This document shows positions 1 to 27,184 of a stretch of 27,184 nucleotides of DNA, in pieces. Made by a program: the position numbers and the translations under genes. The notes under the pieces were generated by a model, which saw only the letters and a list, made by a program, of their open reading frames with translations, ran no database searches and was not told where the DNA came from. The number at the start of each line of letters is the position of its first letter. Positions within the stretch are counted from its first letter, which is position 1. The stretch lies in the NCBI GenBank assembly GCA_964465455.1, contig CAYXJM010000001.1, positions 1 through 27,184 of the forward strand, written 5' to 3'. The stretch is from an uncultured Klebsiella sp. (lineage in GTDB: Bacteria > Pseudomonadota > Gammaproteobacteria > Pseudomonadales > UBA5518).

Positions 1-46
1 GCAATGCCTGTGCCATGCAGGACGGCGCGCGCCCTGGAACGGCGCG

Positions 47-80
47 AAAAAAAGGCGGGCCCCTCGCGGGACCCGCCTTT
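47..80 (-). terminator. Rho-independent terminator downstream of TonB-dependent receptor 1
   Basis: The minus strand reads AAAGGCGGGUCCC-GCGA-GGGGCCCGCCUUUUUUU: a 13-bp stem with one G-U pair, a GNRA tetraloop and a U7 tract, 20 nt after the stop at 101. Confidence 0.9.
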
Positions 81-100
81 CGCTCGCCTGCGGCGTGCGG

Positions 101-2536
101 TCAGAAGTCGAACTTGGCGCCGAACTCGAGACCGTAGTAGCGCGGCGGACCATAGGCCGACATGGTCCAGATCGTGGCAACCGCGAGCACGCCGGTGCGG
201 TAGCGCTGGTCGGTCAGGTTCTTGCCCACCGCGCGCACGAAGTACTTGTCGTTGGCGCTGGTGAAGCCGATCGCCGCGTCCCACAGCGTCTTCGGATCGA
301 GCGTCGTGTCGTACTTTTCGGCGATGTCCGAGTAGCTGTAGATCGACTCGTCCTCGTAGGACACGCGCAGGTTCGCCGAGATATCCCCGTAGTCGCCGAG
401 CGGATAGACGTACTCGGCCTCGGCGCCCGCCATCCACTCCGGCGCCCGCGTCGGCTCCTTGTTGCTCAGGTCCACGTCCGGGATGCCGTCGTAGTTCGTG
501 TCGGCCTCGAACTCGTTGAACTGCGCGTCCATCCAGGCGGCGTTGGCGCGGAAGGTGAGGTTCTCGGTCGCGCGCAAGGTGCTCTCGAATTCCAGGCCGG
601 TGACTTCCATTTCCGCCGCGTTGAAGAACAGCGTCTCCTGCTGGCCGCCGGGGAAGCTGACGTTGAAGGTCCGCTGGGCGTCCTCGTAGACCACCCAGTA
701 TCCGGTCAGCGCGACGTTCGCCCGCCCCTCGAACATGTCACCCTTGATGCCGATCTCGTAGGAGTCGGCGGTTTCCGGGTCGACCGGCGCGGTCGCGATC
801 GGCGTCAGCGGATCCAGCGTGGTGCCGACCTGGTCGTTGTAGCCGCCGCTGCGGAAGCCGCGCGCATAGCCGACATAGCCGAACCAGTCGTCGGAGATGT
901 CGTACGCCAGCGTCACGCGGTAGGTCGGATCGGACCACGAATGGTCGTCCTCGACCACACCGGAGGGGTACTTGCCCCACTTCGCGAGGTCGAGCGGCTC
1001 GCTGATGTCGTAGATGCCGATGCTGCCGTTGAACTCGCCGTCGTCGATCGCGTCGATGTTGCGCCGCGGGCGCCCGGTCCACTCCTTCTCCTCGTTGTTG
1101 AAGCGCAGGCCCGCCGAGAGGTGCCACTTGTCGCTGAAATCATAGGTGCCGTCGACGAACGTCGCGTAAGCGGTCGCATCCTGCTGGTTGCAGAGGATCA
1201 GCGGATTGTTGTTGAAGAAGCCGTCCGGCGTGCCGAGCCCGAAGAAATCGAGGAAGCCCACGATCTGCAGCACGCAGAACGTGTCGTCGTTGGTCTGGTA
1301 GAAGGCGCCCGCCACGAAGTTGAACGGCCCGTCGTAGTTGGACACCACGCGGACCTCCTGCTGGAAGGTCTCGCGGTTGTCGTCGCGCGTGGCGTCGAAC
1401 AGCGATATCGGGCCAGGCACGCCGGTGTAGGTGTTGGGCAGGCGCGACTCCTGCTCCCGGTACCCGGTCACCGAGTGCAGCGAGTAGTCGCCGACGTCCC
1501 AGTCCAGGTTCAGGTAATAACCGTCGATGTCGACACGGTGGCCCTTGCTCATCTTCATGAGCAGGTCGTCGCGGTACGTGATGCCCGCGTGCTTCAGCGG
1601 ATCGCCTTTCGGCGCCGTGTAGCCCCACGCCGTGAAGACCGAGTCGGCCGCCGACTCGTTCACGATCGGCGGCGTATCGCCGTCGTCCCTGCTGTATTCG
1701 TACTGGAACAGGGCACTGAAGTCCTGGTTCGGCGTCCACAGCAGCTTGGTGCGCGAGCTGAAGAGGTCGTCGCCGCCGGCATCGTCGCCGTCACCGGCCA
1801 CGCTGGTGCCGGCCGCGCTGGGCGGCAGGATCGGCTCCGGGGCGAGCGGGCCGTAGCTCGCCCCGTTCTCGTAGTAGCCGTCGGAGTCGAGCTTCATGCC
1901 GGAGAAGCGGAACGCCAGCTTGTCCTCGACCAGCGGGATGTTCAGCGCGGCCTGCTCCTTCATGGTGCCGAAGTCGCCGACCTCCATGCGCAGATCGACC
2001 GAGCGCTCGTCCATCAGCGGACGCTTGGTCTTGACGTTGATCACGCCGGCCGTGGTGTTCTTGCCGAACAGCGTGCCCTGCGGACCGCGCAACACCTCGA
2101 TCTGCTGGATGTCGAACATGTCGAGATCCTGCGTCTGCACGTGCGGCACGACGAAGTCGTCGATCGTCACGCCGACCGGCGGCTCCTTGTAGAGGATGAT
2201 GGTGGTCTCGGCCACGCCGCGCATCGCGAACGACGCCGAGCGGAAGGCCGACACGGTGCCCATCGAGAGGCTCGGCACCGAGAACGCGATCTCGTTGAGG
2301 TCGCGCGGAGCGAAAGTCTCGTTCTCCTCGCCGCTGATGGCCGTGACGGCCACCGGCGTGGTCATGATGTTGGTGTCTCCGCGCCGGGTGGCGCTGACGG
2401 TGATTTCCTCGATCGCGAGGTCGGATTTCTGCCCTTCCTGCTGCGCCTGCGCCGCGGCATCGACCGCCAGCATGCCGGCGACGATAGCCAGCGCGAGCGG
2501 GCGCTGCTTCAGGAGATGGTGTCGCAAAGTACTCAT
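101..2536 (-). CDS. TonB-dependent outer-membrane receptor (811 aa)
   Basis: Start re-assigned to ATG 2536 (MSTLRHHLLK...), preceded by GAGGAGG. It has a signal peptide (LALAIVAGMLAVDAAAQA), a TonB-box-like IEEITVSATRR, the plug motif IEVLRGPQGTLFGKNTTAGVIN, a barrel motif YARGFRSGG and a C-terminal beta-signal ...YYGLEFGAKFDF. Confidence 0.95.
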   Translation of the reverse strand: MSTLRHHLLKQRPLALAIVAGMLAVDAAAQAQQEGQKSDLAIEEITVSATRRGDTNIMTTPVAVTAISGEENETFAPRDLNEIAFSVPSLSMGTVSAFRSASFAMRGVAETTIILYKEPPVGVTIDDFVVPHVQTQDLDMFDIQQIEVLRGPQGTLFGKNTTAGVINVKTKRPLMDERSVDLRMEVGDFGTMKEQAALNIPLVEDKLAFRFSGMKLDSDGYYENGASYGPLAPEPILPPSAAGTSVAGDGDDAGGDDLFSSRTKLLWTPNQDFSALFQYEYSRDDGDTPPIVNESAADSVFTAWGYTAPKGDPLKHAGITYRDDLLMKMSKGHRVDIDGYYLNLDWDVGDYSLHSVTGYREQESRLPNTYTGVPGPISLFDATRDDNRETFQQEVRVVSNYDGPFNFVAGAFYQTNDDTFCVLQIVGFLDFFGLGTPDGFFNNNPLILCNQQDATAYATFVDGTYDFSDKWHLSAGLRFNNEEKEWTGRPRRNIDAIDDGEFNGSIGIYDISEPLDLAKWGKYPSGVVEDDHSWSDPTYRVTLAYDISDDWFGYVGYARGFRSGGYNDQVGTTLDPLTPIATAPVDPETADSYEIGIKGDMFEGRANVALTGYWVVYEDAQRTFNVSFPGGQQETLFFNAAEMEVTGLEFESTLRATENLTFRANAAWMDAQFNEFEADTNYDGIPDVDLSNKEPTRAPEWMAGAEAEYVYPLGDYGDISANLRVSYEDESIYSYSDIAEKYDTTLDPKTLWDAAIGFTSANDKYFVRAVGKNLTDQRYRTGVLAVATIWTMSAYGPPRYYGLEFGAKFDF

Positions 2537-2693
2537 GGGTGCCTCCTCGGCGCATGGAATAATTATCTTGTTCCCCGGCGCCGCCGCGCGTGCCGACGGC
2601 CCGCCCTTCGTCTTCTTCGTCTGCCACCGGGCGCGATCTGCGCGGCCGATGCGCATGAGCATATACGCGAATCCGCGCCGCTTGGATATTTCT

Positions 2694-2708
2694 TTGAATA
2701 TTATTTAA
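2694..2708. promoter_or_regulatory. Operator-like palindrome TTGAATA-T-TATTTAA (1 mismatch to TTGAATA-N-TATTCAA)
   Basis: Lies in an AT-rich patch between the DUF3604 stop (2733) and the TBDR start (2536). The same motif occurs at 11846 and 26495. Confidence 0.7.
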
Positions 2709-2732
2709 TATTTCACTGGCGCAATGCGGTGC

Positions 2733-4628
2733 TCAGGGCACGTACCACACGGGCGACGAGTAGGCCCGCTCCTGGTGCACCAGCGGTACCCTGGCATCCA
2801 TCTCGACGCCGAAATAGGCGCGGTCGTATGCGGTCCAGCGCGGCGTGGGTATCTCGAGCACGCGCACGTACCAGAACGCCGGCGCGCTGGCGTCGAAATC
2901 GGGGTCCTGCCAGTACGCCAGCAGTTCCGGCGCACCGGACGTGTTGGTGTAGCTCGCGCTCGCCGCGTCCACCGTCGAGGCGACCGCCCGCTCCACGCGC
3001 CCGTCCGGCCCTATGCGGCGCCCATCGGATACGGCGATGTCATAGACGCGCTCGTGCAGCGCGCCGTCACGCGCGAGCCAGCCCTTGACGATCTGCACGC
3101 GATCGAGGTTGGCGCCGCGCGGATCCCGCGCGGCATGGACGAGGAACGCCGGCGCGCTGGCATCGCCCCGTCCGAGCACGCCGCCCATCGGCACGCCGCG
3201 CGCGTAGCCGACTCGCGCCAGGTTCGGGCGGTAGACGTCGGCCGGCGCGAACCCGCGCCCGGCGAAGAGCCGCAGGCGTATGCGCGTCCCCGTCGTGGCG
3301 TAGACTTCGCGCCGCTGGAACGCCTCGAAGATCGCCGCGCGCGTGTTCTCTCGCGCCCAGACGGCGGCGTAGCCGGAGGCGGCCATCTTCCACTCGGGGA
3401 TCTCGAACTCCGGTCGCCCCTGGTGGCGCAGCAGCGGCTGCGACCAGCGCGTCGGCGACGGCTCGGAACGGCTCATCTTGCCCCAGAAATTGTCCTCCTC
3501 GGCCGTCGCGAAGCCCGTGTGCGAGTCCGTGCTGCCGATCATGCCGAAGCGGAACGGATTGACGCCGAGGCGCGCCTGCTGCTGCAGCCCGAGCTTCAGC
3601 GCGGACCGTGCGTACTGGTAGGGCTGCATCGCGTCGGTCTGCATCACGCTGGAACCGAGGTTCGCGAGGTCCCAGGTCTCGTAGTCCGCGAACTCGTCCT
3701 CGGGCGACAGCAGCGGATGGGTCTCGGAGTCGCCCTTGTACTGCGTGACCTCGACCACCGGCTCCCAGCGCTGGCGCCGCTCGGCGTAGTCCCGGTCGAA
3801 GGGCCGCCCGGCGAAGTCCGCGGTGGCGAACATCCGCCCGCCGCTGGTGTTGCTGTTGTGCGGAATGGCGAGCGCCCGCCCGCCCGTTTTCGCCTCGTAG
3901 TCGGCCAGGTAGCGCCACAGCGCCTCGGGATCGGCGCTGTCGTTCGAGGAAAACGGCACCACCGCGCCCGCCTTGTCCGCCCCGTCGCCGAAGATCACGA
4001 CGCGGTGCAGGTTGTCGCCACCCGGCATCGAGCTCCACTCGTAGCCGATCAGCGCCGTGAACCGGCCCGGATCGTTGAAGCGCTCGGCGTTGGCGATTAC
4101 CTCCGCCCACACCGAGCGCTTGAAAGCCTCGCTGCCGATCGCGTCACCCTCGCCCTGCAGCACGTGCACGTAGTCCTCGATGAACTCGGGCGTGACCTCC
4201 CCGCCCTCGCCGAGGAACGAGGCCCAGCGCCTGCCGACCTCGGTGGCCAGCAGGTCCGGGTCCTTCGTGGCCAGCCGCGGGAACAGCCCGAGGTACTCGG
4301 AGTGGTCGGCGACCACGAGGAAATCGAGCGGCGTGCCGAGCTTCAGCGGCATCCCGTTCATGCCGCGCACCACCTCGCCGCGCGCGAAGCGGTAGGCCAC
4401 TTCGGGCGTCACGCGGCGGTTGCCGAGGCTCGCGGCGTCCGGGGACATGCTGGTGTGCAGGTGGGTGTCACCCCACAACAGCAACTCGGGAAAGTCGTCC
4501 GCGACGGCGGGCGAGTAGCTCGCGCGCTCCGCCGCGAGCGCGGCCCCTGCCAGGCACGCAGCGAGGGCCAGCGCCAGCCGCGACGCGGCGCCGGCGCGTG
4601 CGCGACGAATCGACGCGGAAAAAGCCAT
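2733..4628 (-). CDS. DUF3604 family secreted protein, PHP-like metallohydrolase fold (631 aa)
   Basis: N-terminal signal peptide (RLALALAACLAGAALA) and GGGAGGG RBS. Motifs LLWGDTHLHT, LDFLVVADHSE, IPHNSN, EVTQYKGDSETHP, FGMIGSTDSHTG, REVYATTG and C-terminal ERAYSSPVWY are typical of DUF3604. Confidence 0.85.
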   Translation of the reverse strand: MAFSASIRRARAGAASRLALALAACLAGAALAAERASYSPAVADDFPELLLWGDTHLHTSMSPDAASLGNRRVTPEVAYRFARGEVVRGMNGMPLKLGTPLDFLVVADHSEYLGLFPRLATKDPDLLATEVGRRWASFLGEGGEVTPEFIEDYVHVLQGEGDAIGSEAFKRSVWAEVIANAERFNDPGRFTALIGYEWSSMPGGDNLHRVVIFGDGADKAGAVVPFSSNDSADPEALWRYLADYEAKTGGRALAIPHNSNTSGGRMFATADFAGRPFDRDYAERRQRWEPVVEVTQYKGDSETHPLLSPEDEFADYETWDLANLGSSVMQTDAMQPYQYARSALKLGLQQQARLGVNPFRFGMIGSTDSHTGFATAEEDNFWGKMSRSEPSPTRWSQPLLRHQGRPEFEIPEWKMAASGYAAVWARENTRAAIFEAFQRREVYATTGTRIRLRLFAGRGFAPADVYRPNLARVGYARGVPMGGVLGRGDASAPAFLVHAARDPRGANLDRVQIVKGWLARDGALHERVYDIAVSDGRRIGPDGRVERAVASTVDAASASYTNTSGAPELLAYWQDPDFDASAPAFWYVRVLEIPTPRWTAYDRAYFGVEMDARVPLVHQERAYSSPVWYVP

Positions 4629-4664
4629 GGCTTTGCCCTCCCCGTGCGGCTGTCGCGCGCGGTG

Positions 4665-6023
4665 CTATTTCTCGCCCGCGAGATAACGCTCCAGCTCGGC
4701 GTGGAAATGCCGCAGCCGCTGCTCCTGCTCGCCCCAGAGCTGGTGGCGGAAAGCGCGCGAGCGCATGCCCTTCTGCACCACCGGCAGCAGCTCCGAATCC
4801 TGGCTCAGCACCAGCCCGAGGTTGCCGTCCTCGCCGATGCCGAAGTGCTCGCAGGCCGGACGCGTGCGACCGCTGGTGTCGGTGCCCTCGGGCAGTCCCA
4901 TCCAGTCGGGCACCTTGTAGTCCGGATGCTCGACCGGCGCGATCAGCGTCATCGTGTCGTAGTAGAAGCGCTCCGGATCGGTGGGATGCGGCAGGAAGCG
5001 CATCAGGAACACGCCCTCCGGATGACAGCCGATCTGCACGTTCGGGAAGATGCCGGTCGCCCAGCTGTCCGTCAGCTGCCCGTCCACGAAGCCCGAGTAA
5101 TCCAGCCCGAGTGCCGCCGCGCGCTGGCGCTTGGCCCGCTGGACCGCCGCCCGCACCTCGCGCGCCCCCCCCGCGAAGCCCTCCGGATCGATGCCGACAT
5201 CGGCCAGCATCGCACGCAGCCCGTCGTTCATGCTGTCCTGGTCGGCGATGCGCGGCGTCATCTGCCCGATCGGCACGATCATGCGGCTGGCCCCGTTCGG
5301 ATAGAGGTCGCACTGGACCTTGAGATCCGCCATCACCCATCGCGTCTCGGGATGCACCGCGTGCAGGTGATAGGTCTCGTAGAAGGCCTCGATGCCGACC
5401 TTCCAGTTCGCCGCCCACTCCGTGCGCACGTGCCGCACGACCTTCATGCGCTCGATGCGGTAGCCCTCGAGGTAGCCCTCGGGCAGGCCGATGTATTCCG
5501 AGAGCGGCGGCGGGTCCTCGCGCATCGAGACGAAAACCAGGCCCGCGTGCTCCTCGCAGGCCAGCGCGACCAGTCCCGGCTCGTGGCACACGACCTCCTC
5601 GCGGAAGGTCTCGCGATCGGTGATCGCGCTCAGCTTGCCCTGCAGGTCGAACTTCCACGAATGGAACGGGCAGATGAAGCGCATGCGGCTGCCCCGCTCG
5701 GCACGAACCAGGCGACTGCCGCGATGGCTGCAGACGTTGTAGTAGGCCCGCACCCCCGTCTCCGTGCGCACCACGATGATCGATTCGTCACCGATGTCGA
5801 ACAGGAAGTAGTCGCCGACCTGCGGGATGTCCGAGCTGACGCCCGCGATCAGCCACACGCGCGGCCACAACTGCTGCCACTCGCGCTGCATGAACTCGCG
5901 CGTGAAATAGCGCGACTTGTCGTAGCTGCCGGTCCCGTTGTCGATGTACGGCTGCTTGGCCTCGAGCGAACCGGCCGGTGCAGCCGGATTCACCACGATG
6001 CCCGTCTCGTAGTCGAACTTCAT
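4665..6023 (-). CDS. Rieske non-heme iron oxygenase alpha subunit (452 aa)
   Basis: Start at ATG 6023 (MKFDYETG) with GAGGAGG RBS. Rieske motif CSHRG...CPFHSW, mononuclear iron motif NWKVGIEAFYETYHLHAVH and C-terminal Asp in QDSELLPVVQKG. Confidence 0.92.
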   Translation of the reverse strand: MKFDYETGIVVNPAAPAGSLEAKQPYIDNGTGSYDKSRYFTREFMQREWQQLWPRVWLIAGVSSDIPQVGDYFLFDIGDESIIVVRTETGVRAYYNVCSHRGSRLVRAERGSRMRFICPFHSWKFDLQGKLSAITDRETFREEVVCHEPGLVALACEEHAGLVFVSMREDPPPLSEYIGLPEGYLEGYRIERMKVVRHVRTEWAANWKVGIEAFYETYHLHAVHPETRWVMADLKVQCDLYPNGASRMIVPIGQMTPRIADQDSMNDGLRAMLADVGIDPEGFAGGAREVRAAVQRAKRQRAAALGLDYSGFVDGQLTDSWATGIFPNVQIGCHPEGVFLMRFLPHPTDPERFYYDTMTLIAPVEHPDYKVPDWMGLPEGTDTSGRTRPACEHFGIGEDGNLGLVLSQDSELLPVVQKGMRSRAFRHQLWGEQEQRLRHFHAELERYLAGEK

Positions 6024-6070
6024 GAGATCCTCCTCGTGTTGCCGGTGCGATACGGCACTCGCCGCCCGCC

Positions 6071-6502
6071 TCAGTCGCGACGCAGCGAGGCCACGGCCGT
6101 TCCCGGCGCCAGCACCTCGTCGTTCTGGTTCAGAATCGCCACCTCGATGCTCACTTGCGCGCGCTCGCGATCGACTGCAAGTATCCTGCCGGTCGAGCGC
6201 AGCGTGTCGCCGATGAACGCCGCGCGCCGGTTCGAGTACTCGATCTCGACCAGACTGCCGTGCTCGCCCAGCCACTCGACCACGCACTGGTGCAGCCAGT
6301 CGCCGAGCAGCGGCCCGGCCATCACCAGGCCGGGATAGCCCTCGACGTCGCGCGCATACGGGTAGTCGAAATGGATCTTGTGCGCGTTCCACAGCGCAGC
6401 GTTGTAGAGGAACAGCTGGATCGTGTCGGGCCGGAATTCGCGCGTGGGCAGCGCCTGTCCCGCCGCCAGCGTGTCGATGTCCGGCCGGGCCATCTCGCTC
6501 AT
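6071..6502 (-). CDS. MaoC/hot-dog dehydratase, C-terminal-half type (143 aa; HTD2/mesaconyl-C4-CoA hydratase-like)
   Basis: The ATG at 6502 overlaps the upstream TGA (ATGA). Motif QLFLYNAALWNAHKIHFDYPYARDVEGYPGLVMAGPL resembles the N-x-H-x-I-H-[YF]-D...EGYPGLVVHGPL motif of the Meh/Ich/HTD2 hydratases. Confidence 0.8.
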   Translation of the reverse strand: MSEMARPDIDTLAAGQALPTREFRPDTIQLFLYNAALWNAHKIHFDYPYARDVEGYPGLVMAGPLLGDWLHQCVVEWLGEHGSLVEIEYSNRRAAFIGDTLRSTGRILAVDRERAQVSIEVAILNQNDEVLAPGTAVASLRRD

Positions 6503-6954
6503 CGCAGGATCCTCGTCGTCGTTTCGGTCACCACGGGCTCGCCGCGCTCGTTCTCGACCGTCATCACGATCTCGTAGAAGATCAGCGGTCCGGAGGATCC
6601 TTCCTTCTGCCAGATGTTCGTCAGCGTGCGGCTGGCGAGCAGCACGTCTCCGGGACGTATCGTGCGGTGATAGGCGATCTTCAACCCACCCGCCATCGCG
6701 CGCTTCAGGGGAAATTCGGGCAGCAGCGCGTCGATCGCCACGCCGTCGGGGCTCAGCTGCTCCGGTTCCGGCACGGGCCAGAACAGCGCGAGGTAGAACA
6801 TCGGCGGCGCCTCGTCGCCGTCGAGGTACTTGCGCAGCCGCTGCCCGGTGGCGATCGCGTACTTGCGGATGTCCTTGCGCGTCACCAGTTCGAGCTGCGG
6901 CGGCGCCTTGCGCCCGATGTTGGCCAGCAGTTCCGGCGTCAGCAGGCTGCCCAT
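6499..6954 (-). CDS. MaoC dehydratase N-terminal-half (FAS1-like dehydratase) protein (151 aa)
   Basis: ELVTRKDIRKYAIATG...EAPPMFY...LSPDG...LLPEFPLKRAMAGG...IRPGDVL...KEGSSGPLIF matches the pattern of the MaoC_dehydrat_N / N-terminal hot-dog half. Confidence 0.8.
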   Translation of the reverse strand: MGSLLTPELLANIGRKAPPQLELVTRKDIRKYAIATGQRLRKYLDGDEAPPMFYLALFWPVPEPEQLSPDGVAIDALLPEFPLKRAMAGGLKIAYHRTIRPGDVLLASRTLTNIWQKEGSSGPLIFYEIVMTVENERGEPVVTETTTRILR

Positions 6955-6957
6955 CGT

Positions 6958-8499
6958 TCACTCCCCTGCATACAGCTTGCGCAGTTCGCGCTTGAGAATC
7001 TTGCCGGTCGGCGCCTTGGGCAGGCTGTCGACGAACGCAACCGACTTCGGCTTCTGGTACGACGCGAGGTGCCGGCGCGCCTCGTCGATGATCTCGCGCT
7101 CGCTCGCGTGCATCCCCGGCTTCAGCACCACCACGGCCTTCACGACCTCGCCCCATTCGGCGTCGGGAATGCCGATCACCGCGCACTCCAGCACGGCGGG
7201 GTGGCGATGGATCGCGTTCTCGACCTGTGTCGAGTAGATGTTCTCGCCGCCGGAGATGATCATGTCCTTGGCGCGATCCACGATGTAGACGTAGCCCGAC
7301 TCGTCCCACGTCGCGATGTCGCCGGTCCACATCCAGCCGTCGCGGATCGTCTGGGCCGTGAGGTCGGGACGGCGCCAGTAGCCGAGCATGTTCGCGTCCG
7401 AGCGCACGATGATCTCGCCGGAGCTCTGCCCGTCCCGCGATACCGGCCGGCCACCCGGGTCGACCACGCGCACGCTGGTCACGAATCCCTCGCGACCGCA
7501 GCTGCGCAGCCGCTCGGGGCGGATGCCGCGCACGGCCTCGGCGTGATCCTCCTGCGACAGGAACGTCATGGTCATGCCCTCGGTCTGCCCGTAGCCCTGG
7601 ATCAGCGTGCAGGGAAACATCTCCAGCGCGGATTTCACCACCGAGACCGGCATAGGCCCGCCGCCATACTGGATGTTGCGCAGGCTGCGCAGGTCGAAGG
7701 ACCCGAAGTTTTCCACCGCCATCATCCAGTTCAGCATCGTGGTGATGCCGAGGAAGGCCGAGACTTGCTCCTCCTGGATCAATTCCAGCGCCTGGCGCGC
7801 CTCGAAGTTGACGAGCACCAGGGGACAGCCGTGGGCCATGTAGTTCATGGCCAGCGCGACCGGAATGTGGAACATCTGCCCGGTGAGCATGTACACGTCG
7901 GACGGCACGATGCGCTCGGCGACCGTCTGGTTCAGCATGCCCATGTAGATGCTGCGGTGCGAATGCAGCGCGCCCTTGGACTCCCCGGTGGTGCCGCCGG
8001 TGTACAGGATCAGCAGCGGATCGTCGCCGCCGACCGAGTCGCTGAGCGCCGGTTCCGCGTCGCTCGCCGCGCCGAGCAGGGCCTCGTAGCTGCCGTCGGA
8101 TGCGGCGCCGAACTCGAACCAGTGCGGCAGGTCCAGCTCGCGCTGCAGCGCCTCGCGCTCGGCACGGAAATCGGCCGAGGACAGCAGCGCCGCCGGCTCT
8201 CCCTCGCGCAGGATGCGGGCCATCTCCGGCACGGCGAGGCGCCAGTTCAGCGGTTGCGCCACCAGTCCCGCGCGGCCGCAGGCGTAGAACAGCTCCAGGT
8301 ACTCGATGCAGTTCTTCGCCAGGATGGCGATGCGCGCACCGCGACCGACACCGGGCAGCGCGCTGAGCCCGTTGGCCAGGCGCCGCACCCGCGCGTCGAG
8401 TTCGCCGAACCCGATGCGGCGCCCGTTGGGCACGTCGATGATCGCCGTGCGACCCGGTGCGAGCGCGGCGTGCTTGGCGGGTATCTGGCCGATGTTCAT
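6958..8499 (-). CDS. Acyl-CoA synthetase / AMP-binding ligase (513 aa)
   Basis: Adenylation motifs ILYTGGTTGESKGA, QGYGQTEG, WMWTGD, DRAKDMIISGGENIYSTQVE and LPKAPTGKILK. Confidence 0.95.
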   Translation of the reverse strand: MNIGQIPAKHAALAPGRTAIIDVPNGRRIGFGELDARVRRLANGLSALPGVGRGARIAILAKNCIEYLELFYACGRAGLVAQPLNWRLAVPEMARILREGEPAALLSSADFRAEREALQRELDLPHWFEFGAASDGSYEALLGAASDAEPALSDSVGGDDPLLILYTGGTTGESKGALHSHRSIYMGMLNQTVAERIVPSDVYMLTGQMFHIPVALAMNYMAHGCPLVLVNFEARQALELIQEEQVSAFLGITTMLNWMMAVENFGSFDLRSLRNIQYGGGPMPVSVVKSALEMFPCTLIQGYGQTEGMTMTFLSQEDHAEAVRGIRPERLRSCGREGFVTSVRVVDPGGRPVSRDGQSSGEIIVRSDANMLGYWRRPDLTAQTIRDGWMWTGDIATWDESGYVYIVDRAKDMIISGGENIYSTQVENAIHRHPAVLECAVIGIPDAEWGEVVKAVVVLKPGMHASEREIIDEARRHLASYQKPKSVAFVDSLPKAPTGKILKRELRKLYAGE

Positions 8500-8512
8500 G
8501 TGGCTTCAGGCC

Positions 8513-8926
8513 TCAGTAAGGCAGGTCCAGCTCGATGCGGCGCGTCGCGAGCACCCAGCGACCGTCCCTGCGCACGACGCGATCGCGGTACAGCGCCGTG
8601 GAGATCAGCCGTATCGCGCCGTTCTCGGTCCCGAACAGCGTCAGGTTCGACACCACCTCTGCCTCGGCCTCGCCGCCCGATGCGAAGAAGATATTGGAGA
8701 CCACGTGCCGGCGCTTGTCCGTCTGCGCGGCGATGGAGTTGCGCATCAGCCCCATGATCGCGTCGTGGCCGAGGAACGGCGCGATCGGCGGCTGGCCGGC
8801 AATCTGCATGTGGAACTCCGCGTCGGCGGCGAAGCAGGCTCCCAGCATGTCGAGGTCCTGCTCGTCGAGCGCGTACGCGGCGCGGGAAAGCAGTTCGTGT
8901 ATCTCGAGCTTGGCGGCGGTGTCCAT
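8513..8926 (-). CDS. NTF2-like / SnoaL_4 family protein (137 aa)
   Basis: Pattern LEIHELLSRAAYALD...CFAADAEF...RRHVVSN...YRDRVVRRDGRWVLATRRI; GGGAG RBS. Confidence 0.85.
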   Translation of the reverse strand: MDTAAKLEIHELLSRAAYALDEQDLDMLGACFAADAEFHMQIAGQPPIAPFLGHDAIMGLMRNSIAAQTDKRRHVVSNIFFASGGEAEAEVVSNLTLFGTENGAIRLISTALYRDRVVRRDGRWVLATRRIELDLPY

Positions 8927-8947
8927 GTTCCCTGTCTCCCGTGAAGG

Positions 8948-10849
8948 TCATTCGATCGCGAACGCGAGCAAGACATTGCCCGGCATGTGCCCGTAGATGC
9001 CGTAACCGGACATCACGTACATCATGCCGTCCTTGAACACCGGGGCGGCGCCGCCGCCGAGCGAGCCGCCTCTCGCCGGCACCCCGCCGAGCGCCTGGAA
9101 CTCGCGCGCCGTGTCGAAGGACCAGATCACCTCGCCGCTCGCGCTGTCGTGCGCCCGCAGCCACCCGTCCATCGAGCCCGCGAACACCGCGCCAGGAATC
9201 GAGGCGATCGCGCCCGATATGCCCGGGCTGCAGAACTCGCGTCCCGCGCACACATCCGGCGCGGGCTGGCTCCAGCGCAGCTGGCCGCTGCCGGCGTCGA
9301 GCGCGTACAGGCCGGGCTTCGCTTCGCCGGGCCAGCGCGGCCCGCCGAAATAGTCCGAGATCGGCACGAAGACCGTGTCGCCCTCGGCACTCATGCCGAA
9401 GTGCACGCCGCCCTGGATTCCGCCGCGCCCCAGCTTGCGCTGCCACAGCACTGCCCCCGTGTCGGGATCGAGCGCGTGCACCTCCCCGGATTTCTGCCCG
9501 GCCACGAGGATGTCCTTGCCGGCCGATGTCGTCACCAGCATCGGCGCCGCACCGAAATCGAAGTCCGGGCCGTCCTCCGGCGGACAGTTGGTGCGATCGA
9601 CCGCCTCGCAGCCCATGTTCCAGGCGTCGCCCGCCGTTGCCTGCCACGCCCATGCCGTGGAGCCGCTGTCGATATCGAACGCTATGATCGCGTCGCTGCG
9701 TTCGTTCGCCGGCGAGGAATAGTTCTCGCCGGTGCCGACATAGAGTCGGCGGCGCTTGGCATCGACCACCGGGGTGCCCCACACCGGCGCCCCGGAGGGC
9801 GCGATGCGCGGGGTGCCGTGCGCGTTCACGTCGACCTGTGCCGGCGTCTCCGCGATGGTGTGAGCGGTCCACAGCCGCTTGCCCGTGGCTGCGTCGTAGG
9901 CAGCAACGCCGCCACGGAAGGTGCAGCACGCGTACGCGGGATCGGCCGCCGCGGTCACTTCGAGGGAGGACAGCGCCACGTAGAGCCGGTCCTCGAAGCG
10001 CACCGGGGACGCGGTGATCGTGAGGCTGTGGTGATCGTCGGGACGATCACGCCAGCGCAACTCGCCGCTCTGCGCGTCCAGCGCGTAGACGTTGCCCGTC
10101 AGGTCGCCGAAATACACCCCCGGTCGCGCGCCGGCGTCACCTGCCGTCCAGCCGTCGAGCAGGATGCCGGTGCGCACCTCGGCGGCGGCCTTGAAGGTCC
10201 AGCGCACGCAGCCGCTGCGCGCATCGAGCGCGTAAACCGTGCCGTCATGGCTGCCCATGAACAGCGCGCCGCCGCCGGTCACCGGCTGCGAGCGCGCGCG
10301 GATCGCGTCCGGAAACGCGAAGCTCCACTTCAGTGCGAGCTTCGGCACCTCGGCGCGCGCGAAGCCCGCCACCTGCTGCGGGTAGAAATGGCTGTTGCCG
10401 CGATCGACGCCCCAGCCGAGCGCATCGGGCGGCGCGGCGAAGTCGAACTTGCTGCTGCCGGCGGCGCAGCGCATCTCCGCGGCCAGCGCCACCGGTTCCG
10501 CGAAGGGGCGACCCGTGACGTATTCGGCGACCGCGCGCCGCTCCTCCGGCGAGAGCTTCGCGCCCTGCTCCTGCATCGCGCCGGACTCCAGCGCCGCGAC
10601 CACCCGGTGTGGCGCCATCAGGCCGATGATGGTGCGGTGCGGGGCACGCGTCACCTGGCCCTCGTGGCATTGCATGCAGTGCAGCGCGTAGACGCCCTGC
10701 CCGGCCACCGCCGGCGCGGAGGGTGCGGGCGCATCGGAGACCGCCGTGCTCGCCGGCTCCGGCACCGGGGCCTCGTCCCGTCCGCAGCCGGCCAGCAACA
10801 CGGGCAGCGCCAGCGCTGCCACCATCGAACGCAGGGAGAGCGCCATCAT
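8948..10849 (-). CDS. PQQ-dependent dehydrogenase with N-terminal cytochrome c, lipoprotein (polyvinyl-alcohol dehydrogenase-like quinohemoprotein, 633 aa)
   Basis: Lipobox LLAG-C and heme motif CMQCH. Multiple PQQ beta-propeller repeats (GTVYALDARSGCVRW, GNVYALDAQSGELRW, GEVHALDPDTGAVLW) plus PVA-DH-family-like CCTFRG, GAPVWGTP, DAWNMGC, DFDFGA and GGVHFG motifs. Confidence 0.85.
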   Translation of the reverse strand: MMALSLRSMVAALALPVLLAGCGRDEAPVPEPASTAVSDAPAPSAPAVAGQGVYALHCMQCHEGQVTRAPHRTIIGLMAPHRVVAALESGAMQEQGAKLSPEERRAVAEYVTGRPFAEPVALAAEMRCAAGSSKFDFAAPPDALGWGVDRGNSHFYPQQVAGFARAEVPKLALKWSFAFPDAIRARSQPVTGGGALFMGSHDGTVYALDARSGCVRWTFKAAAEVRTGILLDGWTAGDAGARPGVYFGDLTGNVYALDAQSGELRWRDRPDDHHSLTITASPVRFEDRLYVALSSLEVTAAADPAYACCTFRGGVAAYDAATGKRLWTAHTIAETPAQVDVNAHGTPRIAPSGAPVWGTPVVDAKRRRLYVGTGENYSSPANERSDAIIAFDIDSGSTAWAWQATAGDAWNMGCEAVDRTNCPPEDGPDFDFGAAPMLVTTSAGKDILVAGQKSGEVHALDPDTGAVLWQRKLGRGGIQGGVHFGMSAEGDTVFVPISDYFGGPRWPGEAKPGLYALDAGSGQLRWSQPAPDVCAGREFCSPGISGAIASIPGAVFAGSMDGWLRAHDSASGEVIWSFDTAREFQALGGVPARGGSLGGGAAPVFKDGMMYVMSGYGIYGHMPGNVLLAFAIE

Positions 10850-10914
10850 CCAGTTATCCTCTTATTGCCGCCTTGGCTGCCGCGGGAACGGGGCAGCGCC
10901 TGCATGCCACGCCG

Positions 10915-11745
10915 CTAGAGACCCTTGCGACCGGCCTCGCGGATCATCGGCGCATACTCGCCGAAGGCCGGTCCGCTCGTCGTGGCGCCGATCGTGATCC
11001 CGGCGTCGGTGGTCAGGGTATGCCCGGTGGTGTATCCCGATTCGTCGCTGGCGAGCCACAGCGCGGCGTTGGCGACGTCCTCGGCAAGTCCGGGCCGGTC
11101 GCGCAGCGGCGACTGCGCCGCGAGGATGCGCTTGGCTTCCTCGATCGCGCCCGGATCGCCGGTCAGCACGTTCGCCACCATCGGCGTCGCCATGCTCGCC
11201 GCGGCTATCGCATTCACGCGGATGCCGAAGCGGCACAGTTCGGCGCCGACGTTCTTGGTCATGCCGACCACGGCGTGCTTGGCGGCGGCATAGGCGTGGG
11301 GCCCGAGCCCCCCCATAACCCCTGCGGTGCTGGCCATGCTGATGATGCTGCCGCTCCCGCGCGGCTTCATCACGCGCGCCGCGTGCTTCATGCCGTAGAA
11401 AACGCCGTTCAGCAGCACGTCGATGCTGGCTTTCCATTCCGCCGCCGGCGTGGTGTCGACGGGGCCGACGGCACCCACGATCCCGGCACAGTTGAACATG
11501 ACGTCGAGCGCGCCGAAGCGGCTGACGGCGAGGTCGACCAGCGCAGCGACCTGGTCCTCCTGGGTGACGTCGCAGACCGCGAACGCGGCGGCTGCGCCGA
11601 ATCCGGACGTGAACTGCTCGCCGGGGCCGCGTTGGATGTCGCCGATGACAACCCGGCACCCTTCGGCCACGAAGCGCTGTACCGTCGCCGCCCCGATGCC
11701 GCTGGCACCCCCCGTGATCACTGCCACCTTGCCCTGCAGTCGCAC
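10915..11745 (-). CDS. Short-chain dehydrogenase/reductase (276 aa)
   Basis: GTG start with TAAGGAGG RBS. TGGASGIG Rossmann motif, acidic residue in GDI (NAD preference), NCAG, catalytic S...YAAAK. Confidence 0.93.
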   Translation of the reverse strand: MRLQGKVAVITGGASGIGAATVQRFVAEGCRVVIGDIQRGPGEQFTSGFGAAAAFAVCDVTQEDQVAALVDLAVSRFGALDVMFNCAGIVGAVGPVDTTPAAEWKASIDVLLNGVFYGMKHAARVMKPRGSGSIISMASTAGVMGGLGPHAYAAAKHAVVGMTKNVGAELCRFGIRVNAIAAASMATPMVANVLTGDPGAIEEAKRILAAQSPLRDRPGLAEDVANAALWLASDESGYTTGHTLTTDAGITIGATTSGPAFGEYAPMIREAGRKGL

Positions 11746-11827
11746 GTCCAGACCTCCTTATATCGTTTGAATCGGGTCCGCCCGGCCGCCGTCGCGTCAC
11801 AGCGGGCGCGGTCGGCGGGCAGGCCGG

Positions 11828-11860
11828 TTGCATTATGCAAATCTCTTGAATATTATTCAA
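11828..11860. promoter_or_regulatory. Overlapping divergent sigma70-type promoters with operator palindrome TTGAATA-T-TATTCAA (11846-11860)
   Basis: Plus strand: TTGCAT(11828-33)-N17-TATTAT(11851-56). Minus strand: TTGAAT(11860-55)-N17-CATAAT(11837-32). Lies between the divergent SDR genes. Confidence 0.7.
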
Positions 11861-12058
11861 TACGCCGCGCGGGTCGGCGTCAAGCACCGCCACATAACAG
11901 CGCCTGACGCGCCGCCCCCCGCTCCGGAACCACTGCTGCCCGGCGCCATGCGAACGCGAAACGCGTTCCCGGCAGCGCGACTGCCGCGCGCCAGCGCGAA
12001 GCGCTCGCGCCGGGCGCGCCGGTCCGACCCCTCAAACGCTTCGACCCGGAGAATCTCG

Positions 12059-12979
12059 ATGAGCAAGAGCAGACTGCTGGATGGAAAGGTGATCGTGGTA
12101 ACCGGCGCAGGCCGCGGCATCGGCCGGGCCATCGCACTGCAACTCGCCGATTGCGGCGCGCACGTCGTCGTCAACGACCTCGGCACCAGCAGCGACGGCC
12201 AGGGCAACGACAGCCAGCCCGCCTCCGAGGTCGTCGCCGAGATCAGGGCCGCGGGCGCGCAGGCCGTTGCCAGCTGCGACAGCGTGGCCGAGTGGGACGG
12301 GGCGCACCGGATCATCCAGACGGCGGTTGACACCTTCGGGCGCATCGACGGCGTCGTGAACAATGCCGGGATCGTGCGCGACGCGATCTTCCACAAGGCG
12401 ACCGAGGAGGATTTCGACCTCGTGATCAAGGTCAACCTCAAGGGCGCCTTCAACATGAGCCGCGCCTGCGCGCCGCATTTCCGCGAGCAGCAGGGCGGCT
12501 GCCTCGTGCACATGACCTCGACGTCCGGCCTCATCGGCAACATGGGGCAGGCCAACTACATGGCGGCGAAGCTGGGCGTCGTGGGGCTGTCGAAGAGCAT
12601 CGCGCTCGACATGGCGCGGTTCAACGTGCGCTCCAACTGCATCTCGCCGTTCGCCTGGAGCCGGCTGTTCGGCTCGGTGCCCGACGAGACGCCGGAGCAG
12701 AAGGCGCGGCTCGAGAAGATCAAGCAGATGACGCCGGACAAGATCGCGCCGCTCGCCGCGGCGTTGTTCTCCGACGCCGCGCGCGAGGTGACGGGCCAGA
12801 TCTTCGCGGTGCGCAACAACGAGATCTTCCTGATGAGCCAGTCACGCCCGATCCGCGCGGCCCACACCGCGGACGGCTGGACGCCCGAAACCGTCACGCA
12901 GCGCGTGTTCCCTGCCTTCAAGCCCTCGATGTACCCGCTGGACCGCACCGCCGACGTGTTCACCTGGGATCCCGTCTGA
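12059..12979 (+). CDS. SDR of the MFE-2/HSD17B4 type, putative (3R)-hydroxyacyl-CoA dehydrogenase (306 aa)
   Basis: Start re-assigned to ATG 12059 (MSKSRLLDGKVIVVTGAGRGIG) with GGAG RBS. VVVNDLG, NNAGIVRD, TSTSGLIGNMGQANYMAAKLG and NVRSNCISP are characteristic of the MFE-2-like SDR subgroup. Confidence 0.88.
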   Translation: MSKSRLLDGKVIVVTGAGRGIGRAIALQLADCGAHVVVNDLGTSSDGQGNDSQPASEVVAEIRAAGAQAVASCDSVAEWDGAHRIIQTAVDTFGRIDGVVNNAGIVRDAIFHKATEEDFDLVIKVNLKGAFNMSRACAPHFREQQGGCLVHMTSTSGLIGNMGQANYMAAKLGVVGLSKSIALDMARFNVRSNCISPFAWSRLFGSVPDETPEQKARLEKIKQMTPDKIAPLAAALFSDAAREVTGQIFAVRNNEIFLMSQSRPIRAAHTADGWTPETVTQRVFPAFKPSMYPLDRTADVFTWDPV

Positions 12980-13000
12980 AGCGACATGGAGGCAGCAGCG

Positions 13001-13855
13001 GTGGCTTTCGATCACAAGACGATACTCGACTGGCGCTTCCCCCCGGTGCGCAACGCCTATGCGCAGCGCGACGTCATGCTCTACGCCCTGGGACTGGGGC
13101 TGGGGTTCCGGCCCACCGATCCCGCCGAGCTGCGCTACGTCTACGAAGACGGCCTCGAGGTGTTCCCGACCATGCCGGTCGTGCTGGGCCACCCCGGGCC
13201 CTGGATGCGCGATCCCGCCACCGGCATCGACTTCGTCCGGGTGCTGCACGCAGAGCAGCACCTCGAGATCCATCGGCCCTTGCCGACCGAAGGCGGCACG
13301 GTCGCGCACAACCGCGTGCTCGACGTGATCGACAAGGGTCCCGGCAAGGGCGTGCTGATCGTGATGGAGCGGCTGCTCCACGACGAGGCGAGCGGCGAGC
13401 TGCTCTGCACGCAGCGGTCGGTAGCGATCGCGCGCGGCAACGGCGGCGCCGGCGGCACGGGCAACCTCTCCCCGGCTCCCCACCCGCTGCCCGGTCGCGA
13501 GCCCGACGGCCACGTGGACATCCGCACCGCGACCCAGGCGGCGCTGCTGTACCGCCTCAGCGGCGACTACAACCCGGTCCACGCGGACCCCGCGGTAGCC
13601 GCTCGGGCCGGATTCAGCGCGCCGATCCTGCACGGACTGGCGAGTTTCGGGGTCGCGGCACGCGCCGTGCTGCAGGCCTTCGACGCCGCGCCAGGCGTGC
13701 TGCGCAGCTTCGGCGTGCGCTTCTCGGCGCCGGTCTATCCCGGCGAGACTATCAGGACCGAGTTCTGGCGCGACGCCGACGTGGTCTCGTTCCGCTCGCG
13801 GGTGCTCGAACGCGACGCCATCGTGCTGAACAACGGTCGCGCCGTGCTCGGTTGA
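13001..13855 (+). CDS. Enoyl-CoA hydratase 2 (R-specific, double hot-dog MaoC; about 284 aa)
   Basis: Likely GTG start at 13001, with GGAGG 8 nt upstream (alternative ATG 12986). Contains DVMLYALGLG, VLHAEQHL and the hydratase-2 motif LYRLSGDYNPVHADP...PILHGL, then VRFSAPVYPGET. Confidence 0.9.
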   Translation: MAFDHKTILDWRFPPVRNAYAQRDVMLYALGLGLGFRPTDPAELRYVYEDGLEVFPTMPVVLGHPGPWMRDPATGIDFVRVLHAEQHLEIHRPLPTEGGTVAHNRVLDVIDKGPGKGVLIVMERLLHDEASGELLCTQRSVAIARGNGGAGGTGNLSPAPHPLPGREPDGHVDIRTATQAALLYRLSGDYNPVHADPAVAARAGFSAPILHGLASFGVAARAVLQAFDAAPGVLRSFGVRFSAPVYPGETIRTEFWRDADVVSFRSRVLERDAIVLNNGRAVLG

Positions 13856-13895
13856 GGACGTCTTGACGCGGCGCAGCGACCATGCAATTCTTGAT

Positions 13896-13910
13896 TTTAA
13901 TTAGATTCAA
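13896..13910. promoter_or_regulatory. Degenerate copy of the operator palindrome (TTTAATT-A-GATTCAA, 11/14 matches)
   Basis: AT-rich patch upstream of TBDR 2; three mismatches to TTGAATA-N-TATTCAA. Confidence 0.35.
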
Positions 13911-14027
13911 CTTTTGGAGGATTGAACCCGCCCAGAGACCCAGCGCCGCGCCCCCACGGCGCTGCGCTCACGACGACCCGGATCCCTTTTACCGATCACA
14001 AACAGAAATCACGGCAAGGAGACGTCC

Positions 14028-16358
14028 ATGAATCGACACACTGCAGGCCTCAACCGACTCAGCCTCGCGATCATGCTCGCGGGCACCGGCATCACCGCAC
14101 CCGCTGCGCTCGCCCAGGGCAACGCCGAGGGGCTGGAGGAAATCACGGTGACCGCTCGCAAACGCGAGGAGAACATCCAGGACGTGGCGATCGCGGTGAC
14201 GGCGCTGAGCCAGACCGAGATCGAGCGGACGTTCGCGCGCGACCTGAAGGACCTCGCGAGCATGGCCCCCAACCTCGTGATCGACGACACCTCGCAGGGT
14301 CCGGGCGGCGTCGCGGCCATCTACATCCGCGGCGTGGGCGTCGCCGACGTGGAAAAGAGCTTCGACCCGGCGGTGGGCGTCGTGATCGACCAGGTGTTCA
14401 TCGGCGCCAACACCGGTTCCATACTGAAGAGCCTGGACATCGGCCGCATCGAGGTGCTGCGCGGCCCGCAGGGCACCCAGTTCGGGCGCAACACCATCGG
14501 CGGCGTGATCAACGTCGAGCGCACCAAGCCGACCGGCGTGTTCGGAGGCAAGATCCGCGCCGGCTACGGCGACTACGACACCTACAACGTCGAGGGCCTG
14601 CTGAACTTCCCGATCACCGACACCCTCGCCGCCAAGCTGACCGCGACCAAGCGCGAGCAGCAGGAAGGCTACTACGACAACGTGGTAACCGGCCACGACA
14701 TCGGCCAGGAGGACTACGAGCAACTCGGCGCCAACCTGCTCTTCTCTCCCACCGAGTCGATCGAGCTCGAGTACACCTACAACTACGAGAACACCGACCA
14801 GGACACGCCGCCGCTGCTGAACAACGGCCAGCCGCGCCACCTGTTCTGCTTCGCCTACGGCTATTGCGCGCCGTCGGAGGACTCCACGATCACGGGCGAC
14901 CGCTACAAGGTGGCGAGCAAGGCGATCCGGCCGCCGAAGTACTACGACCTGCAGACGCACGTCAGCTCGCCGGACGACGCGATCGATACGAATTTCGACG
15001 CGAACTTCAACACCGACACCCACATCGTCGAGCTGCGCTGGGACGTCAGCGACGACTACCGCTTCGACGCGGTCTACGGCCACTGGAATTCCTCCGAGAC
15101 CGTGTTCACCGACTGGGACGGCACCCCCGAGATGCTGTACCACACCGACCGGCCCGGCAACTGGGAGCAGGACAGCGTTGAACTGCGCATCACGAACGGC
15201 GGCGACGACCCGTTCAGCTGGGTGGGCGGCGTGTTCTTCTGGAAGTCCAGTTTCGACATCGAACTGCGCAGCTACATCGGATTCGCGGGCGACGTGACCG
15301 GCGACGGCAACCCGGACATCCTCGACATTCCGCAGTACGGCAAGCAGGACGTCGACTCGCGGGCCGTGTTCTGGGAGGGCGACTACGCCTTCACCGACAA
15401 GTGGACCCTGACGCTGGGCGGGCGCTACACCGAGGACGAGAAGCAGTCGGCGGCTCGCGGCCAGGTCGACACCAGCGTGCCCACCCAGGCCGGGGTGCCC
15501 GTTGCGTTCGCTCCCGGACTCAACGGCGACCCCGACGACGACTGGAACCAGTTCACGCCCAAGGTCGGCATCAAGTACCAGATGACCGACGACGCGATGC
15601 TCTACGCCACGTGGACGAACGGCTACCGCAGCGGCGGTTTCAACACGCGCGTGAACTCCTACAGCGAGGCCGTCACGCCCTACAACGAGGAGACCGTCGA
15701 GAGCTACGAGGTCGGCTTCAAGACCGCCTGGTGCGACAACACGGTGCGCCTGAACGGCGACGTCTTCTACATGAAGTACGACGACAAGCAGGAGGAGCTG
15801 CACCTGCCCGACACGCTGAGCGGCACCGGCCAGAAGACGGTGGTCGCCAACGCGTCCACCGCCGAGATGAGCGGCGTGGAACTCGAGCTGCAGGCCGAGC
15901 CGACGGACGGCCTGTACCTGCGGGCCAACGCCGCTTACCTCGACGCGTCCTACGACGAGTTCGAGTTCGACGACGACGGCGATCCCGCGACGCCGCTGGT
16001 GGACTACAGCAAACTCGATTTCCGTCGCGCGCCGGAATGGACCGGCAACGTCGACGCGACCTACGAGTGGGACGTCGGCGGCAACACGATGTGGGCGCGC
16101 GTGGCCTACCACTACCTCGGCGAGCACGAGACGAACTTCGACAACTCGCCGGAACTGCACAACGACGCGCAGCACCTCGTGGACGCCTCGATCAACTACG
16201 ACTGGGGCAAGACGCGCTTCAGCCTGTTCGGGCGCAACCTGACCGAGGAGGACGGCTACATGATCGGCTACGACGTGGCGGGGATCTGGTCGTACTCCGC
16301 GGCTCGCCCGCCGCGCACGTGGGGCATCGAGGTCACGCACGAGTTCGGCGGCGAGTAA
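14028..16358 (+). CDS. TonB-dependent outer-membrane receptor (776 aa)
   Basis: AAGGAG RBS, signal peptide, TonB-box-like LEEITVTARKREE, plug motif IEVLRGPQGTQFGRNTIGGVIN, NGYRSGGFN, and C-terminal PPRTWGIEVTHEFGGE. Confidence 0.95.
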   Translation: MNRHTAGLNRLSLAIMLAGTGITAPAALAQGNAEGLEEITVTARKREENIQDVAIAVTALSQTEIERTFARDLKDLASMAPNLVIDDTSQGPGGVAAIYIRGVGVADVEKSFDPAVGVVIDQVFIGANTGSILKSLDIGRIEVLRGPQGTQFGRNTIGGVINVERTKPTGVFGGKIRAGYGDYDTYNVEGLLNFPITDTLAAKLTATKREQQEGYYDNVVTGHDIGQEDYEQLGANLLFSPTESIELEYTYNYENTDQDTPPLLNNGQPRHLFCFAYGYCAPSEDSTITGDRYKVASKAIRPPKYYDLQTHVSSPDDAIDTNFDANFNTDTHIVELRWDVSDDYRFDAVYGHWNSSETVFTDWDGTPEMLYHTDRPGNWEQDSVELRITNGGDDPFSWVGGVFFWKSSFDIELRSYIGFAGDVTGDGNPDILDIPQYGKQDVDSRAVFWEGDYAFTDKWTLTLGGRYTEDEKQSAARGQVDTSVPTQAGVPVAFAPGLNGDPDDDWNQFTPKVGIKYQMTDDAMLYATWTNGYRSGGFNTRVNSYSEAVTPYNEETVESYEVGFKTAWCDNTVRLNGDVFYMKYDDKQEELHLPDTLSGTGQKTVVANASTAEMSGVELELQAEPTDGLYLRANAAYLDASYDEFEFDDDGDPATPLVDYSKLDFRRAPEWTGNVDATYEWDVGGNTMWARVAYHYLGEHETNFDNSPELHNDAQHLVDASINYDWGKTRFSLFGRNLTEEDGYMIGYDVAGIWSYSAARPPRTWGIEVTHEFGGE

Positions 16359-16375
16359 GGCGCGCTCGCCCCTGC

Positions 16376-16396
16376 CCTGGAGCCTCGCGCTCCAGG
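16376..16396 (+). other. Stem-loop (CCTGGAGC-CTCGC-GCTCCAGG) upstream of the terminator
   Basis: Perfect 8-bp inverted repeat 18 nt after the TBDR stop. Confidence 0.5.
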
Positions 16397-16408
16397 CGCA
16401 GCGAACGC

Positions 16409-16443
16409 AGGCTTTCCGCGCCGGGCGCGGAAAGCCTTTTTTT
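16409..16443 (+). terminator. Rho-independent terminator after TBDR 2
   Basis: AGGCTTTCCGCGC-CGG-GCGCGGAAAGCCT perfect 13-bp stem running into a T7 tract. Confidence 0.88.
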
Positions 16444-16489
16444 CGCCCGTGCCGACGGGCACCACCACGGCCAGGAGAGACCGAAACCC

Positions 16490-17074
16490 ATGACAACGCA
16501 GGACCCGCTGCAGCGACTGATCGACAGGAGCGCCATCGAGGACGCAATCGCGACCTATGCACGCGCCCTCGACCGCATGGACGAGAAGCTGCTGCGCTCC
16601 GTCTTCCATCCCGGATCGCGGCACGCGCACTACTTCGAAGGCCCGTCCTCGGACCCCGCGCTTCCCTCGAAGCCCGGAGCGCCGCTCGATTTCGTCGCCT
16701 TTGCGATGGACGTGCTGCGCACCCACTCGCGCACGCACCACCAGCTCGGCCAGATGCTGATCGAGTTCGAGAGCGACACCGTGGCCTTCGCCGAGACCTA
16801 TTTCACCGCCCATCACCGCATGCGTGCGATCGGCGACCGGCTCGCGGGCTCCGCGGCCTGCGACACCGAGATGGACTACTTCGTCGGAGGCCGCTACATC
16901 GACCGCTTCGAGAAGCGCGCCGGCGCGTGGAAGATCACGCACCGCACCGGCACGACCGACTGGACCCGGCTCGAGGCGCCGTCTTCCCAGGGCTTCGGCG
17001 CTATCGCCGACGCGCAACTGGGCAAGCGCGGACGCAAGGACATGGTCTACCGTTGCCGCCAGCTCTACCGCTAG
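16490..17074 (+). CDS. NTF2-like / SnoaL_4 family protein (194 aa)
   Basis: ATG 16490 with GGAG RBS. LIDRSAIEDAIATYARALDRMD...VFHP...THHQLGQ...ETYFTAHH...GGRYIDRFEKRAGAWKITHR. Confidence 0.85.
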   Translation: MTTQDPLQRLIDRSAIEDAIATYARALDRMDEKLLRSVFHPGSRHAHYFEGPSSDPALPSKPGAPLDFVAFAMDVLRTHSRTHHQLGQMLIEFESDTVAFAETYFTAHHRMRAIGDRLAGSAACDTEMDYFVGGRYIDRFEKRAGAWKITHRTGTTDWTRLEAPSSQGFGAIADAQLGKRGRKDMVYRCRQLYR

Positions 17075-17123
17075 GGCCGCGGACGCGACATTCACGCAAC
17101 GACACACCGCAAGGAGCCGCAGC

Positions 17124-18863
17124 ATGACCAGCAGACCCGATACCGCATCCCGCCGGCGCATCCTGAAGGGCGCGGCCCTGACGCTCGGCGCCGGGGCGCT
17201 CGCCTCGGGGCCCGCGCGTGCCGCCGAGCAGCACTGGGACCACGAGGCGGACATCGTCGCCGTGGGCAGCGGGCTCGGCGCCGCGACAGCCGCGGTGACG
17301 GCGCGCCAGAACGGCGACAGCGCGATCCTCCTCGAGAAGCTCCCGTTCTTCGGCGGGACCTCGGCCAAGACCGTCGGCGTGATCTGGTGCCCGAACAATT
17401 TCACGCTGCGCGCCAAGGGCATCGACGACCGCAGGGAAGATGCGCTGCGCTACATGGCGCGCTACTCCTACCCCGAGCTCTATTCGGCCGAAGCGCCGCG
17501 GCTGGGGCTCGGCGAGCACGCCTACGCGATGCTCGAGGCCTTCTACGACAACGCCGCGCGCGCCACCGAGAGCCTGCGCGACTCGGGCGCGCTGAAGCTC
17601 GCCGAATGGCGCATGTTCCACCTCGACCGCTCGGCGACCGACTACCTCGACAACGTGCCCGAGAACCGCGTCCCGACCGGCCGCGCCCTCGGCACGCTCG
17701 GCGCCGACGGCAAGCTCGGCACCGGGCGCGACATGATGGAGCAGATGGCCGCGGCGCTGAAGGCCCGCGACGTCCCCGTGCTGCTCGGTCACCGCGCCAC
17801 GAAGCTGGTGCGCAACGACGCCGGGCGCGTGATCGGCCTGGAAGCCGACAGCAACGGCAAGACCGTGCGGATCCGCGCCCGCAAGGGCGTGGTGTTCGGC
17901 ACCGGCGGATTCGCGCACAACCTCAACGCGATAGCGAACTACCAGCGCAACTCCCTGTACGGTTCCTGCGCCCTGCCCGGCGCGACCGGAGACTTCATCG
18001 ACATCGCGGGCGCCATCGGGGCCCGTCTCGGCCAGCTCGCCGGCGCGTGGCGCTGCCAGGTGGTGCTGGAGGAGGCCCTGCAGAGCCGCGCGCTGGCCGC
18101 AGGCGTGTTCTTCCCGCCGGGCGACTCGGTGCTGCAGGTCAACCGCTACGGCGTGCGCGCCGTCAACGAGACGCGCAACTACAACGACCGCGGCGAGATC
18201 CACGGCACGTTCGATCCGACGCGCGCCGAGTATCCGAACCAGCTGCTGTTCATGATCTACGACCAGCGCACGGCGGAGGCCTACGCGGGAATCTACCCCC
18301 TCCCGGCCAGGCCCGGGGCAGCGCCCTACGTGCTCTCGGCACCGACGCTGGAGGATCTCGGCAAGAACATCGCGGCGCGGCTGCAGACACTCGCCGCGAA
18401 GACGGGGGACTTCACGCTCGACGCGGCGTTCGCGAAGAACCTCGCCGACACGGTGAAACGCTTCAACGGCTTTGCGCGCAGCGGCAAGGACGGGGACTTC
18501 GGTCGCGGCGCGGCGGCATACGACAGCGAGTGGCACCAGGCCTTCTCGCCGATGCGCAAGGACAGCCCGTGGCCGCCCAACCCCATGCCCAGCATCACGA
18601 TGCACCCGCTGCGCGACGAGGGCCCCTACTACGCCACGATCCTCGCCGCCGGCGCGCTCGACACCAACGGCGGACCGGTGATCGATGCGCGCGCGCGGGT
18701 GCTGGACACCGCCGACCGTCCGATCGAAGGGCTGTTCGGGACCGGCAACTGCGTGGCCAGCCCCTCGGGCCGGGCCTACTGGGGGGCCGGGCATCCGCTG
18801 GGGATCTCGCTCACCTTCGGCTATATCGCGGCCAACACCGCCCACGAGAACGCGCGGGTCTGA
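17124..18863 (+). CDS. Tat-exported FAD-dependent oxidoreductase, 3-ketosteroid Delta1-dehydrogenase / flavocytochrome c flavin-subunit family (579 aa)
   Basis: ATG 17124 with AAGGAG RBS. Tat signal SRRRILKG...ARA, FAD motif VAVGSGLGA, LEK...GGTSAKTVGVIWCPNN, GTGGFAHN, TNGGPVIDARARVLD...IEGLFGTGN and C-terminal YWGAG.PLG..LTFGY (KstD-like YxGxG). Confidence 0.85.
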   Translation: MTSRPDTASRRRILKGAALTLGAGALASGPARAAEQHWDHEADIVAVGSGLGAATAAVTARQNGDSAILLEKLPFFGGTSAKTVGVIWCPNNFTLRAKGIDDRREDALRYMARYSYPELYSAEAPRLGLGEHAYAMLEAFYDNAARATESLRDSGALKLAEWRMFHLDRSATDYLDNVPENRVPTGRALGTLGADGKLGTGRDMMEQMAAALKARDVPVLLGHRATKLVRNDAGRVIGLEADSNGKTVRIRARKGVVFGTGGFAHNLNAIANYQRNSLYGSCALPGATGDFIDIAGAIGARLGQLAGAWRCQVVLEEALQSRALAAGVFFPPGDSVLQVNRYGVRAVNETRNYNDRGEIHGTFDPTRAEYPNQLLFMIYDQRTAEAYAGIYPLPARPGAAPYVLSAPTLEDLGKNIAARLQTLAAKTGDFTLDAAFAKNLADTVKRFNGFARSGKDGDFGRGAAAYDSEWHQAFSPMRKDSPWPPNPMPSITMHPLRDEGPYYATILAAGALDTNGGPVIDARARVLDTADRPIEGLFGTGNCVASPSGRAYWGAGHPLGISLTFGYIAANTAHENARV

Positions 18864-18867
18864 GCCT

Positions 18868-19260
18868 ATGCACGCTATCCGGCGCCTCCTCCTGGCGGGT
18901 CTGGTCCCGGCGCTTTGCGCGCCCGGCCTGCATGCCGCGGACACGAGTTTCAGCCAGCAGGTGCTGCCGCTGCTGAACAGCCACTGCGTCATCTGTCACA
19001 TGCCGGGCGCCGCGCAGGCGGAGCTCAGCCTCTACCCCGATGCCTGGGCGGCGCTGGTGAACCAGCCCTCCACCCAGAGCGCGTTGCCGCGCGTCAAGCC
19101 CGGTGATCCCGACGGCAGCTATCTCTACCGCAAGCTCGCCGGCACCCATCTCGACGCCGGCGGCAGCGGCGAACCCATGCCGTTCCAGCGCGAGCAGCTG
19201 GCGCCGGCCGACCTCGCGCTGGTCCGCGACTGGATCGCGGCGGGCGCGCCGAACAACTGA
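18868..19260 (+). CDS. Small periplasmic monoheme cytochrome c (Planctomycete cytochrome C-like, 130 aa)
   Basis: ATG 4 nt after the flavoprotein stop. Signal peptide, SFSQQVLPLLNSHCVICH heme motif, VKPGDPDGSYLYRKL, candidate axial Met in EPMP, and LVRDWIAAGA. Confidence 0.8.
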   Translation: MHAIRRLLLAGLVPALCAPGLHAADTSFSQQVLPLLNSHCVICHMPGAAQAELSLYPDAWAALVNQPSTQSALPRVKPGDPDGSYLYRKLAGTHLDAGGSGEPMPFQREQLAPADLALVRDWIAAGAPNN

Positions 19261-19274
19261 AGAGGAGATCCCCG

Positions 19275-19754
19275 ATGAGCAACACCGACGACCTGGTCCG
19301 CTCGCTGCTGGCGCGCGTGGACGAACTCGAGAGCCGCAGCGCGATCCGCGACCTCGTGAGCGATTACTGCCTCGGCTTCGACAACCACGACTGGGAGCGC
19401 TTCGTCGCGATCTGGCACGAGGATGCGGTGTGGGAGATCGGGCCTCCCTTCGGCACTTTCCACGGGCACGCGGGCATCCGCAAGGCCGTCTTCGAGATCC
19501 TCTACCCGTTCTGGCGCGAATCGCATCACCTGTCGACGAACCTGCGCATCGCGTTCAGCGACGCGGACCACGCGCACAGCGTCTGCAACGTCGACTGCAT
19601 GGGCGCCTCGGTAGAGGACGTCGTGCAGATGGTCGGCGCCACCTACACCGACGATCTCGAGCGCCGTGACGGGGTGTGGAAGATCGCGAAGCGCACGGTC
19701 ACGATCCACTACTTCAACCCCATGCCCGGCCTCGTCATGAGCGCACCGGGCTGA
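19275..19754 (+). CDS. NTF2-like lyase, LinA/BaiE-like dehydratase or dehydrochlorinase homolog (159 aa)
   Basis: GAGGAG RBS. SRSAIRDLVSDY...D36...IWHEDAVW...GT..G..G...LYP...ESHH85.TNLR...TD..ERRDGVWKIAKR140...YFNPMPG aligns by eye with LinA along its length. Confidence 0.85.
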   Translation: MSNTDDLVRSLLARVDELESRSAIRDLVSDYCLGFDNHDWERFVAIWHEDAVWEIGPPFGTFHGHAGIRKAVFEILYPFWRESHHLSTNLRIAFSDADHAHSVCNVDCMGASVEDVVQMVGATYTDDLERRDGVWKIAKRTVTIHYFNPMPGLVMSAPG

Positions 19755-19766
19755 GGGCCGCGGGAC

Positions 19767-20756
19767 ATGGACGCGCGCACGGACTGGCTCGCCCGCGGCG
19801 CCGAGGCCGCTCTCGATCCGGAATTGCCCATCTGCGATCCGCACCATCACCTGTGGATCTATCCGGACAACCGCTACCTGCTCGCGGAGTTCCTCGCCGA
19901 CGCCGGCGGCGGCCACCGCATCGAGCGCACGGTGCACGTCGAGTGTGCCATGTTCTACCGCGACGGAGGCGCCGAGGAGCTGCGCCCGGTCGGCGAGACC
20001 GAGCGCGTGCACCAGCTCACCGAGGCGACGCAGGCGACGTCGACGCGCGTCGCTGCCGGCATCGTGGGACTCGCGGACCTGCGCCTCGGCGCTGCCGTCG
20101 CACCGGTGCTCGCGGCGCACCGCGCGGCAAGTCCGCGCTTTCGCGGCGTGCGTTTCGGCACCGCGCGCGACGACAGCGCGCAGTTGCACCCCTCTCACAC
20201 CAGGCCGGCGGCGCTGCTGATGCAGCAGGCAGACTTCCGCGCCGGCCTGCGCTGCGTGGCCGAGGCGCGCCTCGTCTTCGACGCGTGGATGTATTTCAGC
20301 CAGCTGCCCGAGCTGCACGAGATGGCGCGTGCACTGCCGGAGCTGCGCATCGTGCTCGACCATGCCGGGGGGCCGGTCGGCATCGGTGCCTACGCGGGAC
20401 GCCGGCAGGAAGTCTTCGCCGCCTGGCACGCGCACATGCGCTCACTCGCGGAGTTGCCGAACGTGATGGTGAAACTGGGCGGGCTCACGATGACCATGGC
20501 CGGCTTCGGCTGGCACAAGCTGCCCGAGCCACCGTCCTCGACGACCCTCGCCGAGGCCATGCGCCCCTACTTCCTTGCCTGCATCGAGCTGTTCGGCGTG
20601 CAGCGCTGCATGTTCGAGAGCAACTTTCCGATGGACCGCGTGTCCTGCTCCTACACCGTGCTGTGGAACGCCTTCAAGCGCGTCACGGAGGGCTTCAGCG
20701 ACGACGAGCGGCGCGCCCTGTTCCACGACAACGCGGTGCGCGCCTACGCGCTGTGA
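19767..20756 (+). CDS. Amidohydrolase family 2 protein, possible lactonase (329 aa)
   Basis: ICDPHHHLW metal-site motif, FRGVR, VFDAW, IVLDHAGGP, NVMVKLGG and RCMFESNFPMD. Confidence 0.88.
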   Translation: MDARTDWLARGAEAALDPELPICDPHHHLWIYPDNRYLLAEFLADAGGGHRIERTVHVECAMFYRDGGAEELRPVGETERVHQLTEATQATSTRVAAGIVGLADLRLGAAVAPVLAAHRAASPRFRGVRFGTARDDSAQLHPSHTRPAALLMQQADFRAGLRCVAEARLVFDAWMYFSQLPELHEMARALPELRIVLDHAGGPVGIGAYAGRRQEVFAAWHAHMRSLAELPNVMVKLGGLTMTMAGFGWHKLPEPPSSTTLAEAMRPYFLACIELFGVQRCMFESNFPMDRVSCSYTVLWNAFKRVTEGFSDDERRALFHDNAVRAYAL

Positions 20757-20771
20757 GCCCGCGCGGCCCCG

Positions 20772-21566
20772 TCAGCGGCCCATGAACGCCTGCAGCGCCG
20801 CCGCGTGCTGCTCGCTGGTGTGGCACAGGCTCTGCTGGCTGGCGCAGTAGTCGAGGAAATCGCCGAGCTCGAGGCGCTGCCCGGCCCACAGCAACCGCTT
20901 GGCGATGCGCAGCGCCTCGCGCGGCTTGCCGGCGAACTGCGCCGCCAGCTCGTGCGCCCGCGCGAGCAGGCCCTCCGGCTCCACCGTTTCCATGAACAGC
21001 CCGAGCGCCAGCGCCTCCGCGGCCGACACGATGCGGCCGGAGAACATCAGCTCGGCGGCGCGCTGGATTCCGATCAGCCGCGGCAGGAACCACGCGCCGC
21101 CGTCGCCGGGAATGATGCCGAGGTTCACGAAGGTCGAGCCGACTTTCGCCTGCGTCGAGCCGATACGGATGTCGCACATGCAGCACAGGTCCAGGCCGGC
21201 GCCGATCGCCGGTCCGTTCACGGCCGCTATGGCGGGCACCTCGAGGCGGTACATCGCGAGCGTCATCCGCTGGATGCCGCGCCGGTAGCCGTCCTGCACC
21301 TCGATCGGCGTGCCACCGAACATGCCGCGGCGCTCGCGCATCTCGGCGACGTTGCCGCCGGAGGAAAAGGCCTTGCCTGCCCCCGTCAGCACCAGCGCTC
21401 CGACCGCGTGGTTGCGGTTGATCCAGTCGCAGGTGTTCACGATGTCCGCTATCAGGTGCGTGCCCGTGAGCGCGTTGCGCAGGTCGTCGCGCGCGAGCAC
21501 GAGGGTCGCGACCCCGGCGTCGTCGAGCGAGAGTCGCGCATCCCCGAGTTCCGGCATCGCAATCAT
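20772..21566 (-). CDS. Crotonase / enoyl-CoA hydratase-isomerase superfamily protein (264 aa)
   Basis: Start ATG 21566 after GAGGGGG. Oxyanion-hole motifs FSSGGNV and AAVNGPAIGAGLD, then LGIIPGDGGAWFLPRLIG. Confidence 0.9.
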   Translation of the reverse strand: MIAMPELGDARLSLDDAGVATLVLARDDLRNALTGTHLIADIVNTCDWINRNHAVGALVLTGAGKAFSSGGNVAEMRERRGMFGGTPIEVQDGYRRGIQRMTLAMYRLEVPAIAAVNGPAIGAGLDLCCMCDIRIGSTQAKVGSTFVNLGIIPGDGGAWFLPRLIGIQRAAELMFSGRIVSAAEALALGLFMETVEPEGLLARAHELAAQFAGKPREALRIAKRLLWAGQRLELGDFLDYCASQQSLCHTSEQHAAALQAFMGR

Positions 21567-21580
21567 CGCTGTTTCCCCCC

Positions 21581-22609
21581 TCAGCCGGTTATCCTGGGCC
21601 ACAACGCCCCCGCGCCGGCGCGCGCCACCTCGCGCCCGAGCCGGCCCGCCCAGTAGCGGTCGTTGCCGAATTCCGAGCGCCACGCCCACAAGCGCTGCGT
21701 GAAGTGGTGCAGGGCATGCTCGCGCGTGAAGCCGATGGCACCGTGCAACTGGTGCGCGATCGACGTCGCCTGGTGCACCGCACGGTTGGCGCGCAGCTTC
21801 GCGCAGGCAATCGCGAGTTCCGTATCGCCCGCGGTGTCCAGCGAGAGGCAGGCCGCACCCGCGGCGCAGGACACCGCCGCCGTCTCCTCGGCCAGCAGCG
21901 CCAGCTGGTGCTGGATGACCTGGAACTTCGCCAGCGCGCGGCCGAACTGCACGCGATCGTTCGCGTGCGCGGTCGTCAGCGCGAGCGCGCCGGCCAGCGC
22001 GCCGCCCGCCTGCGTGGCCCGCAGCAGCGCGCCGCGCATCAGCAGCGTGTCGCAGGCGTTTTCGCGGCGGCACGACGCGACCAGCGCCGACCCGTCGAGC
22101 TCGAGGTCGGCGCGGGCTTCCGCGCCCACGCCATCACGGCGCCGGCAGTGTCGCGCGGCGCTGCTGTCGTAAAGCGCGAGGTACTCGGCGCCTTCGTGCG
22201 CGAACGCGGTGAGCACGCAGGCCTCGCCGCTGCCCCACGGGACGTTGCGCAGTTCGACGCGCAGCCCCGAGCCCTGCGCCTGCACCGCGCTGCAGCCGGC
22301 CAGGGTGATCGGCGCCTCGGGCACCGCGATGCCCGTGTCCTGCAGCAGCTGTCGCGCCAGCATCGTCTCGGCCACCGGCAGCGCGAGGGCGTGTTCTCCG
22401 GCGGCGTGCATCAGGATGCGCGCGTCCTGCCAGCTCCCCCCGAAGCCGCCCGCCCCCTCGGGCAGCAGCAGGTCGCACAGCGCGAGCTCGCGGACCCGCT
22501 CCCAGCCGGCGCCGAAATCGGGGCGTGCCCCGTGGCCCCGCTCGTGCGCCGCCAGGTCGGGAAACAGTCGCTCGATCGTGTCGGTCAGCATCCGCTGCTG
22601 TTCGTTCAT
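21581..22609 (-). CDS. Acyl-CoA dehydrogenase, short non-catalytic-type subunit (342 aa)
   Basis: DRVQFGRALAKFQVIQH and AHQLHGAIGFTREH; shortened N-terminal/middle region; ATGA overlap with the upstream ACAD. Confidence 0.88.
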   Translation of the reverse strand: MNEQQRMLTDTIERLFPDLAAHERGHGARPDFGAGWERVRELALCDLLLPEGAGGFGGSWQDARILMHAAGEHALALPVAETMLARQLLQDTGIAVPEAPITLAGCSAVQAQGSGLRVELRNVPWGSGEACVLTAFAHEGAEYLALYDSSAARHCRRRDGVGAEARADLELDGSALVASCRRENACDTLLMRGALLRATQAGGALAGALALTTAHANDRVQFGRALAKFQVIQHQLALLAEETAAVSCAAGAACLSLDTAGDTELAIACAKLRANRAVHQATSIAHQLHGAIGFTREHALHHFTQRLWAWRSEFGNDRYWAGRLGREVARAGAGALWPRITG

Positions 22610-23754
22610 CGCAGTCCGAGCCCCTTGGCAATGATGCCGCGCAGGATTTCACGCGTGCCGCCGCGCAGCGAGAAGGAAGGCGACGCGCGCAGCAGGTAGT
22701 CGAGCGCGTCCTGCAGCGCCCCGTCTCCGGCGGCCGCGAGCTCCGGATCGATCGCGGCCTGCACCAGCGGCGGGATGTCCTGTTCGAAGCGCGCGCCGAG
22801 GTCCTTCACGATCGCCGCCTCCAGCGCGGGCAGCGCGCCCCGCGCCAGCTGCCCGGTCACCGAGAGCGACATCTGGCGCAGCGTCCAGAGCTCCGCCGTC
22901 AGCGTGCCGATCAGCGCGGCGATCTCGGGCTCGGGTGCGGGGCCGACCGCCGCGACGAGCTCCTCGAGCAGGCGATAGCTGCTCAGGTAACGCTCCGGCC
23001 CGCTGCGCTCGAGCGCGAGCTCGGCGTTGACCTGTGCCCAGCCCTCGCCTTCGGTGCCGAGCAGCATTTCCTCCGGCACGAAGACATCGTTGAAGAACAC
23101 CTCGCCGAAATGCGCGGCACCGGTGTGATCGACCACGGGGCGCACGGTGACGCCCGGGCTCGCCAGTTCGACGATGAACTGGCTGAGCCCCGCGTGCCGG
23201 CTGTCCTCCTCGCGGCTCGTGCGCACGAGGGCGATCATCAGCTGCGCCCTGTCCGCGTTCGTGGTCCAGAGCTTCGAGCCGTTGATCTTCCATCCGCCCT
23301 CGACGCGCGTCGCGCGCGTGCGGATCGACGCGAGGTCGGAACCGGAGTTGGGCTCGCTCATGCCGATGCAGCAGAACAACTCGCCGCGCGTCATCGCGGG
23401 CAGGTAGCGCCGGCGCACCTCCTCGCGGGCGTAGCGCAGCAACAGCGCCCCGCTCTGGCGGTCGGCGATCCAGTGCGCCGCCACCGGGGCGCCCGCCGCC
23501 AGCAGTTCCTCGAGCAGCACGTAGCGCTCCAGCACGCCGCGCTCCTGGCCGCCGTATTCGCGCGGCCACGTCATCCCGATCCAGCCCCGTTCACCGAGCT
23601 TCCGGCTGAACTCCGCATCGAACCCGGTCCACGTCTGCGCCTTCTGCCGCGCGCCCAGTCCCGCCAGTTCCTCGCGCAGGAAGGCGCGGACCTCCTGCCG
23701 CAGGGCCGCCGTTTCGGGCGGCAGTTCGAGCGCTTCGAAATTGATGATGTTCAC
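22606..23754 (-). CDS. Acyl-CoA dehydrogenase, catalytic-type subunit (382 aa)
   Basis: GWIGMTWPREYGG, CIGMSEPNSGSDLAS, INGSKLWTT, FGEVFFNDVFVP, candidate catalytic Glu in LALERS, and C-terminal SLRGGTREIL. Confidence 0.92.
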   Translation of the reverse strand: MNIINFEALELPPETAALRQEVRAFLREELAGLGARQKAQTWTGFDAEFSRKLGERGWIGMTWPREYGGQERGVLERYVLLEELLAAGAPVAAHWIADRQSGALLLRYAREEVRRRYLPAMTRGELFCCIGMSEPNSGSDLASIRTRATRVEGGWKINGSKLWTTNADRAQLMIALVRTSREEDSRHAGLSQFIVELASPGVTVRPVVDHTGAAHFGEVFFNDVFVPEEMLLGTEGEGWAQVNAELALERSGPERYLSSYRLLEELVAAVGPAPEPEIAALIGTLTAELWTLRQMSLSVTGQLARGALPALEAAIVKDLGARFEQDIPPLVQAAIDPELAAAGDGALQDALDYLLRASPSFSLRGGTREILRGIIAKGLGLR

Positions 23755-23762
23755 GGTGGTCC

Positions 23763-24974
23763 TCAGCGGTCCAGGTCGTGGCGGCCGATGATCGCCACGC
23801 TGCAGACATTACGGTTGGGGAATCCTCCCAGATTGTGCGTGAGCCCCAGCCGCGGCGCGGGAAGCTGGCGCTCGCCGGCGCGCCCGTGGATCTGCAGGTA
23901 GATCTCGTAGACCATGCGCAGGCCCGAGGCCCCGAGCGGGTGTCCGAAGCACTTCAGCCCGCCGTCGACGTTGCAGGGCACTTTCCCGCCGCGGTCGAAC
24001 TTGCCGTCGAGCACGTCCCGCCAGCCGTGGCCGACCTCCGAGAGGCCGAGATCCTCCATCGTGATCAGTTCCGTGATCGAGAAGCAGTCGTGCACCTCGA
24101 CGAGGTCCAGTTCCTCGACGGGGTCCGCGATGCCGGCCTCGCGGTAGGCGCGTCCGGAGGCCAGTCGCGCGGTCACCGCGTGGCTGCCGTCCCAGGTGTC
24201 GTGGAACATTTCCGCGCCGTTGCTCAGCGCGAGCTGCATCGCCTTGACCGTGACCAGGTCCTCACCCTTGCCGAGGCGGCGGGCGATCTCGGGGGTGGTA
24301 ACGATCGCGCAGGCCGCTCCGTCGCTCACGCCGCAGCAGTCGAAGAGCCCGAGCGGCCAGGCTATCATCGGCGCCTTCAGCATCTTCTCCTTCGGCACGC
24401 GGCTGCGCAGGTGCGCCTTCGGGTTGAGCGCGCCGTTCTCGTGGCTCTTCCACGACACGTGCGCCATCGCGTCCTTCAGGGTCTCGAGCGGCACACCGTG
24501 GTTGTGCGCGTAGGCGATGCACATCTGCGCAAAGGAGCCCGGCGCGGTCACGCCCGGCAGCCACAGGTCCTCGAAGGTGCCCATCGGGCGCGGCGGCAGG
24601 CCGCCGAAGCCGGTGTCCTTCAGCTTCTCCACGCCCATCGCGAGCGCGATGTCGCAGGCACCGGCGGCCACCGCGTAGACCGCGCCGCGCAGCGCCTCGG
24701 ATCCGGTCGCGCACAGGTTCTCCACCCGCGTCACCGGCACGTTGGCGAGCCGCAGGGTCTGCGACAGCGAGAGCGCCGATTTGCTGAGGCTGTGCTCGTC
24801 GTAGCACAGCCCGAGCCACGCCGCCTCGATCTGCGGCGTCTCGATGCCGGCATCGGCGAGGCACTCGGTATAGGCCTCGAGGATCAGGTCGTCCGCGCCG
24901 CAGTCCCAGCGTTCGCCGAAGCGGCTGCAGCCCATGCCGATGATCGCCACCTTGTCCTTGATGCCCGTTGCCAT
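23763..24974 (-). CDS. SCP2/SCP-x-type thiolase (403 aa)
   Basis: ENLC88ATG nucleophile loop, EVHDCF (SCP2-type), GGLKCFGHPLGASG and CCGVSDGAAC. Confidence 0.9.
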   Translation of the reverse strand: MATGIKDKVAIIGMGCSRFGERWDCGADDLILEAYTECLADAGIETPQIEAAWLGLCYDEHSLSKSALSLSQTLRLANVPVTRVENLCATGSEALRGAVYAVAAGACDIALAMGVEKLKDTGFGGLPPRPMGTFEDLWLPGVTAPGSFAQMCIAYAHNHGVPLETLKDAMAHVSWKSHENGALNPKAHLRSRVPKEKMLKAPMIAWPLGLFDCCGVSDGAACAIVTTPEIARRLGKGEDLVTVKAMQLALSNGAEMFHDTWDGSHAVTARLASGRAYREAGIADPVEELDLVEVHDCFSITELITMEDLGLSEVGHGWRDVLDGKFDRGGKVPCNVDGGLKCFGHPLGASGLRMVYEIYLQIHGRAGERQLPAPRLGLTHNLGGFPNRNVCSVAIIGRHDLDR

Positions 24975-25001
24975 GCTGCTGTCCTTCTCTCGCGAAACGC
25001 C

Positions 25002-26453
25002 TCAGGCCACACCCGGAACCGGCGCCGCCTTCCAGAAATAGCGGTGGAACCCGCGCAGGCTGTCGAAGTCCTTGATGCGGAACTCCATGCGCACCGGCGT
25101 CCCGATCGCGATTTCACCCGGGGCGAAGCCCGTGAACTCCATCATCAGAACCGCCTTGTCGGCGAAGCGCACGTTGCCGTACATCAGCGGCGGATTGCGC
25201 GACAGCGCGAGCCAGTCCTCGGTGAAGGACTTCACCTCGCCGATCTTCTCCCGCAGCGGCTCGGCGACCTGCGTGGCGGCGCGGTTGCAGGCGGGATTGA
25301 CGCAGTAGCGGGTCTTCGGGAACTGCAGCGTGTCGCAGGCCGTGCAGCGCCCGCCGACGAAGGCGGTGATCGCCTCGCGCGCGCGGAAGTGCGCCGATTG
25401 CGCCGTGCGCGTGTCGCGCTCCTCGCGCATGCCGAGATCCAGGTCGAGCAGGCGGTTGAAGGCCAGGTAGCGCAGGTAGTTGTCGTCCGCCCGGCCCTGC
25501 TGCAGCGCCGCCCCGACGCCGTGGAAGTCGCGCACTTCGGCGATGCGCCCGGTCGTCTCGAACAGCAGCGCGTCGCAGCCCTGCCCGAACCCGAGCAGCA
25601 GGATCCGCTCCCCCGGCGCCGCCGCCTCCAGCGCGGCGCAGAGCATCAGCAGCGGGTAGGCGCAGCCGCTGTAGCCGCACTTCTCGATCAGACCCGGCTG
25701 CACCGCGCTCTCGGCTATGCCGCAGGCCTTCGCCACCGCCCTGGCCGCGCCGTCCTGCAGGCCGCCGAGCACGAAGCGGTCGATCTGCGCGGGCGCGACA
25801 CCGGTCTTGCCGAGCAAGCCCGCCACGGCCCGGGGCACGATCTTCAGATAGCCCTCCTCGCGGACCCAGCGCTCCTCGAGCACGTAGTCGTAACGGGCCT
25901 GCGCTCCGCGGTAGTGATCGACCAGATCGCAGGCCACCGAGTGCGAACCGACGAAGCGCGCGAGGACGTCCTCGCTGCCGAGCAGCAGCGCCGCCGCGCC
26001 GTCGCCTGCCAGCATTTCCATCGTGCTGCCGGGCTTGGAGAGCGGCCGGTCGGCGCCGAGCACCAGCGCGGGGCCTTCGCTGCGCAGGCCGTGGATCAGC
26101 GCGCCGGTCGCGGCGCGCTGCGAACCGCCAGTGTCCACGGCGTGCAGGTCGCCCCCGAGTCCGAGCGCTTCGGCGACGACGCCGGCGTTCTGGCGGTCGA
26201 GGAAAGGCAGCGTGGTCGAGGCGAGCAGCAGTTCGCCGACGGCCCTGCGCGGCGGCAGGTGACGCAGCGCGGCCCGCGCCGCCGCGACCGCCATCGTGAT
26301 GCTGTCCTCGTCGAAACTGCCGTAGGCGCGCGCTCCCTTCGCCATGGCCGCGAGATTGGGAAAGGCCCACGCGTGGGCCTGTGCGATCGCCGTGCGTGCC
26401 AGCCGCAGCCGCGGCAGGTACGCCCCGAACGCCGAAATGCCGGTTTCCGCCAC
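25002..26453 (-). CDS. HMG-CoA-synthase/KAS-III-like fold fused to C-terminal DUF35 (Zn-ribbon + OB fold); catalytic Cys absent (483 aa)
   Basis: GTG start with GAAGGAG RBS. N-terminal GISAFGAYLPRLRL...DEDSITMAV, GDGAAALLLG and GFGQG. C-terminal GGRCTAC...CVNPAC Zn ribbon and OB-fold G.VKSFT...PVRMEFR. Confidence 0.85.
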   Translation of the reverse strand: MAETGISAFGAYLPRLRLARTAIAQAHAWAFPNLAAMAKGARAYGSFDEDSITMAVAAARAALRHLPPRRAVGELLLASTTLPFLDRQNAGVVAEALGLGGDLHAVDTGGSQRAATGALIHGLRSEGPALVLGADRPLSKPGSTMEMLAGDGAAALLLGSEDVLARFVGSHSVACDLVDHYRGAQARYDYVLEERWVREEGYLKIVPRAVAGLLGKTGVAPAQIDRFVLGGLQDGAARAVAKACGIAESAVQPGLIEKCGYSGCAYPLLMLCAALEAAAPGERILLLGFGQGCDALLFETTGRIAEVRDFHGVGAALQQGRADDNYLRYLAFNRLLDLDLGMREERDTRTAQSAHFRAREAITAFVGGRCTACDTLQFPKTRYCVNPACNRAATQVAEPLREKIGEVKSFTEDWLALSRNPPLMYGNVRFADKAVLMMEFTGFAPGEIAIGTPVRMEFRIKDFDSLRGFHRYFWKAAPVPGVA

Positions 26454-26492
26454 CTGAACACTCCTTCCCGCAGCAGCGCTGCCGCGACACTC

Positions 26493-26511
26493 ATTTGAAT
26501 ACTATTCAAAT
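26493..26511. promoter_or_regulatory. Perfect 19-bp palindrome ATTTGAATA-C-TATTCAAAT (operator)
   Basis: Perfect inverted repeat in the divergent intergenic region between the HMGS-DUF35 gene and the SnoaL gene. Confidence 0.8.
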
Positions 26512-26539
26512 TTTGCGCCGGACCACCCGCCGGTGTCAA
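26510..26539 (-). promoter_or_regulatory. Candidate sigma70 promoter for the thiolase/ACAD operon
   Basis: Minus strand TTGACA(26539-34)-N18-CAAAAT(26515-10); the operator palindrome lies over the expected start site. Confidence 0.5.
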
Positions 26540-26638
26540 GCGCAGCGCGCGCGCCCCGGCCCGCCACGGGCACGGCGCTTGCGCAGCCGCCGCGCGCTGG
26601 CCCATCATCGCCGCGCTCGGCCGCGGCAGGGGAATCCG

Positions 26639-27049
26639 GTGGACAACAAGGCAATCGTCAGTGCGTTCCTGGCCGCGGCCGCCGCAGGCGACCGCGCCTC
26701 CATGGCCGCGATACTCGCACCCGACGCGATCATCACCGAGGCTGATTCCCTGCCCTTTGGCGGCACCCACGTCGGGCTGGCGGGTTTCGAGGCACTCGTG
26801 CGGCGGGTGTTCCTGTTGTGGCGCGAGACGCGGGTCGAGATAGAGCGCCTGATCGCCGAGGGGGAGCACGTCGTCGTGCTCGCGACGATGCACGCGCGCA
26901 GCAAGGCCGACGGCGCCGCGCTGCGCATGCCGATAGCGGAAATCTGGCGACTGGAGGACGGGCGCGTCAGGGAAATCCGCCCGTTCTACTTCGACACGCA
27001 GCGCTTCAACGAGATCCTCGGCGCCTCGGCCGGAGGCCCGACGGCCTGA
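26639..27049 (+). CDS. NTF2-like / SnoaL_2 (ketosteroid-isomerase-like) protein (136 aa)
   Basis: GTG start after AGGGGA. NKAIVSAFLAA..AGD...ILAPDA...LPFGGTHVG...LIAEGEHVVV...AEIWRLEDGRVREIRPFYFDT. Confidence 0.85.
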   Translation: MDNKAIVSAFLAAAAAGDRASMAAILAPDAIITEADSLPFGGTHVGLAGFEALVRRVFLLWRETRVEIERLIAEGEHVVVLATMHARSKADGAALRMPIAEIWRLEDGRVREIRPFYFDTQRFNEILGASAGGPTA

Positions 27050-27070
27050 ACGCTCCCGCTCAGGCCGTCG
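27039..27070. terminator. Hairpin between convergent gene ends (possible bidirectional terminator)
   Basis: CGACGGCCTGA (27039-49) and TCAGGCCGTCG (27060-70) are exact reverse complements with a 10-nt spacer; there is no U-tract. Confidence 0.4.
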
Positions 27071-27182
27071 CGCCGTAGCCGGCCATGTTGCGCACGGCCG
27101 TGTGATACAGCCTGAAGGCATCGGCCAGACTCAGGCTCTCGTCGAAATAGACGGCCGAGCGCAAGCCGATCAGCATCGCGTA
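27060..27182 (-). CDS. 3' end of a truncated gene (...YAMLIGLRSAVYFDESLSLADAFRLYHTAVRNMAGYGATA*), possibly a TetR-family regulator C-terminus
   Basis: Open frame from the window edge to TGA at 27060-62 with GC3-rich codons and amphipathic helical character. The family guess is weak because no HTH is visible. Confidence 0.45.
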   Translation of the reverse strand, partial: YAMLIGLRSAVYFDESLSLADAFRLYHTAVRNMAGYGATA

Positions 27183-27184
27183 GG

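Follow-up and report, generated by a model that had tools for sequence, protein, structure and literature searches.

A palindrome confined to one catabolic gene cluster as the probable operator of an adjoining TetR-family repressor in an uncultured gammaproteobacterium

The 27,184-nucleotide stretch of DNA analyzed here, which we call the window, makes up the opening 27 kb of a 39-kb contig in an uncultured gammaproteobacterial MAG of 70% GC (assembly size 3.47 Mb; 735 contigs, 91% complete). By Pfam assignment, the minus-strand block at 101..11745 encodes, in order, a short-chain dehydrogenase (SDR1), a lipoprotein-type PQQ/cytochrome c dehydrogenase, a SnoaL-like protein, an acyl-CoA ligase, a MaoC-like protein, a Rieske oxygenase and a DUF3604 protein, and then TonB-dependent receptor 1. 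On the plus strand (12059..16358), SDR2 and a MaoC-type hydratase are followed by TonB-dependent receptor 2, after which lies a terminator-like hairpin with a 13-bp stem and a T7 tail (16409..16437, plus strand). Next comes a unit with a SnoaL_4 gene (16490-17074), a KstD-like flavoprotein gene (17124-18863) and further genes up to 20756, and then a minus-strand operon (20772..26453) for an HMGS-like/DUF35 fusion, an SCP-x-type thiolase, two acyl-CoA dehydrogenase (ACAD) subunits and an enoyl-CoA hydratase. The right edge holds the 3' end of a TetR-family repressor gene, consisting of its last 40 codons and stop (27060..27184, codons to 27182, minus strand).

The contig as a whole carries three acyl-CoA ligases and beta-oxidation-like genes, and the cluster includes several genes of steroid-side-chain type, namely the KstD-like gene, the ACAD alpha/beta pair, the SCP-x thiolase with DUF35 and the MaoC hydratases; the 39-kb contig showed none of the core genes for steroid ring cleavage. 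Against solved structures, the Rieske oxygenase matches generic relatives only (carnitine, phthalate and biphenyl oxygenases), as does the acyl-CoA ligase (FadD13 or feruloyl-CoA ligases), and thus these two enzymes do not name a substrate. A literature search on DUF3604 returned nothing relevant. We regard the substrate of the ~39-kb cluster as a fatty or steroid-like compound.

The AT-rich palindrome TTGAATA-N-TATTCAA has exactly four matches in the window, all in non-coding spacers of the gene map, and none in 100 dinucleotide-preserving shuffles. The original prediction had reported these four copies, and the repeat is confirmed as real in every detail, including the mismatches in each copy and a 19-bp extension of the last one. 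The first site, O1 (TTGAATATTATTTAA, 1 mismatch, 2694..2708), occupies part of the 70-nt spacer between the DUF3604 gene and TonB-dependent receptor 1, 32 nt upstream of the receptor's ATG (2662); it scores 34.5 bits with a position-weight matrix (PWM), fourth in the genome, and a simple scan found no sigma-70-like promoter in its region. O2 (11846..11860) matches the palindrome perfectly and is located between two divergent units, the SDR1-to-DUF3604 operon (minus strand, ATG 11745), whose genes are closely packed behind it, and the SDR2-MaoC hydratase unit (plus strand, ATG 12059). O4 is a perfect 15-bp core (26495-26509) inside a true 19-bp palindrome (26493..26511), 42 nt upstream of the start (26453) of the minus-strand operon that begins with the HMGS-like/DUF35 fusion and 133 nt upstream of a SnoaL-like gene on the plus strand (26642).

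The remaining site, O3 (TTTAATTAGATTCAA, 13896..13910), is a candidate weak operator 118 nt upstream of the ATG (14028) of TonB-dependent receptor 2, with 3 mismatches and without the G at position 3, the most conserved one. Sites with 3 mismatches occur genome-wide at the chance level (2 observed, 2.4 expected), and so O3 is not significant on mismatch count alone. In a whole-genome PWM scan it is the seventh best hit, at 26.3 bits versus noise of at most 18.6 bits, and its positional counterpart in the closest relative, G007, is a similar degenerate palindrome, TTTAATTATATTAAA. Within the window, these spacers are indeed the four main intergenic regions that bear promoters, except that a fifth unit (16490-20756), behind the strong terminator-like hairpin, starts without an operator of its own.

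Across the 3.47-Mb assembly, sites with at most 2 mismatches number six, compared to 0.12 expected from base composition, and all lie on the window's own contig; 37 control palindromes with shuffled half-sites had 0.27 sites on average and 2 at most at the same threshold. Three of the six are beyond the window (contig positions 28056, 36062 and 36146), and one of those three separates the TetR-family gene from a divergent thiolase gene. The top 7 hits of the PWM genome scan, which had been proposed as a check, likewise all fall on this contig, and the motif is thereby confined to the cluster. Every non-coding AT-rich island of the contig holds a site, with the exception of a ribosome-binding region and a terminator tail. 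A related TTGAA-N5-TTCAA element is present elsewhere, in the nuoA/DUF3450-ExbB spacer (C9:17358).

Some other readings were considered and set aside. A second palindrome, TTGCAT-T-ATGCAA (11828-11840), is perfect only once in the genome; we read it as the putative -35/-10 elements of two overlapping promoters, not as another shared operator. The folding energies of the palindromes are weak (0 to -4.1 kcal/mol), which disfavors a role as RNA hairpins and favors one at the level of DNA. A mobile-element or repeat origin was rejected, as the flanks of the sites have nothing in common beyond the dyad.

A regulator had been expected beyond the right edge, and the TetR-family gene indeed straddles it. 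The gene occupies contig positions 27060-27883 (minus strand), with its ATG at 27883, past the window edge and across an assembly gap of 100 N (contig 27185-27284) flanked by a duplicated 55-nt overlap. When the gap is collapsed, an intact protein of 222 aa results, equal in length to the G007 ortholog, and its gene is the only transcription-factor gene on the contig. The protein has a TetR-type helix-turn-helix (HTH) by Pfam (PF00440 TetR_N, E=5.6e-10, 39.3 bits versus a cut-off of 24), and this HTH matches many solved TetR proteins; the C-terminal TetR_C_6 model scores slightly below its cut-off (25.8 versus 27 bits). In an AlphaFold2 model of moderate confidence (pLDDT 69.7, pTM 0.62), which omits the last 23 residues, we see 8 helices and no strands, as in the two-domain, all-helical TetR fold. 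The top 50 Foldseek matches listed from the PDB are all TetR-family regulators (TM about 0.55-0.65), acyl-CoA-binding ones among them. The 15-bp dyad is found in the divergent TetR/thiolase spacer, at the gene's own promoter, and in six further spacers, as expected of a short palindromic TetR operator. Such a divergent, self-targeted layout beside catabolic genes is the typical arrangement of a TetR-family repressor. The subfamily comprises more than 1,100 protein clusters, none with a specific name.

We compared 16 genomes of the genus. The four with an ortholog of the TetR gene have 6, 4, 7 and 6 sites, mostly clustered around it, and among the 12 without an ortholog, nine have no sites and the others have 1, 1 and 3 scattered ones. 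Off-cluster sites in three relatives (four loci) have no orthologs of the cluster genes nearby and were treated as chance or unrelated occurrences. In orthologous spacers, a comparison that had also been suggested as a check, 93/105 operator columns are identical (89%) versus 513/1150 other columns (45%), a statistic that overstates the footprint in that genomes of one genus are not independent. O2 retains 14/15 columns in G007 between divergent flanks, and O4 is conserved in both G007 and G011; O1 is not kept as a full site in the corresponding G007 spacer, which has TTGAAT half-sites only.

The association extends well outside the genus. In eight further loci the core TTGAA-N5-TTCAA adjoins a TetR ortholog (49-67% identical); the sites there lie in spacers of the same gene families at GC contents of 43 to 71%. 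A site in the TetR gene's own upstream spacer recurs in the genus and in several of the distant lineages. The most divergent relative, 42% identical, is accompanied instead by four TTGAG-N5-CTCAA sites with the 15-bp geometry unchanged. A class-wide search of 400 species representatives retrieved no further ortholog at E<=1e-40; the subfamily has a patchy distribution in reference genomes, even though many of its members occur in metagenomes.

These observations bear on the identity of the binding protein. It is improbable, though the most credible of the alternatives, that another transcription factor encoded elsewhere, such as a global TonB-uptake regulator or a second pathway regulator, binds the palindrome while the adjacent TetR protein recognizes a different site. 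Other cluster regulators could be missing from so fragmented an assembly (735 contigs, 91% complete), TonB-receptor genes are often globally controlled, and the element in the nuoA/DUF3450-ExbB spacer is kept even in a genome of the genus (G013) in which no TetR ortholog was found. However, clustered sites appear in the genus only where the ortholog is present, the TetR gene has a site in its own upstream spacer near and far, and the operator variant changes along with the most divergent protein. A global regulator, moreover, would have sites on many contigs, and none are seen. The palindrome is thus very probably the docking site of the TetR-type repressor encoded at the right edge, judging from sequence.

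The placement of the sites relative to predicted promoters points to the manner of control, with the proviso that these promoters are consensus matches only. In the SDR1 operon, the right half-site of O2 forms the -35 hexamer of a predicted sigma-70-type promoter (11832..11860, minus strand), TTGAAT-17-CATAAT, which agrees with the consensus at 9/12 positions over a 17-nt spacer (0.1 expected in shuffles). In the TetR/thiolase spacer, the left half of the site is the -35 element of TTGAAT-17-TATAGT, and at three sites in total a half-site doubles as the -35 hexamer. At two other sites the operator comes immediately after the -10 and covers the start region; O4, for instance, directly follows the -10 of a minus-strand promoter, TTGACA-18-CAAAAT (26539-26510). 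The original prediction of an overlap with promoter boxes or the start site agrees with these assignments, and sites that supply the -35 hexamer or come right after the -10 fit repression.

Activation or dual regulation by the same TetR protein at some promoters, from sites upstream of or at the -35 or from O1, is a slimmer prospect still. Activators do exist in the family, the LuxR/HapR type being an example (PMC2628434), and three of the sites coincide with the -35 rather than with the -10/+1 region. O1 also has no recognizable promoter, and the promoter predictions rest on consensus matches. Yet an operator in place of the -35 hexamer would compete with region 4 of sigma-70, not recruit it, the start region is a classic place for a repressor to sit, and the divergent, self-targeted layout by catabolic genes is the usual one for a repressor.

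The half-site resembles a -35 hexamer, and part of its conservation could be promoter conservation. That the motif as a whole is only shared promoter architecture, with symmetric AT-rich -35/-10-like hexamers read by RNA polymerase with or without the help of an alternative sigma factor, is the least probable account: TTGAAT agrees with TTGACA at 4/6 positions, serves as the predicted -35 in three places and belongs to the kind of AT-rich island that stands out at 70% GC, but the full dyad is kept, including the half that is no promoter element, its position varies from -35 to +1, no other promoter of the genome contains it, it persists in relatives of 43-58% GC, in which an AT-rich stretch is nothing unusual, and it tracks the presence of one TetR gene.

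In our preferred reading, which we consider highly likely, TTGAATA-N-TATTCAA (core TTGAA-N5-TTCAA) would be the operator of the 222-aa TetR-family repressor that ties the cluster together. Binding by the protein, its repressive effect and the nature of the inducer are inferred as follows. The repressor, as a dimer, would occupy the four sites of the window and the three further ones on the 39-kb contig, seven in all. Since operators coincide with the -35 hexamer at three of these and cover the start region at two others, the bound protein would exclude RNA polymerase and so keep silent both its own gene and about nine transcription units. The products of these units include periplasmic dehydrogenases, two TonB-dependent receptors, three acyl-CoA ligases and the enzymes of a beta-oxidation-like set that would act on a lipophilic substrate. 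Release would come from a metabolite of the pathway, most likely an acyl-CoA thioester if other TetR regulators that control CoA-dependent catabolism are a guide; the proposal also draws on the three ligases, the beta-oxidation-like genes and the acyl-CoA-binding proteins among the fold matches. The interpretation of the palindrome as a shared repressor operator is one that the sequence comparisons support, the sites being cluster-confined, conserved and TetR-linked. Three points were overstated: the link to all transcription units goes too far, in that the 16490-20756 unit has no site; the site at 13896 is weak; and the nearest relative does not conserve the one at 2694.

Should the assignment be right, a single short DNA word would define every member of an uptake-and-breakdown system of roughly 30 genes, as well as related systems in many metagenomic lineages, and would offer a practical handle on the pathway in the form of regulon boundaries, a candidate ligand sensor and substrate-responsive promoters. 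More tentatively, and with doubt outweighing confidence, the TetR subfamily and TTGAA-N5-TTCAA might be the mark of an undescribed catabolic regulon, widespread among uncultured Proteobacteria, that acts on an environmental lipophilic substrate by a degradation pathway not described so far. On that tentative reading, the conserved core might consist of a PNPOx-like protein with an acyl-CoA ligase; an enoyl-CoA hydratase, ACAD and SDR; SnoaL, ligase and MaoC proteins; an SCP-x thiolase with DUF35; a PQQ/cytochrome c dehydrogenase; and a TonB-dependent receptor. Were it true, the operator could tag the limits of the whole pathway in metagenomes, and the repressor could serve as a biosensor for its inducer. 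The regulator family has not been described previously, but the type of control is known: the mechanism is textbook, ordinary bacterial control, and leaves the understanding of TetR regulation unchanged.

A literature search with the motif string and TetR gave only noise, and a RegPrecise-type survey (PMC5343134) names FadP, PsrA, LiuQ and RutR and gives no comparable motif. Like the putative regulator described here, KstR and KstR2 of actinobacterial steroid catabolism are TetR repressors that join many operons of a CoA-dependent lipid/steroid pathway via a short palindrome; CoA thioesters release them, and the KstR operator consensus is TnnAACnnGTTnnA. As had been suspected, the motif is not KstR-like: this consensus has a single window match, inside the receptor coding region (507-520), KstR2 structures match our protein at E of about 1e-3 only, over the HTH, and the host here is a proteobacterium.

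BetI, a TetR repressor that responds to choline, offers the best NCBIfam and Pfam C-domain resemblance (TIGR03384, TetR_C_6), along with a divergent autoregulated layout and an outer TTGA...TCAA. The E. coli betI-betT spacer contains TTGATTGGACGTTCAA, which we take to be the BetI site; it is an even-spaced dyad of 16 bp, unlike the odd-centered 15-bp dyad here. The two proteins are 23% identical, the scores fall far below the family cut-offs (TIGR03384, 39 versus 201.3 bits; NF001978, 37 versus 118 bits), and no bet or amine genes occur on the contig. The paper of Shimada et al. on single-target regulators does not give the BetI site sequence.

The FadR repressors of fatty-acid degradation provide two further comparisons, although our protein scores 21 bits against a cut-off of 200 with the NCBIfam FadR model (NF053878) and is thus not placed among the TetR-type FadR orthologs. 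Bacillus FadR (YsiA; B. halodurans structure with DNA), a TetR repressor released by acyl-CoA and one of the fold matches, has TGAAT...ATTCA-like half-sites in its operator, GATGAATGAATACTCATTCAT (PMC5397183), but this is a 21-bp pseudo-palindrome bound by two dimers rather than a single 15-bp dyad. Thermus thermophilus HB8 FadR recognizes an experimentally defined, odd-centered 15-bp palindrome, TTRNACYNRGTNYAA, consistent with one homodimer (PMC5597230). The similarity is at the family level only (PDB 3ang, E=3e-3), the inner half-site is GAAT here versus GGAC/RNAC in Thermus, the Thermus consensus has no window match even with 1 mismatch, and the putative regulon adds TonB receptors, PQQ and Rieske enzymes and steroid-side-chain-like enzymes, unlike a plain fad regulon. 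The two systems nevertheless share the 7-N-7 geometry and the outer TT(G)...(C)AA, the fold matches of our model include Thermus FadR structures, and Thermus FadR is likewise a TetR-family repressor, acyl-CoA-responsive, of a multi-operon CoA-dependent catabolic set. Beside such systems, the probable regulator-operator pair described here, together with its naturally co-varying variant (TTGAG-N5-CTCAA), would add to the few TetR proteins with sequence-readable DNA specificity.

When up to three mismatches are allowed, a pattern scan for the palindrome TTGAATANTATTCAA returns four matches in the window, at exactly the positions of the original prediction: the motif is perfect at 11846-11860 and 26495-26509, carries one mismatch at 2694-2708 and three at 13896-13910, and is absent from 100 dinucleotide-preserving shuffles of the window. 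The proposed extension at 26493-26511 is likewise a true 19-bp palindrome. All four sites fall in non-coding spacers of our gene map, which was built from codon-position GC analysis and Pfam scans. The concern that such a motif might simply be frequent genome-wide is answered by the scan of the entire assembly (3.47 Mb in 735 contigs, 70% GC), where only six sites with at most two mismatches occur, against 0.12 expected from base composition. All six lie on the window's own contig, three inside the window and three beyond it (28056, 36062 and 36146). At the same threshold, 37 control palindromes with shuffled half-sites gave a mean of 0.27 and a maximum of 2 sites in the assembly. In a ranking of the genome by a symmetrised position-weight matrix, these six sites occupy the first six places (31.7-42.4 bits), followed by 13896 in seventh place (26.3 bits), a site on another contig in eighth (25.0 bits) and the rest at 18.6 bits or less. 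Among the non-coding AT-rich islands of the contig, only two lack a site: a ribosome-binding region and the tail of a terminator. The RNA hairpins that the palindromes could form are weak (0 to -4.1 kcal/mol), and thus, a role at the DNA level is the better reading.

The contig is 39,047 bases long, and the window covers its first 27,184. On the minus strand, an operon at 11745-2733 encodes an SDR, a PQQ/cytochrome c dehydrogenase, a SnoaL-like protein, an acyl-CoA ligase, a MaoC-like protein, a Rieske oxygenase and a DUF3604 protein, and is followed by a first TonB-dependent receptor (2662-101, minus strand). The plus strand carries an SDR with a MaoC hydratase (12059-13855), a second TonB-dependent receptor (14028-16358), and a unit at 16490-20756 that includes SnoaL_4, a KstD-like flavoprotein, further genes and an amidohydrolase. 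A second minus-strand operon (26453-20772) encodes an HMG-CoA-synthase-like/DUF35 fusion, an SCP-x-type thiolase, two acyl-CoA dehydrogenase subunits and an enoyl-CoA hydratase, and a SnoaL-like gene lies at 26642-27049. The original prediction had placed all transcription units in one regulon, and this probably stands for most of the cluster. It is too strong for the unit at 16490-20756, which has no operator and sits behind a strong terminator-like hairpin (13-bp stem and T7, 16409-16437) located 3' of the second TonB-dependent receptor. The SnoaL_4 gene just 3' of this hairpin (16490-17074, 194 aa) was overlooked in a first ORF pass; the KstD-like flavoprotein, whose start is at 17124, has a twin-arginine-like signal, SRRRILKG.

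The sites adopt two layouts relative to predicted promoters, in line with the overlap originally proposed at 11846 and 26493. In the first, a half-site forms the -35 element: the right half-site at 11846 in the minus-strand promoter TTGAAT-17-CATAAT, the left half-site at 28056 in the plus-strand promoter TTGAAT-17-TATAGT, and the left half-site at 36146, also in a plus-strand promoter. In the second, the operator begins immediately after the -10 element, as at 26495 (TTGACA-18-CAAAAT). Site 36062, which the promoter scan did not flag, lies by eye just past a hexamer that weakly resembles a -10 element and is preceded by a conserved TTGACA. As far as promoter predictions go, both layouts would fit a repressor that excludes RNA polymerase. 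Adjoining the operator at 11846 is a second perfect palindrome, TTGCAT-T-ATGCAA (11828-11840), which is also kept in the closest relative, G007, and has a single perfect copy genome-wide. As it comprises a plus-strand -35 and the minus-strand -10 (CATAAT), the two promoters overlap fully.

A regulator had been proposed beyond the right edge of the window, and a TetR-family gene is indeed found there (Pfam TetR_N, E=5.6e-10), its last 40 codons occupying window positions 27060-27182 on the minus strand. Our Pfam-based survey detects no other regulator on the contig. The TetR gene is divergent from a thiolase-like gene, with site 28056 between the two. The gene is interrupted by a 100-N gap (C1:27185-27284), one of 84 N-runs in the assembly. 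An identical 55-nt sequence stands on either side of this gap, indicating that the two pieces truly overlap and that the gene was split artificially. Collapsing the gap restores an intact 222-aa protein, the length of its closest ortholog. The AlphaFold2 model, for which eight orthologs were used, consists entirely of helices (pLDDT 69.7), and the top 50 PDB fold matches listed are all TetR-family regulators, including the acyl-CoA-binding FadR and DesT. None of the curated NCBIfam models reaches its cut-off for this protein, the best being BetI (39 bits vs 201).

Within the genus, the palindrome tracks the regulator. A TetR ortholog (78-85% identity) is present in 3 of 15 other genomes, and the four ortholog-bearing genomes, this one included, contain 6, 4, 7 and 6 sites with at most two mismatches. 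The twelve genomes without an ortholog have no site in nine cases and 1, 1 and 3 unclustered sites in the others. In G007, a 39-kb stretch around the TetR gene, syntenic with the window's contig, contains 6/7 sites; in G011, the same is true of 5/6. Orthologous upstream regions also preserve the motif: in aligned spacers, the operators form islands of identity, with 93/105 identical columns vs 513/1150 elsewhere (Fisher P 2e-19, a descriptive value only, as the genomes are related). Many orthologs in G007 contig C24:307330-345274 (L088-L090) align in fragments only (e.g., 289/513 aa of the ligase and 317/403 aa of the thiolase). This looks like frameshift-type assembly error, and caution is thus needed where G007 seems to lack a site or gene. 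In the relatives, a second PQQ/cytochrome c dehydrogenase gene (718 aa), absent from the window's contig and divergent from a thymidine-phosphorylase-like gene, has an additional site, TTGAATTACATTCAA, some 15 nt before its start (L090:16823-16837, equivalent to G007:C24:356823; G011:C2:366420; G004:C385:2035); no counterpart of this site was found in the present assembly.

The association extends to distant lineages, where the operator core adjoins TetR orthologs that are 49-67% identical. The spacers involved belong to the same gene families, at loci ranging from 43 to 71% GC. The core separates the TetR gene from a SnoaL-ligase-MaoC-thiolase operon in a Pseudomonadales MAG (L012) and in the genome G052, and lies beside TetR orthologs in an alphaproteobacterial Kordiimonas MAG (L011) and five metagenomic contigs (L103-L107). 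Two perfect copies are present in L107, and the PNPOx/enoyl-CoA hydratase spacer of L106 contains a pair of sites, as does that of the window's contig. A deltaproteobacterial MAG with a TetR relative of 42% identity contains four TTGAG-N5-CTCAA sites in 20 kb (about 0.01 expected, by a hand estimate from base composition); the base change is symmetric and leaves the geometry intact, and the helix-turn-helix of the accompanying TetR differs at several positions. Metagenomes contain many members of the family (1,128 clusters at E<=1e-20, of which the top 120 are all at least 58% identical and carry generic names only), and it is rare in species representatives (0 of 400 sampled across the class).

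A PNPOx-like split-barrel flavoprotein, 97% identical among congeners, is always in the cluster and heads an operon with an acyl-CoA ligase, and in L103 (9694-12088; TetR 64% identical), genes for cofactor F420 (CofC, CofD and F420 ligase) adjoin the cluster; together these hint at a reduction that depends on F420 or FMN. In two lineages (one being L104:8047-10301), the genes after TetR encode a Rieske oxygenase and, in tandem, three glutathione S-transferases, which suggests that the family also controls pathway variants with GST-dependent steps.

Three sites are less clear. Site 2694 scores well in the window, with no promoter recognised there by the promoter scan and only TTGAAT half-sites in the G007 spacer. 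Site 13896 has a T in place of the G conserved at every strong site, and its three-mismatch class is at chance level genome-wide (2 observed vs 2.4 expected). Its seventh rank points to a site of low affinity, as does the comparably degenerate palindrome found in this position in G007, and we lean modestly towards its being functional. The eighth-ranked site, TTGAAATATCTTCAA (C9:17358-17372; L102:7358), is located in the spacer from which nuoA and a DUF3450-ExbB (TonB-system) operon diverge. Its ortholog, TTGAAGAGTTTTCAA, occurs in G011 and also in G013, a genome for which the search gave no TetR ortholog. The site is thus probably a conserved element with no relation to TetR; a link between the TetR regulon and a TonB energising system through this site is conceivable.

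Judged from sequence, the palindrome very probably serves as a genuine, conserved operator for an autoregulated TetR repressor encoded nearby, which very probably controls most of the 39-kb catabolic cluster. Bound over the -35 or start region, TetR would exclude RNA polymerase. A CoA thioester is the putative inducer, and the cluster encodes three acyl-CoA ligases. This mechanism is of the textbook TetR type; the TetR subfamily, the operator and the pathway substrate are undescribed. As originally judged, the motif is not KstR-like, and no KstR-type operator is present in any promoter region of the window. The E. coli bet spacer has a 16-bp TTGA-N8-TCAA dyad, and E. coli BetI is 23% identical to the TetR protein. 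Bacillus FadR binds a 21-bp site as two dimers (PMC5397183), longer than the 15-bp dyad of the window. The FadR operator of Thermus thermophilus is itself a 15-bp dyad, TTRNACYNRGTNYAA (PMC5597230). Its consensus has no match in the window, but in operator geometry, T. thermophilus FadR is the closest known system.

Follow-up and report, generated by a model that had tools for sequence, protein, structure and literature searches.

LinA, the dehydrochlorinase that acts on the pesticide lindane (γ-HCH), is a classic example of a novel enzyme activity, one that arose within decades of the release of a synthetic pesticide. Its gene is flanked by IS6100 and by linX, an SDR gene that invariably lies next to linA. 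The linX gene has been described as a linC-like sequence associated with linA (PMC4478539). The title of Nagata et al. 1999, reference 30 of PMC5144681, places LinA in the periplasm "without molecular processing." A second point of comparison is offered by BaiE and Hsh2, which are bile-acid 7α-hydroxy-3-oxo-Δ4 dehydratases. BaiE acts after a flavin desaturase, in the order BaiA (an SDR), BaiCD (the desaturase), and BaiE (a SnoaL_4 dehydratase). In BaiE, Y30 is the general acid on the 3-oxo group and H83 and D35 form the base dyad (PMC12065433); more generally, a His-Asp dyad combined with a tyrosine oxyanion hole is a common theme of NTF2-like lyases (PMC9942872). Here we compare with these systems a LinA-like gene from a metagenome-assembled genome (MAG). 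The window, by which we mean the whole 27,184-nucleotide stretch analyzed, is the entire contig 1 of this MAG (3.47 Mb in 735 contigs), and its central features are listed below.

14028..16358 (+): TonB-dependent receptor (Pfam Plug and TonB_dep_Rec_b-barrel)
16409..16437 (+): 13-bp GC-rich hairpin followed by a T-run, 3' of the TonB receptor gene (terminator scan)
16490..17074 (+): further SnoaL_4 gene at the operon head, 194 aa, without signal peptide (Pfam 6e-20)
17124..18863 (+): FAD_binding_2 flavoprotein with a Tat signal (SRRRILKG...ARA/AE) (Pfam 3.6e-43)
18868..19260 (+): 130-aa signal-peptide protein with a single CVICH heme-c motif (from its translation)
19262..19267 (+): GAGGAG Shine-Dalgarno-like box, 7 nt 5' of the ATG at 19275 (read directly from the sequence)
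19275..19754 (+): LinA-like SnoaL_4/NTF2-fold gene, 159 aa, without signal peptide
19767..20756 (+): Amidohydro_2 protein of lactonase/decarboxylase type, 12 nt 3' of the LinA-like gene (Pfam 1.4e-38)

The LinA-like gene is an open frame read from its first ATG. We considered whether such a frame could be a by-product of high GC content, and rejected this on the basis of its GC3 of 92.5%, its ribosome binding site, its Pfam score, and its hundreds of homologues. With this GC3 value, which is like that of the host, in a window of 69% GC, the gene is native in composition. Pfam SnoaL_4 (PF13577) matches the protein at 92.8 bits against a cutoff of 24, with residues 16 to 141 covering HMM positions 1 to 126. 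Conserved residues include Y31, D36, W53, H85, N89, Y124, D126, and R140, together with F147, P149, G152, and P158 in the C-terminal arm. An AlphaFold2 model, for which a family alignment of 34 sequences served as input, has a mean pLDDT of 96.1.

The preliminary description, made from the sequence alone, had called this protein a full-length LinA homologue, with about 56 of about 145 positions identical by a hand count. That count was accurate. BLASTP against LinA of S. indicum B90A (translated from plasmid pSRL1) gives 57 identical positions of 149 (38%; E value of 8e-38), the C-terminal arm included; the corresponding values are 36% for a UT26-like LinA and 40% for a metagenomic relative. 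The motifs pointed out at that stage (SR.AI.DL.SD, IW..DA.W.I, TNLR, ERRDGVWK..KR, and YF.P..G...PG) are visible in both the HMMER and BLAST alignments, and all four proposed residue correspondences hold in the BLASTP alignment, namely, LinA D25 with D36, H73 with H85, R129 with R140, and K20 with Y31. In a sequence search of the PDB, three LinA entries lead with E values of 6e-30 to 1e-28, spanning residue 12 to 14 through the last residue of the window protein, and the next match follows at 8e-7; 3B8L and 3EF8 complete the top five. The predicted structure superposes on LinA with a TM score of 0.87 to 0.88 and an rmsd of 1.2 to 1.4 Å over 147 columns (for 3A76, 0.88 and 1.2 Å), in agreement with the proposed homology. 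The overall identity of 36 to 40% to LinA lies well above the 20 to 25% expected of a generic SnoaL_4 protein, the level actually reached (20%) by the other SnoaL_4 protein of the window.

The window protein thus shares with LinA (PDB 3A76, 3S5C, and 5KVB) the fold, the C-terminal arm, the Asp/His dyad, and the equivalent of R129, but not the LinA-type pocket. In place of K20 or Q20, L21, V24, F68 or Y68, and the TIEGIG loop, it has Y31, C32, F35, W80, and a loop with a one-residue insert (EIGPPFG). These differences, and also C104, are fixed in the natural family to which the protein belongs.

That family is large. Among 5.8 billion proteins, a word-index search recovered 756 homologues at E values of at most 1e-5, the best 120 of which are all at least 69% identical to the window protein. 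Scanning a single genome for each species yielded 74 loci. Copies that are 63 to 86% identical come nearly all from gammaproteobacterial MAGs, several of them labeled Steroidobacteraceae, Woeseiaceae, Lysobacterales/Xanthomonadales, or Wenzhouxiangellaceae; copies that are 50 to 60% identical come chiefly from Sphingomonadales (Novosphingobium, Caenibius, Polymorphobacter, and a MAG of the Chol11 species). Within the host lineage, the gene was found in 5 of 15 genomes of the same genus and in none of the 25 genomes searched from elsewhere in the order, and it is therefore accessory. The window gene is consequently not rare but a member of an abundant environmental family, many members of which carry the automatic JGI name "gamma-hexachlorocyclohexane dehydrochlorinase." This name is a transfer by similarity and not evidence of HCH activity.

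Taken literally, the JGI name would make these proteins dehydrohalogenases, acting on natural organohalogens or promiscuously on HCH. In keeping with such a role, the LinA dyad and the R129 equivalent are conserved, and active LinAs can accommodate other residues at position 20: Q20 is present in type 2 LinA, and the K20Q mutation costs only about 40% of the activity (PMC3507683). However, the five substitutions and the GPPFG insert described above separate the natural family from LinA, and the family is widespread in MAGs that have no link to HCH. The window itself has no lin genes, IS6100, or dehalogenase context, and the gene is native in composition at 65.6% GC, against 52.9% for linA. We consider a dehydrohalogenase function very unlikely.

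We next consider how close the window protein is to LinA. When 1.84 billion representatives of 50% identity clusters were searched exhaustively by HMMER, with a UT26-like LinA as the query, only 136 matches had E values of at most 1e-3. After LinA fragments, the top matches are P0163 (44% identical to LinA), P0165, and then P0166 and P0168, the last two of which are 64 to 67% identical to the window protein. Since these rank among the best non-LinA matches, the family of the window protein is among the nearest natural relatives of LinA. We set aside a further candidate, P0164 (55 to 57% identical to LinA), which resembles a noisy LinA derived from reads. A word-index search with LinA returned only relatives at least 67% identical, mostly LinA variants and fragments. 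P0163 is 76% identical to an NTF2 gene (WP_015449273) that adjoins IS6100 on plasmid pISP0 of the HCH degrader Sphingomonas sp. MM-1. Identity to LinA is 41 to 46% in the pISP0 clade and 39 to 48% in the sphingomonad chromosomal clade.

A maximum-likelihood tree of 51 sequences, built under LG+C20+F+G4, joins LinA to the pISP0 clade with support of 100/97 and brings this group together with a mainly sphingomonad, alphaproteobacterial clade (20 rows; support of 99/97 for the union); LinA is either nested within that clade or sister to it. The window gene falls one step further out, in a separate and mainly gammaproteobacterial group (18 rows; 89/82). Forcing LinA into the gammaproteobacterial group costs 19.3 lnL units (AU P value of 0.04), a value that is only indicative because we delimited that group with the tree already in view. 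The GC contents of linA (52.9%), the pISP0 paralogue (53.8%), and the window gene (65.6%) agree with the tree. The sphingomonad clade and the pISP0 paralogue are 50 to 60% and 44% identical to the window protein, respectively, and share with it the same invariant Y/D/H/R/Y/D set and an SDYC.GFD motif; their loci, unlike that of the window, have no Tat flavoprotein. By identity and in the tree, the pISP0 and sphingomonad clades, rather than the window gene, are the closest natural relatives of LinA. The outcome for the initial proposal is divided: the family does rank among the best non-LinA matches yet lies outside LinA's own group, and the reading of the window protein as an ancestral type, although right in kind, belongs to the neighboring sphingomonad clade.

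Gene neighborhoods gave a second view of the same relationship. On pSRL1, linA is preceded by a gene that carries the annotation glucose 1-dehydrogenase and that, judged by position and family, is the linX-type SDR. It is 57 to 62% identical to SDRs encoded beside natural LinA-like genes (L085, next to P0163, and the sphingomonad loci L055, from the cultured Novosphingobium fuchskuhlense FNE08-7, and L061) but only 32 to 36% identical to the SDRs of the window. In each of five sphingomonad genomes, the best match to LinX stands alone, at about 288 bits and 57 to 59% identity, with the next at no more than 175 bits and 45%, and its coordinates place it inside the LinA-like operon in all five. 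On the P0163 contig, the SDR and LinA-like genes are directly adjacent and lie beside a divergent TonB receptor gene, as in the sphingomonad loci. The sphingomonad loci that we inspected have a divergent TonB receptor gene followed by genes for a LinX-like SDR, an acyl-CoA dehydrogenase (ACAD), the LinA-like protein, an α/β hydrolase, OYE, and BVMO; an alternative order, SDR, LinA-like, SDR, also occurs among the sphingomonad and pISP0-type loci. We asked whether the sphingomonad operon could be the progesterone "pdc" BVMO cluster of Caenibius tardaugens and rejected this, since the published cluster is different and smaller. Because its SDR is the unique best linX homologue, the sphingomonad SDR-(ACAD)-LinA-like operon is a better starting point for the origin of LinA than the window gene. 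Together, these observations suggest that linX and linA may have been recruited jointly from a sphingomonad-type SDR/LinA-like operon. The literature that we searched contains no statement of such joint recruitment, no description of a natural ancestry of LinA, and no paper on the natural LinA-like family or on a linX-linA origin, an absence that is not proof of novelty; a preprint on the Chol11 proteome makes no mention of SnoaL/NTF2 proteins of the LinA-like type.

We then examined the active site, which the preliminary description had characterized as BaiE-type. Thirteen residues are invariant in 34 natural LinA-like sequences (Y31, D36, F43, W47, W53, A71, H85, N89, G110, Y124, D126, W135, and R140). 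Of the catalytic residues, Y31, D36, H85, Y124, and R140, though not D126, show the same invariance in another set of 62 sequences (34 from the gammaproteobacterial and 28 from the alphaproteobacterial clade). Both pISP0-type sequences keep a tyrosine in the Y31 column, where LinA variants have K, Q, or L. The same arrangement extends well beyond the family: among 89 diverse full-length SnoaL_4 representatives that match LinA, 73 have the Y/D/H triad, 77 have R at LinA position 129, and 77 have Y at LinA position 113. The Y/D/H set, with or without the arginine, is thus the default of the subfamily and LinA is the exception. Accordingly, the tyrosine and dyad on which the BaiE comparison was founded are indeed kept, but they are not specific to BaiE. 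The label is chemically reasonable and gives no indication of BaiE-like specificity. This set, common to the subfamily, does not distinguish among a dehydratase, an isomerase, and a hydratase.

Overall similarity to BaiE is low. With the single window sequence, a PDB sequence search gave no match to BaiE at E values below 10; only the family profile reaches it, with E values of 5e-4 to 8e-3, and identity in structural alignment is 16 to 17%. The predicted fold nonetheless aligns with BaiE (4LEH, 4L8P, and 4L8O) over its whole length, with TM scores of 0.81 to 0.85. Y31 and D36 would fall on BaiE Y30 and D35, giving the Tyr-x4-Asp...His pattern, by HMM coordinate offsets (profile position being window residue minus 2, and 4LEH index being native residue plus 19, on the assumption of a 19-residue tag), and H85 is matched to BaiE H83 by spacing only (49 against 48 residues). 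Judged in this way, the window protein is not a BaiE orthologue. The MAG of the Chol11 species has 13 SnoaL_4 genes; three candidates for Hsh2 among them, of BaiE-like length, did not match BaiE when searched against the PDB, and none was identified as Hsh2. Among other characterized proteins, the diarylpropane lyase LdpA and scytalone dehydratase have the same fold and the His-Asp/Tyr theme. LdpA (Foldseek TM scores of 0.78 to 0.84) is longer. Scytalone dehydratase (3STD and 1IDP), which had also been put forward for comparison, proved distant, with TM scores of 0.66 to 0.69, 11 to 12% identity, and Foldseek ranks of 39th and 42nd. Across these two enzymes identity to the window protein is 11 to 20%, and both their chemistry and their genetic context differ from those of the window gene.

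The genes around the LinA-like gene provide the remaining evidence. As first described, it sits directly behind a KstD-like flavoprotein/cytochrome pair, the three genes following one another at 17124 to 18863, 18868 to 19260, and 19275 to 19754, with 14 nt between the last two. The models most similar to the flavoprotein are the NCBIfam models for KstD and for ChcC1 (a 4-oxocyclohexanecarboxylate desaturase), both of which match below their cutoffs. The heme-motif protein has no Pfam or NCBIfam match; it is a small cytochrome that is the probable electron acceptor of the flavoprotein. At the operon head, the further SnoaL_4 protein has Y/D/H/R/Y/D in the LinA active-site columns and is conserved in a related locus (L003), which also has an 88% identical homologue of the TonB-dependent receptor in the same position. 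The likely role of this receptor is to bring the substrate into the periplasm. A transcription unit running from the SnoaL_4 gene to the Amidohydro_2 gene seems to begin after the hairpin at 16409 to 16437, which would separate it from the receptor gene and is to be taken as a pattern match only because the total of such sites in the region does not exceed the expectation from shuffled sequence. Downstream, NCBIfam weakly matches the Amidohydro_2 protein to L-fucono-1,5-lactonase. Elsewhere on the contig lie genes for a CoA ligase, two SDRs, MaoC- and ECH-type hydratases, a pair of acyl-CoA dehydrogenases, an SCP2-type thiolase and its HMGS-like partner, a Rieske oxygenase, a DUF3604 protein, a PQQ/heme dehydrogenase, and a second TonB receptor. 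Pfam scans of the main open reading frames of the window found no transposase and no other lin-type gene, in line with the original view of a catabolic cluster free of insertion sequences and lin genes. From this gene content, the cluster serves the catabolism of a carboxylated alicyclic or steroid-like compound.

We measured the constancy of these linkages in 25 loci of the gammaproteobacterial clade with at least 2.5 kb of upstream sequence. In 24 of them a flavoprotein gene lies upstream on the same strand, either directly or with only a small CxxCH open reading frame in between (14 of the 25 have such a frame), and a Tat motif is recognizable in the flavoprotein of 20. An AMP-ligase gene usually precedes the flavoprotein gene. 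Downstream, by contrast, the partner varies among an amidohydrolase (an Amidohydro_2 homologue is present in six related loci), an SDR, and a CoA-transferase, so the pathway is not fixed. With the Tat flavoprotein in the gammaproteobacterial clade and the acyl-CoA dehydrogenase in the sphingomonad loci inspected, the LinA-like gene follows a flavin α,β-desaturase in both.

With moderate confidence, we propose that the window protein is a cofactor-free NTF2-fold lyase of the LinA-like SnoaL_4 branch that carries out an E1cB elimination on an oxo-alicyclic substrate; this we infer from the dyad, the tyrosine, and the constant desaturase partner. The protein would probably form a homotrimer via its C-terminal arm, as do LinA, BaiE, and LdpA. 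H85, oriented by D36, would act as the base, and Y31, probably with Y124, would polarize the substrate carbonyl, most likely converting a hydroxylated cyclic enone to a dienone with loss of water. The substrate would be an oxo-alicyclic intermediate (steroid-, terpenoid-, or naphthenic-acid-like) produced by the adjacent Tat-exported KstD-like flavoprotein, whose electrons would pass to the small cytochrome c. The reaction of LinA, a 1,2-elimination on a cyclohexane ring, is consistent with such an elimination, and the succession of BaiA, BaiCD, and BaiE parallels the logic of the proposed pathway. The homology, the fold, the conservation of residues, the linkage of genes, and the position in the tree are shown by the analysis; the reaction type, the substrate class, and the trimeric state are proposals. 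In this reading the window protein is a natural cousin of LinA, neither a lindane enzyme nor the direct ancestor of LinA.

The same residues could instead support an allylic double-bond shift. Ketosteroid isomerase shares the NTF2-like fold, and an isomerase of that kind would interconvert β,γ- and α,β-enones, either ahead of the KstD-like desaturase or following it, without any leaving group. A tyrosine oxyanion hole with a carboxylate/His base is enough for a 1,3-proton shift, the gene constantly adjoins that of an enone-forming flavoprotein, and one phmmer match in the PDB is a putative Δ5-3-ketosteroid isomerase, with an insignificant E value of 0.17. However, every one of the closest characterized relatives (LinA, followed by BaiE, LdpA, and scytalone dehydratase) catalyzes an elimination or lyase reaction with a His-Asp dyad, and the invariant R140 and D126 suggest the handling of a polar leaving group or a carboxylate. 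We therefore regard an isomerase as unlikely and favor elimination.

The location of the protein poses a separate question, because if the LinA-like protein, which lacks a signal peptide, is cytoplasmic, its pool is separate from that of the exported flavoprotein and cytochrome. The protein could instead be a partner subunit of the Tat flavoprotein that folds in the cytoplasm, is exported by hitchhiking on the twin-arginine signal, and acts on or stabilizes the desaturase. The position of the gene directly 3' of that for the flavoprotein or its small heme-motif companion in 24 of 25 loci, the Tat motif in 20 of the 25, and the missing signal peptide all fit this idea, which would also offer an ancestry for the signal-less periplasmic location of LinA. 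On the other hand, the sphingomonad clade closest to LinA pairs its protein with a cytoplasmic-type acyl-CoA dehydrogenase rather than a Tat protein, and hitchhiking would for this reason not be a trait ancestral to LinA. This partner-subunit reading seems to us quite unlikely. Hitchhiking itself, proposed because the partners are exported, the LinA-like protein has no signal, and LinA is reportedly periplasmic and unprocessed, is speculative but testable.

Returning to the elimination enzyme that we favor, a broader scenario can be offered only tentatively and at low probability. In it, the LinA-like SnoaL_4 branch would consist of widespread alicyclic-ring elimination enzymes that always work with an SDR, a flavin desaturase, or both; lindane degradation would have arisen when IS6100 captured a sphingomonad "LinX-like SDR/LinA-like" pair and the oxyanion-hole tyrosine was replaced by lysine or glutamine; and the gammaproteobacterial version would be coexported, signal-less, with its Tat flavocytochrome. 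If true, this coexport would be a natural precedent for the puzzling periplasmic location of LinA.

The conserved pairing with the Tat flavoprotein and the linX lead most deserve to be followed further. The natural relatives of LinA are well populated and have a conserved catalytic set from which LinA position 20 is the outlier, and this provides a concrete mutational path, Tyr to Lys or Gln, that can be followed in both directions. The metagenomic annotations as "gamma-HCH dehydrochlorinase," of which there are hundreds, are probably mistaken, and this bears on surveys in which lin genes are counted as markers of HCH degradation potential. For the gammaproteobacteria themselves, the Tat-flavoprotein/cytochrome c/NTF2-lyase module represents an uncharacterized periplasmic catabolic unit that is common in their MAGs.

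The operon of the LinA-like gene opens with a further SnoaL_4 gene:

16490-17074, + strand: leading gene of the operon, encoding a SnoaL_4 protein of 194 aa that has no signal peptide

The Y/D/H/R/Y/D constellation is common to this protein and the LinA-like window protein, and the gene is kept in the closest related locus (L003). A third SnoaL_4 gene of the window lies at 8513-8926(-); the nine SnoaL_4-like matches to the LinA-like query in the MAG do not include the one at 16490-17074(+). Of the 25 related loci whose upstream sequence is long enough, 11 showed no CxxCH ORF separating the LinA-like gene from its flavoprotein gene; the small cytochrome is therefore an optional component of the flavoprotein/LinA-like module (flavoprotein and cytochrome genes at 17124-19260 in the window).

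Among the matches listed (P0005-P0122), many members of the window family carry the JGI automatic annotation "gamma-hexachlorocyclohexane dehydrochlorinase", and others are automatically named dioxygenase small subunit; both names are likely over-annotation by similarity. We found a single LinA relative of intermediate distance, which is 72-76% identical to LinA and in which His takes the place of D25 and residue 20 is Leu. A second LinA-like gene is present in an HCH degrader, where it adjoins IS6100 and a truncated SDR.

L086:608-1033: 141-aa LinA relative, 1.1-kb contig of JGI metagenome 3300048997
L002:8004-8447: second LinA-like gene, plasmid pISP0 of Sphingomonas sp. MM-1

The pISP0 protein shares 43% identity with LinA and 44% with the window protein, and keeps the ancestral Tyr at position 20. 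The GC content of its gene is 53.8%, low as in linA. This gene could be a captured relative that was left unconverted.

The sphingomonad loci inspected around a natural LinA-like gene share a conserved operon, in the order divergent TonB receptor / LinX-like SDR, acyl-CoA dehydrogenase, LinA-like protein, alpha/beta hydrolase, OYE flavoprotein and Baeyer-Villiger monooxygenase. It occurs in a MAG of Chol11, a bile-salt degrader species, and in a Caenibius MAG. We considered whether it is the published pdc progesterone cluster and ruled this out, as that cluster is different and smaller. The SDRs flanking natural LinA-like genes were compared with the one beside linA.

About 3900-10200 in L055, L061, L042 and other sphingomonad loci: conserved LinA-like operon
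L001:209-949: linX-type SDR next to linA, S. indicum B90A pSRL1
L085:1273-2025 and 2582-3331; L055:3862-4677; L061:3922-4674: SDRs flanking natural LinA-like genes

These SDRs are 57-62% identical to the linX-type SDR (L085, L055, L061), and in five of five sphingomonad genomes the SDR of the LinA-like operon is the unique best match to LinX. Taken together, these sequence relationships suggest that linX and linA were captured jointly out of a natural SDR-(acyl-CoA dehydrogenase)-LinA-like operon.

Follow-up and report, generated by a model that had tools for sequence, protein, structure and literature searches.

The HMGS-like::DUF35 fusion and its thiolase partner

An operon on the minus strand of the window (the whole 27,184-nt stretch of DNA that was analysed) begins with two genes, one encoding an HMG-CoA synthase (HMGS)-like domain fused to a DUF35 module (P0001) and the other an SCP2-type thiolase (P0002). 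The features of the pair are as follows, with codons checked for the tetrad replacements.

26495..26509, no strand: palindrome TTGAATA-C-TATTCAA, candidate operator, ~40 nt upstream of the operon start
26461..26468, minus: ribosome-binding site GGAAGGAG, 7 nt upstream of the GTG start
25002..26453, minus: gene for the HMGS-like::DUF35 fusion P0001, 483 aa; GTG start at 26453, stop at 25002-25004
25455..26453, minus: HMGS/PhlA-like thiolase-fold domain, aa 1-333, without the Glu-Cys-His-Asn tetrad (alignments to 6esq_I and 5m3k_A)
26214-26216, 26118-26120, 25764-25766 and 25671-25673, minus: Thr80, Gln112, Gly230 and Tyr261, the tetrad replacements
25005..25361, minus: DUF35 module, aa 365-483, zinc ribbon plus OB fold (Pfam and PDB matches)
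25287-25346, minus: zinc ribbon CTAC...CVNPAC (C370/C373/C384/C389), cysteines invariant in 77 sequences
23763..24974, minus: gene for the SCP2-type thiolase P0002, 403 aa, 27 nt downstream of the fusion gene
24711-24713, 24081-24092 and 23937-23945, minus: Cys88, HDCF (295-298) and GHP (344-346) of P0002

Both open reading frames lie where the original prediction had placed them, with a third-position GC bias typical of real genes (GC3 0.90 for the fusion and 0.93 for the thiolase). The genes are co-directional, separated by a spacer of 27 nt, and each is preceded by a ribosome-binding site. We rejected a longer P0001 N-terminus, as found in 493-aa database variants, because there is no in-frame start from the upstream stop to the GTG at 26453, where a strong ribosome-binding site is present.

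P0001 was expected to have an HMGS-like fold with a dismantled active site, and alignments to archaeal HMGS (6esq_I) and PhlA (5m3k_A) bear this out, with four of four tetrad positions replaced. In the HMMER alignments, Thr80 stands at the catalytic Glu (ASTTLP versus GSESHP), Gln112 at the catalytic Cys (GGSQRAAT versus FACKAGT) and Gly230 at the catalytic His (FVLGG versus VFHQP), while Tyr261 occupies the Asn position. Residues 3-333 match the archaeal-type HMG-CoA synthase model NF003274 at 173.6 bits, under its cutoff of 244. Against the other NCBIfam archaeal-type HMGS model, TIGR00748, P0001 scores 125.2 bits, under the cutoff of 353. The best sequence match of this domain is PhlA (116 bits, 1.8e-32), versus 88 bits for archaeal HMGS. 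A single confident AlphaFold2 model (pLDDT 91, pTM 0.93) has archaeal HMGS, PhlA and MucA as its top structural matches in Foldseek, with a TM score of 0.87 to 6esq.

The predicted fusion to DUF35 is also present: Pfam, NCBIfam and PDB matches place both halves in one polypeptide. The zinc ribbon is matched by zf-ChsH2 at 365-389 and the OB fold by OB_ChsH2_C at 405-459 (PF12172, 25.4 bits; PF01796, 24.2 bits, slightly short of the gathering cutoff of 27.1 for this OB-fold score). The best PDB matches of residues 335-483 are PhlB at the top, archaeal DUF35 and ChsH2-DUF35, all with weak E-values (0.025-0.12).

P0002 retains the thiolase motifs that had been read from it: Cys88 (in NLCATGS), HDCF and GHP. 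Its score against NCBIfam PRK06157 is 663.7 bits, and its best solved relative is archaeal ACAT (190 bits, 8e-55), versus 61-69 bits for PhlC and 54 bits for Ltp2 (6ok1_A). Homology of the pair to both the PhlA/PhlB/PhlC and the archaeal thiolase/HMGS/DUF35 assemblies, as originally proposed, is thus supported by the sequence matches.

Conservation of the pair across bacteria

We found more than 3,500 fused homologues. Synteny was followed at 80 loci, taken from genomes of Alpha-, Beta- and Gammaproteobacteria, Desulfobacterales, Acidobacteriota and Chloroflexota, 7 of which were cut too short to show the thiolase position. In 70 of the remaining 73, the fusion gene is followed on the same strand by a thiolase gene whose product is 60-77% identical to P0002, usually after a gap of 15-120 nt; the exceptions are L050, L059 and L070. 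Among the 45 loci of at least 15 kb, 44 contain the thiolase partner. The adjacency of fusion and thiolase is a conserved family trait and not chance. Genes for ACAD (acyl-CoA dehydrogenase), ECH (enoyl-CoA hydratase), SDR or MaoC proteins lie within 10 kb in 39 of the 45 large loci. These neighbourhood counts come from family-level tblastn and Pfam on representatives; crude clustering of open reading frames was dropped, as it was spoiled by the long antisense frames typical of high-GC DNA.

The tetrad is missing in every one of 77 family members. The former Glu site is always Thr, whereas the former Cys site holds Gln (41 sequences), Leu (32) or Met (4) and never Cys. There are 31 invariant columns, and most invariant residues of P0001 are common to true HMGS and PhlA; judged by these alignments, the shared residues are fold or interface residues. 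Thr80 (77/77) and His180 (75/77), which map to the former HMGS active site or its vicinity, are family-specific invariants that a pure scaffold would not need. In the partner thiolases, by comparison, the catalytic motifs are intact, with Cys and HDCF in 70/70 and GHP in 68/68.

Comparison with an 82% ortholog gave dN/dS values of 0.09 (thiolase), 0.13 (DUF35) and 0.21 (HMGS-like part), so the dead HMGS-like domain is under purifying selection. A pseudogene or decaying domain is ruled out by this ratio of 0.21 together with the 31 invariant columns over 77 sequences. The family also includes Desulfobacterales orthologs that carry an extra covalent fusion, to an MFE-2-type SDR plus SCP2 domain, and a full-length fusion, 53% identical, in the estrogen degrader Croceicoccus estronivorus. 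An exact-sequence lookup with the latter homologue gave no match.

A beta-oxidation operon in a catabolic island

The operon runs HMGS-DUF35, thiolase, ACAD-alpha, ACAD-beta, ECH, and the last three genes are as follows.

22606..23754, minus: acyl-CoA dehydrogenase, alpha-type subunit, 382 aa (Pfam); starts 8 nt past the thiolase gene
21581..22609, minus: acyl-CoA dehydrogenase, beta-type subunit, 342 aa (Pfam); 4-nt overlap with the alpha gene
20772..21566, minus: enoyl-CoA hydratase of the crotonase family (Pfam ECH_1), last gene of the operon

These neighbours agree with the earlier placement of the pair in beta-oxidation and not in isoprenoid synthesis. The best PDB matches of ACAD-alpha are Tcur3483 (6wy9/6wy8) and ChsE4 (4x28); ACAD-beta, in which the C-terminal ACAD domain alone is recognisable, best matches Tcur3481 (6wy8_A). 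The best solved relatives of both subunits are heteromeric steroid ACADs. The hydratase probably starts at the ATG at 21566, after a ribosome-binding site, rather than at the start of the 433-aa frame, since the ECH_1 match begins at residue 186 of that frame. The palindrome upstream of the operon occurs in 3 copies in the window and in none of 100 shuffles.

The catabolic island in the window also holds a Rieske oxygenase and SnoaL-like proteins, and ~10 kb from the pair there are an SDR, 43% identical to the SDR of the Desulfobacterales fusions, and an MFE-2-type hydratase. The gene for the window's MFE-2-type SDR spans 11828-12979. Domain searches of the window genes showed catabolic functions only, with no PKS or NRPS domains.

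A probable degradative thiolase with a putative scaffold subunit

We consider it likely that the two proteins make up a degradative 3-ketoacyl-CoA thiolase of ACAT/HMGS-DUF35 type, which has two subunits, one of them a non-catalytic scaffold, and works within a beta-oxidation operon. The scaffold would be P0001, which probably has this role, and the homologues and synteny suggest that P0001 and P0002 form a complex. In such a complex, Cys88 of P0002 would attack the 3-keto carbon and hold the acyl-thioester, while HDCF and GHP would provide the acid/base and oxyanion/activating histidines, as in other SCP2-type thiolases. P0001 probably arose from an archaeal-type HMG-CoA synthase through loss of the tetrad and fusion to DUF35. 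By analogy with the solved archaeal, PhlACB and MucABC assemblies, P0001 would dock on the thiolase through its zinc-ribbon/OB module. Its dead HMGS-like domain would form a dimer, maintain the solubility of the thiolase and, at the interface, complete the chamber that binds CoA. The complex would carry out the last, thiolytic step of the beta-oxidation cycle, with substrate import and activation by other island genes. The steroid-type alpha/beta ACAD pair and the enoyl-CoA hydratase in the operon point to a bulky, branched or alicyclic (steroid-like) acyl-CoA as the probable substrate. Acetoacetyl-CoA is the sole published substrate for the fused architecture (PMC12960953), so the idea of a bulky substrate is drawn entirely from the neighbouring genes.

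The closest functional precedent comes from Liao et al. (Nat Commun 2026), in which the Pseudomonas fluorescens complex PfACAT/HMGS-DUF35 cleaved acetoacetyl-CoA thiolytically, made neither acetoacetyl- nor HMG-CoA, and lost its activity upon an H294Y change (PMC12960953). By its published description, it resembles the pair here in having two genes, a tetrad-less HMGS-like domain fused to DUF35, a thiolase with Cys, HDxF (His294 there, His295 here) and GHx, and no PKS or NRPS neighbours. The same study counted ~1,000 "minimal" bacterial HMGS-ACAT-DUF35 loci and viewed PfACAT/HMGS-DUF35 as an evolutionary intermediate recruited to no pathway (PMC12960953). The fused two-gene form is thus widespread and already characterised, which removes the novelty that the original prediction had implied: the HMGS-DUF35 plus thiolase design is neither rare nor new, and the pair here is an ordinary example. 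However, this pair and most of its relatives are embedded in beta-oxidation operons, and in contrast to the published view of a leftover without a pathway, the neighbourhood data speak for a working role of these complexes as beta-oxidation thiolases. Our literature search for other functional studies of fused-type complexes yielded PMC12960953 and PMC7793797 only. The latter describes the estrogen (edc) cluster of N. tardaugens, where, by description, a thiolase (EGO55_13550) and an adjacent atypical "HMG-CoA synthase" without an assigned role (EGO55_13555) likewise sit among steroid-catabolic beta-oxidation genes (PMC7793797). Besides N. tardaugens, N. pentaromativorans US6-1 (JI59_RS20825/20820) is a candidate cultivated carrier of such a gene pair.

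Other DUF35-containing systems suggest other reactions. The archaeal thiolase/HMGS/DUF35 complex has the same three modules, and it provides the best solved relative of the thiolase and the best structural match of the HMGS-like domain; its HMGS is catalytic, its role anabolic and its DUF35 separate, whereas P0001 has no tetrad and carries DUF35 as a fused module. A biosynthetic complex that makes acetoacetyl-CoA or HMG-CoA by condensation for entry to the mevalonate pathway would fit the database names of the homologues ("hydroxymethylglutaryl-CoA synthase" and "acetyl-CoA acetyltransferase"), but we give this reading almost no credence. The missing tetrad effectively refutes it, P0001 scores under the NCBIfam HMGS cutoffs, the neighbours are catabolic, and the assayed homologue did not condense (PMC12960953). 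The original prediction had also allowed for C-acyl transfer, as in the Friedel-Crafts acyltransferases PhlACB (P. protegens, 5M3K/5MG5) and MucABC (S. macacae, 9VBO/9VBT). As an acyltransferase or deacylase of this kind, the pair would use the thiolase Cys to deliver an acyl group to a catabolic intermediate, or to remove one from it, at an aromatic or enolic carbon. The two known systems have an identical tripartite domain set, PhlA is tetrad-less and closer to the HMGS-like domain than archaeal HMGS is, the C-terminal module matches PhlB best, and the island has ring-modifying enzymes, namely the Rieske oxygenase and SnoaL-like proteins. Yet PhlACB and MucABC consist of three separate subunits, are encoded beside type III PKS or NRPS-PKS genes, of which the window has none, and perform aryl or enol C-acetylation instead of thiolysis. 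PhlC and MucB are defined by the loss of HDxF and have remodelled pockets, and the assayed fused-type complex thiolysed where the acyltransferases did not (PMC12960953). Because P0002 and all 70 partner thiolases retain HDCF, and P0002 scores far better against archaeal ACAT than against PhlC, we regard acyl transfer by this pair as very unlikely, while the other half of the claim, C-C cleavage, agrees in its thiolytic form with the assays of the same architecture.

DUF35 docking is also a hallmark of ChsH2-Ltp2 and Shy-Sal (PMC12329534), which, with the steroid-like context, might point to a retro-aldolase that cleaves a steroid side chain from a 3-hydroxyacyl-CoA. ChsH2-Ltp2 (6OK1), Shy-Sal and the benzoylsuccinyl-CoA thiolase BbsAB (7PXP) do share a DUF35-docked SCP2-type thiolase fold and a role in the catabolism of bulky CoA esters, and BbsB uses HDxF as P0002 does. 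In these systems, however, there is no HMGS-like module, and DUF35 is standalone or fused to a MaoC hydratase. Ltp2 and Sal are aldolases not known to have an N-terminal nucleophilic Cys, unlike P0002 with its Cys88, and the match of Ltp2 to P0002 is just 54 bits. The CtSal motif is YDCY and not the HDCF of P0002 (PMC12329534). A retro-aldolase here seems highly improbable.

The HMGS-like domain itself might not be inert, and could have acquired another role in catalysis or in holding the substrate, such as bulky acyl binding or a decarboxylase or hydrolase step, that would make the pair bifunctional. Its purifying selection speaks for this, as do the invariant Thr80 and nearly invariant His180 at former active-site positions beside a variable Cys position. 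There is also a precedent in KS-Q domains, where Gln at the ketosynthase Cys position gives decarboxylase activity. A KS-Q-type decarboxylase is nevertheless out: the mix of Gln, Leu and Met at this site means that Gln is not required, and the His and Asn partners for such a decarboxylation are gone as well. Most of the invariant residues are explicable by fold or interface, and the equally tetrad-less PhlA and MucA have no known catalytic role (PMC12960953). On balance, we think an active HMGS-like domain improbable.

Returning to the degradative thiolase with a scaffold, we can tentatively extend this reading. P0001 might serve as docking platform in a bacterial counterpart to peroxisomal MFE-2/SCPx, physically linking the thiolase with an (R)-specific 3-hydroxyacyl-CoA dehydrogenase and channelling bulky or branched (steroid-like) 3-ketoacyl-CoA, with Thr80 and His180 holding the CoA arm or acyl moiety. 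The SDR plus SCP2 fusions in Desulfobacterales and the SDR and MFE-2-type hydratase of the window support such a platform, which we see as a possible, though rather doubtful, arrangement.

The value of these results lies in annotation and pathway reconstruction. Members of this family are usually named "HMG-CoA synthase", "3-oxoacyl-ACP synthase III C-terminal domain protein" or "OB-fold protein", and such names wrongly imply mevalonate or fatty-acid synthesis inside catabolic islands; the "HMG-CoA synthase" of the N. tardaugens estrogen cluster is an example of this puzzling naming (PMC7793797). The genome studied here has a second, paralogous set of fusion, thiolase and ECH genes.

Gene organisation of the fusion protein and its thiolase

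Two consecutive minus-strand genes, picked out by third-position GC in a window of ~69% GC, encode a protein with an HMG-CoA synthase (HMGS)-like domain fused to DUF35 (P0001) and an SCP2-type thiolase (P0002). The spacer between them is 27 nt, and a purine-rich ribosome-binding site precedes each gene. They belong to a tight five-gene operon in the order HMGS-DUF35, thiolase, acyl-CoA dehydrogenase (ACAD) alpha, ACAD beta and enoyl-CoA hydratase (ECH).

Operon genes and P0001 domains
25002-26453, minus strand, HMGS-like::DUF35 fusion (P0001, 483 aa)
P0001 residues 365-389, ChsH2-type zinc ribbon, part of DUF35
P0001 residues 405-459, OB fold, part of DUF35
23763-24974, minus strand, SCP2-type thiolase (P0002, 403 aa)
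21581-23754, minus strand, alpha/beta ACAD pair, ACAD beta reduced to a C-terminal ACAD domain
20772-22073, minus strand, ECH ORF of 433 aa, sharing ~490 nt with the ACAD beta gene

The two ACAD genes overlap by 4 nt. The ECH domain of the 433-aa ORF begins only at residue 186, and an ATG at 21566 with a ribosome-binding site, right after the ACAD stop, gives a normal-sized hydratase of 264 aa.

The archaeal-type HMG-CoA synthase model NF003274 matches P0001 over residues 3-333 with 173.6 bits (cutoff, 244). In HMMER alignments to solved structures, Thr80, Gln112 and Gly230 fall at the catalytic Glu, nucleophilic Cys and catalytic His sites of the archaeal HMGS 6esq_I, and Tyr261 occupies the Asn position of the E-C-H-N tetrad. 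The best PDB match is PhlA (1.8e-32), which likewise lacks the HMGS catalytic residues; its 116 bits with the HMGS-like domain somewhat exceed the 88 bits of archaeal HMGS. With the C-terminal 149 residues alone, the top three matches are PhlB, an archaeal DUF35 protein and ChsH2-DUF35, at weak E-values (0.025-0.12). An AlphaFold2 model of P0001 from 77 homologues (pLDDT 91, pTM 0.93) has archaeal HMGS (TM 0.87), PhlA-type proteins and MucA as structural neighbours. NCBIfam PRK06157 matches P0002 over its full length (663.7 bits), and the thiolase retains Cys88, HDCF at 295-298 and GHP at 344-346. The original prediction had described an inactive HMGS-like part fused to DUF35, a thiolase with its catalytic residues in place, homology of the pair to PhlA/PhlB/PhlC and to the archaeal HMGS/thiolase/DUF35 proteins, and a beta-oxidation operon; gene coordinates, domains and motifs all proved correct, and the prediction was also right on homology, loss of activity, gene fusion and catabolic setting.

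Distribution and conservation

The fused family is large: a word-indexed search found 3,529 proteins of similar length matching P0001 at E < 1e-5, under names as varied as "HMG-CoA synthase," [quoted passage not shown] and "OB-fold domain-containing protein," and scanning a single genome from each species confirmed the fused architecture in at least 559 loci. For synteny we used the best 80 of these, which come from Alpha-, Beta- and Gammaproteobacteria, Desulfobacterales, Vicinamibacterales, Chloroflexota and SAR324. Downstream sequence was too short to judge in 7 of the 80; among the other 73, a same-strand thiolase 60-77% identical to P0002 lies 3' of the fusion gene in 70, usually at a spacing of 15-120 nt; three loci (L050, L059 and L070) depart from this arrangement. 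The pair is kept in 44 of 45 loci of at least 15 kb, and no other window gene is so conserved. Across 77 family members, Cys never occupies the nucleophile site, which holds Gln (41), Leu (32) or Met (4); the Glu site is always Thr, and all four zinc-ribbon cysteines are invariant. In the partner thiolases, Cys88 and HDCF (70/70) and GHP (68/68) are invariant too.

The fused module is patchily distributed, being present in 3 of 200 other families sampled within the same class and in 6 of 15 further genomes from its genus, with megaplasmid copies in Sphingobium, Novosphingobium, Azoarcus, Variovorax and Rhodococcus. The window's own genome assembly (91% complete, 735 contigs), which the names of near-identical database proteins place in Gammaproteobacteria and probably in Steroidobacteraceae, carries a second fusion, thiolase and ECH set on another contig (L085), its paralogous fusion (G000:C270:2899-4281) 33% and its thiolase 42% identical to the window pair. 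One same-genus ortholog (82-85% identity; G207:C24:331395-332841) is in two pieces, with a break at residue 305 that may reflect a frameshift or faulty assembly. In the 82% relative L081, a stand-alone classical DUF35 (138 aa) and thiolase (389 aa) lie at 6850-8435, with the fused-type pair ~1.5 kb downstream, and thus both DUF35 designs occur in one island.

Characterised complexes and the role of the inactive domain

In a survey of 1,030 bacterial loci where HMGS, thiolase subunit (ACAT) and DUF35 genes lie together, Liao et al. (Nat Commun 2026, PMC12960953) found that 1,001 lack biosynthetic neighbours, and they assayed one of that kind, PfACAT/HMGS-DUF35 of P. fluorescens. This complex combines a fused HMGS-DUF35 lacking E-C-H-N with an ACAT bearing Cys, HDxF and GHx, features that the window pair shares. 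From acetyl-CoA it made no acetoacetyl-CoA and no HMG-CoA; it did cleave acetoacetyl-CoA by thiolysis, an activity that H294Y in HDxF almost eliminated (PMC12960953). What defines the Friedel-Crafts acylases PhlACB and MucABC is a thiolase-like subunit that has lost HDxF (PMC12960953), whereas P0002 has HDCF. By these published motif criteria, the window pair groups with the P. fluorescens complex and not with PhlACB; bit scores agree, P0002 scoring highest against archaeal ACAT (190 bits) and far lower against PhlC (61-69 bits). Of the two activities first proposed, thiolytic cleavage as in P. fluorescens is the likely one; it was wrong to rank aryl C-acyl transfer beside it, since P0002 keeps HDCF. 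The novelty implied at that stage was overestimated, since this architecture occurs widely and a 2026 study had already characterised it (PMC12960953).

dN/dS against the 82% identical ortholog
HMGS-like domain, 0.21
DUF35, 0.13
Thiolase, 0.09
ACAD alpha, 0.16
ACAD beta, 0.31

The value for the HMGS-like domain indicates that it is maintained by selection. Most of its invariant residues (P14, R17, D48-E49-D50, D107, E146 and R182) are common to true HMGS and PhlA, which fits a role in fold and interface. The thiolase-like subunits of the archaeal and streptococcal complexes are insoluble or inactive on their own, and a CoA chamber lies where HMGS and thiolase meet (PMC12960953). By analogy, the economical reading is that the dead domain would serve as a scaffold that completes the pocket. 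A scaffold role alone would not call for the invariance of Thr80 (77/77) or the near-invariance of His180 (75/77; archaeal HMGS has Phe there), family-specific residues at or near an old active site whose Cys position varies. These residues would suit a domain that has retained or gained a function of its own, which we consider improbable.

Catabolic setting and possible regulation

Among solved structures, Tcur3483 and Tcur3481 come closest to the ACAD subunits, with ChsE4 (4x28) likewise among the best PDB matches of ACAD alpha. These are reportedly heteromeric ACADs of actinobacterial steroid catabolism, from Sampson-laboratory work, and the window subunits point to bulky CoA esters as the probable substrate type.

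Other features of the window
Island genes: TonB-dependent receptors, CoA ligase, Rieske oxygenase, KstD-like flavoprotein, SnoaL-like proteins, amidohydrolase, two SDRs, MFE-2-type hydratase
11828-13855, plus strand, SDR and MFE-2-type (R)-hydratase (PF22622 + MaoC) pair
2694-2708, palindrome copy upstream of a TonB-dependent receptor gene
11846-11860, palindrome copy in the divergent SDR/SDR intergenic region
26495-26509, palindrome copy ~40 nt upstream of the HMGS-DUF35 operon

This gene content suits an island for the catabolism of a hydrophobic compound, probably an alicyclic or steroid-like one. Among large loci, 39 of 45 have ACAD, ECH, SDR or MaoC genes no more than 10 kb away. The P0001 ortholog is extended in frame in six Desulfobacterales-type loci: L075:9995-12727 encodes a 910-aa four-module protein (dead HMGS-like, DUF35, MFE-2-type SDR and SCP2), fusions of ~910 aa also occur in L032, L048 and L065, and L053 and L060 have shorter forms. 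In L075 a hydratase-2/SDR/SCP2 protein comes before the four-module fusion and the thiolase after it. The window's 383-aa SDR ORF is 43% identical to the SDR module fused in L075, and its SDR/hydratase pair, ~10 kb from the SCP2-type thiolase gene, consists of homologues of both catalytic halves of peroxisomal multifunctional enzyme 2. Such gene fusions tie the putative scaffold to the final two steps of what would be an (R)-specific, peroxisome-like beta-oxidation. Given this link, the published description of ACAT/HMGS-DUF35-type complexes as "not yet recruited into a defined pathway" (PMC12960953) looks too pessimistic. The estrogen cluster of N. tardaugens contains an unexplained "HMG-CoA synthase" adjoining a thiolase (PMC7793797), which, judged from the description, may be another example of the module.

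The palindrome TTGAATA-N-TATTCAA occurs three times in the window, one copy with 1 mismatch, and in none of 100 shuffles. Its presence at three sites suggests one repressor for the whole island, with the palindrome as candidate operator. In L081 a TetR gene adjoins the SnoaL_2 gene.
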